From Actinomycetes bacterium (lineage in GTDB: Bacteria > Actinomycetota > Thermoleophilia > Gaiellales > Gaiellaceae), in assembly GCA_025964535.1 (NCBI GenBank), contig JAOPYX010000095.1, positions 1-55,873 of the forward strand: 55,873 nt of DNA, written 5' to 3'. This document shows positions 1 through 55,873 of the stretch, one piece after another; positions within the stretch are counted from its first letter, which is position 1; every line of letters starts with the position of its first letter. The notes under the pieces are model-generated. The model was not told the DNA's origin and did no database searches. It saw nothing but the letters and a program-made list of their open reading frames with translations. The translations under genes and the position numbers were made by a program.

Positions 1-570
1 GTCGCCAACTGGGAGCGCACCGTGCCGGAGGGCTTCCTCTTCACGATCAAGGCATCGCGCTACCTGACGCACGTCAAGCGCCTGCAGGATCTCGGGCCTG
101 GGCTCGAGCGCTTCACGGAGCGGCTCGAGCCGCTCCTGCACACCCCGAAGATGGGGCCGATCCTCTGGCAGCTGCCGCCGACCTTCAAGCGGGACCACGA
201 GCGGCTCGCGAACGCGCTCGCCCGGCTCCCGCCTGAGCAGCACCACGCCTTCGAGTTCCGCCACCCGAGTTGGTTCGTGGACGAGACCTACGAGTTGCTG
301 CGCGCCCACGGCGCCGCGCTCGTGATCGGTGACCGCCCGGAAGTGAAGGCGTTCCAGGCGCTCGTGCTCACCACGTCGTGGACGCTCGTCCGCTTCCACT
401 ACGGCTCGCGCGGCCGTCGCGGGAACTACAGCGAGACCGAGCTGCGTGAGTGGGCGCGCCGTCTGGAAGACTGGAGCCGTGAAGTCGAGGTGCTCGCGTA
501 CTTCAACAACGACTGGGAAGCCTTCGCCGTCCGTAACGCCCTCCGCCTGAAGGAGCTGCTCGCCACATGA
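1..570 (+). CDS. DUF72 (YecE/UPF0759-like) family protein, 5' end cut by window edge
   Basis: The frame is open from base 1. The translation (PEGFLFTIKASRYLTH, ILWQLPPTF, HAFEFRHPSW, LAYFNND) fits the DUF72 pattern. TGA 568-570 overlaps the next ATG (ATGA). Confidence 0.8.
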   Translation, partial: VANWERTVPEGFLFTIKASRYLTHVKRLQDLGPGLERFTERLEPLLHTPKMGPILWQLPPTFKRDHERLANALARLPPEQHHAFEFRHPSWFVDETYELLRAHGAALVIGDRPEVKAFQALVLTTSWTLVRFHYGSRGRRGNYSETELREWARRLEDWSREVEVLAYFNNDWEAFAVRNALRLKELLAT

Positions 571-911
571 CCTGTGTGCTGGTTGCCGATGACAATCGCC
601 AGATGGCCGAGGTCCTGCGGGCCTCGCTCGAGGATGCGGGCTACGACGTCGTCACCGCGTATTCCGGGCTCGCCGCCGTCGCGGCAATCGGGAACAACGA
701 GGTTGCGCTCGCCGTGCTCGACGTGCTGATGCCGGAGATGAGCGGCGACGCCGTCGCGGAGCGGCTGCGGCTGATCGCCCCCGGCTTGCCCGTCGTCCTC
801 ATGACCGGCGCCGACAGCTCGTTCGCCGCCGCCTCCGGGCTGCCCGTCCTCCGCAAGCCGTTTGCGCACGAGGAGCTGATCGAGACCGTCCAGCGGCTGC
901 TCGCCCGATGA
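567..911 (+). CDS. single-domain CheY-like response regulator (receiver only)
   Basis: 114 aa with acidic pocket VLVADDN, phospho-acceptor context AVLDVLMPEMSG, LMTG and RKPF motifs, and no output domain. ATGA overlaps with both neighbours. Confidence 0.85.
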   Translation: MTCVLVADDNRQMAEVLRASLEDAGYDVVTAYSGLAAVAAIGNNEVALAVLDVLMPEMSGDAVAERLRLIAPGLPVVLMTGADSSFAAASGLPVLRKPFAHEELIETVQRLLAR

Positions 912-1807
912 ACGACCAGGTAAAGCTGTCGAGCGCCGACCGCGTCCTCTTCGCGGAGGACGGGATCACGAAGGGCGACCTGTTCGAGTACTACGAGCGC
1001 GTCGGCCCGACGATCGTCCCGCACCTGCGCGACCGCCCGTTCACGATGAAGCGTTACCGCGAGGGCATTGCCGGCGACGGGTTCTTCCAGAAGCAGGCGC
1101 CGAAGGGCATGCCGTCGTGGATCCCGACCCGGCGGTTCGAGACGCACCCGCGCGAGGGTGGCTCGCGGCTCGTCGACTTCCCGCTCGTCAACTCCGTCGA
1201 CGCGCTCCTGTGGATGGTGCAGATGCACTGCATCGACATGAACGCGTGGTACTCACGGGTCGACAAGCCCGATCGCCCGGACTACGTCGTGTTCGATCTC
1301 GATCCACCTGACGAGCCAGGCGGCTTCGCTCTTGCGATCGAGGTTGCGCACCTCGTGCGCGAGCTGCTCGACGAGCTCGAGCTGCCCGGGTACGTGAAGA
1401 CGAGCGGAGCCGACGGCATCCACGTCCTCGCTCCGATCCAGCGCCGTGCGACCTTCGACGAGACGTACGCCTTCGCCGAAGCCGTGTCGCGGCTGCTCGA
1501 GGCCCGCCACCCCGGCAAGGTTACGACGGAGTGGCTGAAGAAGAAGCGGAGCGGGGTGCTCGTCGACCACCGCCAGAATGGCTGGGGCAAGACGATCGCC
1601 TCGGTCTACTCGGTGCGGCCCAAGCCGCGCGCACCGGTGTCGACACCGCTCCACTGGGACGAGTTGACCCCTGAGGTACGGCCCCGCGACTTCACCATGG
1701 AGGTTGCGCTCGAGCGGGTCGAGCGGCACGGAGACCTCTTCGCCCCCGTCCTCGAGGATCCGCGCCCGCTCGGCGCCGCGGCGCGGAAGCTGGAGGGCCT
1801 TCGCTAG
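908..1807 (+). CDS. stand-alone LigD-type NHEJ polymerase/primase domain (PolDom, AEP superfamily)
   Basis: 299 aa with a PolDom-like motif series: FFQKQAP, VDFPLVN, MNAWYSRVD, VVFDLDP, VKTSGADGIHV, VDHRQN, ASVYSVRP. No ligase or nuclease domain is fused. Confidence 0.85.
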   Translation: MNDQVKLSSADRVLFAEDGITKGDLFEYYERVGPTIVPHLRDRPFTMKRYREGIAGDGFFQKQAPKGMPSWIPTRRFETHPREGGSRLVDFPLVNSVDALLWMVQMHCIDMNAWYSRVDKPDRPDYVVFDLDPPDEPGGFALAIEVAHLVRELLDELELPGYVKTSGADGIHVLAPIQRRATFDETYAFAEAVSRLLEARHPGKVTTEWLKKKRSGVLVDHRQNGWGKTIASVYSVRPKPRAPVSTPLHWDELTPEVRPRDFTMEVALERVERHGDLFAPVLEDPRPLGAAARKLEGLR

Positions 1808-1819
1808 GCTCAAAACGAG

Positions 1820-2890
1820 ATGGAACCCGACCGCGACGCCATTCTCCGCGCCCTCGACGGAGTGATCGACCCGGAGCTCCAGCGGCCCGTTACGGAGCTC
1901 GACATGGTTCGCGACGTCTCGAGCGCGGACGGCATCGTCTCGCTGACGATCGTGCTCACGATCGCCGGCTGTCCGCTCCGCGAGTCGTTCCAGCAGCAGA
2001 TCGACAAGGTGCTCGCCGACGTCCCCGGCGTCCGCGGCTTCGAGCTCTCGTTCGGCGTCATGACGCCGGAGGAGCGCCAGGCGCTCACGACCAAGCTGCG
2101 CGGCGGGGCAACCGAGCGCGACACCGTGATCCGGCTTCCGCGCGACTGCCGCGTGATCGCGGTCGCAAGCGGCAAGGGCGGCGTCGGCAAGTCGTCGCTC
2201 ACCGCCAACCTCGCGGTCGCGTTCTCGCAGATGGGAAAGCGCGTCGGCATCCTCGACGCCGACATCTACGGCCACTCGATCCCGCACATCCTCGGCATCC
2301 ACCAGAAGCCCGTCGCAGTCGACGAGATGATCGTGCCGCCGGTGAAGGACGGGCTGAAGCTGATGTCGATCGGCTTCTTCCTCGACGACAACGAGCCCGT
2401 GATGTGGCGCGGGCCGATGCTGCACCGCGCGCTCGAGCAGTTCCTCACCGACGTGCACTGGGGCGACCTCGACGTGCTGGTCATCGACATGCCGCCCGGA
2501 ACCGGCGACATCTCGATCTCGCTCGGCCAGCTCCTGCCACGCGCAGAGGTCGTGGTCGTCACGACACCGCAGAAGCTCGCGCAAGACGTCGCGTCGCGCG
2601 CCGCGAGCATGGCCCGCAAGACGAACATGCGGCTCCTCGGCGTGATCGAGAACATGACCGGCGAGGTCTTCGGCACGGGCGGCGGCGAGTCGCTCGCCGG
2701 ACAGCTCGACGTCCCGCTCCTCGGCCAGGTGCCGCTCGATCCGCTCCTTCGCGAGCAGGGCGATCTCGGCGAGCCGATCGTCGCGTCGCACCCCGATTCG
2801 GAGAGCGCGCAGACGATCGTCGGGATCGCGGAGGCGATCGCCGCCCGCACGACGGGCAGCATCGTCAAGTCGCTTCCACTCGTCAGCTGA
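1820..2890 (+). CDS. Mrp/ApbC/NBP35-family P-loop ATPase with N-terminal DUF59-like domain
   Basis: DUF59-like N-terminus (DPELQRPVTELDMV, IAGCP), deviant Walker A SGKGGVGKSS, DADIYGHS, VIDMPPGTGD and VIENM motifs. Confidence 0.9.
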   Translation: MEPDRDAILRALDGVIDPELQRPVTELDMVRDVSSADGIVSLTIVLTIAGCPLRESFQQQIDKVLADVPGVRGFELSFGVMTPEERQALTTKLRGGATERDTVIRLPRDCRVIAVASGKGGVGKSSLTANLAVAFSQMGKRVGILDADIYGHSIPHILGIHQKPVAVDEMIVPPVKDGLKLMSIGFFLDDNEPVMWRGPMLHRALEQFLTDVHWGDLDVLVIDMPPGTGDISISLGQLLPRAEVVVVTTPQKLAQDVASRAASMARKTNMRLLGVIENMTGEVFGTGGGESLAGQLDVPLLGQVPLDPLLREQGDLGEPIVASHPDSESAQTIVGIAEAIAARTTGSIVKSLPLVS

Positions 2891-3273
2891 TGGCCGACAA
2901 TGTCGCCGCGGTTCGAGAGGTCTACGAGCTCGCCCGCCGCGCCAAGCACGCCGAGCTGCGGACGCGCCTGCACGAGGACATCACCTGGCAGCCTGCACGC
3001 GAGGGCGCCTGGAAGCCCTGTGCCAACGCCGAGGAGGTCGTGCGCACGCTGCTCTGGCGCGCCGACGCGAACCGGATGCGTCCCGGCGAGATGATCAACG
3101 TCGGTGACCGTGTGCTCGTGCAGCTACGCGGCAAGCGGCTCGAACGGCTCGGTGCCAAAGGGTTCATCCCGCGCCTCTTCCAGGTGATCGTCGTGCGTGA
3201 GGGAAAGGTCGCGAGCATTCGCGATTACGCGCGCCGCGAGGACGCGCTTGCGGCCGCCGGGCTGAGGGCATAG
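2890..3273 (+). CDS. small NTF2/SnoaL-like fold protein (tentative)
   Basis: ATG 2890 shares its A with the upstream TGA. The 127-aa product (VREVYELARR, GDRVLVQL, VIVVREGKVASIRDY) resembles SnoaL-like proteins. The Arg-rich upstream part of the listed 289-aa ORF overlaps the Mrp gene and is discounted. Confidence 0.5.
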   Translation: MADNVAAVREVYELARRAKHAELRTRLHEDITWQPAREGAWKPCANAEEVVRTLLWRADANRMRPGEMINVGDRVLVQLRGKRLERLGAKGFIPRLFQVIVVREGKVASIRDYARREDALAAAGLRA

Positions 3274-3279
3274 GAGGCC

Positions 3280-4041
3280 GTGGCCGCCGCCGCATTCTTC
3301 GACCTCGACCGCACCTTGCTGCGCCGATCCTCGGCGCTCGCGCTCGCGGGAACGTTCCGCCAGCGCGGCCTCATCTCTCGCCGGCAGCTGGCAAACGCGG
3401 CGGCCTGGCAGCTCCTGTTCGTCCTGCGCGGCGCGAACCACGAGATGGTGCGTCGCGCGGCCGAGGACGGGCTCATCCTGCTGCGCGGGTTCACGCCCGA
3501 CAAGATGCGCGCGCTCGTGGCCGACGCGATGGAGCCGGTGCTCCGCCCGCTCGTCTACGCCGAGCCGCTGCACCTCGTCGAGCAGCACCGCGAGCGTGGC
3601 GAGCCCGTGTTCATCGTCTCGGCCACGCTGCAGGAGATCGTCGAGGGAATCGCCGACGAGCTCGGCTTCGACGGCGCGCTCGGCACGACCTGCGAGGTCG
3701 TCGACGGCGTCTACACCGGGCATGCCGTCCGCGCGCTTCACGCGCAGAACAAGGCGGAGTGCGTACGAGAGCTCGCAGAGCACCGCGGCTTCGACCTCGC
3801 GGAGTCCACCGCGTACTCCGACAGCCACACCGACCTGCCGTTCCTCGAGGCCGTCGGCCATCCCGTCGTCGTCAACCCCGACCGCGAGCTGCGCCGCATC
3901 GCACGCGAGCGCGGCTGGCCGATCCTCGAGTTCGGTGCGCAGGCGTACCCGCACGCGCGCCGCCGCGTACCGCCGGTGCTCTGGGCCGCCGCCGGGCTGT
4001 TCGGCGCCGGGCTGGCCGTGAGCAGGCGCCGTGGAGGCTGA
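3280..4041 (+). CDS. HAD-IB family hydrolase (SerB-like), C-terminal hydrophobic tail
   Basis: N-terminal DxD motif FFDLDRTLL, then VSATLQ and YSDSHTDLPFLE motifs. The C-terminal stretch VLWAAAGLFGAGLAV looks like a membrane anchor. Confidence 0.8.
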   Translation: MAAAAFFDLDRTLLRRSSALALAGTFRQRGLISRRQLANAAAWQLLFVLRGANHEMVRRAAEDGLILLRGFTPDKMRALVADAMEPVLRPLVYAEPLHLVEQHRERGEPVFIVSATLQEIVEGIADELGFDGALGTTCEVVDGVYTGHAVRALHAQNKAECVRELAEHRGFDLAESTAYSDSHTDLPFLEAVGHPVVVNPDRELRRIARERGWPILEFGAQAYPHARRRVPPVLWAAAGLFGAGLAVSRRRGG

Positions 4042-4768
4042 GGAGGCGCACGCCCGGCTGCGCGCCCTCGGCTTCGACGAGGACGACAGCCAACGCCTCT
4101 TCGCGCACTTCTCCGACGCCGAGGCGCGCGGCAAGCGTGGCCACGGCTTCTCGCGCATCGAGTGGCTCGCGACGCTCGAGCTCGACACGGCGGCGCGACC
4201 CGAGCGCATCCAGGCAGAGCCCGGCTTCGAGCGCTGGCACGGTCGCGGCGCGCTCGGCTACCTCGTGCTCGACGCCGTCGTGCGGGCACAGCTGGCCGAT
4301 CCGCCGGCCACGGCACGGGTCGTCGTCTGCGAGGACACGTTTCCGACCGGGATGCTCGGCGGCTGGGTGCGCCGGCTCGCAGACGGAGGCCTCGTCGCGG
4401 CACTCACTGCGACGTCGCCCGCGCGACTCGCGCATCCCGACGGCGGGCCGGCGCTGATCGGGACGACACCGCTCGCGATCGGCATCCCGAGCACCGACGG
4501 CGACCCGGTCGTCAGCGACGTGTCGATGGGGCAGGTGACGCATGGCGATGTGCTCGCCGGGCATGCGCGACCGGACGAGCTCGTCCCTTTCGGCGGCGAG
4601 CACGCCCACAAGGCGTTCGCCCTCGGCCTCGGACTGCAGTTGCTCGTCCAGGCGCTCGTCCGCGAGCACGCTTTCGGAGCGGTGCTGCTCGTCGCGCGAC
4701 CGGACGGCGATCCCGTGCCCGCGCTTCGCGCGCAGGCCGAAGGCGTGCGCCTACCCGGCGACCGTTAG
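4031..4768 (+). CDS. short Ldh_2 (malate/L-lactate dehydrogenase type 2)-like oxidoreductase
   Basis: GKRGHGFSRIEWL, IGTTPLAIGIP and LVPFGGEHAHKAFALGLGLQLL align by eye with the Ldh_2/YbiC family. At 245 aa it is clearly shorter than typical members. Confidence 0.5.
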   Translation: MEAEEAHARLRALGFDEDDSQRLFAHFSDAEARGKRGHGFSRIEWLATLELDTAARPERIQAEPGFERWHGRGALGYLVLDAVVRAQLADPPATARVVVCEDTFPTGMLGGWVRRLADGGLVAALTATSPARLAHPDGGPALIGTTPLAIGIPSTDGDPVVSDVSMGQVTHGDVLAGHARPDELVPFGGEHAHKAFALGLGLQLLVQALVREHAFGAVLLVARPDGDPVPALRAQAEGVRLPGDR

Positions 4769-5386
4769 CTCGGCGAAGCGCGGATCGTCGCGAATCGAGG
4801 CGAAGTCCTCGTCCTTCGCGGCGTGCTCGCGGAAGCGGGCCTCGGCGTCGATCGCGGCCTTCAGTTCGACGAGGGCGCGCTCCGTGTTGCCCGAGAGTGC
4901 CTCGACGCAGGCGAGTTGGTAGCGCACGGCCCCGGCATCGTGTTCTCGGAGCGCCTTCTCGAGCAGGCGCCGCGCGGTGTCGTAGTCGCCCGCGGCCATG
5001 GACGGCAGGGCAGGGAAGAAGTACTCCCAGGCGGAGATCTCGTGCTGCCCCGGTCGCCCACCGATCGCGAGCACCGTCGTATTCGGCTCCTTCGCAACTG
5101 CAGACCGCTGCTGCGCGGGATCGTCGAGATACACGAGCGTCCCCGCAGGCGCGTCGACCTCCTCGCCGTCGACGGTGAACGTCGCGTGCCCGGTGACGAC
5201 TGCGTAGACCTCCTCGTGGCCCAGCTGCGACTCGGTGTGATCCTCGACGACCTCGTCGCCTGCGTTCGCCGCCGTGTACGCGTTGATGCCGAACGCGGTC
5301 ACGCCGAGCGTCTTCCGCACGGGCTTCCAGACGAGCGAGCCGAAGACCGGGATGCCTTCCACCTCGTCGAGCGAGAGCCGCTTCAT
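4751..5386 (-). CDS. cupin-domain protein with C-terminal TPR-like helical region
   Basis: ATG at 5386 (ATGA overlap with the upstream stop). Cupin core HEEVYAVVTGHATFTVDGEEV, then a helical tail (DYDTARRLLEKAL, YQLACVEALSGN). The longer listed ORF upstream is Arg-rich overlap. Confidence 0.6.
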   Translation of the reverse strand: MKRLSLDEVEGIPVFGSLVWKPVRKTLGVTAFGINAYTAANAGDEVVEDHTESQLGHEEVYAVVTGHATFTVDGEEVDAPAGTLVYLDDPAQQRSAVAKEPNTTVLAIGGRPGQHEISAWEYFFPALPSMAAGDYDTARRLLEKALREHDAGAVRYQLACVEALSGNTERALVELKAAIDAEARFREHAAKDEDFASIRDDPRFAELTVAG

Positions 5387-6222
5387 CGAGAGACCTCCCG
5401 GAGCGCTTCGAGGACCACCGGGTCGATCGACTCCGCGCCGTCGATCCGCTCTTCGAGGTTCTCGACGCCGGCCCAGCTCGGCAGGGTGGCCTGGAGCTCG
5501 CCCTCGTAGCCGAGCCGTGCCAGCCGCTCGCGCACCTCGTCGCCGAGCGCGCCGTCGAGCGGCAGCCAGTCCTCGCGCGGTGTAACGCCGAACAACCGGT
5601 CGTGGAGCGCGTAGATCCGGCGCAGCTCCTCGATCGGATTCGGATGGTCGTCGACGCGAAGGTCGATGACGATGTCGGAGAGCTGCGCGTACCCGCCGTT
5701 TCGCTGCACGACGAGTAGCGACGCCGATTGCTGCCCCCGCCGGTCGCCTCCCGCGACCTGCGCCGCGGTGAGGCAGTCGAGCAACCGTTGCGCGAGCCCG
5801 AGGTGCGTCGTCGCTTCGAATGTCGCCGCGAGCGCGTCCACCGTCTCTGCGCCGACGAGGATGTTGCCCTGGGCCGCATACGACGGCCCGGTGCGATGTC
5901 CCGCCCACGCGTTGCAGCCGGGCCCGGTCCAGCTTGCGGAGCCGCCGGTCGCGTCGACCACACCGACCTGTCGCTCGTTGCGACCGTCGTCGGCCGCGAC
6001 CAGACGCTGTACGACCTCCTCGGCGTTCAAGCCGTCGCGCAACAGCGCCAGTCCGTCCCGCCCGTAGCGCGGGTTCGCGTGCGCCTGCGTGGCGATCGCG
6101 CCGACGCCGGGCTCGGCCCACGGCACGACCGAGCCGACCGCGAGGAACTTCGACTGGACCGCGACGCCCCACTGTGCGGCGTCGAGATCGCACGCGGCGA
6201 TCGAGTACGTCGCGATGATCAC
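5383..6222 (-). CDS. DUF1028 family (Ntn-hydrolase-like) protein with C-terminal peptidoglycan-binding-like module
   Basis: GTG at 6222 (GTGA overlap). N-terminus IIATYSIAACD, then WGVAVQSKFLAVG and GNILVG, typical of DUF1028. C-terminal RERLARLGYEG segment. Confidence 0.8.
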   Translation of the reverse strand: MIIATYSIAACDLDAAQWGVAVQSKFLAVGSVVPWAEPGVGAIATQAHANPRYGRDGLALLRDGLNAEEVVQRLVAADDGRNERQVGVVDATGGSASWTGPGCNAWAGHRTGPSYAAQGNILVGAETVDALAATFEATTHLGLAQRLLDCLTAAQVAGGDRRGQQSASLLVVQRNGGYAQLSDIVIDLRVDDHPNPIEELRRIYALHDRLFGVTPREDWLPLDGALGDEVRERLARLGYEGELQATLPSWAGVENLEERIDGAESIDPVVLEALREVSR

Positions 6223-6494
6223 CCGTAGGTCAACTCCGTCAGATCGAGGTCGAGCAGCTCCGGCCGGTCGTCGGGGACGACGACGCACGACACCTCCGGG
6301 CGCGCAAGCGCCGCCTTGATCTGCTCCGCGGAGCCGGCACGCACGACGACCGGCGTGCCGGCATCGAACGCTGCGCGCAACTGCACGACGTCGTCGATCG
6401 CGTCGAGTACGAGCGCGCCGTCGAGCTCCACGTCGCCTACGAGCGCGAGCTCCGGCACACGCCGTCCCGTCGCCCCGAACCAACGCTCCCTCAC
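6219..6494 (-). CDS. hypothetical small protein (91 aa)
   Basis: GTG 6494 overlaps the upstream TGA and its own TGA overlaps the downstream GTG, so it is translationally coupled on both sides. Composition looks coding. No family recognised. Confidence 0.45.
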   Translation of the reverse strand: MRERWFGATGRRVPELALVGDVELDGALVLDAIDDVVQLRAAFDAGTPVVVRAGSAEQIKAALARPEVSCVVVPDDRPELLDLDLTELTYG

Positions 6495-7186
6495 ACCGTC
6501 ACCGCATCGCCGGGCTCGAGTTGCTCCACCTTCACCCCGGAGGCGAGCTCCTGGAGCGCCTGGGGCGTTCCTGTCAGGACCGGGAACGTGCCCCAGTGGC
6601 AGGGCACGCAACGCTGCACGCCGAGCAGCTCGAGCGCGACGGCCGCCTCGCGCGGGCCCATCGTGTAGAAGTCGCCGATCGGGATGATCGCCAGGTCGGG
6701 GCTGTAGATGCGACCGATCAGCTGCATGTCACCGAACACGCATGTGTCGCCGGCGAAGTAGAGCTTCTTGCCGTCCTCCAGCTCGATCACGAAGCCGGCG
6801 GCCTCGCCGCCGTACGAGCCGTCGGGCGCGGAGCTCGAGTGAAAGGCGTTCGTGAGCGTGAACTTCACGCCGTCCACGTCGATCGTGCCGCCCTTGTTGA
6901 AGCCGATGAGCTTGTCGCCGGGAACGCCTTGGTTACCGAGCCAACCGGCGAGCTCGACCTGTGCGACGACGGTCGAGCCGTGCTTCTGCGCGATCGCCAC
7001 GGTGTCGCCGACATGGTCGGCGTGACCGTGCGTGACGGCAACGATGTCGGCCCTCTCGGGCTCCTGCTCGCCCGCCGGGCACGTCGGGTTCCCGTTCAGG
7101 AACGGGTCGACGTAGATCCGCTTGCCGGCGGCCGTGTCGATCCGGAATGTTGCGTGGCCGAGCCATGTGAGCGTCGTGTCAGCCAT
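6491..7186 (-). CDS. UPF0173-type metal-dependent hydrolase (MBL fold)
   Basis: ATG at 7186. 231 aa with LTWLGHATF, VTHGHADH and FYTMGP motifs typical of the UPF0173/YtkL-like MBL family. Confidence 0.85.
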   Translation of the reverse strand: MADTTLTWLGHATFRIDTAAGKRIYVDPFLNGNPTCPAGEQEPERADIVAVTHGHADHVGDTVAIAQKHGSTVVAQVELAGWLGNQGVPGDKLIGFNKGGTIDVDGVKFTLTNAFHSSSAPDGSYGGEAAGFVIELEDGKKLYFAGDTCVFGDMQLIGRIYSPDLAIIPIGDFYTMGPREAAVALELLGVQRCVPCHWGTFPVLTGTPQALQELASGVKVEQLEPGDAVTV

Positions 7187-7264
7187 CCGTTTCCTTTCAG
7201 GCCTGGGGTGCCTTCGAGCGTAACGAGAAGGACCGTCCGGCGCGGGGTCGAACATTTTCGGTGC

Positions 7265-7669
7265 ATGGGATCGAGGCTGCTCCCGCTGGCGCTCGCCGCC
7301 GGCGCACTTCTCGCCGACGGGGTCGGCCTCCACCGTGGCGCCTCGTACCTCGTGCTCCTGGCCGTCGTCGCCGCAGGCGCGGCCGCGTTCGTCGGCGTTG
7401 CCGACGTGCTCGAAGGCAAAGCCGCCTGGACGCGCGGAATCTCGGCCTCGCTCGCGCTCGTGCTGCTCCTGATCGGCTCGGCCGCCCGCGCGGGCGCCGC
7501 GGCCGGCGCAGCCGTTCCGCACATCGCGTTGTCCGCCGCCGTTGCCGCAGTGCTCGTCTATGCCCTGCCGCTCGTCGGCTGGCTCTTCGAGCCGCTCGCG
7601 CCCCGCCGCCGTGAGCCGCAGCGTGTTCGCGCCGCCGCCGCTCCTGCGCGCCGCGCGAAAGCTGCGTAA
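7265..7669 (+). CDS. hypothetical small membrane protein
   Basis: 134 aa with about four hydrophobic Ala/Leu/Val-rich segments. It is divergent from the MBL operon. The TAA stop lies inside a tandem repeat. No family recognised. Confidence 0.4.
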   Translation: MGSRLLPLALAAGALLADGVGLHRGASYLVLLAVVAAGAAAFVGVADVLEGKAAWTRGISASLALVLLLIGSAARAGAAAGAAVPHIALSAAVAAVLVYALPLVGWLFEPLAPRRREPQRVRAAAAPARRAKAA

Positions 7670-7720
7670 CAAGCCCAGCGCGGAAGCTGCGTAACAAGCC
7701 CCGCGCGGAAGCTGCCTAGC
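7653..7720. repeat. 25-nt tandem direct repeat, two full copies plus a partial third
   Basis: Copy 1 is gcgcgaaagctgcgtaacaagccca (7653-7677) and copy 2 is gcgcggaagctgcgtaacaagcccc (7678-7702). The first 13 nt repeat again from 7703. The repeat spans the convergent gap between two stop codons. Confidence 0.8.
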
Positions 7721-9131
7721 CAGAGGCGAGCGCGGGGTAGAGACCCCGGAAGCGCTCGTAGCCGTCGCGGTAGATCGTCGTCCAGGCGGGCTCGGGCTCG
7801 ATCGTCTCGCGCACGTGGACGCACGCGGCGACAGCCTCGTGCGTGTCGCGGAAGACGCCGGCGGCCACCCCGCCGAGCAGGGCTGCACCGAAGGCGGCTC
7901 CCTCCTCTACTGCGGTTCGTTCCAGTGGCAACTCGAGTACCGACGCCACGATCCGTGCCCACAGCTCGCTGCGCGCGCCGCCGCCCGAGATCCGGCCCAG
8001 GTCGGCTGAGATGCCAAGGCTGCGTAACAGCTCGAGCGAATCGCGCAGCCCGTATGCGACGCCTTCGAGCACGCTGCGGACGACGTGGCCCCGCCCGTGC
8101 CGGAGCGTCAGGCCGACAAGTGCGGCGCGTGCGTTCGGGTCGGCGTGGGGGGTGCGCTCGCCCGCGAGATACGGCGCGAAGAGCGCGCCCTCCGCGCCGG
8201 CCGGGACCGCTTCAGCGTCCCCGAGTAGGACGTCGTACGGCGCGTCGAGCAATCCCTGCAGCCAGGCAAGCGACGCAGCCGCCGAGAGCATCACGCCCAT
8301 CGCATGCCAGCTCTCCGGGACGGCGTGGCAGAAGACATGCGCACGGCCTTCCGGATCGTGCGTATAACCCGGCAGCGCCGCGAAGACGACGCCCGACGTC
8401 CCGAGCACGACCGAGAGCGGGCCCGGACGGTCGACGCCCACACCGAGCGCCCCCGCAGCCTGGTCGCCCGCTCCGGCCGCGACGGGCACGCCGGCAGCGG
8501 TCGCGCCGGTGACGGCCTGCGACTCGACGACCGGCGGCAGCCACGATGGATCGAGCTCGAGCTCCGCGAGCATCTCACTGCTCCACCGGCGCCCGGCGAC
8601 ATCGAGCAGGAGCGTGCCCGAGGCGTCGGCCACGTCGGTGGCACGCTCGCCGGTGAGCCGCCACCGCACGTAGTCCTTCGGCAGCATCACGTGCGCGATG
8701 CGCGCGTACGTCTCGGGCTCGTGCTCGCGGAGCCAGAGAAGCTTCGGTGCGGTGAAACCGGGAAGCGCTCGATTGCCGGTCAGGGTCACGAGCCGCTCAC
8801 GCCCGATGCGCTCCTCGATCTCCGTGCACTGCTCGCCGGTGCGCTGGTCGTTCCAGAGGATTGCGGGACGCAGCACACGGTCGGCCTCGTCGAGACAGAC
8901 GAGGCCGTGCATCTGCCCACTCAGCCCGATCCCCACAGGCTCGACGCCGAGTTGGGCGAGCGCCGCCCCCGCAGCGTCTACCCAGTCGTTCGGATCCTGC
9001 TCGCTCCAGCCGGCCTGCGGCGTCGAGAGCGGATACCCGACCTCGGCGCGCTCGAGCACCTCCCCCTCCGGCGAGATCGCGAGCGCCTTCACGCCGGTCG
9101 TGCCGACGTCGATGCCGACGAGCACGGACAT
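7716..9131 (-). CDS. xylB: FGGY-family carbohydrate kinase, xylulokinase-like
   Basis: 471 aa with N-terminal GIDVGTTGVKA, GWSEQDP, GAGDQAAGALG and ISGGGARS motifs of FGGY kinases. Overall closest to the XylB pattern. Confidence 0.75.
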   Translation of the reverse strand: MSVLVGIDVGTTGVKALAISPEGEVLERAEVGYPLSTPQAGWSEQDPNDWVDAAGAALAQLGVEPVGIGLSGQMHGLVCLDEADRVLRPAILWNDQRTGEQCTEIEERIGRERLVTLTGNRALPGFTAPKLLWLREHEPETYARIAHVMLPKDYVRWRLTGERATDVADASGTLLLDVAGRRWSSEMLAELELDPSWLPPVVESQAVTGATAAGVPVAAGAGDQAAGALGVGVDRPGPLSVVLGTSGVVFAALPGYTHDPEGRAHVFCHAVPESWHAMGVMLSAAASLAWLQGLLDAPYDVLLGDAEAVPAGAEGALFAPYLAGERTPHADPNARAALVGLTLRHGRGHVVRSVLEGVAYGLRDSLELLRSLGISADLGRISGGGARSELWARIVASVLELPLERTAVEEGAAFGAALLGGVAAGVFRDTHEAVAACVHVRETIEPEPAWTTIYRDGYERFRGLYPALASG

Positions 9132-10130
9132 CTACGCGCCGAGCGCCGCGAACACGAGCTCGTGCGCACGGACGGCGTCCTTCGCCTGCTGCGCCTCGCG
9201 CAGCTCGTCGCCGTCGAGGCGCTGCGCGATGCCGTCGATGAACCGCCACGCAAGCACCGAGCGGCGCACCGCGCCGACCGCGTCCTCCGTATACGGATAG
9301 AGATCGAAGCCGAGGCGTTCGCCGTTGTCGCCGTAGCCTGCGCGGCGCAGCTCGACAGCGAGCTCGATCGTCTCCATGAACGCGGTCGCGCCGACCATGT
9401 TGTCGTCGTCGAAGGTGCCCCATCCGGAGTTCGCGTGCTGGTGGCCGAGCAGCCCTTCCGACGCAAGGAGAGCCGCGTACTCGGCGAGATTCTCGCCGTT
9501 CATGATCAGGTGCTGCCAGTCCATGTTGACCTTGACGTTGTCGACGCCCTGCGCGCGCAGCGTGTGAATGACGTGCAACGTCATGCCGATGTTGCGCATC
9601 AGGATCTTCATCGCCGGCTCGGAGTTCTTGTGCTCGAGGAACACGGTCACGCCACGCTCCCGTGCGTGTCGCGCCGACTGCCCTACGCCGTCGATGAAGC
9701 GCTCCCACGAGGAGGCGTACGGCGTCTGGAAGGGATAGTTGTAGCCCTCGATTCCCGGCCAGATGATGAAGTGAGCACCGACCTCGGCCGCGAGGCCGAT
9801 GCCCTCGAAGGTGAGGCGCAGTGCCTCGGCCCGCGTCGCGTCATCCGGTGAGCAGAAGCCGCCCTTCGCGAAGCGCGGATCGAGGTGCAGCCCGCTCGCA
9901 ATGCAGTAGATGCCGTGCCCTTCGAGCGCATCGCGCACGTCGTCGAGGTTCTCCGGCGAGAGCTCCTGCGGATAGTGGAACTCGTAGTCGTCCATCAGGT
10001 CGCCGAGCCCTTCGACCGCGGTGCGCACCTTCTGCGCGGTCGAGACGCCGGTGAGCTCGGGCTTGTAGCCGGCGGCGTTGAAGCGCGTCGCCATGTTGCC
10101 GAACGCCCAGATGCCGAGTGATGTCTTCAT
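9132..10130 (-). CDS. xylose-isomerase-like TIM-barrel sugar isomerase/epimerase
   Basis: ATG at 10130, 332 aa. LGIWAFG, FLEHKNSEP, NMDWQHL and GHQHANSGWGTFDDD resemble the metal-binding motifs of xylose/rhamnose-isomerase-like TIM barrels. The stop abuts the xylB start. Confidence 0.7.
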   Translation of the reverse strand: MKTSLGIWAFGNMATRFNAAGYKPELTGVSTAQKVRTAVEGLGDLMDDYEFHYPQELSPENLDDVRDALEGHGIYCIASGLHLDPRFAKGGFCSPDDATRAEALRLTFEGIGLAAEVGAHFIIWPGIEGYNYPFQTPYASSWERFIDGVGQSARHARERGVTVFLEHKNSEPAMKILMRNIGMTLHVIHTLRAQGVDNVKVNMDWQHLIMNGENLAEYAALLASEGLLGHQHANSGWGTFDDDNMVGATAFMETIELAVELRRAGYGDNGERLGFDLYPYTEDAVGAVRRSVLAWRFIDGIAQRLDGDELREAQQAKDAVRAHELVFAALGA

Positions 10131-10173
10131 GCTGCTCCTCCGTGCTCGATCGTGGGATCTTGTCGTACGCCGG

Positions 10174-11673
10174 TCACGCACGGACCCATGCCGCCGTGCC
10201 CGAGGGAAGCTCGCCGCGGTTTGCGGAGTCGCTTGCAAGCAGCAGCTCGCCCTGCGGGACGGCGAGAGCCGATGCGTCGACGTTCACCGCGCACACGGTT
10301 CCGCCGCGTTCGAAGACGAGCGTTCCCGGCGGGCTCTCGTGCCAGGTGAGCCCTCCGCCGCGTGGCCGCAGCCGCAGCGCGTCGCGATAGAGGGACAGCA
10401 TCGACGCCGGATCGTCGCGCTGCGTTGCGACACTGAGCGATCCCCAGTCGGCCGGCACCGGTAGCCACGGCATGGCATCGGTGAAGCCGAAGCCGGGCTC
10501 GTCCGGGGACCACGGGATCGGAATGCGGCAACCGTCGCGGCCGGCCCGCGCGCCACCGGTCCGAAAGAAGACGGGATCCTGCCGCGCCTCGTCCGGCAGG
10601 GCGACCTCCTCGAGGCCGAGCTCCTGCCCTGCGTAGAGAAACGCTGTCCCCGGCAGGGCGAGCAACAGCAGCGCTGCGGCTCGTGCCCTGCTCGCGCTGC
10701 CGTAGCGCGTCACGAGGCGAGGCACGTCGTGGTTCTCGAGCACCCACGTCGGTGTCGCGCCGACGGCGGCCAGCGCACCAAGCGTCGCGTCGATCGCATC
10801 GCGTAGGGCGGCTGCGTCCCAGGGCTCCCACAGCAGCGTGAAGTTGAACGCGAGCTGCAGCTCGTCAGGTCGCACGTAGTCGGCGACGCGCACCGGGTCG
10901 GAGAGAAACACCTCGCCGACCAGCACCCTGTCGCCGGCGAGCGTGCGCCAGTGCCGGTAGAGCGGGTGGAGCTGAGGCTGGTCGATCGCGCGGCGCCGGT
11001 CGAACGAGCCCGGCTCGGAGCCCGGCACCGGCTCGTCCTCGTCGCGCAGCTCAGGATCCTTGAAGAGCCCGTGTGCGACGTCGATGCGGAAGCCGTCGAC
11101 GCCGCGCTCGATCCAAAAGCGCAGGATCGACTCGAACTCGTGTTGCACGTCGGCCTGATGCCAGTCGAGATCCGGCTGCTCCGGCGCGAAGAGGTGCAGG
11201 TACCACTCGCCGCTCGCGGGGTCGTGCGTCCATGCCGGGCCGCCGAAGACGGCGAGCCAGTTGTTCGGCGGTCCGCCGTTCCGGCCTTCGGCCCAGACGT
11301 AGCGCTCTCGATGCTCGCGGAACCACGGGTGCTCGATCGAGGTGTGATTCGGGACGACGTCGACGATGACGCGGAGGCCCAGCTCGTGAGCGTCCGCCAC
11401 CAGGCCGTCGAAGTCGTCGAGCGTTCCGAATGCGGGGTCGACGTCGCAGTAGTCGGCGACGTCGTAGCCGTGGTCGGCGCCCGGCGACGGATAGAACGGC
11501 GTCAGCCAGAGCGCGTCGACGCCCAGCTCGGCGATGTACGGCAGGTGCGCGCGAATCCCGGGTAGGTCGCCGACGCCGTCACCGCTCGCGTCGGCGAAGC
11601 TGCGCACGTAGACCTCGTAGAAGACGGCCTCATCCCACCACTCAGCCACCGGCGACCCGCTCGGCCACGGCAT
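10174..11673 (-). CDS. GH13 alpha-glucosidase / oligo-1,6-glucosidase-like
   Basis: WWDEAVFYEVYVRSFAD, GDLPGI, DALWLTPFYPSP, DHGYDV, VDVVPNHTS and GFRIDVAH are canonical GH13 regions. An alternative GTG start at 11649 would shorten the overlap with the upstream gene. Confidence 0.9.
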   Translation of the reverse strand: MPWPSGSPVAEWWDEAVFYEVYVRSFADASGDGVGDLPGIRAHLPYIAELGVDALWLTPFYPSPGADHGYDVADYCDVDPAFGTLDDFDGLVADAHELGLRVIVDVVPNHTSIEHPWFREHRERYVWAEGRNGGPPNNWLAVFGGPAWTHDPASGEWYLHLFAPEQPDLDWHQADVQHEFESILRFWIERGVDGFRIDVAHGLFKDPELRDEDEPVPGSEPGSFDRRRAIDQPQLHPLYRHWRTLAGDRVLVGEVFLSDPVRVADYVRPDELQLAFNFTLLWEPWDAAALRDAIDATLGALAAVGATPTWVLENHDVPRLVTRYGSASRARAAALLLLALPGTAFLYAGQELGLEEVALPDEARQDPVFFRTGGARAGRDGCRIPIPWSPDEPGFGFTDAMPWLPVPADWGSLSVATQRDDPASMLSLYRDALRLRPRGGGLTWHESPPGTLVFERGGTVCAVNVDASALAVPQGELLLASDSANRGELPSGTAAWVRA

Positions 11674-12682
11674 CTCCTACCTCGGACGTCGAGGCGCTCC
11701 CGCCGATGTCGCGCGTGACCATCCCGTCCCGGCACACCGACTCGACGGCGGCAAGCACGCGGGCGCCTGCGTCCGGCTCCCCGATGTGCTCGAGCATCAG
11801 TGCCGCGCTCCAGATCGCTCCGAGCGGATTGGCGATCCCCTGCCCGGCGATGTCGGGTGCCGAGCCGTGCACAGGCTCGAAGACGGGCGTGGTGCCGGAT
11901 CCGGGCGCGAGGCTCGCGCTGGCCGCCATGCCCATCCCGCCTTGAAGCACCGCGGCGATGTCGGTGAGCACGTCGCCGAAGAGATTCGACGCCACCACCA
12001 CGTCGAGGCTCAGCGGATTGCTCACCATGCGCGCGGCGAGTGCGTCGACGAGCACGCGCTCGAGCCGCACGTCGGGGAACTCGGCGGCAACCTCCTCCGC
12101 GACCTCGTCCCAGAGCACGTAGCCGTAGCGCGACGCGTTCGACTTCGTCGCGCTCGTGACGACGCCCCGTCGCGACTGCGCGAGCTCGAACGCGTACCGG
12201 ATCACGCGATGGACGCCGGGGCGTGTGAAGACCGCCGTCTCGATCCCAACCTCGAGCTCGAGGCCGCGATGGGCGCGGCCGCCGATGCCGGAATACTCGC
12301 CCTCGGTGTTCTCGCGCACGAAGAGCATGTCGACCGCCGGTGAGCCGGCGAGCGGCGACGGCACACCTTCGAGCAGCCGTGCGGGCCGCAGATTCGCCCA
12401 GAGGTCGAGTCCCTGGCGCAGCGGCAACAGCAGGCCCCACAGCGTGACGTGGTCGGGCACCGACGGATGTCCCACCGCGCCGAGCAGCACGGCGTCGTGC
12501 GCGCGGACGACGTGGAGCGCGTCGTCGGGCATCAGCGTTCCATGCTCGTGATAGTGCTCGGTGCCCCACGGGAGCTCGTTCCACGTCAGGTCGAGCGCCA
12601 GCGCGTCGACCGCTTTCCGCGCCTCGGCGACGACTTCCGGGCCGGCGCCGTCTCCGGCGATCACGGCGATGCGGTGGGTCAC
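11642..12682 (-). CDS. isocitrate/isopropylmalate dehydrogenase family enzyme (LeuB- or tartrate-dehydrogenase-like)
   Basis: IAVIAGDGAGPEV, VRENTEGEYSG, NLFGDVLTD and PVHGSAPDIAGQGIANP are family signatures. Confidence 0.85.
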   Translation of the reverse strand: MTHRIAVIAGDGAGPEVVAEARKAVDALALDLTWNELPWGTEHYHEHGTLMPDDALHVVRAHDAVLLGAVGHPSVPDHVTLWGLLLPLRQGLDLWANLRPARLLEGVPSPLAGSPAVDMLFVRENTEGEYSGIGGRAHRGLELEVGIETAVFTRPGVHRVIRYAFELAQSRRGVVTSATKSNASRYGYVLWDEVAEEVAAEFPDVRLERVLVDALAARMVSNPLSLDVVVASNLFGDVLTDIAAVLQGGMGMAASASLAPGSGTTPVFEPVHGSAPDIAGQGIANPLGAIWSAALMLEHIGEPDAGARVLAAVESVCRDGMVTRDIGGSASTSEVGDAVAERVAGG

Positions 12683-13482
12683 GTCGTGCTCCTTTCAAGT
12701 TCGTCGCGCGTCGGTATCTCCGACCGTCCGTCGAGCGCGCGACACGAGAGCGATGCGCAGGCGTTCGCGCGCGCGAGCGCGTCGGCCAGAGACAGATCGT
12801 GCACGAACGCCGCAAGCAGCGCGCCGTGGAAGACGTCGCCCGCTCCGAGCGTGCTCACCGCTTCGACCGGAAAGCCCGGCGCCTCGATCGTCTCGTCACC
12901 CCGATAGGCAACGCAGCCGTCGGACCCGCGCGTCACGACCGTCAGCTCTGCGCGGCGGCCGTCGTCGCGGGCCTCCGTCGGCGAGTAGAGCGCAACACCG
13001 TCGAGCTCGAGGTCGTCGATGAGGTTGCCGCCGTCGATCGAGAGCCGGACGTCCTGCGGCACGGTCCCGTAGCCGGTCTGGTCGACGTGGACCCACTCCG
13101 CCTCACGGCAGAGCTGCTGTGCGCGGGGGCTGAGCTCGATGATCGCCGTGCCGCGGTACGCGGCGATCGCGCGGTTCGGGCCGCTGATGAGCACGCTGCT
13201 CTGGGCCGAGCGCGCACCTGGCCGGACCGCAAGCTCGGACACGTCGACGCCCTCCGATTCGAGGCTCTCGCGGGTGAATGCGCCCACCTGGTCGTCGCCG
13301 ACCGCGCCAACGAAGTACGTTTCCACGCCAAGGCGCGCGAGTGCGACCGCAGCGGTCGCGGCCGGGCCGCCGCCCGCCACGATGAGCTCCCGTGCCACCA
13401 CCACGTCATCCGGCTGCGGATACCGCGGCAGGGCAAAGATCGTGTCGCGCGTGGCGAGCCCGACGCAGACGACGTGTGTCAA
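12679..13482 (-). CDS. PfkB/ribokinase-family carbohydrate kinase
   Basis: TTG at 13482 (TTGA overlap with the GH38 stop). GGGPAATAAVALARLG and the C-terminal anion-hole motif TLGAGDVFHGA. Confidence 0.8.
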   Translation of the reverse strand: MTHVVCVGLATRDTIFALPRYPQPDDVVVARELIVAGGGPAATAAVALARLGVETYFVGAVGDDQVGAFTRESLESEGVDVSELAVRPGARSAQSSVLISGPNRAIAAYRGTAIIELSPRAQQLCREAEWVHVDQTGYGTVPQDVRLSIDGGNLIDDLELDGVALYSPTEARDDGRRAELTVVTRGSDGCVAYRGDETIEAPGFPVEAVSTLGAGDVFHGALLAAFVHDLSLADALARANACASLSCRALDGRSEIPTRDELERSTT

Positions 13483-16304
13483 TACGCCTTCACCGTGATG
13501 ATCTCGTGCGGCCGATAGGGAATGACGATCGTGTCGCCCTCGACGACGAGCGGGTCGCCGTCGTCCTCGAGCGCGTTCGCGCGCCGCGCGGCGGCGAACG
13601 GCAGGCCGAGGCGCAGCCGCGCGGTGCCGCGTGCGCCGTGTGCCTCGTACAGCCGCAGCACGACGGCGTCCGAATCCTCCGCCCTCTTGATCGTGTCCAG
13701 CACGAGATTCGGGTCGTCGACGGCTGCAACCCATGGCATGAGCGGTGCGTCGGTCCAGCGAAAGGGTGCGTTGAAGCGCGCGGCCTCCGCGACGACGCCG
13801 GCCTTGCGCCAGCCGCCGCCGTGCGGCATCAGCGCGTACGCGAACTCGTGCCGGCCCATGTCGGCCTCGGGGTCAGGGCTCTTCGACGATCGCAGCAGGC
13901 TGAGACGGAGCTCGCTGCCGTGGCAGCTCCAGCCGTACTTCGAGTCGCTGAGCAATGCCACGCCGAAGCCGTGCTCCGACAGGTCGGCGAAGCGGTGGCC
14001 GGGAACCTCGTAGCGCGCGCGGTCCCAACTCGTCGAGTAGTGCGTCGGCCGCTCGGCGTAGCCGAACGGCATCTCGTACGTCGCGGTCGTCGACCTGACC
14101 GCGAGCGGGAAGCAGACTTTGAGCATCGTGTGGCTCTCGTGCCAGTCGACGCTCGTGTGGAACTCGAGCCGGCGCGCGCCTGCGTCGAGTCGCACCACCT
14201 GGGTCAAGTTCGTACGCTCGAACGTGATCTCCGCACGGAGCGGCGATGCTGCGATCGCATGCGACGTCGCGCGCGGCGCGTCGCGCCGCGTCTCGAGATG
14301 CGAAGGGTCGATGTCCCACGCGTCGAAGTCGACCGGGTCGTCGTCGTAGAGCTCGAGCCGGTTGCCCGCCGCGGCAAGCGTCTCGCGACCGGTTGCCTTG
14401 TCGACGAGGGAGAGCAGCGTCCCGTCCTCGCCGAGCGTCGCACGCAGGTGGGCGTTCTCGAGCGTCAGCCCGTCTACGAGCACCAAGTCGTCCGCATCGA
14501 CGACGCGGCCCACGCCGTACGGCGGGGCTTCGATCATCGTCTCGCCCACCACCTCGCGCCGCGGGAAGCCGATCGTGTTCACCGGCGTGTCGCCGGCGCC
14601 GCAAAGCGCATCGGCGCCCGCCTCGACGTCCGCGAGGTCGCGTTCCGCATCCTCGTAGACGAGCCGGATCGACGAGCCGGGGAGGATGTCGTGGAACTGC
14701 TGGAGCAGAAGCAGCTTCCACAGCCGGTCGAGCTCGTCGCGCGGGTAGTCGCCGCCGCGCGCTGCCGCGAGGAACTCCGCATCGTGCAGCGCTCGCTCGC
14801 CGCGGCGGTTGCCGCGCTTGGTGCGGGCCTGTGAGGTGTAGGTGCCGCGGTGGTACTCGAAGTACAGCTCGCCGGCGACGACCGGGCGCTCCCCGGGCTC
14901 GGCCTCGAGCCGGTCGAAGAACTCGTCGCTCGTCTGCTGTGTCGTGCGCGGGAGCCCCTGGAGGTCGCGGGCGCGGCGCAGGGTCTCGAGCATGTCCTTC
15001 GTCGGGCCGCCGCCCCCGTCGCCGTACCCGTAGACGAGCAGGCTCGTGCCCGAGTGCTCGTGGTCCTTGTACTGCCGCTCGGCCTTCAGCAGCTCGCCGA
15101 CGTTCACCTCGCTGTTGTAGGTGTCCGCGGGCGGGAAGTGACCGAGCACCTCGCTTCCGTCGTCGCCCTGCCAGACGAACGTGTGGTGCTCCGGCTTGTT
15201 GAAGCGATTCCAGGAGAGCTTCTGCGTCAGGAAACGCGTGATGCCGACCTCGCGCATGATCTGCGGGAGCTGGCCTGCGTAGCCGAACGCGTCGGGGCTC
15301 CAGAACTCGCGGCACCTCCGTCCGAGCACCTGCTCGAACCAGCGCTGACCGTGCAGGAACTGGCGGACGAGCGACTCACCCGACGGAAGATTGCAGTCGG
15401 GCTCGACCCAGCTGCCGCCGACGGGCACGAACTGCCCGGTATCGACCTTTGCGCGCAGCCGCTGCCAGAGATCGGGATTGCGCTCCTTGATCCATGCGTA
15501 CTGCTGCGCCTGCGAGCACGCGAAACGGTACTCCGGGTAGTCGTCCATGTAACGGATCTGCGTGCTGAAGCTGCGAACCGCCTTGCGGTAGGTCTCGGCG
15601 AGCGGCCAGAGCCACGCGGTGTCGAGGTGCGCGTGCCCGATCGCGGCGAGTGCGTGCGCATGGGTCGCGGTGTCGTGCTCGTAGAGCTTCTCGAGGATCG
15701 CGGGGTGGCGCTCGTTGCAGAAGCGGTTGAGCTCCTCGCGCAGGAGCCCCGCCCACGCGACGTCGTCCGTCTCCGCCTCGAGCGCGCGCAAGGTCTCGAA
15801 GTCGAAGTACAGCCGCCAGGCATCGGGATCGAAGACCGCGAGGTCGCAGCGGATGAGCTCCGCGGCAGTGGCCTTCGCTCCGAACATCCCGTTGCACGCG
15901 AGCTCCACCTGGAGCTCCAGCGGCCCAGGCTCTGCATGCTCCGTGAGCTTCGCGTCAGGGCGCTCGCCGGCACCGCCCGTGTTCAAGCCCTGCACGACGC
16001 GCCCGTCGCGCCAGAGCGCTCCCTCGCTCAGGGAAACCCAGAGCAGGTCTACGCGGCGCCCGCGCCACTCGTCCGGCACCGTGGCGCCGATCCGGAACCA
16101 GTACGTCGCCCAGAGCGGGCCGAAGCGCTCGCCGAGGAGCGCAGGCCGGTAGTCGAGCTCCTGCGCCTCCGCCCACGAGATCCGGTCGACGGCGGGACTG
16201 ACGAGGATCTCGTCCGCGGCGCGAGTCTCGGCGTAGACGAGCGCTCGCAGGCGCTCGGACGTCCGGGCGAGTCGCGCCCGGGTGTACTCGGTGTGCCGGA
16301 TCAA
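13479..16304 (-). CDS. GH38 alpha-mannosidase (cytosolic type, 941 aa)
   Basis: IGHAHLDTAWLWP, GGSWVEPDCNLPSGESL, WSPDAFGY and QFHDILPGS are GH38 signatures. No signal peptide. Confidence 0.9.
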   Translation of the reverse strand: MIRHTEYTRARLARTSERLRALVYAETRAADEILVSPAVDRISWAEAQELDYRPALLGERFGPLWATYWFRIGATVPDEWRGRRVDLLWVSLSEGALWRDGRVVQGLNTGGAGERPDAKLTEHAEPGPLELQVELACNGMFGAKATAAELIRCDLAVFDPDAWRLYFDFETLRALEAETDDVAWAGLLREELNRFCNERHPAILEKLYEHDTATHAHALAAIGHAHLDTAWLWPLAETYRKAVRSFSTQIRYMDDYPEYRFACSQAQQYAWIKERNPDLWQRLRAKVDTGQFVPVGGSWVEPDCNLPSGESLVRQFLHGQRWFEQVLGRRCREFWSPDAFGYAGQLPQIMREVGITRFLTQKLSWNRFNKPEHHTFVWQGDDGSEVLGHFPPADTYNSEVNVGELLKAERQYKDHEHSGTSLLVYGYGDGGGGPTKDMLETLRRARDLQGLPRTTQQTSDEFFDRLEAEPGERPVVAGELYFEYHRGTYTSQARTKRGNRRGERALHDAEFLAAARGGDYPRDELDRLWKLLLLQQFHDILPGSSIRLVYEDAERDLADVEAGADALCGAGDTPVNTIGFPRREVVGETMIEAPPYGVGRVVDADDLVLVDGLTLENAHLRATLGEDGTLLSLVDKATGRETLAAAGNRLELYDDDPVDFDAWDIDPSHLETRRDAPRATSHAIAASPLRAEITFERTNLTQVVRLDAGARRLEFHTSVDWHESHTMLKVCFPLAVRSTTATYEMPFGYAERPTHYSTSWDRARYEVPGHRFADLSEHGFGVALLSDSKYGWSCHGSELRLSLLRSSKSPDPEADMGRHEFAYALMPHGGGWRKAGVVAEAARFNAPFRWTDAPLMPWVAAVDDPNLVLDTIKRAEDSDAVVLRLYEAHGARGTARLRLGLPFAAARRANALEDDGDPLVVEGDTIVIPYRPHEIITVKAY

Positions 16305-17485
16305 CCAGCCGTGACGGCGGCGGCCGCGCGATTGCGCAGGCTCTCCCCGCCGTCCGGTGAGAAGAAGTAGAACCCGGTCGGGTCGACCGAGAGCCGGAGC
16401 GTCTCGCCGACGGCTGCCTTCGTCTTCGGATTCACGCGTGCGACGAACAGGCCGCGTTCGCTGCCTGTGAGCATCGACCCGTCCTCGTCGGCAACGTCCG
16501 ACTGCGCGGCCTCGATCACGATCGGCTCGACATCGAGCTCGAAGAAGACGAATGCGTCGGAGCCGAGCTCCTCGACCACGGCGACGCGCGCCTCGAACTG
16601 CGGCAGGCTGCCGTCGGCGAACGCTGCGTCCTCGAACGCCTCGGGGCGGATGCCGAGCACGACCTTGCCGTCCGTCGCGGCCGCCGGCCGGCTCGCGCGG
16701 TCGAGGGGAAGGGTCAAGCTGCCGATCGCCACGGCGTCGTCTGTGAGCATCGCCTCGACGAGGTTCATCGACGGCGAGCCGATGAACGCCGCGACGAAGA
16801 CGTTCGCCGGGTCGTCGTAGAGGCGCTGCGGCGAGTCGACTTGCTGGAGCAGGCCGTCGCGCATGACGGCGACGCGCTGGCCGAGCGTCATCGCCTCGAC
16901 CTGATCGTGCGTCACGTACACGGTCGTCGTCCCGAGTCGCGTGTGCAGCTGCTGGAGCGACGTGCGCATGCCGACCCGGAGCTTCGCATCGAGGTTGGAC
17001 AGCGGCTCGTCCATCAGGAATGCCGCCGGCTCCCGGATGATCGCGCGGCCCATCGCCACGCGCTGCTGCTGGCCGCCGGAGAGCGCGCCCGGGCGCCGGT
17101 CGAGCAGGTCATCGAGGCCGAGCAGCTTCGCGACCGTCTCGGTGCGCGCTGCGATCTCGTTCTTCGGCGTCTTCCGCACCCGCAGGGCATAGCCGAGGTT
17201 CTGCCGGACCGTCATGTGCGGGTAGAGCGCGTAGTTCTGGAACACCATCGCGAGGTCGCGCGCGGCCGGCGCGAGCTTCGTCACGTCGCGATCGCCCAGG
17301 AGGATGCGGCCTCCGGACACCTTCTCGAGACCGCCGATCGCCCGCAGCAGCGTCGTCTTCCCGCAGCCGGAAGGGCCCACGAGGACCATGAACTCGCCGT
17401 CGCCGATCGTCATGCTGACGTCGTCGACCGCGACGACGCCCGCCGCGAACTCCTTCCTGACGTTCTCGAGCGAGATCTCAGCCAT
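16301..17485 (-). CDS. sugar ABC transporter ATP-binding protein (MalK/MsiK/UgpC type)
   Basis: ATG at 17485. Walker A GPSGCGKTT, signature LSGGQQQRV, Walker B FLMDEPLS, and a C-terminal MalK-like regulatory domain. Confidence 0.9.
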   Translation of the reverse strand: MAEISLENVRKEFAAGVVAVDDVSMTIGDGEFMVLVGPSGCGKTTLLRAIGGLEKVSGGRILLGDRDVTKLAPAARDLAMVFQNYALYPHMTVRQNLGYALRVRKTPKNEIAARTETVAKLLGLDDLLDRRPGALSGGQQQRVAMGRAIIREPAAFLMDEPLSNLDAKLRVGMRTSLQQLHTRLGTTTVYVTHDQVEAMTLGQRVAVMRDGLLQQVDSPQRLYDDPANVFVAAFIGSPSMNLVEAMLTDDAVAIGSLTLPLDRASRPAAATDGKVVLGIRPEAFEDAAFADGSLPQFEARVAVVEELGSDAFVFFELDVEPIVIEAAQSDVADEDGSMLTGSERGLFVARVNPKTKAAVGETLRLSVDPTGFYFFSPDGGESLRNRAAAAVTAG

Positions 17486-17566
17486 GCCCGGCGGAATGTA
17501 CCGCCTCCCCGGGGCGGAATGCAATCGTTGCCACACCGGCCCGGCTCAGGCATAGACTCGTCACCT
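17486..17566. promoter_or_regulatory. divergent promoter region with repeated GGCGGAATG motif
   Basis: 81-nt gap between divergent operons. GGCGGAATG occurs at 17490-17498 and 17513-17521. The first copy is part of the inverted repeat ggcgg-aatgta-ccgcc (17490-17505). Confidence 0.35.
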
Positions 17567-19384
17567 ATGGCTCGGAGCGCTTCGTCGGCCGCCGTGGAGG
17601 TCGCCCCCGGGGTCGGGTGCTTCCGCGACACGTGCAACGTCTACGTCCTCCGCACGGGGGGTGAAGCCGTGCTCGTCGACTTCGGGAGTGGCGCGGTGCT
17701 CGACCGCTTGGCCGACTTCGGCGTCGATCGCGTCACGGACGTGCTGCTCACGCATCACCATCGCGACCAGCTCCAGGGCCTGGAGCGCGCGGTCGCCGCC
17801 GGCGCGCGGATCTGGGCCCCACCCGTCGAGATCGACCTGATCTCGGGCGCGGACGAGCACTGGCAGAGGCGTCAGATCGAGGACGACTACGACCTCCGCG
17901 AGGATCGGTTTTCGCTCGTCTCCGGCGTGCCGGTGGACGGCACCGCCGACGAGTACCGGACGCGCCGCTACGGCGGCGTCGACGTCTTCACCCTGCCGAC
18001 ACCGGGTCACACGGTCGGCTCCGTCACGTACCTCGTCGAGGTCGAAGGTCGGCGGCTGGCGTTCACCGGCGATCTCCTCTACGGCGACGGCAAGGTCTGG
18101 TCACTCGCAGCGACGCAGTGGTCGTACAGCGGCGTCGAGGGACAGGAGTCGACGATCGTCTCGTGCAGCACGCTCGCCGCGCGTGCGCCCGACCTGCTGC
18201 TCCCGTCGCACGGCGAGCCGGTCACCGATGCCGGTCACGCGCTGAACGTTGTCGCATCGCGCCTGCGGGAGCTCGTCGACTTGCGGCTCGAACGCCCGTC
18301 CGGTCTCACCGAGCGGATCGAGCATCCGTTCGACACGATCACCCCGCACCTGCTGCGCAACCGCACGACGTTCTCGAACAGCTACGTCGTGCTTTCCGAG
18401 TCCGGCGCGGCGTTGCTGATCGACTTCGGCTACGACAGCGCGACCGTGACGCCGAGCACGACGCGCGCGGGACGGCGAACGCTCCTCTGGTCGCTCGACG
18501 CGCTGCGGCGTGACTACGGCGTCGACCGAATCGAAGCGGCGGTCGCGACGCACTACCACGACGACCATGTGGCCGGCTTGAACCTGCTGCGCGACGTCGA
18601 GGGAACCGAGGTGTGGGCGCCGTCGAACGTCGCGCCGATCGTCGAGCAGCCGCGCCGCTACGACTTGCCGTGCCTGTGGCACGACGCGATCGAGGTCGAC
18701 CGGGTCCTGCCGCTCGGCGAGCCGATGGCGTGGCACGAGCTTGAGCTCACCGCGCACGCGTTCCCGGGGCACACGCTCTATGCGGCCGCGATCGCGTTCG
18801 AGGTGGACGGGAAGCGCGTCGTCGCCGCGGGAGACCAGTACGCGGTCAACGACGCGGGGCCCGACATCCTCAACTACCAGTACCGCAACCGCTTCCGGCG
18901 CCGCGACTTCGTGCGTACGGCCGAGCTTCTGACGTCGCTTCGCCCCGATCTGATCGTGAGCGGACACTGGTTCCCGCGCGAGGTGACGGAGCCGTACCTC
19001 GAGCAACTGCGTGCCGACGGTGAGCGGCTCGCGGAGCTCCACGACGAGCTCCTTCCGGAGGAGGGGTTCGGCGAGGAAGGCGTCGGTGCGCGTATCGAGC
19101 CGTACCGCTCGACCGTCGCAGCGGGCGGCGAGCTCGAGCTGTGCGTCACGGTGCGCAATCCCTTCGACCGCGACGAGCTTGCCGTCGTCGAGCTCGTGCT
19201 GCCGGATGGATGGGAGCGATGTGCGCCCCAGGAGGTACGCGTCGACCCGCACGCCGACGCGACCCTCGTCTTCCGCGTGCGGGTCGGCGTCGCACCGACG
19301 CGCCGGGCGCGGGTCGCCGTGGATCTCACCGTCGGCGCCGGCCTGTTCGGTCAGCAGGCCGAGGCGCTGGTGGACGTGGAATGA
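17567..19384 (+). CDS. tandem MBL-fold metallo-hydrolase with C-terminal NEW3-like beta-sandwich
   Basis: ATG at 17567, 605 aa. The first MBL domain carries THHHRDQ (HxHxDQ) and the second the canonical THYHDDH. The C-terminal segment ELELCVTVRNPFDRDELAVVELVLPDGW resembles NEW3-type domains of glycosidases. Confidence 0.7.
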   Translation: MARSASSAAVEVAPGVGCFRDTCNVYVLRTGGEAVLVDFGSGAVLDRLADFGVDRVTDVLLTHHHRDQLQGLERAVAAGARIWAPPVEIDLISGADEHWQRRQIEDDYDLREDRFSLVSGVPVDGTADEYRTRRYGGVDVFTLPTPGHTVGSVTYLVEVEGRRLAFTGDLLYGDGKVWSLAATQWSYSGVEGQESTIVSCSTLAARAPDLLLPSHGEPVTDAGHALNVVASRLRELVDLRLERPSGLTERIEHPFDTITPHLLRNRTTFSNSYVVLSESGAALLIDFGYDSATVTPSTTRAGRRTLLWSLDALRRDYGVDRIEAAVATHYHDDHVAGLNLLRDVEGTEVWAPSNVAPIVEQPRRYDLPCLWHDAIEVDRVLPLGEPMAWHELELTAHAFPGHTLYAAAIAFEVDGKRVVAAGDQYAVNDAGPDILNYQYRNRFRRRDFVRTAELLTSLRPDLIVSGHWFPREVTEPYLEQLRADGERLAELHDELLPEEGFGEEGVGARIEPYRSTVAAGGELELCVTVRNPFDRDELAVVELVLPDGWERCAPQEVRVDPHADATLVFRVRVGVAPTRRARVAVDLTVGAGLFGQQAEALVDVE

Positions 19385-21072
19385 GCATGCACGTGGTCGA
19401 GACGGGCGCGTACCGGCTCGAGATCGCCGCGGACGGGCTGCGCGCGACGCTCTCGTCTCCGACAGGCGAGCACTGGGCGACACTCTCGCTCCTTGCCGCG
19501 TTCGACCGCACCGACGGCGTCGATGAGACGCTGTCCGTGTCGGAGCTACGCGTCGACGACCGCACGATCGAGATCCACCGCCGCTCGACGCTGTGGGACG
19601 GCGCCGGCCTGTCGATCGTCTGCGGCGAGGACGAGATCGAGCTCCGGCATCGGGTGACCGGCAAGGGTGCGCTTACCGACGTGCACCTACTCGGCGGGCG
19701 CTCCCTGCTGCCCGGCCCCACGGGGTTCATGTTCACCGGCTCGAGCTTCCGCACGCTGTTCTCACCGAATCCGGGCGACCCGGGCAAGCTCGTGCGCGGA
19801 GCCGACGAGGCCGCAGTGATTGGCGTCTCCGGCGACGGCACGCCGGGTCGCGGCCACTGGTTCTTCACTCCGGCTCCGCTCTTCCTCGCGCTCACGACAG
19901 GCGGCGCGGACTGGATGGGCCTCGGCGTCGCGGCGCCGGTGGAGGAGCTCGGCTTCGTCCAGCTCTCCTACCGTCCGGGAGACCGCGCGTTCCATCTCGC
20001 ACTCGAGTACGAAGGGCACACCCAGGCGGCCGGCGAGCTCTCCGCGCCCGCGCTCGTGGTGACCCCCGGCCTCGCGGATCCGGCCGCAGGGATCCGCCGC
20101 CACCGCGCCGACCTGAGCAAGCGCGGGTTCGCGCCCGAGCCAGCGCCGCGCTCGACACCGGCCTGGTGGACCGAGCCGATCTTCTGCGGTTGGGGCGCCC
20201 AATGCCATCTCGCTGCAACCGGTGAGGGCGGCGCGCCGGCGCTTGCGACGCAAGAGAACTACGACGCCTTTCTCGGCGCGCTCGAAGAGCATGGGGTCGT
20301 GCCGAAGACGATCGTCATCGACGACAAGTGGCAGGGCGCGTACGGCACGAACCTTCCCGACGCGCGCAAGTGGCCCGATCTGAAGGGCTGGATCGCCGAC
20401 AAGCACGCGCAGGGCCGGCACGTGCTGCTGTGGTGGAAGGCTTGGGACTTCGAAGGGCTCCCGGCGGACCTCTGCATCCGGACGCCGGACGGCACTCCGG
20501 TGGCGCTCGACCCGACGAACCCGCGCACCCGTGAAGCGCTGCGGGACGCCGTGACGGCGATGCTCGGCCCCGACGGGGCCGACGCGGATGGGTTGAAGAT
20601 CGACTTCACGGCGCGAACGCCGAGCGGTACGGCTCTCACGACGCACGGCCCCGGCTGGGGGATCGCGCTCTTGCACGATCTGCTGTCGGTGGTGTATTCC
20701 GCAGTGAAGGACGTGAAGCCCGATGCACTCGTGATCACCCAGACCCCACACCCGAGCTTCGGCGACGTCGCGGACATGGTGCGGCTGAACGACATGCTGC
20801 GCATCGACGACCTCGGGCCGCGCCCGGCGGTGGTGCCGCAGATGCGCTATCGCGCAGCCGTCGCGAGTGCCGCTTGCCCGGAGCTGTTGATCGATACGGA
20901 CGACTGGTGCGTGACCGACAAGGCGACCTGGCGTGAATATCTGGACGTCAAGGAAGAGCTCGGGGTTCCCTCGCTCTATTACGCGACACACATCGACCTC
21001 ACCGGGGAACCGCTCGAGGACGACGACTACGACGCATTGCGGCGCTCGTGGGAGCGGTGGAGCGCGCGATGA
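19381..21072 (+). CDS. predicted TIM-barrel glycoside-hydrolase-like protein (clan GH-D / alpha-galactosidase-like, tentative)
   Basis: ATGA overlap with the upstream stop, 563 aa. N-terminal beta-rich region, then IVIDDKWQG, HVLLWWKAW and ADGLKIDF, which resemble the IDDGW and KxD motifs of GH27/36/31-type barrels. No signal peptide. Confidence 0.45.
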   Translation: MSMHVVETGAYRLEIAADGLRATLSSPTGEHWATLSLLAAFDRTDGVDETLSVSELRVDDRTIEIHRRSTLWDGAGLSIVCGEDEIELRHRVTGKGALTDVHLLGGRSLLPGPTGFMFTGSSFRTLFSPNPGDPGKLVRGADEAAVIGVSGDGTPGRGHWFFTPAPLFLALTTGGADWMGLGVAAPVEELGFVQLSYRPGDRAFHLALEYEGHTQAAGELSAPALVVTPGLADPAAGIRRHRADLSKRGFAPEPAPRSTPAWWTEPIFCGWGAQCHLAATGEGGAPALATQENYDAFLGALEEHGVVPKTIVIDDKWQGAYGTNLPDARKWPDLKGWIADKHAQGRHVLLWWKAWDFEGLPADLCIRTPDGTPVALDPTNPRTREALRDAVTAMLGPDGADADGLKIDFTARTPSGTALTTHGPGWGIALLHDLLSVVYSAVKDVKPDALVITQTPHPSFGDVADMVRLNDMLRIDDLGPRPAVVPQMRYRAAVASAACPELLIDTDDWCVTDKATWREYLDVKEELGVPSLYYATHIDLTGEPLEDDDYDALRRSWERWSAR

Positions 21073-22115
21073 ACGCAACGCAGCATCCGGAAGAGGAAGA
21101 GGGACGCGCTCCGCTCGCCCAGCCGGTCACGCTCACCGATATCGCTCGCGCGGCCGGAACATCGGCGTCCACCGCGTCACGCGCATTGAGCGGACGCGGC
21201 TACGTGTCGGCCGAAGCGCGAGCGCGCCTCGTCGCAGCTGCCGATCGCCTCGGGTACGTGCCGAACGCATCGGCGCGCACGTTGAAGCAGCGCACGAGCC
21301 GTGTCGTCGGTGTGGTCGTCTCGGACATCGGCAACCAGTTCTACGCACGGCTCGCCGCCGGCATCGAGCAGACGTTGCGAGAGGCCGACTACCAGATGAT
21401 GCTGCTCGGCGACAACAGCGAGAGCGCAGAGGAGATCGCGGGTGCACGGGCGTTCCTCGCGATGCGCGCGCGCGGCGTGATCATGACGCCGGTGTCCGGC
21501 GACGCCGCCTCGTTGCTCGTCGCGCAGGGCGTCGCGGTCGTCGAGGTCGATCGCCAGCTCGCGACGTCACCGTGCGACGCCGTCGTGATCGACAACGAGC
21601 GCGGCGCCTACGACGCGACGGCGCACTTGCTGGCACTCGGCCACAGCAAGGTCGCGCTTCTCGTCGTCGACACCGAGTGGACGAGCGACGCCGGCCGCGA
21701 GCAGGGCTTTCGCAAGGCGCATGCCGAGGCGGGCGTAGAGCTCGACGAGCGCCTCGTCGCCCGCTTCCCGGTGCACGCCCCGCACGCGAAGGAGCGGATC
21801 GAGCGCCTGTTGCGGGAGGACGCGCCGACGGCGATCTTCGCGTCCAACAACCTCCTCGCCGAGCAGGCGTGGCACGTCCTGCGCCGGCGGGGCCTCCGCC
21901 TCCCCGACGACGTGTCCCTCGTGGGCTTCGACGACGTTCCCTGGATGGAGATGGTCGATCCCGCGATCACCGTCGTCGCGCAGCCCACCGAAGAGCTCGG
22001 CCGCTCCGCCGCCCGCCTGCTGCTTCGCCGGCTCGACGACCCGGCGTCGCCGCCCCGCCTCGATTGCCTGCAGCCGTCGCTCGTCATTCGGGGATCCACG
22101 GCTCCGCCCTCTTGA
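21069..22115 (+). CDS. LacI-family transcriptional regulator
   Basis: ATG 21069 (ATGA overlap). HTH VTLTDIARAAGTSASTASRALSG, followed by a periplasmic-binding-protein-like sugar-binding core. Confidence 0.9.
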   Translation: MNATQHPEEEEGRAPLAQPVTLTDIARAAGTSASTASRALSGRGYVSAEARARLVAAADRLGYVPNASARTLKQRTSRVVGVVVSDIGNQFYARLAAGIEQTLREADYQMMLLGDNSESAEEIAGARAFLAMRARGVIMTPVSGDAASLLVAQGVAVVEVDRQLATSPCDAVVIDNERGAYDATAHLLALGHSKVALLVVDTEWTSDAGREQGFRKAHAEAGVELDERLVARFPVHAPHAKERIERLLREDAPTAIFASNNLLAEQAWHVLRRRGLRLPDDVSLVGFDDVPWMEMVDPAITVVAQPTEELGRSAARLLLRRLDDPASPPRLDCLQPSLVIRGSTAPPS

Positions 22116-22168
22116 CTTCCCGCATCACTGTGTGGTTACGTTCCCATCTTGGTGTGGTTACGTTCCCA
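22112..22168 (+). promoter_or_regulatory. putative promoter element plus two tandem LacI-type operator sites
   Basis: TTGACT at 22112-22117. The 17-nt sequence gtgtggttacgttccca occurs identically at 22130-22146 and 22152-22168 (22-nt phasing). Its core TGGTTACGTTCCCA is an imperfect CG-centred palindrome, like LacI/cre operators. Confidence 0.5.
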
Positions 22169-22217
22169 CACGAACTCCGATTTTTCGGCTCTCAGGCGTC
22201 TCACTTGGAGGGTAGGC

Positions 22218-23570
22218 ATGCTCGTTCGGTGGAAGCGGATGGCGGTGCTCACAGCAGCAGCCGCAGCTCTTTCAGTCGTCGTCGCGTCGGGATTTGCCAA
22301 CGCGATGCCCACGAGGGGTGTGGTCGCCTCGGCGACGACGCTCAAGGTCTACGGCTTCGGGCCGGGCGACGAGATCGCCAACACCCGTGCCGACGTCGCG
22401 ACCGCCGCGGTCGGCGGCAGCGTCGACAACCCGCGCGGCGGGTTCAACGACCAGCAGTTCCTCGCGTCGGTCGCCTCGGGCGACGTCCCTGACGTCGTCT
22501 ACCTCGACCGCTACAAGATCGCGGAGTACGCGGCCAAGGGTGCCTTCCAGCCCCTGACGTCATGCGTCAAGAGCCAGAACGTCGACCTGACCCAGTACCG
22601 CAAGGCCGCGCTCAACGAGGTCACCTACAAGGGCAAGCTCTATGCGCTGCCAGAGTTCAGCAACCAGCGAACCGTGATCGTCGACAACAACGTCGTTGCC
22701 GCTGCCGGCCTCAAGGTGTCCGACCTGGACACGAAGAACTGGGGCAAGCTCGCGAACGCGAACCGGAAGATGCTCCAGAAGTCGGGCGGGCAGGTCACGC
22801 GGATCGGCTTCGACCCGAAGCTGCCCGAGTTCTTCCCCCTGTGGGTGAAGGCGAACGGCGCCGACATCCTGAGCAAGGACGGCCTGCACGCGCAGCTGAA
22901 CACGCCGAAGGCCGTTGCGGCGCTCAACTTCGCCTACTCGCTCATCCAGGCACACGGCGGCTGGGGCCCGTTCAAGGCGTTCCGCGACACGTGGGACTTC
23001 TTCGGCGCGGGTAACCAGGTCGCGAAGGACCAGGTAGGCGCTTGGCCGATGGAGAACTTCTACTACAACACGCTCGCGCAGGTCTCGCCGAACGTCAGCA
23101 TCACGGCGATGGCATTCCACAACCGCAAGGGCGGCCCGATTACGTACTTCAGCGGCCAGGGCTGGGCGATCCCGAAGGGCGCGAAGAACCCCGACCTCGC
23201 CTGCACGTGGATGAAGACGATCACCGACTCGCCGACCTGGGTGAAGGCCGCGAAGGTGCGTCTCGACGCGCAGAAGGCGAAGGGGCGGCCGTTCACCGGC
23301 GTCTACACCGCCAACTCGAAGGCCGATGTCAAGATCTTCCAGGACATCTACCAGCCGATGGGCAAGAAGCAGTTCGACGACGCGGTCACGCTGCTCGTCA
23401 ACGTCGGCAAGTACGCGTTCACCATTCCCGCGTCGCCCGCCGGCGCCGAGTTCCAGCAAGCGTGGATGGATGGCGTGAACCGTGTGCTCGCCGGATCCCA
23501 GACGCCCAAGCAGGCCCTGGATCAGGCGCAGAAGGAAGCACAGGCGGCAATCGACAAGGCCGCGAAGTAA
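22218..23570 (+). CDS. ABC sugar transporter substrate-binding protein (family 1 SBP)
   Basis: ATG 22218 is preceded by GGAGGG. Signal peptide MAVLTAAAAALSVVVASGFANA. Length and composition are typical of oligosaccharide-binding SBPs. Confidence 0.9.
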   Translation: MLVRWKRMAVLTAAAAALSVVVASGFANAMPTRGVVASATTLKVYGFGPGDEIANTRADVATAAVGGSVDNPRGGFNDQQFLASVASGDVPDVVYLDRYKIAEYAAKGAFQPLTSCVKSQNVDLTQYRKAALNEVTYKGKLYALPEFSNQRTVIVDNNVVAAAGLKVSDLDTKNWGKLANANRKMLQKSGGQVTRIGFDPKLPEFFPLWVKANGADILSKDGLHAQLNTPKAVAALNFAYSLIQAHGGWGPFKAFRDTWDFFGAGNQVAKDQVGAWPMENFYYNTLAQVSPNVSITAMAFHNRKGGPITYFSGQGWAIPKGAKNPDLACTWMKTITDSPTWVKAAKVRLDAQKAKGRPFTGVYTANSKADVKIFQDIYQPMGKKQFDDAVTLLVNVGKYAFTIPASPAGAEFQQAWMDGVNRVLAGSQTPKQALDQAQKEAQAAIDKAAK

Positions 23571-23599
23571 GACGGATTCACGCCGGCGTCTGACAAGAC

Positions 23600-24562
23600 G
23601 TGGCCACCGTCGCAACAACCAGCCCGGCGCTGGGCTCTCGCGAGAGAGTCCGGCGCTGGGCGTCCGGTTTCAAGGAGAGAGAAACCTGGGTCGCCTACGG
23701 GTTCATCTTCCCGTGGTTCATCGGCTTCTCGGTGTTCATCGCCGGACCGATGATCGCGAGCCTGGTCCTCTCGTTCACCGACTACTCGGTGATCCAGAAG
23801 ACCAACTGGGTCGGGACGCAGAACTATCGCGATCTGATCCACGACACGCATGTCGCGACGGCGATGAAGAACACGCTCGTCTTCACGCTCCTGAGCGTGC
23901 CCCTGCACATGATCGTGGCCCTCTGCCTCGCACTGATCCTCCTTCGCATCGGGCGCGCGGCCGGCTTCTTCCGCACGGTCTTCTATCTACCGAGCATGAC
24001 CCCGCCGGTCGCCGTCGCGATCCTCTATCTCCTGCTCTTCAACGGATCGACCGGGATCGTCAACCGCGTTCTTGGTTGGTTCGGGATCTCCGGGCCTTTC
24101 TGGATCACCGACCCGCTGTGGGTGAAGCCCGGCCTGGCGCTGATGAGCTCATGGGCTCTCGGCGGCACCATGGTGATCTACCTCGCGGCACTACGGGGCG
24201 TGCCGCAGCAGCTCTACGAGGCGGCGGCGATGGACGGCGCGAGCGCGTGGCGGCGTTTCCGCGACGTGACGCTTCCGATGATCAGCCCTGCACTTCTCTT
24301 CACGTTCATCATCCAGACGATCTACGGCCTCACGGAGTTCACGAGGGTCTACACCGCCTTCTTCGGCGCCGGCACGAAGACGAATCAAACGGAGGCAGCG
24401 CTCCTGTATGCCGTGTACCTCTTCCGGCAGTCGTTCGAATTCTTCCACTTCGGTTACGCGTCGGCGCTCGCGTGGCTCCTCTTCGTCGTGATCATGATCA
24501 TCACGTTCGTCCAGATGCGCGTGAGCAAGCGGTATGTCTTCTACCAGGGTGACCAGCGATGA
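23600..24562 (+). CDS. carbohydrate ABC transporter permease (MalF-like)
   Basis: Six predicted TM segments and the EAA-type loop YEAAAMDGASAWRRFRDVTLP. Confidence 0.9.
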   Translation: MATVATTSPALGSRERVRRWASGFKERETWVAYGFIFPWFIGFSVFIAGPMIASLVLSFTDYSVIQKTNWVGTQNYRDLIHDTHVATAMKNTLVFTLLSVPLHMIVALCLALILLRIGRAAGFFRTVFYLPSMTPPVAVAILYLLLFNGSTGIVNRVLGWFGISGPFWITDPLWVKPGLALMSSWALGGTMVIYLAALRGVPQQLYEAAAMDGASAWRRFRDVTLPMISPALLFTFIIQTIYGLTEFTRVYTAFFGAGTKTNQTEAALLYAVYLFRQSFEFFHFGYASALAWLLFVVIMIITFVQMRVSKRYVFYQGDQR

Positions 24563-25476
24563 GCCGGCTCGAGACGCTTCAGCTCACCCCCGTCCCACCC
24601 GTCGCGCGCCGGCAGCGACGATGGCGGTCGGTCTCGACGCTGAAGGCGGCCGTCTTCTCGGTCGTCCTCGTCGGGCTTTCGATCGTGTTCGTCTATCCGT
24701 TCATCTGGGCCGTCAGCGCATCGCTGAAGCCGCAGGCGGAGGTCTTCGACAACCGGTTGATCCCAAAGCACTGGGCGTTGCACAACTACGCCGATGTCTT
24801 CCACATCCCGGACGCGCCGATGCTGACGTGGATCTGGAACAGCGTCTGGATCAGCACGCTCGGCGCGCTCGCAGTCACGTTCTCGAGCGCGATGATCGCA
24901 TTCGGGTTCGCGTACTTCCGTTTCCCGGGCCGCAACCTGCTCTTCGGCGTCCTGCTCTCGACGATGATGCTGCCCCAAGAGGTCACGATGATTCCGACGT
25001 ACTTGATCTGGAAGAACATCGGCGTGATCAACCACGGTGGTCAGTACCCGCTCTGGGTGCCCAACCTGTTCGGGAGCGCGTTCTACATCTTCCTGCAGCG
25101 CCAGTTCTTCCTCGGCATCCCGCGCGACTACTTCGAAGCCGCACGCATGGACGGCGACAACTACTGGACGATGTTCTGGCGGATCGCCGTGCCGCTCGCG
25201 AAGCCGGCGCTGATCGTGACGTTCATCTTCGAACTGCAGGCGAAATGGTTCGACCTGATGACGCCGCTCATCTATCTGCGCGACACTGCGCTGCTGACAT
25301 TGCCCCTCGGCTTGAAGACGATCCTCGACTCCTTCGGGACGAGCGGCGGCGGCCAGGGCGACTGGCAGCTGATCGTCGCCGCGACCGTCATCGCCGTGCT
25401 CCCGATGCTCGCGATCTTCGCCGTCTTCCAGCGTTACTTCCTCGAGGGCATCAGCACGCAGGGGCGAAAGGGCTGA
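24559..25476 (+). CDS. carbohydrate ABC transporter permease (MalG-like)
   Basis: ATGA overlap, multi-TM, EAA loop FEAARMDGDNYWTMFWRIAVP. Confidence 0.9.
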   Translation: MSRLETLQLTPVPPVARRQRRWRSVSTLKAAVFSVVLVGLSIVFVYPFIWAVSASLKPQAEVFDNRLIPKHWALHNYADVFHIPDAPMLTWIWNSVWISTLGALAVTFSSAMIAFGFAYFRFPGRNLLFGVLLSTMMLPQEVTMIPTYLIWKNIGVINHGGQYPLWVPNLFGSAFYIFLQRQFFLGIPRDYFEAARMDGDNYWTMFWRIAVPLAKPALIVTFIFELQAKWFDLMTPLIYLRDTALLTLPLGLKTILDSFGTSGGGQGDWQLIVAATVIAVLPMLAIFAVFQRYFLEGISTQGRKG

Positions 25477-25477
25477 G

Positions 25478-26509
25478 GTGGGAGCGGGTGCTCTGGAAGC
25501 CGTCGGGGACGACGGCTTGAACGCGCTGCTGGACGCTCCCGTGCTGGCGCTCGACATCGGGGGCACCAAGCTCGCTGCCGGTGTCGTCGGCAGCGACGGG
25601 AGCGTCCACTCCTTCGTCGTCGCCCCAACCGAGCCGGAGCGTGGGCCGGACGACGGGCTCGACCGCCTCTTCGAGCTCGGCCGCCGCGCGGTGGCCGACT
25701 CCGGGATCGACTGGGCCCACGTCGGTGCCGTCGGCATCGGCTGCGGCGGTCCGCTCGACAGCGCCAACGGCGTGCTGGTCGCACCGCTGCACCTGCCGGG
25801 CTGGCGCGACGTCGCCGTCGCCGCCAGGGCGCAGGAGGCCTTCGGCCGCCCGGCGGCGCTCGAGAACGACGCCACCGCGGCTGCGGCGGCGGAGCATCGC
25901 TACGGCGCTGGAGTCGGAACGCGCCACATGGTCTACCTCACGGTTTCGACAGGAGTCGGCGGCGGCGTGATCGTCGACGAACGGCTCTACCGGGGAGCGA
26001 TGGGAAACGGTGGCGAGCTCGGGCACGTGACGGTCGACTGCAACGGGCGCCTCTGCCGTGGCTGCGGCCGGCGAGGTTGCCTCGAGGCGTATGTTTCGGG
26101 CACGTCGATCGCCGAGCGGGCCCGCGAGGTGCTCGCGGAGACGGTCGGAATGTCGACGCTAGCGTTGCTCGCCGAGCCCACCGCGGCCGACGTCGCGGCG
26201 GCGGCGCGGAACGGCGACGCACTCGCGCAGCTGGTGTGGGACGAAACGGTCTTCGCCCTCGCGTGCGGGCTGACCTCGATCGTGAATCTCTTCGAGCCGG
26301 AGCTCGTCGTCGTCGGTGGCGGCGTCAGCCGGTCGGGCGAGCAGTTGCTCGGCCCGGTGCGCGAGCTCGTCCTTGCCGGGACGGTCCGGCCAGCCGGCGG
26401 AGGCGCGCGCATTGTCCAGTCGGCGCTCGGCGACCACGTCGGCATCGTCGGGGCGGCTGCAATCGTGTACGACCGCGTCGCCTCTGGCCTTATGCTCGTG
26501 CATGGCTGA
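25478..26509 (+). CDS. ROK-family sugar kinase
   Basis: LALDIGGTKLAAG, ENDATAAA and GELGH, plus the zinc motif CNGRLCRGCGRRGCLE typical of ROK kinases. Confidence 0.85.
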   Translation: MGAGALEAVGDDGLNALLDAPVLALDIGGTKLAAGVVGSDGSVHSFVVAPTEPERGPDDGLDRLFELGRRAVADSGIDWAHVGAVGIGCGGPLDSANGVLVAPLHLPGWRDVAVAARAQEAFGRPAALENDATAAAAAEHRYGAGVGTRHMVYLTVSTGVGGGVIVDERLYRGAMGNGGELGHVTVDCNGRLCRGCGRRGCLEAYVSGTSIAERAREVLAETVGMSTLALLAEPTAADVAAAARNGDALAQLVWDETVFALACGLTSIVNLFEPELVVVGGGVSRSGEQLLGPVRELVLAGTVRPAGGGARIVQSALGDHVGIVGAAAIVYDRVASGLMLVHG

Positions 26510-27077
26510 CGACGCACAGCAGTCCCTGGCGGAGCATCGCGCGCTGCTCGAGCAGATCGAGCAGCTCCTGCCGACGGTTGGCGAGATTGCGCAGCGCCTG
26601 ATCGAGACCTACGAAGCCGGCGGGCGGCTCTTCAGCTTCGGCAACGGCGGCAGCTCGTGCGATGCGCAGCACGTGGCGGAGGAGCTGGTTGCCCGCTACC
26701 GGCGTGAGCGGCGCCCCCTTGCCGCGACCTCGCTCAGCGCAGACGCGTCGGTGCTGACGTGCATCGCGAACGACTACAGCTTCGACGAGGTGTTCGAGCG
26801 TCAGGTGCGTGGTCTCGTCCGCCCCGGCGACATGGTCGTCGGGTTCACCACGAGTGGCCGGTCCGCGAACGTCGTGCGCGGCCTCGCGGCGGCGCGCGAG
26901 CTCGGCGCCACGACGGTGCTCTTCACCGGCGGCGATGGTCGCCCGGCGCTCGACCATGCCGATCACGCACTCGTGGTGCCGTCCCAGTCGACGGCCCGCG
27001 TGCAGGAGATGCACGTGCTGCTCCTCCATGTGCTGCTCGATCCCGTCGACGCATGGGCGGCAGGGGAGGCCTCTTGA
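26502..27077 (+). CDS. SIS-domain protein (GmhA/DiaA-like sugar-phosphate isomerase fold)
   Basis: ATG 26502, 191 aa. FGNGGSSCDAQH, VVGFTTSGRSANV and the QEMH motif match phosphoheptose-isomerase-like SIS proteins. Confidence 0.8.
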   Translation: MADDAQQSLAEHRALLEQIEQLLPTVGEIAQRLIETYEAGGRLFSFGNGGSSCDAQHVAEELVARYRRERRPLAATSLSADASVLTCIANDYSFDEVFERQVRGLVRPGDMVVGFTTSGRSANVVRGLAAARELGATTVLFTGGDGRPALDHADHALVVPSQSTARVQEMHVLLLHVLLDPVDAWAAGEAS

Positions 27078-29461
27078 GCGAGCGCTTGCTGCACATGATC
27101 GGCAACGCCCACATCGACCCGGTGTGGCTGTGGCAGTGGCCCGAGGGCTATCAGGAGGTGCGCGCGACGTTCGTGTCTGCGCTCGACCGGATGGAGGAGT
27201 ACCCGGAGTTCGTCTTCACCTCCAACTCGGTGATGTTCTTCTCGTGGGTCGAGGAGCACGATCCAGAGCTCTTCGAGCGCATCCGCGGGCGCGTTGCCGA
27301 CGGGCGCTGGCAGGTCGTCGGAGGTTGGTGGCTCGAGCCGGATTGCAACATTCCCTCAGGGGAGTCGTTCGTACGCCAAGCGCTGTACGGGCAGCGCTAC
27401 CTGCACGACCGCTTCGGGATCACGTCGACGACCGGCGCGAACTTCGACTCGTTCGGGCACAACGCGACCATCCCGCAGCTGCTCCGCAGGAGCGGCATGG
27501 ACTCGTACGTGTTCCTGCGCCCGGGGCCCCATGAGCGGCCGCTGCCGGGGCCGGTCTTCTGGTGGCAGTCGCCCGACGGCTCGCGTGTGCTCGCGTACCG
27601 CATTCCCCACGAGTACTGCAGCCCGGGCGGCGATCTCGGCAATCAGGTCGACAAGTCGCTCGCGCAGCTGCCGGCCGACGAGCCCGAGCTGATGGTGTTC
27701 TACGGCGTCGGCAACCACGGCGGCGGGCCTACTCGCGCCAACCTCGACAGCATCAGGCGCCTCAACGGCACGGGGACGCTGCCGCGCCTCGAGTGCAGCT
27801 CGCCGCGTGCGTTCTTCGATCGGGCAAACGGTCGCGAGCTGTCCGTGGTGGAAGGCGAGCTGCTCCACCACAGCCCCGGCTGCTACTCGGCGCATTCCGG
27901 CATCAAGCGCTGGAACCGCCGAGCGGAGAACCTCTTGCAGCGTGCGGAGAAATGGGCGGCGGTCGCCGACGTCGTGGCCGGCCAGCCGTACCCGCTCGCA
28001 CAGCTCACCGATGCCTGGAAGCTGCTGCTCTTCAACCAGTTCCACGACACGCTCGCCGGGACGTCGATCGCGCCCGCCTACGAGGACGCCCGCGACCAGC
28101 TCGGCTATGCGTCCTCGGTTGCGGCGCTGACGTTCAACCGTGCGATCCAGTCCGTCGCGCGCCGGATCGACATTCCGTTCGAGGAGGCGACGTATCCGGT
28201 GGTCGTGTTCAACCCGCATCCATGGCCGGTGCAGGCCGATGCCGAGCTCGAGTTCGTCGGTTTCCCCAACGACGAGGCGCGACTCACCGATGACGAGGGT
28301 CGGGATGTGCCCGTGCAGCGCACGCGATCGCACGCCACGGTCAACGGGGCGCGCGGCCGCGTCGTCTTTCGCGCAGACCTGCCGCCGCTCGGATATCGCA
28401 CCTACCGGCTGCGTGCCGGCGGTGCTGCATCGCTCGAGCCGGTGGGGAGCACGGTGCTCGCGAACGAGCACGTGACATTCGAGGTCGACGCACGCAGCGG
28501 GCGGCCCACTCGGCTCGAGGTGAACGACGTGAATGTGCTGCGCGACGGGCCGCACGCGGTCGTCGTGCGCGACACCTCGGATACGTGGGGACATCGCGTG
28601 CGTGCATACGACGACGCGATCGGCGAGTTCGAATGCACGTCCGTCAGACTCGTCGAGCGCGGCCCGGTGCGCTCGATCGTGCGCGTCGAGAGCCGGTACG
28701 CCTCGTCGACGCTCGTCGAGGAGTACGTGTTGTCGAGCGGGTCCCGTCACGTCGACGTCCGTGTCACCGTGGACTGGCGCGAGCAGCTGAAGTTGCTGAA
28801 GCTGCGCTTTCCGACCGCATGCGAGGAGCCGGACGCGACGTTCGAGATTCCGTACGGCAACGTCGTGCGGGCGGCGGACGGCGACGAGGAGCCCGCGCAG
28901 GCGTGGGTGGACGTCTCCGGTCCCACCGCCGGCTTGTCCGTGTGCAACGACGCGAAGTACGGCCACGACGTCAAGGACGGTGACATCGGCGTCACTGCGC
29001 TGCGCAGTCCCGCGTACGCGTGGCACGAGCCGAAGGAGCTCGACGAGAACGGCATCTACGACTACCTCGACCAGGGGCGGCAGGAGTTCACGTTGCGGCT
29101 CGTTCCGCACGAGGGCGACTGGCGCGCGGCCGGCACGGTGCGGCTGGCGGCGGAGCTGAACCAGCCCGTCTTCCCGTTGCTCGAGTCGTTCCATGCCGGC
29201 CCGCTGCCTCCGTCGACCTCGTTCGTCTCCGAGGGGGACGGCTCCGTGATCGTCACGGTGCTGAAGCGCGCGGAGGACGATGACGGCGATCTCGTCGTGC
29301 GCGCGTACGAGAGTGCCGGGCGGGCGACCAGCGCCACCATCGAGCTCCCGTTCCTCGACCGGAGGATCGACGCCGACTTCGGCGCCACCGAGATCAAGAC
29401 GTTCCGCGTCCCGCGCGACGGCGGCCCCATCGTGGAGACGAGCCTGCTCGAGTGGGGATGA
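27074..29461 (+). CDS. GH38 alpha-mannosidase (795 aa)
   Basis: TTG 27074 (TTGA overlap, GGGGAGG 5 nt upstream), or ATG 27095. IGNAHIDPVWLWQWPEG, GGWWLEPDCNIPSGES, FDSFGH and QFHDTLAGTS. Confidence 0.9.
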   Translation: MSERLLHMIGNAHIDPVWLWQWPEGYQEVRATFVSALDRMEEYPEFVFTSNSVMFFSWVEEHDPELFERIRGRVADGRWQVVGGWWLEPDCNIPSGESFVRQALYGQRYLHDRFGITSTTGANFDSFGHNATIPQLLRRSGMDSYVFLRPGPHERPLPGPVFWWQSPDGSRVLAYRIPHEYCSPGGDLGNQVDKSLAQLPADEPELMVFYGVGNHGGGPTRANLDSIRRLNGTGTLPRLECSSPRAFFDRANGRELSVVEGELLHHSPGCYSAHSGIKRWNRRAENLLQRAEKWAAVADVVAGQPYPLAQLTDAWKLLLFNQFHDTLAGTSIAPAYEDARDQLGYASSVAALTFNRAIQSVARRIDIPFEEATYPVVVFNPHPWPVQADAELEFVGFPNDEARLTDDEGRDVPVQRTRSHATVNGARGRVVFRADLPPLGYRTYRLRAGGAASLEPVGSTVLANEHVTFEVDARSGRPTRLEVNDVNVLRDGPHAVVVRDTSDTWGHRVRAYDDAIGEFECTSVRLVERGPVRSIVRVESRYASSTLVEEYVLSSGSRHVDVRVTVDWREQLKLLKLRFPTACEEPDATFEIPYGNVVRAADGDEEPAQAWVDVSGPTAGLSVCNDAKYGHDVKDGDIGVTALRSPAYAWHEPKELDENGIYDYLDQGRQEFTLRLVPHEGDWRAAGTVRLAAELNQPVFPLLESFHAGPLPPSTSFVSEGDGSVIVTVLKRAEDDDGDLVVRAYESAGRATSATIELPFLDRRIDADFGATEIKTFRVPRDGGPIVETSLLEWG

Positions 29462-31776
29462 GCGTGCTCGAGCGCAGCGAGTGGCAGCTGCGCGGCTGTC
29501 TAGGTCGCGAATGGGAGTGGCATACCGGCCCGGACAAGGCGTGGGACGCTCCCGGATGGCTGCCCGCCCGCGTCCCCGGCAGCGTTCTCGACGACCTGAT
29601 GCGCGCGGGCGAGGTCGCCGATCTGTACCACCAGCGCAACAGCCGTCTTGCCGAGTGGGTACCGGAGCGTGCGTGGGTCTACCGGACGCGCTTCGCGGTG
29701 CCTGCCGAGACGCCGCTGCTGCGCTTCGGGGGCGTCGACTTCGCGTGCACGGTGCTGGTCGACGGACGGGAGCTCGCGCGGCACGAGGGCATGTTCCGGC
29801 CGTTCGAGGTCGACGTGAGCGAGTACGCGGACGGGGCCGAGCATCTGCTCGCGGTCGTCGTCCATCCAGCTCCCGCAAGCGAGTCACAGGTCGGAGACAC
29901 GAGTCGCGTGCGCGTGCACAAGCCGCGCATGGGCTACGGCTGGGATTTCTGCCCGCGCCTCGTGCACCAGGGGATCTGGCGCCCGGTGCGGCTCGTGAGC
30001 CGCGATGCGCGCGACGTCCAGCCGCAGGTCACGCTCGAGGACGGCATCGGCGTGGTGCGGGCCGGAGGCGAGCTCGAGCTCCTCGACGGCGATCGTGTCG
30101 TCGCGACCGGAGCCGGAGAGCTGCGCGTCGAGTCGCCCGAGCTCTGGTGGCCGAACGGGCTGGGGCGGCAACACCTCTACACGCTTCGCGCCGCAGGGAA
30201 AGAGTTACGCATCGGCTTTCGCACGGCGGAGCTCATCCAGAACGACGGCGCGGCGGAAGGATCGCTGCCGTACACGCTCGTCGTCAACGGCGAGCGCGCC
30301 TACATCACCGGCTGGAACTGGACGCCGATCGATCCGCTCTACGGCGTCCCGCGACCGGAGAAGCTCGCACACCTGCTCGAGCTCACGGCGCGAGCGAACG
30401 TCAACCTGCTGCGCGTCTGGGGCGGCGGCCTGATCGAGACAGACGAGTTCTACGAGCACTGTGATCGGCTCGGCCTGCTCGTATGGCAGGAGTTCTCGCT
30501 GTCGAGCTCCGGGATGAACAGCGTGCCCGCTGACGACGACGCGTTCGTCCGCACGATGATCGACGAGGCGCGCGCGATCGTGCCCGCGAAGAGGCATCAT
30601 CCCTCACTCGCGGTCTGGTGCGGCGGCAACGAGCTGGCGCGGAGCGACCCTGCACGCGACGACGTTCCACTCGACGACGCGCATCCCGTGCTCGGTGCGC
30701 TCCGATCGGTCGTGCGCGAGCTCGATCCTGACCGTGCATGGCTGCCGACGTCGCCGTCAGGCCCGCGGTTCCTCAATCGGCTCGACGTGATTGCAGAGGA
30801 TCCGCGCGGCCAGCACGACGTGCACGGGCCATGGGAGCACCAGGGTCTTCGGCGGCACTACGAGCTCTACGACGCGGGCACCGCGCAGTTGCACAGCGAG
30901 TTCGGTGTCGAAGGGATGACGAACCGTCGGGCGCTCGAAGCGTTGATCGAGCCGGAGCACCGCTGGCCCGCCGATCGCTCGAATCCGATCTACGAGCATC
31001 TCGGCGCCTGGTGGAACAACGCGCCGCTCGTGCAGGAGTGCTTCGGCGGCCGCATCGCCGACCTCGACACGCTGCGGCGGGCGAGCCAGCAGCTCCAGTA
31101 CGACGGCCTGCGCTACGCCGTCGAGGCCGGCCGCCGGCGTGCGTTCCGCTCGAGCGGAACGATTCCCTGGCAGTTCAACGAGTCGTATCCCAATGCGTGG
31201 TGCACGGCGGCGGTCGATCACCGCGGCGACCCGAAGCCCGCCTATTGGGGCGTCAAGCGCGCGTACCGCGGCAGTCATGCGTGCGCGGCGTTCGCGACCT
31301 GCGCCTGGGGTGGCGAGCACGACGTGCGCGCACGCGTTCATGCCTGGGGAGACGCGCCACCCACCGCGCGAATCGTCGACCTGTACGGGACGGCCCTTGC
31401 GAGCGGCGACGGCGAGGTGAGTGTCGAGCTCGATCTGATCGGCACCGACGTCTTCTTCCTCGACCTCGATGTGAACCGCTACGTGATGACGCGCACGTCC
31501 GACCTCGCGCCGCTGCTCGATCTGCCGGCCGCGACCGTCGACGCCGAGCTCTCCGGATCGACGCTCACGTTGCGCAATACGGGTGCGGTCGCCGCGATCG
31601 GTCTCGTGCTCGAGGACGCGCGCCCAGTCGACACGCCCGGCTGGCTGACACTCTCCGACAACGTGATCGATCTGCTTCCGGGCGAGTCGCGCGAGCTCAC
31701 AGTCGGCTGGCGCGACGGCGAGCGGGGCCCGGTGCTCGTCGAGGGGTGGAACGTGGAGGACAGGCATGTCGCATGA
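29458..31776 (+). CDS. GH2 beta-mannosidase-like glycoside hydrolase
   Basis: ATGA overlap. ARVPGSVLDDL, WVYRTRF, the sugar-binding domain, NLLRVWGGGLIETDEFYEHCDRLGLLVWQEF and the CGGNE acid/base motif. Confidence 0.85.
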   Translation: MSVLERSEWQLRGCLGREWEWHTGPDKAWDAPGWLPARVPGSVLDDLMRAGEVADLYHQRNSRLAEWVPERAWVYRTRFAVPAETPLLRFGGVDFACTVLVDGRELARHEGMFRPFEVDVSEYADGAEHLLAVVVHPAPASESQVGDTSRVRVHKPRMGYGWDFCPRLVHQGIWRPVRLVSRDARDVQPQVTLEDGIGVVRAGGELELLDGDRVVATGAGELRVESPELWWPNGLGRQHLYTLRAAGKELRIGFRTAELIQNDGAAEGSLPYTLVVNGERAYITGWNWTPIDPLYGVPRPEKLAHLLELTARANVNLLRVWGGGLIETDEFYEHCDRLGLLVWQEFSLSSSGMNSVPADDDAFVRTMIDEARAIVPAKRHHPSLAVWCGGNELARSDPARDDVPLDDAHPVLGALRSVVRELDPDRAWLPTSPSGPRFLNRLDVIAEDPRGQHDVHGPWEHQGLRRHYELYDAGTAQLHSEFGVEGMTNRRALEALIEPEHRWPADRSNPIYEHLGAWWNNAPLVQECFGGRIADLDTLRRASQQLQYDGLRYAVEAGRRRAFRSSGTIPWQFNESYPNAWCTAAVDHRGDPKPAYWGVKRAYRGSHACAAFATCAWGGEHDVRARVHAWGDAPPTARIVDLYGTALASGDGEVSVELDLIGTDVFFLDLDVNRYVMTRTSDLAPLLDLPAATVDAELSGSTLTLRNTGAVAAIGLVLEDARPVDTPGWLTLSDNVIDLLPGESRELTVGWRDGERGPVLVEGWNVEDRHVA

Positions 31777-33484
31777 GCTCTCGCTCAGCGCGCTCTACGC
31801 CGACGGCACGCCGTGCCCCTTCTTCGAGCTGGAGCTGAACGAAGGTGGCGCGACCGCGACCTGCACGGCGGCCGAGCCGCTGGAGGCGGGAATTCGCGTC
31901 GAGCTCGCGCTGGCGCCAACGGACGATCCACGCTGGCTCGTCCCCGGCGTCTTCTACGGCGAGAACCGCGTCAAGGCCGGCACGCGCATCTATCCGCGGT
32001 TCACCCCGGGTCACGTCGATGTCGAGCGGATGGAGTCGGACGCCTGGTCCTTCCGGGCCGACCGGTGCGCGACGCCGGCCGTGTTCGCCGCCGCCGGCGC
32101 GCTCGTCACGACCGAGGAGAGCCCGCTCGGGCAATCGGGCGTCGGCTTCGCGTACGTCGACGGGCGGCCGCTGTTGCGGCTGCACTTCCCCTACCGCGAG
32201 GAGCCGCTGCGCTACGACGGCACCGAGGCGCCTGCGCCGCCGGATGTCAGGACGTACCGGTGGTCGCCCGGCGAGCGAATCCAGGTGGCGTTCACGGTCC
32301 ACGAGTCGGACGACCGCGTCGCGATCCTGCGTGGCGTCCTGCGGCCCTTCGAGGACCCGGGCTGGGTGGACTTCGAGCAGGCGGCCGAGCTCGCGGCCTG
32401 GGGCCTGTACCGATGGCACTACCGCGCCGACCCGCCTCGCCTGATGGAGACCGCGGCGTTCGACCTCGCGGCACACGGCGAGCGCGACAACATGCACGTC
32501 TCGTGGGTGAGCGGCGCCCCCTACGCGTACGCGTTGCTGCGCCACGGGCTGCGCGTAGGCAACGACGCCTACGTCGACGCGGGCTCGGCGGTGCTCGACC
32601 ACATCGCCGCGAATCTCACGCCGGGTGGCACGTTCTGGGCGCAGTGGACATCCGAGAAGGGATGGACGACTGGATGGCACCCGGATCGCACGCGGTTGCA
32701 CGCCCGCACGCTCGCCGACGCGGCACTCTTCCTGCTGCGCGCCGCACGTCTGACTGGTCGTGCGGAGTGGGCGGCCGCGGTCGACTCGAACCTCGACGTC
32801 GCGTGCCAGACACAGCGCGAGGACGGTGCGTTTCCCGACGCGCATCGCGTCGAGACGGGTGAGGCGGTCTCATGGGACGGGACGGCCGGCATGGCCTGGA
32901 TCCCGGCGCTCGTCGAGGCGGGTCGGATCGAGGAAGCCCGCCGCGCAGGCGAGTACTACACGCGCTTCGATGCGTGGCACGGCGCGCCGGAGGACGTCGA
33001 CCTCGCGCCGACGTCGGAGGACGGCTACGCGGCGGTAATGGCGTTCGTCACGCTCGAGGACTGGGAGACCGCGCGCCGTGCGGCGGATTGGATGCTCACG
33101 TTTCGCTACACATACGACGTCGCGTTCTCGCCGCAGACGTTCCTCGGGGCGTACGGCTTCCGAACGCGCGGCGCCGACCAGGCGTCGCCGGTGAACCAGC
33201 ACCTGCACAACTTCGGCCTCGTCTGCTTGCCTGAGATGGTGCGTCTCGCACGGGCGACGGGCGACGTCCACTACCTCGAGACCACGCGCGAGAACCTCGC
33301 GTGCTTCCGGCAGTTCATCGCACGCGAGGACGGCGACTTCAACGCGTACCGCGGCATGGTCGCCGAGCGCTACTTCCAGACCGACTACATCGAAGCGAAG
33401 GGCATGCTCGGCATGCTGTCGCACGCCTGGTGCATCGGCGTGTTGCTCGACGCCTGCGAGCACGCATTGGAGTTGGGCCTGTGA
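31766..33484 (+). CDS. conserved-looking protein of unknown function inside the glycosidase run (possible alpha/alpha-barrel C-terminal half)
   Basis: 572-aa ORF coupled to both neighbours by overlaps. Coding-like composition and no signal peptide. The N-terminal half is beta-rich and the C-terminal half helical, with periodic W/Y/D/E. No family recognised by eye. Confidence 0.6.
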   Translation: MSHELSLSALYADGTPCPFFELELNEGGATATCTAAEPLEAGIRVELALAPTDDPRWLVPGVFYGENRVKAGTRIYPRFTPGHVDVERMESDAWSFRADRCATPAVFAAAGALVTTEESPLGQSGVGFAYVDGRPLLRLHFPYREEPLRYDGTEAPAPPDVRTYRWSPGERIQVAFTVHESDDRVAILRGVLRPFEDPGWVDFEQAAELAAWGLYRWHYRADPPRLMETAAFDLAAHGERDNMHVSWVSGAPYAYALLRHGLRVGNDAYVDAGSAVLDHIAANLTPGGTFWAQWTSEKGWTTGWHPDRTRLHARTLADAALFLLRAARLTGRAEWAAAVDSNLDVACQTQREDGAFPDAHRVETGEAVSWDGTAGMAWIPALVEAGRIEEARRAGEYYTRFDAWHGAPEDVDLAPTSEDGYAAVMAFVTLEDWETARRAADWMLTFRYTYDVAFSPQTFLGAYGFRTRGADQASPVNQHLHNFGLVCLPEMVRLARATGDVHYLETTRENLACFRQFIAREDGDFNAYRGMVAERYFQTDYIEAKGMLGMLSHAWCIGVLLDACEHALELGL

Positions 33485-34806
33485 GGCGCTTTCCGGATGG
33501 CTTCCTGTGGGGCGTCTCGACGTCCGCGTACCAGGTCGAGGGCGCCGTCGACGTCGATGGGCGCGGTCGCTCGATCTGGGACACCTTCTCGCACACGCCG
33601 GGGAAGGTCGAGAACGGCGACACGGGTGACGTCGCGTGCGATCACTACCAGCGGCTCGAGAGCGATCTCGATCTGCTGCCCGAGCTCGGCGTCAACGCCT
33701 ATCGCTTTTCCATCGCCTGGCCGCGGCTCTTCCCGGACGGCCGCGGGCGCGTAGAGCGCCGCGGACTCGACCACTACGACCGACTGATCGACGGCCTGCT
33801 CGAGCGCGGCGTCGAGCCGGTCGTGACGCTGTATCACTGGGACCTGCCGCAGGCGCTCGAGGACGAGGGCGGCTGGCTCTCGCGCGACACGGTCGAGGCT
33901 TTCGCGGAGTACACGGCCACGTGCTTCGCCGCGTACGGCGACCGCGTCCGCTGGTGGGTGACGCAGAACGAGCCGTGGATCATCGGCGTCCTCGGCTATC
34001 AGCTCGGCATCCACGCTCCCGGGATGACCGACTTGCGCGCGTCGGTCGAGGCGATGCACAACGTGCTGCTCGCGCACGGACGCGCCGTCCAGGAGCTGCG
34101 GGCCGGTGGGACGGGCGGCAAGGTCGGGGCGGCGTTCAGCCTCTTCCCGAACTATCCGGCGACCGACACCGACGCCGACCGCGACGCTGCGCGACTCTCC
34201 GGGGAGTACGTCAACCGCTGGTTCCTCGACCCCGTGTTGAAGGGGTCGTACCCGGACGACATGCGCGCGCTCTACGAGGAGCGCGTCGGCCCGCTCCAGC
34301 TGGACGGTCTCGACACCATCGCAACGCCGAGCGACTTCGTCGGCGTCAACTACTACACCCGCCGCGTGATGCGCGCCGCGCCCGGGCGCGAACCGTTTCC
34401 GTGGGATGTGGAGCCTGCCAGGCCGGGTGTCCCGGTCACCGACGTCGGCTGGGAGATCGTTCCCGAGTGCCTCACCGACCTGCTCATGACGCTCAAGCAG
34501 GAGTACGGGGACGTGCCGGTGTTGATTCTCGAGAACGGCGGCGTCTTCGAGGACGCGGTGCACGACGAGGGGCGCATCGATCTGATCCGCGGTCACCTTG
34601 CCGCGGTGCGCGACGCGATCGAGCAGGGCGTCGACGTGCGCGGCTACTGCCACTGGTCGCTGATGGACAACTTCGAGTGGGCGATGGGCTATCGCGCACG
34701 CTTCGGCCTCGTGCACGTCGACTACGAGACGCAAGCACGGACTGTGAAGGACAGCGGGCGCTATTACGCGCAAGTCGCTCGCGCCAACGGACTGGAGGAC
34801 GAATGA
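33481..34806 (+). CDS. GH1 beta-glucosidase
   Basis: GTGA overlap. FPDGFLWGVSTSAYQVEGA, YRFSIAWPRL, acid/base TQNEP and nucleophile ILENG motifs. Confidence 0.92.
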   Translation: MRRFPDGFLWGVSTSAYQVEGAVDVDGRGRSIWDTFSHTPGKVENGDTGDVACDHYQRLESDLDLLPELGVNAYRFSIAWPRLFPDGRGRVERRGLDHYDRLIDGLLERGVEPVVTLYHWDLPQALEDEGGWLSRDTVEAFAEYTATCFAAYGDRVRWWVTQNEPWIIGVLGYQLGIHAPGMTDLRASVEAMHNVLLAHGRAVQELRAGGTGGKVGAAFSLFPNYPATDTDADRDAARLSGEYVNRWFLDPVLKGSYPDDMRALYEERVGPLQLDGLDTIATPSDFVGVNYYTRRVMRAAPGREPFPWDVEPARPGVPVTDVGWEIVPECLTDLLMTLKQEYGDVPVLILENGGVFEDAVHDEGRIDLIRGHLAAVRDAIEQGVDVRGYCHWSLMDNFEWAMGYRARFGLVHVDYETQARTVKDSGRYYAQVARANGLEDE

Positions 34807-36059
34807 AGCTCGCCGTGATCGGCGCCGGCTCGACGTACACCCCGGAGCTCGTCGACGGATTGATCCGCATGCGCGACCTACTGCCGCTCGACGCGCTCGC
34901 GCTGCACGACGTCGACGAGACCCGGCTCGGCACCCTCGCCGGAATGACGCAGCGGATGCTCGACCGCGGGGGTCATCCCGCCGAGCTCGCAGCCACGACG
35001 TCGCTCGACGAGGCGATCGAAGGTGCCGAAGCCGTGCTGATCCAGATCCGCGTCGGCGGGCAGGCCGTCCGGATCGTCGACGAGTCGGTGCCTCTCGGCT
35101 GCGGATGCCTCGGCCAGGAGACGACGGGCTACGGCGGTCTTGCGAAGGCCCTGCGCACGGTGCCCGTCGTGCTCGACATCGCCGAGCGCGTGCGCGAGCG
35201 CGCGCCGAACGCATGGATCGTCGATTTCACCAACCCCGTCGGCATCGTGACGAAGGCACTCCTCGACGCGGGCCATCGCGCGATCGGGTTGTGCAGCGCC
35301 GCGATGGTCTTCCAGCGCCACTTCGCGAAGGTGCTCGACGTGGCGCCCGAGCGGCTCGAGCTCGACCACGCCGGTCTGAATCACCTGACGTGGGAGATCG
35401 GCGTTCGCCTCGACGGCCGCGACGTGCTGCGGGAGCTGACGCACGAGCACGTCGCGCGCGTCGCGCCCGCTACCGGCCTGCCGCCCGAGCTCGTGGAGCG
35501 GCTCGGGGTCGTCCCGTCCTATTACCTCCACTATTTCTACGAGCACGACCGCGTCGTCGAGCATCAGCGTGCGCATGCGTCGCGCGCCGAGGAGGTCGCC
35601 TCGATCGAGCGCGAGCTGCTCGAGCTCTACGCCGACGAGTCGGTCGCCGAGAAGCCGGAGCTGCTCGGCCGCCGGGGCGGCGCGTTCTACTCGGAGGCCG
35701 CAGTCGAGCTGCTCGCAAGCCTGTTCGGGCGCGGTGAGAACATGCGGCACGTCGTCAACATGCGCAATCGCGGCACCTTCCCGTTCCTCGCCGACGACGC
35801 CGTGATCGAGGTGCCCGCGCGCGTCGAACCGAGCGGCGTGACTGCCGCCGCGCTGCCTCCCCTCGACCCGCAGTACCGCGGGCTTGTCTCGCACGTGTCG
35901 GCCTATGAAGACCTCGCGCTCGACGCCGCGCTGCACGGCGGCCGCGAGCGGGTCTTCCGCGCGCTGCTCGCGCACCCGCTCGTAGGGCAGCTCGACGTTG
36001 CGGAGAAGCTCACCGACGCGATGCTCGACGCGAACCGCGACTACCTGACATGGGCCTGA
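34803..36059 (+). CDS. GH4 NAD/Mn-dependent 6-phospho-glycosidase (CelF/ChbF-like)
   Basis: ATGA overlap. KLAVIGAGSTYTPELV Rossmann start, FTNPVGIVT, GLCSAA and GLNHLTW motifs of family 4. Confidence 0.88.
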   Translation: MKLAVIGAGSTYTPELVDGLIRMRDLLPLDALALHDVDETRLGTLAGMTQRMLDRGGHPAELAATTSLDEAIEGAEAVLIQIRVGGQAVRIVDESVPLGCGCLGQETTGYGGLAKALRTVPVVLDIAERVRERAPNAWIVDFTNPVGIVTKALLDAGHRAIGLCSAAMVFQRHFAKVLDVAPERLELDHAGLNHLTWEIGVRLDGRDVLRELTHEHVARVAPATGLPPELVERLGVVPSYYLHYFYEHDRVVEHQRAHASRAEEVASIERELLELYADESVAEKPELLGRRGGAFYSEAAVELLASLFGRGENMRHVVNMRNRGTFPFLADDAVIEVPARVEPSGVTAAALPPLDPQYRGLVSHVSAYEDLALDAALHGGRERVFRALLAHPLVGQLDVAEKLTDAMLDANRDYLTWA

Positions 36060-37027
36060 TCCTCGGCGTCGACGGCGGCAACTCGAAGACGGAGTTGTTG
36101 GTGGCCACGACGGACGGCGAGCCCGTCGCATATCTACGCGGCGCGGGGACGAACTCCCACGGCGTCGGCGTGCAAGGGGTCGTCGTCGTGGTCGGCCGGA
36201 TGCTCGAGCACGCGCGGATCGAGGAGCGTCCCGGGCACGGCGTCTTCTTTCTCTGCGGCGCCGACGTCCCGTCGGACATCGCCGAGCTGGCCGAGGCGGT
36301 CGAACGCGCAGGCTGGGTCGGCGAAGCACGCGTCGACAACGACACATTCGCACTCCTGCGTGCGGGCTCGGACGCAGCGGACGCCGTCGCCGTCGTCTGC
36401 GGTGCCGGCATCAACTGTGTCGGGCGCGCTGCTGATGGGCGCATCGCGCGCTACCCCGGACTCGGCTGGGAGACCGGGGACTGGGGCGGCAGCGAGATGC
36501 TCGGGCGTGACGCGCTCTTCCACGCTGCGCGTGCGGAGGACGGCCGCGGCGATGCGACGGTCCTCGCCGACGCCCTACGAGCTCATTTCGGCATCGACGT
36601 CGCCGCGCTCGGCGAGGACATCCACTACAAGCGACTGCGCAGCGAGCGGCTCGGTGAGATCGCCCCCGCCGTGCTCGACGCAGCCGAGCGAGGCGACACC
36701 GTCGCGTGCCAGCTCGTCGGTCGCCTCGCGGAAGAGATCGCGCTGCTCGCCGTGCGCGGGCTTCGCGATCTCGGTCTCCTCGAGCGGCCGTCCGACACGG
36801 TGCTCGGCGGCGGGATGCTCGGCGAGCGATGCGGCGTGCTGGTCGGCGAGGTCGTCGCGCGTCTCGAGCGGCGTGCACCGCAGACGCGGCCCGTGCTCGC
36901 TCCCGCGCGGCCGGTGCTCGGGTCGGCACTCGCCGCACTCGACGCCGCCGGTGTCCCGCTCGCGGCGCACGAGCATCTGCGCGAGCGCTTCGCCGGGATG
37001 CGTGTCGAGGACGTTCGTGAGCGTTGA
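36050..37027 (+). CDS. BadF/BadG/BcrA/BcrD-type ATPase, N-acetylglucosamine-kinase-like
   Basis: ILGVDGGNSKTELLV, CGAGINC and VLGGGM motifs of the ASKHA BadF-type kinase family. Confidence 0.8.
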   Translation: MGLILGVDGGNSKTELLVATTDGEPVAYLRGAGTNSHGVGVQGVVVVVGRMLEHARIEERPGHGVFFLCGADVPSDIAELAEAVERAGWVGEARVDNDTFALLRAGSDAADAVAVVCGAGINCVGRAADGRIARYPGLGWETGDWGGSEMLGRDALFHAARAEDGRGDATVLADALRAHFGIDVAALGEDIHYKRLRSERLGEIAPAVLDAAERGDTVACQLVGRLAEEIALLAVRGLRDLGLLERPSDTVLGGGMLGERCGVLVGEVVARLERRAPQTRPVLAPARPVLGSALAALDAAGVPLAAHEHLRERFAGMRVEDVRER

Positions 37028-37739
37028 GGTCTTGGCCGACTCTGCGGAGATCGGCTCCGCGCTGGCGGCCGAGATCCTCGAGCTCTACACACAGCGGGGC
37101 GGAAGCCGATTCTTGCTCGGCTGCCCCGGCGGCCGCAGCCTCCGCACGACCTACGCGGCGCTCGCTGCCTCCGGCGCCGATCTGCGAGATCTGGTGGTGG
37201 TGATGATGGACGAGTACGTCGTCGAAGGCGCGTTGCCGGCCGCCGATGCGCACTACAGCTGCGCGGGCTTCGCCCAGCGCGAGATCGCCGGGCCGCTCGG
37301 CGTGCCTGCCGAGCACGTCTGGCTCCCCGACCCGGCGGAGCCGGAGGCGTACGACGCGCGTATCGCAGAGGCAGGCGGCGTCGATCTCTTCCTGCTTGCG
37401 TCCGGTGCGTCCGACGGCCACGTGGCGTTCCTGCCTCCGCATTCTCCGCGCGACGGCAAGACGGCTGTCATCGAGCTCGCAGAGAGCACGCGTCGCGACA
37501 ACGTCGCGACCTTTCCGGAGTTCCGCTCGTTCGAGGAGGTGCCGCGGCACGGCGTCTCGGTCGGCGTGGGAACGATCCTTGCGGCGCGCCGGCTGCGCCT
37601 CGTCCTGCACGGCGCCGGCAAGCGCGATGCCGTGGGACGGCTGCTCGCGCTCGACGACTTCGACCCGGCCTGGCCGGCGAGCCTCGTCTATGCGCACACG
37701 GACTCACGAATACTCGTCGACAAGGAGGCTCTGCCGTGA
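37017..37739 (+). CDS. NagB/6-phosphogluconolactonase-family sugar-phosphate deaminase/isomerase
   Basis: GTG 37017 (alternative TTG 37032). LLGCPGGRS, MMDEYV and SGASDGHVAFLPP correspond to the GxxTGxTP, DER/DEY and GxDGHxAxxxP motifs. Confidence 0.7.
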   Translation: MSVEVLADSAEIGSALAAEILELYTQRGGSRFLLGCPGGRSLRTTYAALAASGADLRDLVVVMMDEYVVEGALPAADAHYSCAGFAQREIAGPLGVPAEHVWLPDPAEPEAYDARIAEAGGVDLFLLASGASDGHVAFLPPHSPRDGKTAVIELAESTRRDNVATFPEFRSFEEVPRHGVSVGVGTILAARRLRLVLHGAGKRDAVGRLLALDDFDPAWPASLVYAHTDSRILVDKEALP

Positions 37740-38593
37740 TCGGACTGGACGCGATCGCCCGCCCCAGTGGTGTGTTCTGCATGGTGGCGATGGACCAGCG
37801 GGAGTCGCTGCGCTCGATGCTCCGGGACCGCGGCAAGCCTGACGGCGATCAGGCGGTCGTCGACTTCAAGCTCGCTGTCGCGCGTGAGCTCGGGCCGTAC
37901 GGCTCCGGCTTCCTGATCGAGCAGGGGCCGGCATTCGACGAGATCGTGCGCGGAGGAATCCTGCCGAAGGCCTGCGGCTTGCTCGTGGCAGCCGACGCGC
38001 TCGATCAGGAGCGCGGCGGGATGGTCGAGGACACGTCGCTCGATCCGGCTGTCGATCCGTACGCCGCGGCGTCGGCGGGGGCGGCGGGACTGAAGCTGCT
38101 CGTGATCTGGCGCGACGACGCCGAGCGCCCGCGTCGTCTGGTTCTTGCGAAGACATTCGTCGAGACGGCGAGCGAGGCGGGGCTCCTCTCCGTGCTCGAG
38201 GGCATCGTTCGCGGTCCCGAGGGCTACGACCGCGATGCTGCGATCGTCGAGGCCGCCGAAGAGCTTGCCTCGGTCGGTCCGTCGCTCTACAAGGTCGAGG
38301 TGCCCGCGCACGGCAAGGGCGACGAAGCGGAGCTGAGCGCGCGCTGCGCCGCGATCGACAACGTGGTCGACGTGCCGTGGGTCGTGCTCTCGAACGGCGT
38401 CGCGCCGGAGGACTTCCCTGCAGCTGTCGCTGCTGCCTGCGCCGCCGGCGCATCGGGATTCCTTGCCGGACGCGCGCTCTGGACGAGCGTGCTCGATGCC
38501 GACGATCCTGCGCCGCTCCTCCGTGAGCGCTCCGTGCCGCGGTTGCAGGAGCTCGTCGAGCTCGTCGACGCGAAGGGGCGCCCGTGGCGCTGA
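37736..38593 (+). CDS. class I aldolase of the LacD/tagatose-bisphosphate (YihT-like) family
   Basis: GTGA overlap, AAGGAGG upstream. FCMVAMDQRESLRSML, the Schiff-base-lysine context LYKVEVP and FLAGRALW resemble LacD-type aldolases. Confidence 0.7.
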   Translation: MIGLDAIARPSGVFCMVAMDQRESLRSMLRDRGKPDGDQAVVDFKLAVARELGPYGSGFLIEQGPAFDEIVRGGILPKACGLLVAADALDQERGGMVEDTSLDPAVDPYAAASAGAAGLKLLVIWRDDAERPRRLVLAKTFVETASEAGLLSVLEGIVRGPEGYDRDAAIVEAAEELASVGPSLYKVEVPAHGKGDEAELSARCAAIDNVVDVPWVVLSNGVAPEDFPAAVAAACAAGASGFLAGRALWTSVLDADDPAPLLRERSVPRLQELVELVDAKGRPWR

Positions 38594-39615
38594 GCATCCG
38601 CGGCGTCATCGAAGGCTTCTACGGCCCGCCGTGGACACACGCCGATCGGCTCGACCTGCTCGGGTTCTGCGGCGCTCACGAGCTCGATACGTGGGTGCAC
38701 GCACCGAAGGACGATCCGTATCACCGTGAACGCTGGCGGGATCCCTATCCGGATGCCGAGCTCACGCTGTTGGCGGAGCTCGCCGCAGCGGCGACACGGC
38801 ACGGCGTCGACTTCGTCTGGTCTGTCGGCCCCGGTCTCTCGATGCGCTACTCGGACGACGCTGAGCTCGCGACGCTCGTGGCGAAATGCGAGCAGGTGCG
38901 CAGCGCCGGCATCCACGCCGTGCACCTGCTCTGGGACGACGTCGAGCACGACCTGCACGGGCCCGGTGACGAGGAGCGTTACGGCGGCGAGGTCAAGCCG
39001 AGCGCCGCGGCCCAGGCCGATGTGAGCAACCGCTTTCGCGCGGCGTTCCGCCAGGAGGCGCCCCTCGTCGTCTGCCCGATGGGCTATGCGGGCATCGAGC
39101 GCACGCCGTACCGCGACACGTTCGCGCGGCTGCTCGATCCGGAGATCCTCGTCTACTGGACGGGGCCCGAGGTGGTCTCCCAGGCGATCACGCGGGCAGA
39201 CCTCGACAGTGCAGCCGACTCGTTCGCGCACGAGCTCTTGCTCTGGGACAACTACCCGGTCAACGACTTCGACAACGAGCGGCTGTTCCTCGGGCCGTTA
39301 CGTGGCCGCGACGCCGGGCTCGCGCGCGGCGCGCTCGCCGGCATCCTCGGCAACGGCATGGTGCAGCCTGTCCCTTCGAAGCTGGCGCTCGCGACGATCG
39401 CCGACTTCGCGCGCGACCCTGACGGCTACGACCCGCTGGCGTCGTACGAGCGCGCGCTCGCCGAGCACGGCCCGGAAGTCGTGGAAGCGCTTCGCACGCT
39501 CGCGCCTTCTCCCGCCGACGTCACACGGCCCGAAGACGTCGCCCAGCTCGTCGAGGCGCTCGCCCCCGGTGTCGATGCCGCGACCGGGCTCGCACTGCTC
39601 GAGCCGTTCGCGTGA
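38584..39615 (+). CDS. GH84-like beta-N-acetylglucosaminidase catalytic domain
   Basis: IRGVIEGFYGPPW, the WDDV catalytic Asp-Asp pair context, YWTGP and WDNYPVND are GH84 signatures. No signal peptide and no accessory domains. Confidence 0.8.
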   Translation: MALSIRGVIEGFYGPPWTHADRLDLLGFCGAHELDTWVHAPKDDPYHRERWRDPYPDAELTLLAELAAAATRHGVDFVWSVGPGLSMRYSDDAELATLVAKCEQVRSAGIHAVHLLWDDVEHDLHGPGDEERYGGEVKPSAAAQADVSNRFRAAFRQEAPLVVCPMGYAGIERTPYRDTFARLLDPEILVYWTGPEVVSQAITRADLDSAADSFAHELLLWDNYPVNDFDNERLFLGPLRGRDAGLARGALAGILGNGMVQPVPSKLALATIADFARDPDGYDPLASYERALAEHGPEVVEALRTLAPSPADVTRPEDVAQLVEALAPGVDAATGLALLEPFA

Positions 39616-41081
39616 CGGACGTCGCGGTGTTCGGCGCGACCGCAGCGGGTGTCGCCGCGGCAGTCGGGGCGAGCGAGGCCGGCGCCGAGGTGGTACTCGC
39701 CGGGCCTGGAACCCATGTGGGCGGGATGGTATCCGGCGGTCTCGGCTGGACCGACGTTGGCGACGTCCGCGCGCTCGGCGGCTTTGCGCGCCGATTCTAC
39801 GCCGCGGTTGCCGAGCACTACGACGTGCCGCTCTGGGGTGTGCGCGGGCCCGAGCCGCACGTGGCGGAGCGGTTGCTCGTGCACGAGCTCGAGCGGGCAG
39901 GCGTGGACGTTCGGCTCGGCGAGAGCGTTCCGGAGGCTGCGGTCTATGTCGACGCGTCGTATGAAGGCGATCTCATGTCTACGCGCGGGGTCCCGTATGC
40001 CGTGGGGCGCGAGCCGCGTGAGCTCCACGGCGAGACGTGGGCTGGGCGCCAGCCTGCAACCCGCCCGGGCAAGCACAACTTCTCGGTCACGCTCTCACCG
40101 TTCGGCGACGACGGTGCGCTGCTGCCCTTCGTGCGCGAGCCGCAGCTCGACGAGCGTGGCTGGCCGAAGGACGACCTCGGCGCAGGCGATGGGGGCCTGC
40201 AGGCGTACGCATTCCGCGTCTGTCTCACCGACCGAGTGGACAACCAGCTTCCCTTCGAAGCACCGGAGGGTTATGCGCCCGACGACTTCGAGTTGCTGCG
40301 CCGGTACCTCGCAGCCTGCAGCGACCGTCTCGCCGCCTCCGATCTGCTCGGGCTCGTGCCGGGCCTCCTGCCGAACGGAAAGTGCGACGTCAACTCGATC
40401 GGGCCCTTCTCGCTGAACCTGCTGGACGGGAGCAACCGCGGCTATCCCGAGGGCGATGCCGCCGAGCGGCGGCGCATCAGTGAGCGCCATCTGCACTACA
40501 CGCAGAGCTTCCTCTACTTCCTCTCGCACGACGACTCGGTGCCGTCGCACATCCGAGACGGGGTCGCCGGCTGGGGGCGCTGCGCCGACGAGTTCATCGA
40601 CACCGCCGGCTGGCCGCACCAGCTGTACGTACGTGATGGACGGCGCATGCTCGGGGAGTACGTCCTGCGTGAGGGCGATCTGCTCGATGGGCGCGCGCAA
40701 CCTGACGTCGTCGCGCTCGGGTCGTACAACATCGACCTGCGCGAGATCGAGCGAACATGGCGCTATCTACCCGAGTACGTGCGCGAGCCGGCAGTGTTCA
40801 ACGAGGGGTATCTCTCTGTCGCCGTACCCGCGTACGCGATCCCCTACCGCTCACTCACGCCGCGCCGTGAGGATTCCACCGATCTCCTCGTGCCGGTCTG
40901 CCTCTCGGCGTCGCACGTCGCGTTCGGCTCGGTGCGCATGGAGCCGACGCTCATGCTGCTCGGCCATGCTGCGGGCATCGCGGCCGGGCTGGCGGCGCGG
41001 GCGGCGTGCGCCGTGCAGGACGTCGACGTCGCAGTGTTGCAGCGGCGCCTACTGGACGCCGGGCAGGTGCTCAGCCTTTGA
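39612..41081 (+). CDS. FAD-dependent oxidoreductase (FAD_oxidored/xanthan-lyase-misnamed family)
   Basis: GTGA overlap. Dinucleotide-binding start DVAVFGATAAGVAAA, then GGMVSGGLGWTD. Last gene of the plus-strand sugar arm. Confidence 0.7.
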   Translation: MTDVAVFGATAAGVAAAVGASEAGAEVVLAGPGTHVGGMVSGGLGWTDVGDVRALGGFARRFYAAVAEHYDVPLWGVRGPEPHVAERLLVHELERAGVDVRLGESVPEAAVYVDASYEGDLMSTRGVPYAVGREPRELHGETWAGRQPATRPGKHNFSVTLSPFGDDGALLPFVREPQLDERGWPKDDLGAGDGGLQAYAFRVCLTDRVDNQLPFEAPEGYAPDDFELLRRYLAACSDRLAASDLLGLVPGLLPNGKCDVNSIGPFSLNLLDGSNRGYPEGDAAERRRISERHLHYTQSFLYFLSHDDSVPSHIRDGVAGWGRCADEFIDTAGWPHQLYVRDGRRMLGEYVLREGDLLDGRAQPDVVALGSYNIDLREIERTWRYLPEYVREPAVFNEGYLSVAVPAYAIPYRSLTPRREDSTDLLVPVCLSASHVAFGSVRMEPTLMLLGHAAGIAAGLAARAACAVQDVDVAVLQRRLLDAGQVLSL

Positions 41082-42510
41082 AGGTGATGTACCGCACCGT
41101 GGCGTGGCCGTCGTAGTCGACGGCCCATAGGCGCAGGCGATAGCGTCGGCCCGGGAGGATCTGGCGCGGCTGCAGCTTGATGCGTGCGGTGATCGTGCCG
41201 GGCCGCAGCACGAGGACCTTGAGGCTATGTGTCGGCACGCCGGCCAGCGGGCTCGCCCTGCGGCTGATTGCGGTGCCCTTCGGAAGGATCAGCTCCGGCT
41301 CCTGCTTGGGCCCGAACACGGAGAGGTGCAGGATGGTCTGCTCGTCGACGCTGAACGACACGGGCACGTACAGGCTGCCGGTCGCGGCGATGACCGTCGG
41401 CATCGTCCCGACTTGCTTCAGGATGGGTGCGCCCGTGTGACTGCGGGTCGGGTCACCGAACAGGCCGGATCCGGCCTGCGGCGTCTTCCGGCCCGACTCG
41501 CTCACGCCGGCGTTGCTGCTGAAGAGGACCGCGAAGAGAGTCAAGTGCCGCGTGAGGATCAGCAGCGTGCCCGCGGGATGAGCCGCGCCGTCGGCGGTCG
41601 TCCAGCGGTAGAAGCCGTCCGCCTGCCCGTTGGGGAGGGTCGGGCTCTGCAACTCCGCCGTCGCACGCCAGGCTACGCCGTCGCTCGAGATGAGCGGGAT
41701 GTAGCCACGTGGAAAGCCGCCGGACGGTGGCTCGAAGGTGATGGTCATCGGAGAAGCGAGGTCGTGAACGGGCTGCCCGGTGCTCGGGTTCGTCACGACG
41801 ATGCTCACGATCGCCTGCGCGGAGCCGGTGATCGGCGCCGCCGTCGGCGGCTTGGAATCGACCGTCACGACGGTCGGGGTCGAGAACGTGCCGGCGCTCC
41901 AGGCGACCGCGATCGAGCTGGCAGAGCTGTCGGAGCCCGCCGACCCGGTCGAGTTGTCGCTCGCCGGGTGGACCGTGACACCGCCGCCCGCTGTCGGCGA
42001 CGCGGTCGTCGTCCCGCTCGTCTGATTCGAGTTGCCGCCGGAGTTCCCGCCGCCGTTCGAACCGCCGCCGGAGTTGTCGCCGCCGCCACCACCGCCGCTC
42101 GAGCCGCCGCCACCGGAGCTGCCGCCGCCACCGGAGCTGCCGCCGCCGCCCGAACTGCCTCCGCCCGAGTTGCCGCCCCCGCCGTACTGGTCGAGCGCCG
42201 CGTTGTGCACCTGCGCGACCTGCGCCGCGAGCGGCATCCGCGAGCCGAGGTACGTCGCGTGGCGGGAGACGCTGTGGACCACGTCGGCCGCGAGCGTCGC
42301 GCCGTACGAGAGGCCCCCGACAGCGGCAAGCGCAACGACCATCGCCCCCGTGAGCGCCAGCGCCGGCGCGAGGCGGCGCAGCGGCCGCCGCCGGCGCGGA
42401 GCCGATGCGATGCTTGCCAGGAGGCGGTCGACCAACTCATCCGGCGCGTGGGGCCGGGTCTCCTGCAGCAGGCGAGAGAGCTCGTCGGATCGGCGGGAAA
42501 AGATCTTCAC
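41071..42510 (-). CDS. single-pass membrane protein, putative anti-sigma factor with Gly/Ser linker and extracytoplasmic beta-rich domain
   Basis: Lies 3 nt downstream of the ECF sigma gene. Short cytoplasmic N-terminus, TM APALALTGAMVVALAAVGGL, a (GGGGSS)n linker, then about 330 aa extracellular. No zinc HxxxCxxC motif, so the role is positional inference. Confidence 0.5.
   Translation of the reverse strand: MKIFSRRSDELSRLLQETRPHAPDELVDRLLASIASAPRRRRPLRRLAPALALTGAMVVALAAVGGLSYGATLAADVVHSVSRHATYLGSRMPLAAQVAQVHNAALDQYGGGGNSGGGSSGGGGSSGGGGSSGGGGSSGGGGGGDNSGGGSNGGGNSGGNSNQTSGTTTASPTAGGGVTVHPASDNSTGSAGSDSSASSIAVAWSAGTFSTPTVVTVDSKPPTAAPITGSAQAIVSIVVTNPSTGQPVHDLASPMTITFEPPSGGFPRGYIPLISSDGVAWRATAELQSPTLPNGQADGFYRWTTADGAAHPAGTLLILTRHLTLFAVLFSSNAGVSESGRKTPQAGSGLFGDPTRSHTGAPILKQVGTMPTVIAATGSLYVPVSFSVDEQTILHLSVFGPKQEPELILPKGTAISRRASPLAGVPTHSLKVLVLRPGTITARIKLQPRQILPGRRYRLRLWAVDYDGHATVRYITFKG
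42031..42183 (-). repeat. coding low-complexity tandem repeat encoding (GGGGSS)n linker
   Basis: Iterated 18-nt units such as ggagctgccgccgccacc. The translation is GGNSGGGSSGGGGSSGGGGSSGGGGSSGGGGGG. Confidence 0.85.
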
Positions 42511-42513
42511 GCC

Positions 42514-43026
42514 CTACATACCGCCCGCAAGGTCCAAACCCTTACGTGGCGCCTCGGCCGGTTCGACCGAGAGCTCGGCGCGCAACCGCCGTAGCGCCCG
42601 GTGGAGCGCCACCTCGACGGCGTTCGTCGTCGTCTCGAGCAGACCGGCGATCTGTCTCGCGGTCAGGTCGGAGCCGTACCGGAGGGCGATCAGCTCCCGG
42701 TCGCGTGCGGGCAGGCTTGCGACGGCGGTCCGAAGCGTCAGCCGATCGAGGGCCTCCAGCTCGACGTCTTCGGCGGACGCGACGTCCGCAAGCGCGGCTT
42801 CGTCGGCAAACGGGGGGGCCGCCGCGGGAAGGCAGTTCCGGGCGATGCCGATCAGCCAGGCGACGGGTGTCCCCTTGCGATGGTCGTAGCTCGCCCGGTA
42901 GCGCAGGCCCCGCGCGATCGCCTCGCTCGTCACGTCCTCTGCAATCGTCGGATCGCCGACCACATATGCGATGTAGGCGTAGACGCGGTCGATCAGCGGC
43001 TTGGGGTTCGCGAACGGATCGCTCAC
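42514..43026 (-). CDS. ECF-type RNA polymerase sigma-70 family factor
   Basis: GTG 43026 (GTGA overlap with the upstream stop), 170 aa. Region 2 AEDVTSEAIARGL and VAWLIGIARN. Region 4 LPARDRELIALRYGSDLTARQIAGLL. Confidence 0.8.
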   Translation of the reverse strand: MSDPFANPKPLIDRVYAYIAYVVGDPTIAEDVTSEAIARGLRYRASYDHRKGTPVAWLIGIARNCLPAAAPPFADEAALADVASAEDVELEALDRLTLRTAVASLPARDRELIALRYGSDLTARQIAGLLETTTNAVEVALHRALRRLRAELSVEPAEAPRKGLDLAGGM

Positions 43027-44966
43027 GGCTGGCCTGTCTGGATACGGCTCAGGGACTGAAGGCTCGCGACGTACGCGGCAAGCTCGGGGCTCAGCGGGTT
43101 CAGGCGGCGCACGCGGTTCATCGCCGCGACGCGCACCCGGCCGTCCGATGCCCGGGCGACGTCGAGCCACAACTCCCAGCTACCGGCATCGCGGTCGAGC
43201 GCGCGACCCAGGTCGTGCCTTGCCGCGGCGAGACGTCCGGCGGAGAGCTCCGCTTCGCCGAGCAGCTGCCACGGTTCCGCCGACCAGGGCTGCAGCGACG
43301 ATGTCCGCCGCGCGGCGTGGGCGGCCCCGGCCCAATCTCCACGCGCGACCGCAGCGCTCTCTCGGCCGAGCTCGGCTCGTCCTGCGATCACGAAGAGTGA
43401 CAGGCCGGCCAGCACGACCGCGAAAGCGAGCGGCCCGCGTCGCCTGATCCGGAGTGGGCGCACATCGGCTGCCGTCACGAGTGCGGCGGCACACGCGAGC
43501 GCCACGAGCGTCACGGCGCCGATCTCCCAGTCCCAGTCGACGGTCACGTGCAGGAGATACGCCACGTATGCGCCGGCGGCGCTGCCACCGAGCGCGCGCC
43601 GCCGAGAGCGGACGAGCATGGCGAGTGGCAGCGCCAGCATCGCGACCAGGAGGCCAAGCCCGACTGGGCCGAGCTCCGCGAGGACTTCGAGGTACAGGTT
43701 GTGCACGTCGCGCACCTTGCTCGGGATGTGTCGGTCGCGGGTCCAGTAGCGCTCGTAGGTTCCGGCTCCGGAGCCGAGCCACGGATGCGCCTGCGCTTCG
43801 CTCCAGGCGACGTCCCACTGGGCCACGCGGCCGTTGCTGGAGAGATGGAACAGGCGGGAGTTGAGGTCGGTCGTCGCGGCGGGGAGCGACGAGGAGAACG
43901 TGTGCCAGCCGCGGTGGGCGAGCGTCCACGGGGCGCCGTAGGTGAGGCTTCCAGCGATCCCAGTCGCGACCACTGCGCTGATCAGGGCGCCGACCACGAG
44001 CCGACGCATCGGCCGCGGCAGGGCCACGCGGCGCTCGAGTGCTTCGAGCGCAAGCGTGGTGACGGCGCCGCCGACGGCGAGCACGAGTACGACGATCAAC
44101 AGCCGGTGACCGTCGTGCGAACGGGCGGCGAGCGGAGCGCCGGCCGTGACCAGCGGGCGATCGCGTGACGCGAGCCAGACGGCCGCCGCCGCCCACACGC
44201 CCGAGCCGCCGACCACGGAGAGCATCTGAAGGCGAGCGCGATCGGCGAGGAGGAGCGCGATCGCGCCGCCGGCGAGCGCGATCCAGGCGCCGCGGCTGTA
44301 CGTGAAGTAGAGCGCCAGCGCGAGCGGGACGAGCGATGCGGCGGCGAGCGCACGAAGCACGCGGGCGCGCGCCCGCGCCGCGAGGCCGATGCCCAAGAGG
44401 CACCCCATCGCCGCAAGCAGACCGAGCGCGTTCCAGTAGCCGATCGGCTGGGAGAGGCGATAGCCCGAGATCGCGTCGTTGCCTCCGAGCCGCTCCGGCA
44501 AGAGGCGCGTCAATAGGCCGTAGCCCGCCAACAGCGCGGTGGCCCCCCAGGTGCCGACGAGGATCGCACTGCCCGCGCGGCGGCCGGCGGCGACGAGAGC
44601 GAGCAGCGCAGCGACGTAGAGGAGGACGCGCTGCGCCTCGAGCGCCGTCTGGGCCGGGTTGACGCTCCAGACGGTCGATACGAGCGTCCAGGCGCCGAGC
44701 CCGGTCGCCGCGAGCACGAGGGCGGCGCCGGCACGGCCGATCGCGGCGTCGTCGCCCAGCACGAGCGTCATCCCGGCGAGCCACGAACACGCGAGCGCCA
44801 GCCAGCCCCACGAGCCGGGGAAGTAGCCGCCCCTAGCCGCACCGGCGGCGACGATCACCGCAAGCGTGGCAGCAGCGACGACGAGGCGCCGCGACGCGTC
44901 CGACCGCGGGCGCGCAGCCGCGTCGACCTGAACGGCAAGTCTGGAGACGGCGGGAGGGTGCGACAT
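43023..44966 (-). CDS. O-antigen ligase-like (Wzy_C domain) polytopic membrane protein with C-terminal TPR-like region
   Basis: 647 aa with more than 10 TM segments, a large loop with YSRGAW-type Wzy_C context (FTYSRGAWIALAGG), and a C-terminal soluble helical repeat (WQLLGEAELSAGRLAAARHDLGRAL). Confidence 0.75.
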   Translation of the reverse strand: MSHPPAVSRLAVQVDAAARPRSDASRRLVVAAATLAVIVAAGAARGGYFPGSWGWLALACSWLAGMTLVLGDDAAIGRAGAALVLAATGLGAWTLVSTVWSVNPAQTALEAQRVLLYVAALLALVAAGRRAGSAILVGTWGATALLAGYGLLTRLLPERLGGNDAISGYRLSQPIGYWNALGLLAAMGCLLGIGLAARARARVLRALAAASLVPLALALYFTYSRGAWIALAGGAIALLLADRARLQMLSVVGGSGVWAAAAVWLASRDRPLVTAGAPLAARSHDGHRLLIVVLVLAVGGAVTTLALEALERRVALPRPMRRLVVGALISAVVATGIAGSLTYGAPWTLAHRGWHTFSSSLPAATTDLNSRLFHLSSNGRVAQWDVAWSEAQAHPWLGSGAGTYERYWTRDRHIPSKVRDVHNLYLEVLAELGPVGLGLLVAMLALPLAMLVRSRRRALGGSAAGAYVAYLLHVTVDWDWEIGAVTLVALACAAALVTAADVRPLRIRRRGPLAFAVVLAGLSLFVIAGRAELGRESAAVARGDWAGAAHAARRTSSLQPWSAEPWQLLGEAELSAGRLAAARHDLGRALDRDAGSWELWLDVARASDGRVRVAAMNRVRRLNPLSPELAAYVASLQSLSRIQTGQP

Positions 44967-45062
44967 GTCTGAGGGGGCACCCCGACGGGGTGAGCCCGTG
45001 TCTGATCCTCGCTACTCGGATTCCGGTTTGCAAACGCACCGGTCGAGGGCCTCGCTCGGGCT

Positions 45063-47183
45063 TTACTCGCCCCAGCCGTTCAGGGAGCCGCGCGGGAGCT
45101 GGCCGAAGTCCGTCTGCTGGTACCACTGCTGCTCGGTTTGTCCGCCCGTGGACGGTCGGCTGATGCTCACCTTCCAGAGGAACTGGTCGAGATCTCCGTC
45201 CGTGTCGTACGCCGTCAAGAGGACGGTGTAGAGCCCGGGAGCGAGGTTCGGAGGGAGCGTGAAGGTCAGCAGCGCGTAGTAGCCGCTCGACGAGCCGCCA
45301 TACGAGCTGCCGGACACTTGCGTGACCGTCACAGGCAGGGATCGCCCGTCGCCCATGAGGGCGGTGGGTGCAAGCGCGCCGCTACCGATGGGGCCTTCGT
45401 CGATGTAGAGAATCGCCATCGTCTGGCCTGAGCTCGTCGATCCACCCAACGAGAAGGGGAACGCCAGCAGCGATTCGCACTTCAGCCCGCCGACGGCCGG
45501 TGCCGTGGACGTCGCGGACTGGCTCGTGTCCAAGCAGCTCACCGGCGGTGTGACGGGGGCGACCGTCAACGTGCCGGCGACGAAGCTGAAGCCGTAGTTC
45601 GTCGCGGACAGGGTGCCGACCGTGCAGACGATCGGATATGTGCCGACGGGGCTCGTAGTCGTGGCGGTCGTCGTGCACGCGGGACTGCCCGTCACACCCG
45701 AGGTGGCGAGCGTCTGACCGTTCTTGAACCCGGTGATGGTCGCGGTCAAGGCCGGAATCGCTTGTCCCGCCACGATCGCGGTGTTGTTGGCGGTGACGGT
45801 CAGGGTCGCCGGCAGGATCGTGATCTTGCCGGCGACGTAGCTGACCGTATAGAGCGGGTGGGCGGCACCGGAGCAGGTGACCGGATATACGCCGACGGGG
45901 CTTCCGCCTGCCGCGGTCGTCGTGCACGTCGCCTGAGCGGTGAGCGACGCTGCGGTGTCGCCGTTGACGAAGCCGGCATAGGTCGGGCTCACAGCGGGGA
46001 CCGCGTCGCCGTACGTGATCGTGGCAGAGGACGCCGTGACCGTCAGGGGGGCTGCGTCCTGCATGACGCTGAGCTGGAACTGGAGGCTGCCCGACCCCGG
46101 CTGGTTGTTGACGTCGCCGACGTAGGACGCTGTGAGTGCATAGGTCTTCGTCAGCCAGCCGCTGACCGTCTTCGACGCGTTGCCACTTGCATCGAGGGGC
46201 GCGTCGCCGAGCAACTGACCGTCGGCGTAGAAGAGCACTCTGTTACCGGCCGGAGGCGTTGTCGTCCTCCCCGTCTGTGTGACGTGCGCGACGACGGTTA
46301 CCGACTGGCCCGCGACGATGCGGTTCGGCGACGCCGTCACGGTTGTCGTCGTTTGCACCGCCGTGACCACCGGCGCAAGCTGGAATGTGAGGTTGGAGCT
46401 GCTCGAGGAGTGGTCGACGCTGTCTCCGCTGTAGAGCGCCACCACCGAGTGCGACCCGGCTGTGAAGCCGTTGACGGTCAGCGTGGCGGTTCCATTGGCG
46501 TCGACGGGAGCGGTGTCGAGCAGCACGCCGTTGTCGTTGAAGGAGACCTCTCCGGTTGGTTTCGGCGTGGTGCCGTCGGACCTTGCGACGACGGCGGTGA
46601 AGGTCTCGGGCTGACCGGTCACGACGGTGGTCGGGCTGTTGGTGAGCGTCACCGTCGTGTTGTGGACGACGGCGAGCGCTGCCACGGTGAGCGGCCGCAG
46701 GGCAGAGGCCGAGGTGAAGAAGCTGAAGAAGTTGGTACTCGAGTACGTCGCCTTGATCGAGTAGGAGCCGGCGGCAAAGGCTGTGGTGACGAGCGTGGCC
46801 TGCGACGTCGTGCTCGAGCCCGCAACCGGCGCAAGGACGGCGCTCCCGATCTGACCGGAGTTGGATCCTCCGACCGAGTCGAACCTCACGCTCCCCGGCG
46901 GGTTGCCGCCGGTGCCGGTGACCGTTGCCGTCAGCGTGACGGATCCGCCCGGCACGGTGGATGTGGGAGACACGGTCAGGACGGTGGTCGTCAAGGGATT
47001 GGCGACGTCGGCCGACGCGGGGGCCGATCCCACCATGAGGACGAGCATCGACAGCGCTATAAGCGCGGGCACAACGAACGCGCGCGAACTCCGCGCCCCT
47101 GGAAAGCATGCCGCAGGCATCAGGAACCGTACAAAGGATAGTCGCCTCGGGGCTTGTTGCAAACCCCGCGAAGAGGGACTCAT
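45063..47183 (-). CDS. secreted multi-domain protein: Ig-like (Big_3-type) repeats, two MBG (YGX-type) domains, C-terminal beta-sandwich
   Basis: Signal peptide ending APASA-DV. Repeats of the type TTVTLTNSP...GEVSFNDNGVLLDTAPVDANGTATLTV...GSHSVVALYSGD. Two modules LTVTA...YGD...GFVNGDT...VGVYPV...Y.VSYV.G.ITI typical of MBG domains. No LPXTG motif. ATGA overlap with the upstream gene; alternative ATG at 47120. Confidence 0.85.
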   Translation of the reverse strand: MSPSSRGLQQAPRRLSFVRFLMPAACFPGARSSRAFVVPALIALSMLVLMVGSAPASADVANPLTTTVLTVSPTSTVPGGSVTLTATVTGTGGNPPGSVRFDSVGGSNSGQIGSAVLAPVAGSSTTSQATLVTTAFAAGSYSIKATYSSTNFFSFFTSASALRPLTVAALAVVHNTTVTLTNSPTTVVTGQPETFTAVVARSDGTTPKPTGEVSFNDNGVLLDTAPVDANGTATLTVNGFTAGSHSVVALYSGDSVDHSSSSSNLTFQLAPVVTAVQTTTTVTASPNRIVAGQSVTVVAHVTQTGRTTTPPAGNRVLFYADGQLLGDAPLDASGNASKTVSGWLTKTYALTASYVGDVNNQPGSGSLQFQLSVMQDAAPLTVTASSATITYGDAVPAVSPTYAGFVNGDTAASLTAQATCTTTAAGGSPVGVYPVTCSGAAHPLYTVSYVAGKITILPATLTVTANNTAIVAGQAIPALTATITGFKNGQTLATSGVTGSPACTTTATTTSPVGTYPIVCTVGTLSATNYGFSFVAGTLTVAPVTPPVSCLDTSQSATSTAPAVGGLKCESLLAFPFSLGGSTSSGQTMAILYIDEGPIGSGALAPTALMGDGRSLPVTVTQVSGSSYGGSSSGYYALLTFTLPPNLAPGLYTVLLTAYDTDGDLDQFLWKVSISRPSTGGQTEQQWYQQTDFGQLPRGSLNGWGE

Positions 47184-48298
47184 CCCTGGGCCTTCCAGAC
47201 GAGGTCGATCGACGCGGCCAGGCCTTGGTCGGCATTCCCTGCGGTCGCCGGCAGGAAGAGCTCGATCACGAGCCGGATCGACTCACCCGGGCGAAGCGTG
47301 GCGAGCGCATTGTCCTGCTGCGTCCACCACAGCAATGCCGGCAACGGAGTGGGCGCCGCCGTGCCTGCCTCCCAGACGCCCATGTCGAGGTCGTGCCACA
47401 GCTGATTCTGGGATCCCCGCGCACGTAGAGATAGCGTGAACGGCTGATCGGAGTCGTTCCGGAGCGTCAGCACCTCGGATGCGGCGGCTCCGGGTGCCAT
47501 GTTCGCCGCATGGATCCAGCAGGTCGAGTGGTCGCTCGCGATCGTGAGGCCGCTCGTGCCGCACGGCCCGCCGGAAGGCGGAGGCGCGACCGGAGGCGCC
47601 GGCTGCTGCGGAGCAGCTGGGGGTGGCGCCGGCGTGGTGGTCGTCGTGGGCGTCGTCGTGGTGGTCGGCGTCGTCGTTGTGGTCGGGGTGGTCGGGACGG
47701 GCCTGGTGGTCGGAGGCGGTGCAGTCGTCGTCGTCTCGGTCGTCGTCGGAGCGGGTGTCGGCGGGCGGCCGCCGAAGCCCTGATTCGGGGGCGGAACGGC
47801 GTTGTTGTTGCTCGGCGGCACGATCGGCGGCGGGGTGCCGAGCCCCGGCACCGGCTGGAGGCCCTGGTCGGGTGGCGCGGTCGGCGGGCCGGTGGCCGCG
47901 AAGCTGCTCACGGTGCCGTCTGCCGCCTGTGCGAACTGCGGGATCTGGCTGCCTCCCGTGGCCTGCCCGACGAGGTTGCGGCCCGCGCTCGAGGCTGCGT
48001 GTTGTCCGATCGTCGGGCGGTTGAACCCTCCGAGGCTGCTCAACGAGGTGGCCAGGTACTGCTGGTCGGCAACCGCCTGGGCGATGACCGCCGGGTCGAG
48101 CGGCGCGAGCGTTGCGGCCTGCCCCGACGCCCCGCGGATCGGCTCGATGTAGTCCAGGTGAACCCCGACGAGGGCGGGGTTGGGGCGAGCGATCGCAGGG
48201 ACGCCCGCGGCATGTCCGGCCGCCGAGCCGTAGAGGACGGCAGCGAATGCCGTCGTCGTGAAGGCCGCGAGACGTCGGCGCCCGTTCACGTGGGCCAC
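47180..48298 (-). CDS. secreted protein: N-terminal region, Pro/Thr-rich linker, C-terminal TasA/camelysin-like domain
   Basis: Sec-type signal (AAVLYGSAAGHAAG) and linker TTPTTTTTPTTTTTPTTTTTPAPPP. The C-terminal 130 aa end in LFLPATAGNADQGLAASIDLVWKAQG, parallel to the C-terminal motif of the TasA-like paralogues upstream. Confidence 0.7.
   Translation of the reverse strand: MAHVNGRRRLAAFTTTAFAAVLYGSAAGHAAGVPAIARPNPALVGVHLDYIEPIRGASGQAATLAPLDPAVIAQAVADQQYLATSLSSLGGFNRPTIGQHAASSAGRNLVGQATGGSQIPQFAQAADGTVSSFAATGPPTAPPDQGLQPVPGLGTPPPIVPPSNNNAVPPPNQGFGGRPPTPAPTTTETTTTAPPPTTRPVPTTPTTTTTPTTTTTPTTTTTPAPPPAAPQQPAPPVAPPPSGGPCGTSGLTIASDHSTCWIHAANMAPGAAASEVLTLRNDSDQPFTLSLRARGSQNQLWHDLDMGVWEAGTAAPTPLPALLWWTQQDNALATLRPGESIRLVIELFLPATAGNADQGLAASIDLVWKAQG
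47631..47684 (-). repeat. 18-nt x3 coding tandem repeat encoding (PTTTTT)3
   Basis: ggcgtggtggtcgtcgtg / ggcgtcgtcgtggtggtc / ggcgtcgtcgttgtggtc on the plus strand. Confidence 0.85.
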
Positions 48299-49257
48299 CG
48301 CCGGTTGGCGACGCGGGCCGAGAAGGCGGCGAAGATGAGCACTGCCCCGACGAGCCCGAGGGCCGCGTACAGGCGCACGGCCCGCCCGGTGGAGGAGCTG
48401 TTGTCCTTCAACGAGACACCGAGCACCGCCACGGGCTGGTGGTCGAGGATCAGCCGGCCGAGTGCTTCTCGCTCCCGGCCGTGGACGTATCGGGTCAGGA
48501 TCGCCGCGCCTCCGATCAGCGCCCGCGCTTCATAGGGGCCGATGGCGCCCGGCGTGAAGGAGGCGGTTGTTGCAATGGCGTGGCCGACGGTGTCGTACGC
48601 CGTCAGGTCGGCGGCGACCTGCTGCGAGAGTCGGCCCAGCGCGTCGGCGAGCGGAGTCATCACCAGAACGACGCCCACGGCCTTCGATCCGCTTCGGATC
48701 GGCCCGACCGTCACGATCGTGGGGCCGCTTCGGAAGATCACGACCTCGCTGAAGCGACCTCCGCGGTGGCCTCGGGCCTGTCGCAGAGCCTGGGCGATGG
48801 CCGGCATGCCGGCACGGCTCGCCACCGGCGCAGGCGCTCCCTTGGAACGCACCGCGAGCTCGACGCGCCCATCCGGCAGGACGATGTCGACCATCGGCAC
48901 GCTGGAGTTGGCCTGGAGCGGCGTCACGAGGCGGTTGAGCGTCGCGGAGTCGTGTGCGGCTAGAGCGTTGCCCACGCCTGTCGTGAAGGTGATCGCGCGG
49001 AGCGCCGATAGGTGCTCGGCCTCGAGCGTCACGAGCGCGGCGTCAGCTCCGGCGCCGCCGTCGCGCAACCGCGTGTCGAGGTTCGCCCGCACGCCGTCGG
49101 TTGCGCGCTGGCCGGCCCACGTGATGGCGAGGACCGCGACGAGGAGACCGAGCGCGAGGTGGAGCCACTGCTGCTGGAACCAGCGCACGCGCCGCCCGCC
49201 GGAACGAGACGGGCGTTCCGCCCTTGGCTCGGGCGTCCGGCCGCGGGTACGTGGCAC
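48286..49257 (-). CDS. bitopic-pair membrane protein: two TM helices flanking a ~250-aa extracytoplasmic sensor-like domain, no output domain
   Basis: GTG 49257 (alternative GTG 49188). Arg-rich N-terminus, TM1 LHLALGLLVAVLAITWA, periplasmic domain, and TM2 LYAALGLVGAVLIFAAF followed by only about 10 aa. Confidence 0.6.
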   Translation of the reverse strand: MPRTRGRTPEPRAERPSRSGGRRVRWFQQQWLHLALGLLVAVLAITWAGQRATDGVRANLDTRLRDGGAGADAALVTLEAEHLSALRAITFTTGVGNALAAHDSATLNRLVTPLQANSSVPMVDIVLPDGRVELAVRSKGAPAPVASRAGMPAIAQALRQARGHRGGRFSEVVIFRSGPTIVTVGPIRSGSKAVGVVLVMTPLADALGRLSQQVAADLTAYDTVGHAIATTASFTPGAIGPYEARALIGGAAILTRYVHGREREALGRLILDHQPVAVLGVSLKDNSSSTGRAVRLYAALGLVGAVLIFAAFSARVANRRWPT

Positions 49258-49270
49258 GACGCTGCGAGCC

Positions 49271-50191
49271 TCAGAACGTGGTGGAGCTCGTCGGCTGGCA
49301 GGTCGTGCTCGTCGCGGTGCAGATCGTCGCCTGGTGCGTGGTGATCGTCGACAAGATGCCCGCGGCCGGCGTGAGCGTCCAGGTGCCCGAGACGGTCGAG
49401 GTGCCGATGGCCGTTCCAAGGGTGATGGTCATCGTCCACGGCGCCGAGGCCGAAAGCGTGAAGGCGGAGCTCGTGTACGCGACGTTGCTGCCGAGTGTTC
49501 CCCCGGTGAGCTTGCCGACGGAGTAGGCGTCGGTGCTTGCTGCGCAGGTCGCCTGTGTGTCGCCGATCACGATCGTCCCGGTCGCCCAGACGCAGACCTT
49601 GATCGGGCTCGCCGGCAGGATCGGCTTCTGGTTGAACGTGATGACGATCTTGTCGTTGCAGTCGATCTTGCCACTGGCCGTCGCCGGCGCCCCGCCGCAG
49701 CGTCCGGCGGCATTCGACGTCGAGAGGCCGTTCGCGACGAGCCCCAGCTGCAGGACCTGGTCCAGCTGGGCGGTCCACACTGTGGCGGAGGTGCTGACGA
49801 GCTCGTAGCAAAACCAGTCGCCGTTGTTGGTGGCGCTGCCGCTGCTGCTGTCGGTGTAGCTGTTTGTCGCCGCGGGAAGCGTCGAGATCAAGGTGTAGGC
49901 GGCGCCCGTGCAGTCGGAGCTCGTGCCGTTGTCGACTCCGGTGAGCTGCTGTCCGGTAACGGGCCCGTGCGTGCCCGGTGTCCAGGAGAAGGTCACGTCG
50001 TAGCCGCTCGGCGTCGAGACCAGCGCAGCGGGTGCATCGACCCACCCACCGGCAAACGTCGAGGCGGCGTTCTGCGTCTCACCGTTGAAGAGCGCAGTCG
50101 TGTTGCCGACGACTCCGCTGCTGAGGGCGAGTGCTGCGGCGCTGAGAGTGACGATCGCGAGGGCGGCCCGCCGCAGGGCCTTGGGGCTCAC
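49271..50191 (-). CDS. secreted Cys/Thr-rich protein with SipW-cognate-type signal peptide (divergent, lacks the TasA-like C-terminal motif)
   Basis: GTG 50191 (GTGA overlap with the peptidase stop). N-terminus AALAIVTLSAAALALSSGVVGNTTALFNGETQNAASTFAGG parallels the other three signal regions. Eight Cys. Confidence 0.7.
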   Translation of the reverse strand: MSPKALRRAALAIVTLSAAALALSSGVVGNTTALFNGETQNAASTFAGGWVDAPAALVSTPSGYDVTFSWTPGTHGPVTGQQLTGVDNGTSSDCTGAAYTLISTLPAATNSYTDSSSGSATNNGDWFCYELVSTSATVWTAQLDQVLQLGLVANGLSTSNAAGRCGGAPATASGKIDCNDKIVITFNQKPILPASPIKVCVWATGTIVIGDTQATCAASTDAYSVGKLTGGTLGSNVAYTSSAFTLSASAPWTMTITLGTAIGTSTVSGTWTLTPAAGILSTITTHQATICTATSTTCQPTSSTTF

Positions 50192-50778
50192 GTCGGTGCG
50201 CCCTTCCCGCGGTCTCGCCAGATTTCATAGAGCGTGATCGCTCCGAGCCCGAGGGCCGGGATGAGCAGCAGCAGCAGCCGCGCGGTCGTCGACTGGAGGT
50301 CGGCGAGGACGTAGCCGGCGACGGGCACGTGGAAGCCGGCCACCCAACCCGTGCCGACTGCCGGAACGCGCCAGTCGTCCGGTGCGGCGTTCGCGTCGCC
50401 CTTCGTCTCGAAATACCGTCCGGCCGAGCTGGTGCCGATCTTGTAGACACGGTGCGTCACGCGCTCGCCGGTCTGGCCTGGCCTCGCGAAGACGATGATC
50501 TGCCCGACCGTGACCTTGTTGGCCGGGACCCGGTGATAGAAGACGACCGAGCCCGTAGGGATCGTCGGCGCCATGCTGCCGGAGCGCACGACGAGCGCCT
50601 GGTACGGGAGCACGCGCGGCCCGATCGTGAGCGCGAGCAGGCCGACCACGAGCACCGCTCCCACGGCCAGGATCAGCGGCGAGATCACTCGCCAGATCCA
50701 CCGCTGCTGGGTCGGTGCGCTCGCGGCCCCGGTCGAGGGCACCTCGGAGCCAGGCTGTTGCGGGACGGCTGGTTCCAT
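50188..50778 (-). CDS. sipW: archaeal/ER-type signal peptidase I (S26B, SipW-like)
   Basis: N-terminal TM, box B RSGSMAPTIPTGS, box D His in ERVTHRVYKI, box E TKGDANAAPDDW, and a C-terminal TM LLLLLIPALGLGAITLY. Start is ATG 50778 or ATG 50853. Confidence 0.85.
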   Translation of the reverse strand: MEPAVPQQPGSEVPSTGAASAPTQQRWIWRVISPLILAVGAVLVVGLLALTIGPRVLPYQALVVRSGSMAPTIPTGSVVFYHRVPANKVTVGQIIVFARPGQTGERVTHRVYKIGTSSAGRYFETKGDANAAPDDWRVPAVGTGWVAGFHVPVAGYVLADLQSTTARLLLLLIPALGLGAITLYEIWRDRGKGAPT

Positions 50779-50834
50779 GGGTATGCCCCCAGTGTTCTCG
50801 TCGGCCAGGAACTGGCCAGTGGGCTGGACCGACG

Positions 50835-51569
50835 TCAGCTCGTGATGTGCCATGTGACTCCGAACTGCGCCGCCTGACCCTGCAATGTATTGCTTGCGTT
50901 GGACGGTAGTTGCATACCGATGAGGAAATACCGCGCCTGGCCGTGCGCAGGCCCGCTGCCGAGATCGAATGCGCTCGTGATCGCCGATGCGTTGGCGGAG
51001 AAGACGTAGAGGGAGTGCGCGACGAAGGTGCATGGGCCCGTGTCGCTTGGGAAGAGGCAGCTCGCGACGGGATTCCACGACGCATCGGTTTCCTGGATGT
51101 AGAACTGCGCACCGCCGGGCCCGCACGGGTCCCCGCCGCCAGGTGCGGGCGCGCCGGGCGTGACGCCGTTCGTGCAGCTCGGCATGTACACCGAGAGGTC
51201 GGACGCGTCGATCGAGCCGTTGTTCAGGATCGTGACCTTCGCGGTAACCGGGTTGCCCGGGTAGTTCTGCGTCGCCGAGGTGAACAGCGCCTGGCACGCG
51301 GTGTTCACGTTGCCGGGGCTGGCCGGTCCTCCGTAGGAGAAGCAGGCGGTCCCGGTGTTCACGATGTTGCTGAGCGTCAGGGTGCCGGACGCGATCGACG
51401 CCTTGGCGTTCGACTCCTGCGAGTTGAGGAGGGCGAACGTCGTCCCCGCCGTCAATGAGCTCAGCGCGCCGATGACGATCAAGCTCGCAAGGATCTGCTT
51501 GACCCGCCAGGTCGACGAGCTCCGGCCGGAGCACCCGCGGACGCGGCGATATGTGCGGCCGCCGGTCAC
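50835..51569 (-). CDS. TasA/camelysin-like secreted protein, short paralogue (244 aa)
   Basis: GTG 51569 (GTGA overlap). Signal region LIVIGALSSLTAGTTFALLNSQESNAKASIASGTLTL and C-terminal SNASNTLQGQAAQFGVTWHITS. Confidence 0.75.
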   Translation of the reverse strand: MTGGRTYRRVRGCSGRSSSTWRVKQILASLIVIGALSSLTAGTTFALLNSQESNAKASIASGTLTLSNIVNTGTACFSYGGPASPGNVNTACQALFTSATQNYPGNPVTAKVTILNNGSIDASDLSVYMPSCTNGVTPGAPAPGGGDPCGPGGAQFYIQETDASWNPVASCLFPSDTGPCTFVAHSLYVFSANASAITSAFDLGSGPAHGQARYFLIGMQLPSNASNTLQGQAAQFGVTWHITS

Positions 51570-52861
51570 TGGTCGATGTGCCATGTGATGCCGAAAGTGG
51601 ACGCGAGGCCTTGCAGTTGATTCTGGTTCGTTCCGGCCGGGGCTGGCACATACAGCCCGACCTGGAAGGTGCGCGAGTACGTGCCGGAGCCGAAGTGGCT
51701 CAGCTGCACCGGTGCAGCCGTGTCGACCGCACCGTTGGCCGTGACCGGGTAGAGCTGGATCCGGCCGATGCTCCCGTGCGCCGTGTCGAAGTTCGTGATC
51801 GTGTCCGCCGTGTCGGAGTTCAGCGTCCCCTGGGTTGTCGAATCGACGACGGTCGAGGTGATCGGATACGCGAAGTTCGGTGTCGCCGACGTGATCGCCA
51901 GGCTGGTCGCGCCGAAGCCGGCCGCCGCGGTGGTGGTGAAGGTCTGCGTGTTGGAGCCCGACGTGACGACGATGGAGTCGCCGCTCGCCACGTTGCCGTT
52001 CAGCGCAGTCACGGGGAGCGCGGTGATGGCGCCGCCGGTGCTCAGGGCGGTCCGGATGCTCACCGAGATGGGAGCGGTGCACGCGCCGTTCGCGGCCTCA
52101 GGGCTCGAGCCCTTGCCGAGCCAGCAGTAGTTGTTTCCACCGGTCGTCTCCTGCACGAAGATCAGCGTCGCTGCGCAGAAGGGATTGCCCGCCGCCGGAT
52201 TGAAGTTCAGGTCGGTGCCCTTCGTCGCGCCGGCCGCACCCGCCACAGTCGTCTTCGCGTCGAAGCAATTCGTGTTGTTCACGCTCGAGTTGCTGCTCGT
52301 GTCGGTGACGCTGCTGCCGACTGGATACGAGAAGTTGGCAACCTGTGACGTCACGCTGATCGATGTCGCTGCGCCACTCGCTCCGGCGCTCGCGACGAAC
52401 GTCTGGGTGTGCGTCCCGTAGCTCACGACGATCGAGTCACCGTTCGTGACGGTGCCTTCGAGGGGCGTGACGGTCAGCGTCGTCGCGGCGGTGCCGCTCG
52501 ACAGTCCGGCGTTCAGCGTCGCGTTCACCGAGGACGCCCAGAAGAAGAGCTTGGAGGCATCGATGCTGCCGGTGTTCTGGATGGTGATCTGAGCGGTCCC
52601 GGCAAAGACGCCGGGCGCGACGTTCGCGAGCGTGAGCGCTGCATTGCACGCGGGGTTCGCGTTGTTGATCGACGTCGCATTCGCAGACAGACAGGCTGTG
52701 TTGGTGTTGACGGTGTCGCTCATGGTCAAGGTGCCGGACGCGATCGAGCTCCCGCTGTTCGAGGTCTCTGCCGAGAACGATGCGAAGGTGCCGCCACCTC
52801 CGAAGTAGGTGGCGGCACCAAAGAGCATCAGGCCCATCAGGAGCTTCTTCAGACCGACCAT
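51566..52861 (-). CDS. TasA/camelysin-like secreted protein with two inserted ~75-aa modules (431 aa)
   Basis: Signal region LMLFGAATYFGGGGTFASFSAETSNSGSSIASGTLTM closely parallels B. subtilis TasA (GGGTWAAFNDIKSKDATFASGTLDL). C-terminal NQNQLQGLASTFGITWHIDQ. Confidence 0.78.
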   Translation of the reverse strand: MVGLKKLLMGLMLFGAATYFGGGGTFASFSAETSNSGSSIASGTLTMSDTVNTNTACLSANATSINNANPACNAALTLANVAPGVFAGTAQITIQNTGSIDASKLFFWASSVNATLNAGLSSGTAATTLTVTPLEGTVTNGDSIVVSYGTHTQTFVASAGASGAATSISVTSQVANFSYPVGSSVTDTSSNSSVNNTNCFDAKTTVAGAAGATKGTDLNFNPAAGNPFCAATLIFVQETTGGNNYCWLGKGSSPEAANGACTAPISVSIRTALSTGGAITALPVTALNGNVASGDSIVVTSGSNTQTFTTTAAAGFGATSLAITSATPNFAYPITSTVVDSTTQGTLNSDTADTITNFDTAHGSIGRIQLYPVTANGAVDTAAPVQLSHFGSGTYSRTFQVGLYVPAPAGTNQNQLQGLASTFGITWHIDQ

Positions 52862-52894
52862 GTAGTCAGTCAGCTGGCGATCCGGCGGGTCACG

Positions 52895-53848
52895 TTACGT
52901 GTCGATGTGCCAGCGGAGGGCGAACGTCGCGGCACGGTTCTGGAACGTGTTGTCCGCCGTCGAGGCGAGCTGCACCCCGATCTTGAAGTACCGGCTCTTT
53001 CCGGCGTCCAGGCTGGTGGTGTTCACGCCGCCCGTCAGGACGTTGAGAGCGGTCAGGCTGTTCGGCACGTTATTGCCGGTCGACGGGGTGACGAGGGTGT
53101 GCAAGCCATCGAAGTCGCACGTCGTCGGATCGCTCACGTTGGGCGTGCCATAGACGCACTTCAAGTTCGTCGTGCCGGCTGCGTTCGTCTCCATGATGAC
53201 CACCTGGAGGTTCGGGCACAGGTTTGCCGTGGCGAAGGCGGGGCCGCTTGTCGTCGCGTGCACGGCCGAGCCGACGGGATACGCGAAGTTCGCGGTCTGA
53301 GATCCGCTCACGGTGACAGACGTCGAGTTCAGGGCCGCGGCTGCGCTCGCGGTGAACGTCTGGGTATTGGTTCCGTAGGTCACCGTGACGCTGCCGCCGT
53401 TGCTGATCGTGGCGCCAACGAGAGGAGTGAACGCGAGTGCCGTGACCGTCCCGCTGAGGGCCGTTGTCAGCGTCGCGTTGACGTTCGCATCTGCCGTCGC
53501 GCAGCCGCCCGGAGCCGACCACGTGATGTTCGTCGCGTTCAACGTTCCGGCATTCGTCAGCGTCAGCTGCGCATAGTGAGGCGCCGTGTCGCTGATCGGG
53601 TAGTTGAAGAGAACGTCGCAGTTGTTCGTCGTCGCGTTGTTCAGGTTCGTGGTCGCGGCAGCCTCCGACGTGCAGGTATTCGTCCCGCCGTTGTTGTGCA
53701 GCAGCAGGGTGCCGGTGGCGAAGTAGTTGCCGTTGTTCGTCGTCTCGGCGTTGAACGTTGCGAACGTGCCCGCGCTGCCGAGCCCGACGGCGATCAAGCC
53801 GATCGCACTGAGCATCACGAGATAGCGTTTGGTCTTGATTCTCGACAT
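52895..53848 (-). CDS. TasA/camelysin-like secreted protein with one inserted module (317 aa); first gene of the operon
   Basis: ATG 53848 with AAGGAG 10 nt upstream. Signal region LSAIGLIAVGLGSAGTFATFNAETTNNGNYFATGTLLL and C-terminal ADNTFQNRAATFALRWHIDT. Confidence 0.8.
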   Translation of the reverse strand: MSRIKTKRYLVMLSAIGLIAVGLGSAGTFATFNAETTNNGNYFATGTLLLHNNGGTNTCTSEAAATTNLNNATTNNCDVLFNYPISDTAPHYAQLTLTNAGTLNATNITWSAPGGCATADANVNATLTTALSGTVTALAFTPLVGATISNGGSVTVTYGTNTQTFTASAAAALNSTSVTVSGSQTANFAYPVGSAVHATTSGPAFATANLCPNLQVVIMETNAAGTTNLKCVYGTPNVSDPTTCDFDGLHTLVTPSTGNNVPNSLTALNVLTGGVNTTSLDAGKSRYFKIGVQLASTADNTFQNRAATFALRWHIDT

Positions 53849-54224
53849 GATCTTCTCGCTCCTTTTGGGCTTCGGCCCAAACAGACATTGTGTTGGCACA
53901 AGCGCGTCCTTCCAGAGCGCGCTTCAGCCCTCGGCGGCGGACGCTCTCGCGAGCGCGCCAACGGTTCTCTAGATCTCCCAGTGCCGTTCAGCCCGCCAAA
54001 GCCGCAGTGCCGCGGACGAGCTGTTTACGAGTCAGAAGTAACGTACTCAGTATTACTTGTAATCGCGGAGATCTAAATAGTCAATACGAGGGATCTTCTT
54101 GCTTTCTTAAGTGCCGGGAAACCCGCGTTCTTCCTGCAAATACTCTTTTGGCAACACGCGCCGCGATTTCGCTTCCGGCAACCCGGCTCACGCCCAGCGC
54201 CCGGGCGATTCGCTGCCGCCCCGC
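53849..54224 (-). promoter_or_regulatory. AT-rich promoter/long structured leader of the TasA-like operon
   Basis: 376-nt non-coding gap. By hand count 54021-54110 is about 38% G+C, against very GC-rich flanks. Minus-strand TTGACT at 54084-54079. Hairpins at 53864-53881 (abutting the RBS) and 53900-53924. Palindrome ATTACTTGTAAT at 54052-54063. Confidence 0.45.
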
Positions 54225-54596
54225 CTAGGAGAGCGGACAGCCACGGTCGCCGTGGGCGACGCTCACGGTCGGCCGCTCCGCCTCGAGCGCCTGGAAGCAC
54301 TGCTCGCACGACCCGAGCAGGAGCGCCGCGGCGTGGTCGATCATCCGATTGCGCTTCAGGTTGTCGATCGGCGCGGTCTGAACATCGCGCAGGAAGCGGT
54401 CGGTGGCGCGGTTGACCGCAGCGTTGCCCTTCAGCTTGTCAGGCGCCGGGAGCGCCGCCGCCCGCTTGATCGCCGCGAGATCGGTGTCGAGGCCGGCGAT
54501 CGCTTGCTGCTCCTTGGGGCTCTGGCAAGCCTGCTTCGCGCCGCCGCAGCCGGCGAGCACGACTGCGCAGACGACAGCGACCAAAGCGCGGCCCAC
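54225..54596 (-). CDS. small lipoprotein (123 aa)
   Basis: GTG 54596. Signal peptide with lipobox VVLAGC. The mature part is helical, with two further Cys pairs. Lies 36 nt downstream of nuoN. Confidence 0.6.
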   Translation of the reverse strand: MGRALVAVVCAVVLAGCGGAKQACQSPKEQQAIAGLDTDLAAIKRAAALPAPDKLKGNAAVNRATDRFLRDVQTAPIDNLKRNRMIDHAAALLLGSCEQCFQALEAERPTVSVAHGDRGCPLS

Positions 54597-54632
54597 TACA
54601 CCAGCGTATCGGTGACGATGGTGTTGCGCCCG

Positions 54633-55873
54633 TCAGAACGGAAGCGAGGAAGCGGCGTGCTTCGCGAGATCGATCAGCGGCTGCACCGCGAAGAGCGAGC
54701 CGACCGACACGACCAGCGCGACGCCGACGGCCGCGTGCAGCAGCATCTCCTTCGCCGGTGAGCCACCGACGGCGACAGGCGTCACCTGGAACTCTGCCGG
54801 CGGGCGCATGTACATCGCCCGCACGACGCCGAGGTAGTAGTAGAGGCTGACGAGCGTCGCCATGACGCCCACGATCACGAGCCACGTCCACCCGTGCTTG
54901 TACGCGGCGGCGAAGACGTAGAACTTGCCGATGAACCCGCCGCCGAGCGGCAGGCCGGCAAAGCCGAACATGAAGAACCACATCGAGATGCCGAGGAACG
55001 GACGCTCCCAGCCGAAGCCGGCGAGGTTGTCGAGCGTCACCGGCTCGCCCAGCTCCCGCTCGCGCGCGGCGAGCACCGCGAACGAGCCAAACGCCATCGC
55101 CGCGTAGGGCACGAGGTAGTACATGAGGGCGCGCGCGCCGAGTGCCGTCCCCACCGAGACGCCGATCAGCATGAAGCCGGCGTGTGAGATGGACGAATAC
55201 GCGAGCATGCGCTTGACGTCGCGCTGCACGAGCGCTGCGAGGTTGCCCACCGCGAGTGACGCGACGGCGATCCCGGCAATGGCCCACGTCCAGAGGTGCG
55301 CCTCCTGCGGGAACGCAGTCTGCAGCAGGCGCAGCCCCAGCACGAGTGCCGCGACCTTCGTCGCCGCCGACATGAACGCGGTCACCGGCGTTGGTGCGCC
55401 CTCGTAGACGTCCGGCGTCCACATGTGGAACGGCGCGGCCGATGCCTTGAAGCCGATGCCGGCGATGATCATCGCGAGCCCGAGCACGAGCAGTGCATCG
55501 CCGGAGAGGTTCTGCTGCCCCACCGCGTGGGCGATCTCCTCGAAGCCCAGGCGCCGGGTTGCTCCGTAGACGAGCGCCGAGCCGAAGAGCAGGCCGGCCG
55601 ATCCGAACGAGCCGACGATCAGATACTTCAGGCCGGCCTCGAGCGACCCTTCGCGGTCGTAGTCGATCGCGCACATCACGTAGAGCGCGATCGAGAACCA
55701 CTCGAGCGAGAGGAAGAGCGTCATCAAGTTCGCCGAGCCGACGAAGAAGGCCATTCCCGCGATGCACGCGAGCAGGAGCGTGAAGAACTCGGCAACGTGA
55801 TCGTCGCGCCGCTCGACCGGTGCACGTCGTCCCCACGCGGGTACGTGCTCCGCCGAGAGGAGCACCGTGCACA
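54633..55873 (-). CDS. nuoN: NADH-quinone oxidoreductase subunit N, N-terminus beyond window end
   Basis: Polytopic antiporter-like protein. FKASAAPFHMWTPDVYEGAPTPVTAF, LAYSSISHAGFM and the C-terminal region are typical of NuoN/ND2. The frame stays open to the window edge. Confidence 0.9.
   Translation of the reverse strand, partial: CTVLLSAEHVPAWGRRAPVERRDDHVAEFFTLLLACIAGMAFFVGSANLMTLFLSLEWFSIALYVMCAIDYDREGSLEAGLKYLIVGSFGSAGLLFGSALVYGATRRLGFEEIAHAVGQQNLSGDALLVLGLAMIIAGIGFKASAAPFHMWTPDVYEGAPTPVTAFMSAATKVAALVLGLRLLQTAFPQEAHLWTWAIAGIAVASLAVGNLAALVQRDVKRMLAYSSISHAGFMLIGVSVGTALGARALMYYLVPYAAMAFGSFAVLAARERELGEPVTLDNLAGFGWERPFLGISMWFFMFGFAGLPLGGGFIGKFYVFAAAYKHGWTWLVIVGVMATLVSLYYYLGVVRAMYMRPPAEFQVTPVAVGGSPAKEMLLHAAVGVALVVSVGSLFAVQPLIDLAKHAASSLPF

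Follow-up and report, generated by a model that had tools for sequence, protein, structure and literature searches.

The N-glycan locus of Streptococcus pneumoniae reportedly couples an ABC importer for mannose-rich glycans to a cytoplasmic GH38 enzyme, to another alpha-mannosidase and to a ROK kinase; it is said to require secretion of an endo-beta-N-acetylglucosaminidase as well as GH92 and GH125. Two cytoplasmic N-glycan loci have been proposed in Cutibacterium acnes, one with GH38, a beta-mannosidase and GH20 and one with GH4, GH38, GH125, GH20 and a ROK kinase, of whose products the beta-mannosidase is the sole assayed enzyme (PMC6160142). The operon described here belongs to an uncultured actinobacterium from soil (Gaiellaceae). 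It is real and under LacI control, and we read it as a modular mannoside operon through which a mannose-containing hetero-oligosaccharide is probably imported and dismantled in the cytoplasm, its mannose being converted to fructose-6-phosphate. As in loci 1 and 2 of C. acnes 266 (PMC6160142), the setting is actinobacterial, ABC import is followed by exo-glycosidases without signal peptides, and the gene set combines GH38 of the Ams1 type with a beta-mannosidase, a beta-HexNAc-ase, GH4 resembling 5C3M, a ROK kinase and, as partner of GH38, an (alpha/alpha)6 protein. Unlike there, GH2 stands for GH5_18, GH84 for GH20 and an unclassified barrel for GH125, a GH18 endo-enzyme was not found, and the operon adds a GmhA-type isomerase and GH1 as well as an aldolase resembling YihT, a PF12831 flavoprotein, a tandem metallo-beta-lactamase-fold (MBL) protein and a clan GH-D-like protein. 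With actinobacterial xanthan loci (Microbacterium xut, bioRxiv 10.64898/2026.04.20.719765; Paenarthrobacter ilicis plasmid, PMC12772297) the operon shares LacI-type regulation, an ABC importer, cytoplasmic GH38 and beta-glucosidase, a kinase and an isomerase for mannose, and an oxidoreductase (FAD-dependent) without assigned role, whereas those loci use GH3 and manA in place of GH1 and the GmhA-type isomerase, and unk572 (the unclassified barrel), GH2, GH4 and GH84 are not reported there. All genome-wide absences given here are bounded by a genome completeness of 76.6%.

Codon-position GC analysis and the ORF listing place 15 plus-strand genes at 22,218-41,081 of the window, the whole 55,873-nt stretch that was analysed (Table 1); the first-pass annotation had counted 16, a number reached only by including the LacI gene, which lies outside these coordinates. 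The whole same-strand unit comprises 18 genes from its true start at 17,567 to 41,081, with the MBL, GH-D-like and LacI genes joined by ATGA overlaps (the LacI ATG overlaps the preceding stop codon) and followed by a duplicated 17-bp candidate operator. The near-universal short overlaps noted earlier were found at 12 of the 14 junctions (4-11 nt), including each one quoted (ATGA at 24,559, 29,458 and 34,803; GTGA at 33,481, 37,736 and 39,612; TTGA at 27,074) and additional 8-11 nt overlaps at 26,502, 31,766, 36,050, 37,017 and 38,584; the two remaining junctions are a 29-nt gap 3' of the gene for the solute-binding protein (SBP) and a 1-nt gap 5' of the ROK gene. Translational coupling through overlaps is frequent in high-GC actinobacterial operons, so these overlaps indicate co-expression and nothing unusual. 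Inspection of the N-terminal sequences agreed with the claim that the enzymes lack signal peptides, as a hydrophobic signal-like N-terminus was seen in the SBP only and the hydrophobic start of the flavoprotein corresponds to a dinucleotide-binding motif, and the general picture of a co-translated, cytoplasmic glycoside-dismantling operon with an ABC importer was supported. The earlier family calls were all confirmed by Pfam, except that the aldolase is YihT-like rather than LacD-like and that GH4 could be refined to an enzyme nearest to 6-phospho-beta-glucosidases. ROK, SIS, GH4, NagB-like protein and aldolase all score under the NCBIfam equivalog cut-offs, and the enzyme specificities proposed here are extrapolations from homologues that share 30-45% identity.

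Table 1. Features of the operon and its flank, with positions in the window.
Feature	Position	Strand	Matches and description
MsiK/UgpC-like ABC ATPase	16301..17536	-	NCBIfam NF008653, 447 bits, above cut-off
Tandem MBL protein, 605 aa	17567..19384	+	Pfam Lactamase_B twice
Clan GH-D-like (GH31/GH36-like) glycosidase candidate, 563 aa	19381..21072	+	ATGA-coupled to MBL gene
LacI-family repressor	21069..22115	+	NCBIfam matches: RbsR/GntR/CytR-type LacI regulators
Candidate LacI operators	22130..22168		GTGTGGTTACGTTCCCA in two exact copies, 22 bp apart
CUT1-type SBP	22218..23570	+	Pfam SBP_bac_1
ABC permeases (two)	23600-24562, 24559-25476	+	Pfam BPD_transp_1
ROK sugar kinase	25478..26509	+	Pfam ROK 199 bits; under every NCBIfam equivalog cut-off
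GmhA-type SIS isomerase, 191 aa	26502..27077	+	43% identity to E. coli GmhA
GH38 alpha-mannosidase	27074..29461	+	Pfam GH38N, middle, C domains; PDB 7vqo 1e-72
GH2, beta-mannosidase clade	29458..31776	+	PDB 5n6u 9e-55, then 6bye, 2je8, 6ddt
unk572, unclassified enzyme, 572 aa	31766..33484	+	N-terminal beta-sandwich and (alpha/alpha)6 barrel
GH1 beta-glucosidase	33481..34806	+	TIGR03356 590 bits vs cut-off 478
GH4 NAD-dependent glycosidase, 6-phospho-beta-glucosidase-like	34803..36059	+	PDB 1s6y, 5c3m 3e-83; BglT 1e-63
BadF/NAGK-type sugar kinase	36050..37027	+	Pfam BcrAD_BadFG
Divergent NagB-like sugar-6-phosphate deaminase/isomerase	37017..37739	+	Pfam Glucosamine_iso
YihT-like class I aldolase	37736..38593	+	PDB 7ag1, 1to3, 7ag7 5e-63
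GH84, catalytic domain only, 343 aa	38584..39615	+	Pfam NAGidase 315 bits
PF12831 FAD-dependent oxidoreductase-family protein	39612..41081	+	Pfam 276 bits

Each copy of the candidate operator is 10/14 self-complementary about a central CG, and the motif TGGKWACGTWMCCA also occurs in the LacI-SBP intergenic region of three related loci (L008, L018 and L025). The SBP, preceded by a GGAGGG Shine-Dalgarno site, carries a Sec-type signal without a lipobox Cys; a PDB sequence search returned weak relatives only, 4qrz and 4r9f (deposited as 'MBP1') at about 1e-15, and no close characterised one. The importer genes include no dedicated ATPase gene, and the nearby MsiK/UgpC-like ATPase likely energises uptake. 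An effector would free LacI from the two tandem sites 5' of the SBP gene, and the SBP and the two permeases would then bring in an oligosaccharide.

We compared 80 related loci (Actinomycetota, one Chloroflexia and one Bacillales), taking counts over the 54 with full flanks and a co-occurrence table over the 58 of at least 15 kb. A block of ROK, GmhA-type SIS, GH38, optional GH2 and unk572 keeps an invariant order in Gaiellaceae, Pseudonocardiaceae, Micromonosporaceae, Streptomyces, Microbacteriaceae and the Chloroflexia locus, usually with the ABC importer, and the single Bacillales locus keeps only the tandem MBL, GH38 and unk572 genes. Carriers available in culture include Leifsonia, Naasia aerilata, Actinophytocola and Streptomyces flaveolus. 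ROK and SIS are each present in 49 of 54 loci, SIS always immediately downstream of ROK and sandwiched between it and GH38, which is itself present in 53 of 54. GH38 corresponds to the catalytic core of Ams1/MAN2C1-like enzymes and lacks the N-terminal domain of Ams1; it has its HxD metal motif at residues 13-15, and would strip alpha-mannose. The SIS protein retains all catalytic and phosphate-loop residues of E. coli GmhA (E65, the TSGxS loop, Q172 and H180); unlike this D-sedoheptulose-7-phosphate isomerase, it scores under the GmhA equivalog cut-offs and has its fixed place between kinase and mannosidase, not amid heptose-biosynthesis genes. We infer that it is a mannose-6-phosphate isomerase and that ROK, as a mannokinase/hexokinase, would feed it, giving mannose to mannose-6-phosphate to fructose-6-phosphate; a type-I manA (type-I PMI) was not found in the 76.6%-complete genome.

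Around this block, GH2, GH1, the GH4/BadF/NagB-like genes, the aldolase, GH84 and the flavoprotein are lineage-specific add-ons. GH2, inserted between GH38 and unk572 in some loci only (23/54), is similar to the deposited beta-mannosidase 6ddt, which we take to be the lysosomal enzyme, and GH1 occurs in 32 of 54 loci. GH4 has a GAGS NAD-binding motif and always adjoins BadF, whose PDB relatives are MurK (8zo3, 2e-15), a Sulfolobus hexokinase (1e-9) and NAGK, the nearest being MurNAc/GlcNAc kinases. The NagB-like protein (8/54) is 33% identical to E. coli NagB, with Asp72 and His143 retained and Glu148 lost; in the 58-locus table it never occurs without GH2 (8/8). GH84 (11/54, or 12/58; mostly Gaiellaceae) has an intact catalytic Asp-Asp pair, D118/D119. 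These add-ons may broaden the range, with removal of beta-mannose by GH2, beta-glucose by GH1 and beta-GlcNAc by GH84, and a beta-glycoside could be phosphorylated by BadF and cleaved by GH4, the sugar-6-phosphate being processed by the NagB-like protein.

The LacD-like assignment of the aldolase was rejected because LacD matched at only about 1e-7 in the PDB search, against 5e-63 for YihT-type entries. Like YihT, which acts as sulfofructose-1-phosphate aldolase in the sulfo-EMP pathway of E. coli and Salmonella and served as residue reference (PMC8006165), it is a class I aldolase, with 40% full-length identity to the E. coli enzyme, the Schiff-base Lys (K186) and an equivalent of Arg253 (R246), whereas Ser227 is replaced by Asn. 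In other loci it is accompanied by kinases of the FGGY or PfkB type, an Asp/Glu-racemase-like protein, barrels resembling xylose isomerase and DUF1537 acid-sugar kinases, and here it may split a ketose-1-phosphate supplied by kinase and isomerase genes of the divergent neighbouring operon. The PF12831 flavoprotein, for which no PDB sequence relative was found, would act on a glycan or sugar by an unspecified reaction; its gene directly follows unk572/GH1 in Pseudonocardiaceae loci, and plasmid-borne homologues (34-38% identity) follow genes for TonB receptors or SusC/SusD.

The system is ordinary in kind, save for three uncharacterised enzymes. No sequence match to unk572 was found in Pfam, NCBIfam or the PDB; it forms 410 clusters among 1.8 billion representatives, and its AF2 model (mean pLDDT 95) has barrel matches tied at Z 25-28 (MmpH, GH76, mannose isomerase, cellobiose 2-epimerases). 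The MBL protein, encoded upstream of 22,218 yet part of the conserved system, has weak PDB matches only, of lactonase and methyl-parathion-hydrolase types; its gene lies near unk572 homologues in 20 of 54 loci, and one unk572 homologue, P0025, carries a fused MBL domain. The GH-D-like protein has no Pfam match, but its structural matches in the ESM Atlas reach TM 0.92-0.94 with clusters that bear the names alpha-galactosidase or GH31, and its gene stands directly 5' of the operon in 5/5 Gaiellaceae genomes tested. The three may cut linkages resistant to GH38.

As for the substrate, fungal or plant high-mannose-type glycan fragments, with the N-glycan core as a subset, are the class that we tentatively propose as the most likely. 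The first-pass annotation had suggested a Man-GlcNAc2-type core or chitobiose, which a dedicated operon would dismantle with GH38 and unk572 on the alpha-mannoses, GH2 on Man-beta-1,4-GlcNAc, GH84 on GlcNAc-GlcNAc, and BadF and the NagB-like protein in GlcNAc salvage. What stands of this reading is the Ams1/MAN2C1-type GH38, the beta-mannosidase-clade GH2, the intact GH84, the HexNAc-type BadF kinase, the restriction of the NagB-like gene to GH2-bearing loci and, in the suggested comparison with N-glycan loci, a layout parallel to the proposed C. acnes loci, including the 5C3M-like GH4 and the ROK kinase. However, most core-bearing loci lack GH2, GH84 and the NagB-like gene, which are thus accessory to a ROK-SIS-GH38-unk572 core, and the scheme gives no role to GH1, GH4, the aldolase, the flavoprotein, the MBL protein or the GH-D-like protein. 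Known GH84 enzymes, to our knowledge, act on O-GlcNAc-type substrates, not chitobiose. NagA, correctly reported as missing from the window, also gave no match above cut-off in the genome (76.6% complete). GH18, GH85, GH20, GH92 and GH125 were not found there either, and with them no counterpart of the endo-beta-N-acetylglucosaminidase, GH92 or GH125 of the S. pneumoniae system. An N-glycan is one of several possible substrates, and an operon dedicated to its core seems unlikely, given the accessory HexNAc genes, the families not found, the YihT-like aldolase and the lost Glu148.

An acidic glycan fragment or a glycoside that contains mannose along with a uronic, aldonic or other anionic sugar, such as a Man-GlcA-Man side chain of xanthan type or a piece of another exopolysaccharide, would place unk572, possibly a lyase, at the mannose-acid-sugar linkage and the aldolase on a 6-anionic ketose-1-phosphate. 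The aldolase and its partners elsewhere are consistent with this, as are the xanthan loci, which likewise have a GlcNAc-kinase-type kinase and a Man-6-P isomerase beside GH38, beta-glucosidase, LacI and an unexplained FAD-dependent oxidoreductase and lack a recognisable GH88. Over its whole length unk572 is most similar in fold to the PL27 Rha-alpha-1,4-GlcA lyase 5no8, and GH88/GH105 unsaturated-uronyl hydrolases are among its barrel matches, but the PL27 match is weak (TM 0.46-0.48, 8-10% identity) and ties with many other barrels. The PL8 lyase and GH9 endoxanthanase that define xanthan loci were not found in the 76.6%-complete genome, nor uronate isomerase or KDG pathway genes within the window, and we hold an acidic substrate to be quite improbable. 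A sulfo-EMP branch for sulfoquinovose glycosides, with the GH-D-like protein as sulfoquinovosidase and the aldolase acting on sulfofructose-1-phosphate, could draw on the YihT-like residues, the upstream GH31-like glycosidase and a PfkB kinase in the neighbouring operon. Actinobacterial sulfo-EMP clusters, however, retain YihS, YihV, YihT, GabD and TauE (PMC8873060), whereas the aldolase here stands without a YihS-type isomerase (unk572 has no sequence similarity to YihS), YihU/GabD or another sulfolactaldehyde reductase/dehydrogenase, or a TauE-type sulfonate exporter in the window, the GH-D-like protein is not similar to YihQ, and 20 of 54 core-bearing loci lack the aldolase, which makes such a branch scarcely credible.

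The distribution of the mannoside system is patchy, unk572 being present in 1 of 24 sampled same-genus genomes. A sulfatase takes the position of the GH4 module in one same-genus genome, sulfatases substituting for this module in G006 and L048, and distant loci carry acid-sugar kinases where amino-sugar genes would stand. These features and the YihT-like aldolase hint at an anionic sugar; a plain high-mannose glycan has none, which counts against a high-mannose substrate. In favour of the mannoside reading, the genome contains two genes of the GH76 endo-alpha-1,6-mannanase family, although actinobacterial GH76 genes may work in the cell's own lipoglycan metabolism.

Genes in the window, which has a G+C content of about 70%, were called from codon-position GC and by inspection of starts and overlaps; a further gene-calling criterion of the analysis, used to keep overlapping genes, was the GC at third codon positions (GC3) towards the 3' terminus of an open reading frame (ORF). 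The first-pass annotation had described a 16-gene operon on the plus strand at 22218-41081; 15 genes lie there, and a sixteenth is reached only if the LacI regulator gene, outside that range, is counted. Every gene overlap that it quoted is present, five more of 8-11 nt were found, and just 2 of the 14 junctions do not overlap. No convincing terminator (two weak terminator-like matches vs 6.2 expected by chance) and no sigma-70-like promoter was seen in the operon interior. On the same strand 5' of the operon lie the genes for a tandem metallo-beta-lactamase-fold protein (tandem-MBL), a 563-aa glycosidase candidate (GH-D-like) and LacI, each start overlapping the preceding stop. The region between LacI and the gene for the solute-binding protein (SBP) of the ABC importer carries a 17-bp pseudo-palindrome in duplicate, the identical copies lying 22 bp apart, and the motif recurs at the equivalent place in three further loci of Gaiellaceae. 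No ATPase gene belongs to the importer itself; one of the MsiK/UgpC type heads the divergent operon. In line with the claim that the enzymes lack signal peptides, a signal-like N-terminus was found among the operon proteins on the SBP only; this Sec-type signal (…VVASGFANA) has no lipobox cysteine, which is unusual among actinobacterial sugar-binding proteins.

Positions of the features discussed in the text on contig JAOPYX010000095.1
Feature	Positions	Strand	Remarks
Divergent operon	6491-17536	minus	MsiK-like ATPase, GH38, PfkB kinase, Iso_dh-family dehydrogenase, GH13, xylose-isomerase-like barrel, FGGY kinase, MBL-fold protein
PfkB kinase	12679-13482	minus	member of divergent operon
Second GH38	13479-16304	minus	full-length, Ams1-like, with Ams1 N-terminal domain
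MsiK/UgpC-type ATPase	16301-17536	minus	member of divergent operon
Tandem-MBL	17567-19384	plus	
GH-D-like	19381-21072	plus	
LacI	21069-22115	plus	
Low-G+C segment	22001-26000		SBP/permease segment
Operon	22218-41081	plus	
SBP	22218-23570	plus	
SBP signal	22218-22310	plus	
Unk572	31766-33484	plus	unclassified 572-aa protein
Convergent 479-aa ORF	41071-42510	minus	strongly coding composition, GC3 0.90

Pfam bore out all the family calls of the first-pass annotation, with the placements of the GH4 and aldolase proteins refined. The operon GH38 is nearest to the cytosolic Ams1/MAN2C1 type (7vqo, 1e-72) and is without the Ams1 N-terminal domain, and the GH2 protein is placed among beta-mannosidases (5n6u, 9e-55), where it would be a candidate for action on Man-beta-1,4-GlcNAc. 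GH1 exceeds the TIGR03356 beta-glucosidase cut-off. GH4 is nearest to 6-phospho-beta-glucosidases (1s6y, 5c3m, 3e-83), not alpha-galactosidases, and its N-terminal NAD-binding GxGS motif reads GAGS; by sequence it would be a 6-phospho-beta-glucosidase with a predicted requirement for a phosphorylated substrate. The GH84 protein consists of the catalytic domain only (Pfam NAGidase positions 1-294 of 295, 315 bits), and the full domain with its intact Asp-Asp pair (D118/D119 in LLWDDVEH) predicts a beta-N-acetylglucosaminidase. The GH-D-like protein is placed in clan GH-D by structure (TM 0.92-0.94, ESM Atlas). No informative characterised relative was found for the SBP or the tandem-MBL protein.

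Among the sugar-phosphate enzymes, the BadF-type kinase is nearest to MurK (a MurNAc/GlcNAc kinase), a broad archaeal hexokinase and NAGK, and the NagB-like protein (33% identity to E. coli NagB) keeps Asp72 and His143 and has lost Glu148. The aldolase, previously labelled LacD-like, is in fact YihT-like, matching sulfofructose-1-phosphate aldolases at 5e-63 vs about 1e-7 for tagatose-bisphosphate aldolases. Its identity to E. coli YihT is 40%, and it keeps the equivalents of the Schiff-base Lys (Lys193) and of Arg253, which by themselves are no proof of sulfonate specificity. The SIS protein shares 43% identity with E. coli GmhA; Glu65, Gln172, His180 and the phosphate loop of Ser/Thr residues are all conserved. 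Because it scores under the GmhA equivalog cut-offs and sits in a mannoside-catabolism context, its physiological substrate probably differs from sedoheptulose-7-P, and the absence of a type-I phosphomannose isomerase (PMI) from the 76.6%-complete genome is compatible with this GmhA-type protein being the mannose-6-P isomerase. The last gene encodes a PF12831 flavoprotein, for which we found no solved-structure relative by sequence; neither PF12831 nor the combination of GH families in the operon turned up specific literature. The AF2 model of the flavoprotein (21-sequence alignment, mean pLDDT 51) was too poor for structural comparison. Homologues with 34-38% identity lie directly behind TonB-dependent receptors on plasmids of Spirosoma oryzicola and Sphingobium yanoikuyae, and two of them are the sole enzymes of the Spirosoma FecR-SusC-SusD cassette, which suggests that this subfamily acts on imported glycans.

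Neither Pfam, NCBIfam nor the PDB sequences yielded a match to the unclassified 572-aa protein (Unk572), which belongs to a small family (410 clusters among 1.8 billion representatives); its alignment, run as a profile against PDB sequences, returned LanC-like and YteR noise only. The AF2 fold (mean pLDDT 95) comprises an N-terminal beta-sandwich and an (alpha/alpha)6 barrel. Matches to the barrel are tied at Z 25-28 among MmpH (the mycobacterial methylmannose-polysaccharide hydrolase), GH76 alpha-1,6-mannanases, mannose isomerase, cellobiose 2-epimerases and YihS, and over the whole length the PL27 lyase 5no8 matches best. Its near-invariant residues are mainly Asp, Arg, Trp and Tyr, with a single His, whereas AGE-type epimerases use a pair of His residues, so that a hydrolase or lyase fits better than an AGE-type epimerase. 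Membership of GH125, a family of exo-alpha-1,6-mannosidases, was ruled out, since the family profile PF06824 matched neither Unk572 nor anything else in the genome, and the two have in common only the general (alpha/alpha)6 fold class. A 919-aa relative (P0025) has a C-terminal metallo-beta-lactamase domain, a fusion that links Unk572 functionally to the MBL protein.

With Unk572 as query we retrieved 80 related loci, 54 of them with full flanks. The nearest (about 70% identity) are in Gaiellaceae and Gaiellales MAGs, in confirmation of the taxonomy given for the window; the others are in Pseudonocardiaceae, Micromonosporaceae, Streptomyces, Actinoallomurus and Microbacteriaceae, plus one Chloroflexia and one Bacillales MAG, and within the genus occurrence is patchy (1 of 24 sampled genomes). 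Across the full-flank loci GH38 occurs in 53/54, ROK and SIS in 49/54 each, permeases in 41/54, the aldolase in 34/54, GH1 in 32/54, GH2 in 23/54, the PF12831 FAD protein in 20/54, GH4 and BadF in 14/54 each, GH84 in 11/54 and NagB-like in 8/54. Gene-order maps show an invariant ROK-SIS-GH38-(GH2)-Unk572 block, and the minimal locus, in Jiangella, reads SBP-permease-permease-ROK-SIS-GH38-Unk572. The tandem-MBL and GH-D-like pair lies 5' of the operon in 5/5 Gaiellaceae genomes checked; this pair and GH2 had seemed to exclude each other, an artefact caused by limiting the flanks to 10 kb. Some Gaiellaceae loci have nothing in the GH4-BadF-NagB-like slot, and others have one or two sulfatases there: in a same-genus genome (L003, 10708-12201) a sulfatase of the formylglycine type, with an SGSH_C domain, stands between GH1 and the aldolase, and L048 has two copies in this place. 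Usual companions of the YihT-like aldolase are an FGGY or PfkB kinase, an Asp/Glu-racemase-like protein and a xylose-isomerase-like barrel, and the FGGY, PfkB and barrel genes of the window are members of the divergent operon. In L008, L009, L026 and other Gaiellaceae loci a xylose-isomerase-like barrel, a Gfo/Idh/MocA oxidoreductase and a galactokinase follow the flavoprotein gene; none of the three was found 3' of it in the window.

The best-supported explanation, which in this generic form we consider probable, is a mannoside operon of modular build under LacI control. In it, a conserved core would turn alpha-linked mannose into fructose-6-P, and Gaiellaceae-specific add-ons may extend the range to beta-mannosides, beta-glucosides and beta-GlcNAc and handle a second sugar cleaved via a ketose-1-phosphate. 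High-mannose or fungal-type glycan fragments are a tentative choice of substrate class, and two GH76-family genes in the genome are compatible with feeding on alpha-mannan-type material. The first-pass annotation had gone further and proposed that an imported Man-GlcNAc2-type, N-glycan-like oligosaccharide is dismantled in the cytoplasm. What stands of this is the enzyme set (an Ams1-like GH38, a beta-mannosidase-clade GH2, an intact GH84 and a HexNAc-type kinase), the restriction of NagB-like to those related loci that have GH2, and a layout strikingly similar to that of the cytoplasmic N-glycan loci proposed for Cutibacterium acnes, where a 5C3M-like GH4 and a ROK kinase occur and an (alpha/alpha)6 GH125 stands beside GH38 (PMC6160142). 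Unk572 takes the GH125 slot beside GH38. However, the HexNAc and beta-mannoside genes are add-ons to the core rather than part of it, half of the operon is left without a role, and neither GH92 nor GH125 was found in the 76.6%-complete genome, where GH38 is present and Ams1-like. As the same genome has no GH20, with GH84 there instead, and no NagA above cut-off, and NagB-like is without Glu148, the GH20/GH3 chitobiase and NagK-NagA-NagB funnel of N-glycan loci is incomplete here; GH84 is not known to act as a chitobiase. No glycan-freeing endo-beta-N-acetylglucosaminidase (GH18 or GH85) was found in the window or the 76.6%-complete genome, and glycan release by other organisms, i.e., cross-feeding, is possible. 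Overall the proposal is partly supported, and a pathway dedicated to the N-glycan core appears unlikely.

That the imported substrate is an acidic mannoglycan is quite improbable. Xanthan loci of Actinobacteria have GH38, beta-glucosidase, LacI regulators, a kinase and Man-6-P isomerase in common with the operon, and further resemble it in an unexplained FAD-dependent oxidoreductase and in having no recognisable GH88 (bioRxiv 10.64898/2026.04.20.719765; PMC12772297), but their signature is a PL8 xanthan lyase with an endoxanthanase of GH9 (or GH5), and the 76.6%-complete genome has no PL8 (Lyase_8) and no GH9, on which ground the xanthan-specific reading was rejected. Sulfoglycolysis, to which the YihT-like aldolase might point, is also unlikely, as YihS, GabD/YihU and TauE are missing from the cluster, and actual actinobacterial sulfo-EMP clusters retain YihS, GabD and TauE (PMC8873060). 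The set by which a sulfo-EMP cluster is recognised (YihS-type isomerase, YihV kinase, SLA reductase/dehydrogenase and sulfonate exporter) is not assembled here; no gene of the window has an AGE-family Pfam match, the similarity of Unk572 to YihS is not significant, and the GH-D-like protein does not resemble YihQ. In the Bacillales MAG (L080, 11848-13795), the genes that come next after MBL-GH38-Unk572 encode a protein of the class-II-aldolase family and a DUF1537 kinase, which resemble OtnC and OtnK of four-carbon acid-sugar catabolism, and this pair would be an acid-sugar module replacing any amino-sugar genes. The core (tandem-MBL hydrolase, GH-D-like, importer, ROK, GmhA-type protein, truncated Ams1-like GH38 and Unk572) might even define an undescribed pathway, widespread among Actinomycetota, for a mannosylated substrate with an anionic or acid sugar, a reading we hold to be rather doubtful. 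As many as four enzyme activities would then be new. Unk572 would found a family of glycoside hydrolases or lyases, and the mannose-6-P isomerase would be one outside the cupins; the YihT-like aldolase would cleave a 6-anionic ketose-1-phosphate that is not sulfonated, and the PF12831 flavoenzyme would work on glycans directly.

An ABC importer with cytoplasmic exo-glycosidases under a LacI repressor is a well-known design, so the modular mannoside operon as a whole is unsurprising. Its value lies in the map: a compact ROK/GmhA-type/GH38/Unk572 block, usually with tandem-MBL and GH-D-like, recurs among Actinomycetota from soil or associated with plants, and its range extends to Chloroflexia and Bacillales, with lineage-specific modules attached around it. 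Several carriers of the core are cultured organisms, namely Naasia aerilata NBRC 108725, Streptomyces flaveolus NRRL B-1589 and members of Leifsonia, Actinophytocola and Micromonospora. The operon holds several good candidates for new enzyme activities, among them a new carbohydrate-active enzyme family and a non-canonical mannose-6-phosphate isomerase, and it supplies a candidate function for PF12831 flavoproteins, also found in SusC/SusD cassettes. Because FGGY, GH13 and barrel genes adjoin the Unk572 core in other genomes too, the divergent and mannoside operons appear to form a single functional island, about 35 kb long. At its 3' side lies the convergent 479-aa ORF, whose 3' end runs 11 nt over the flavoprotein stop; it matched no Pfam or NCBIfam family, and no homologue turned up among the 80 related loci. 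Across the SBP/permease segment the G+C content dips to 0.65-0.66, vs about 0.70 elsewhere in the window.
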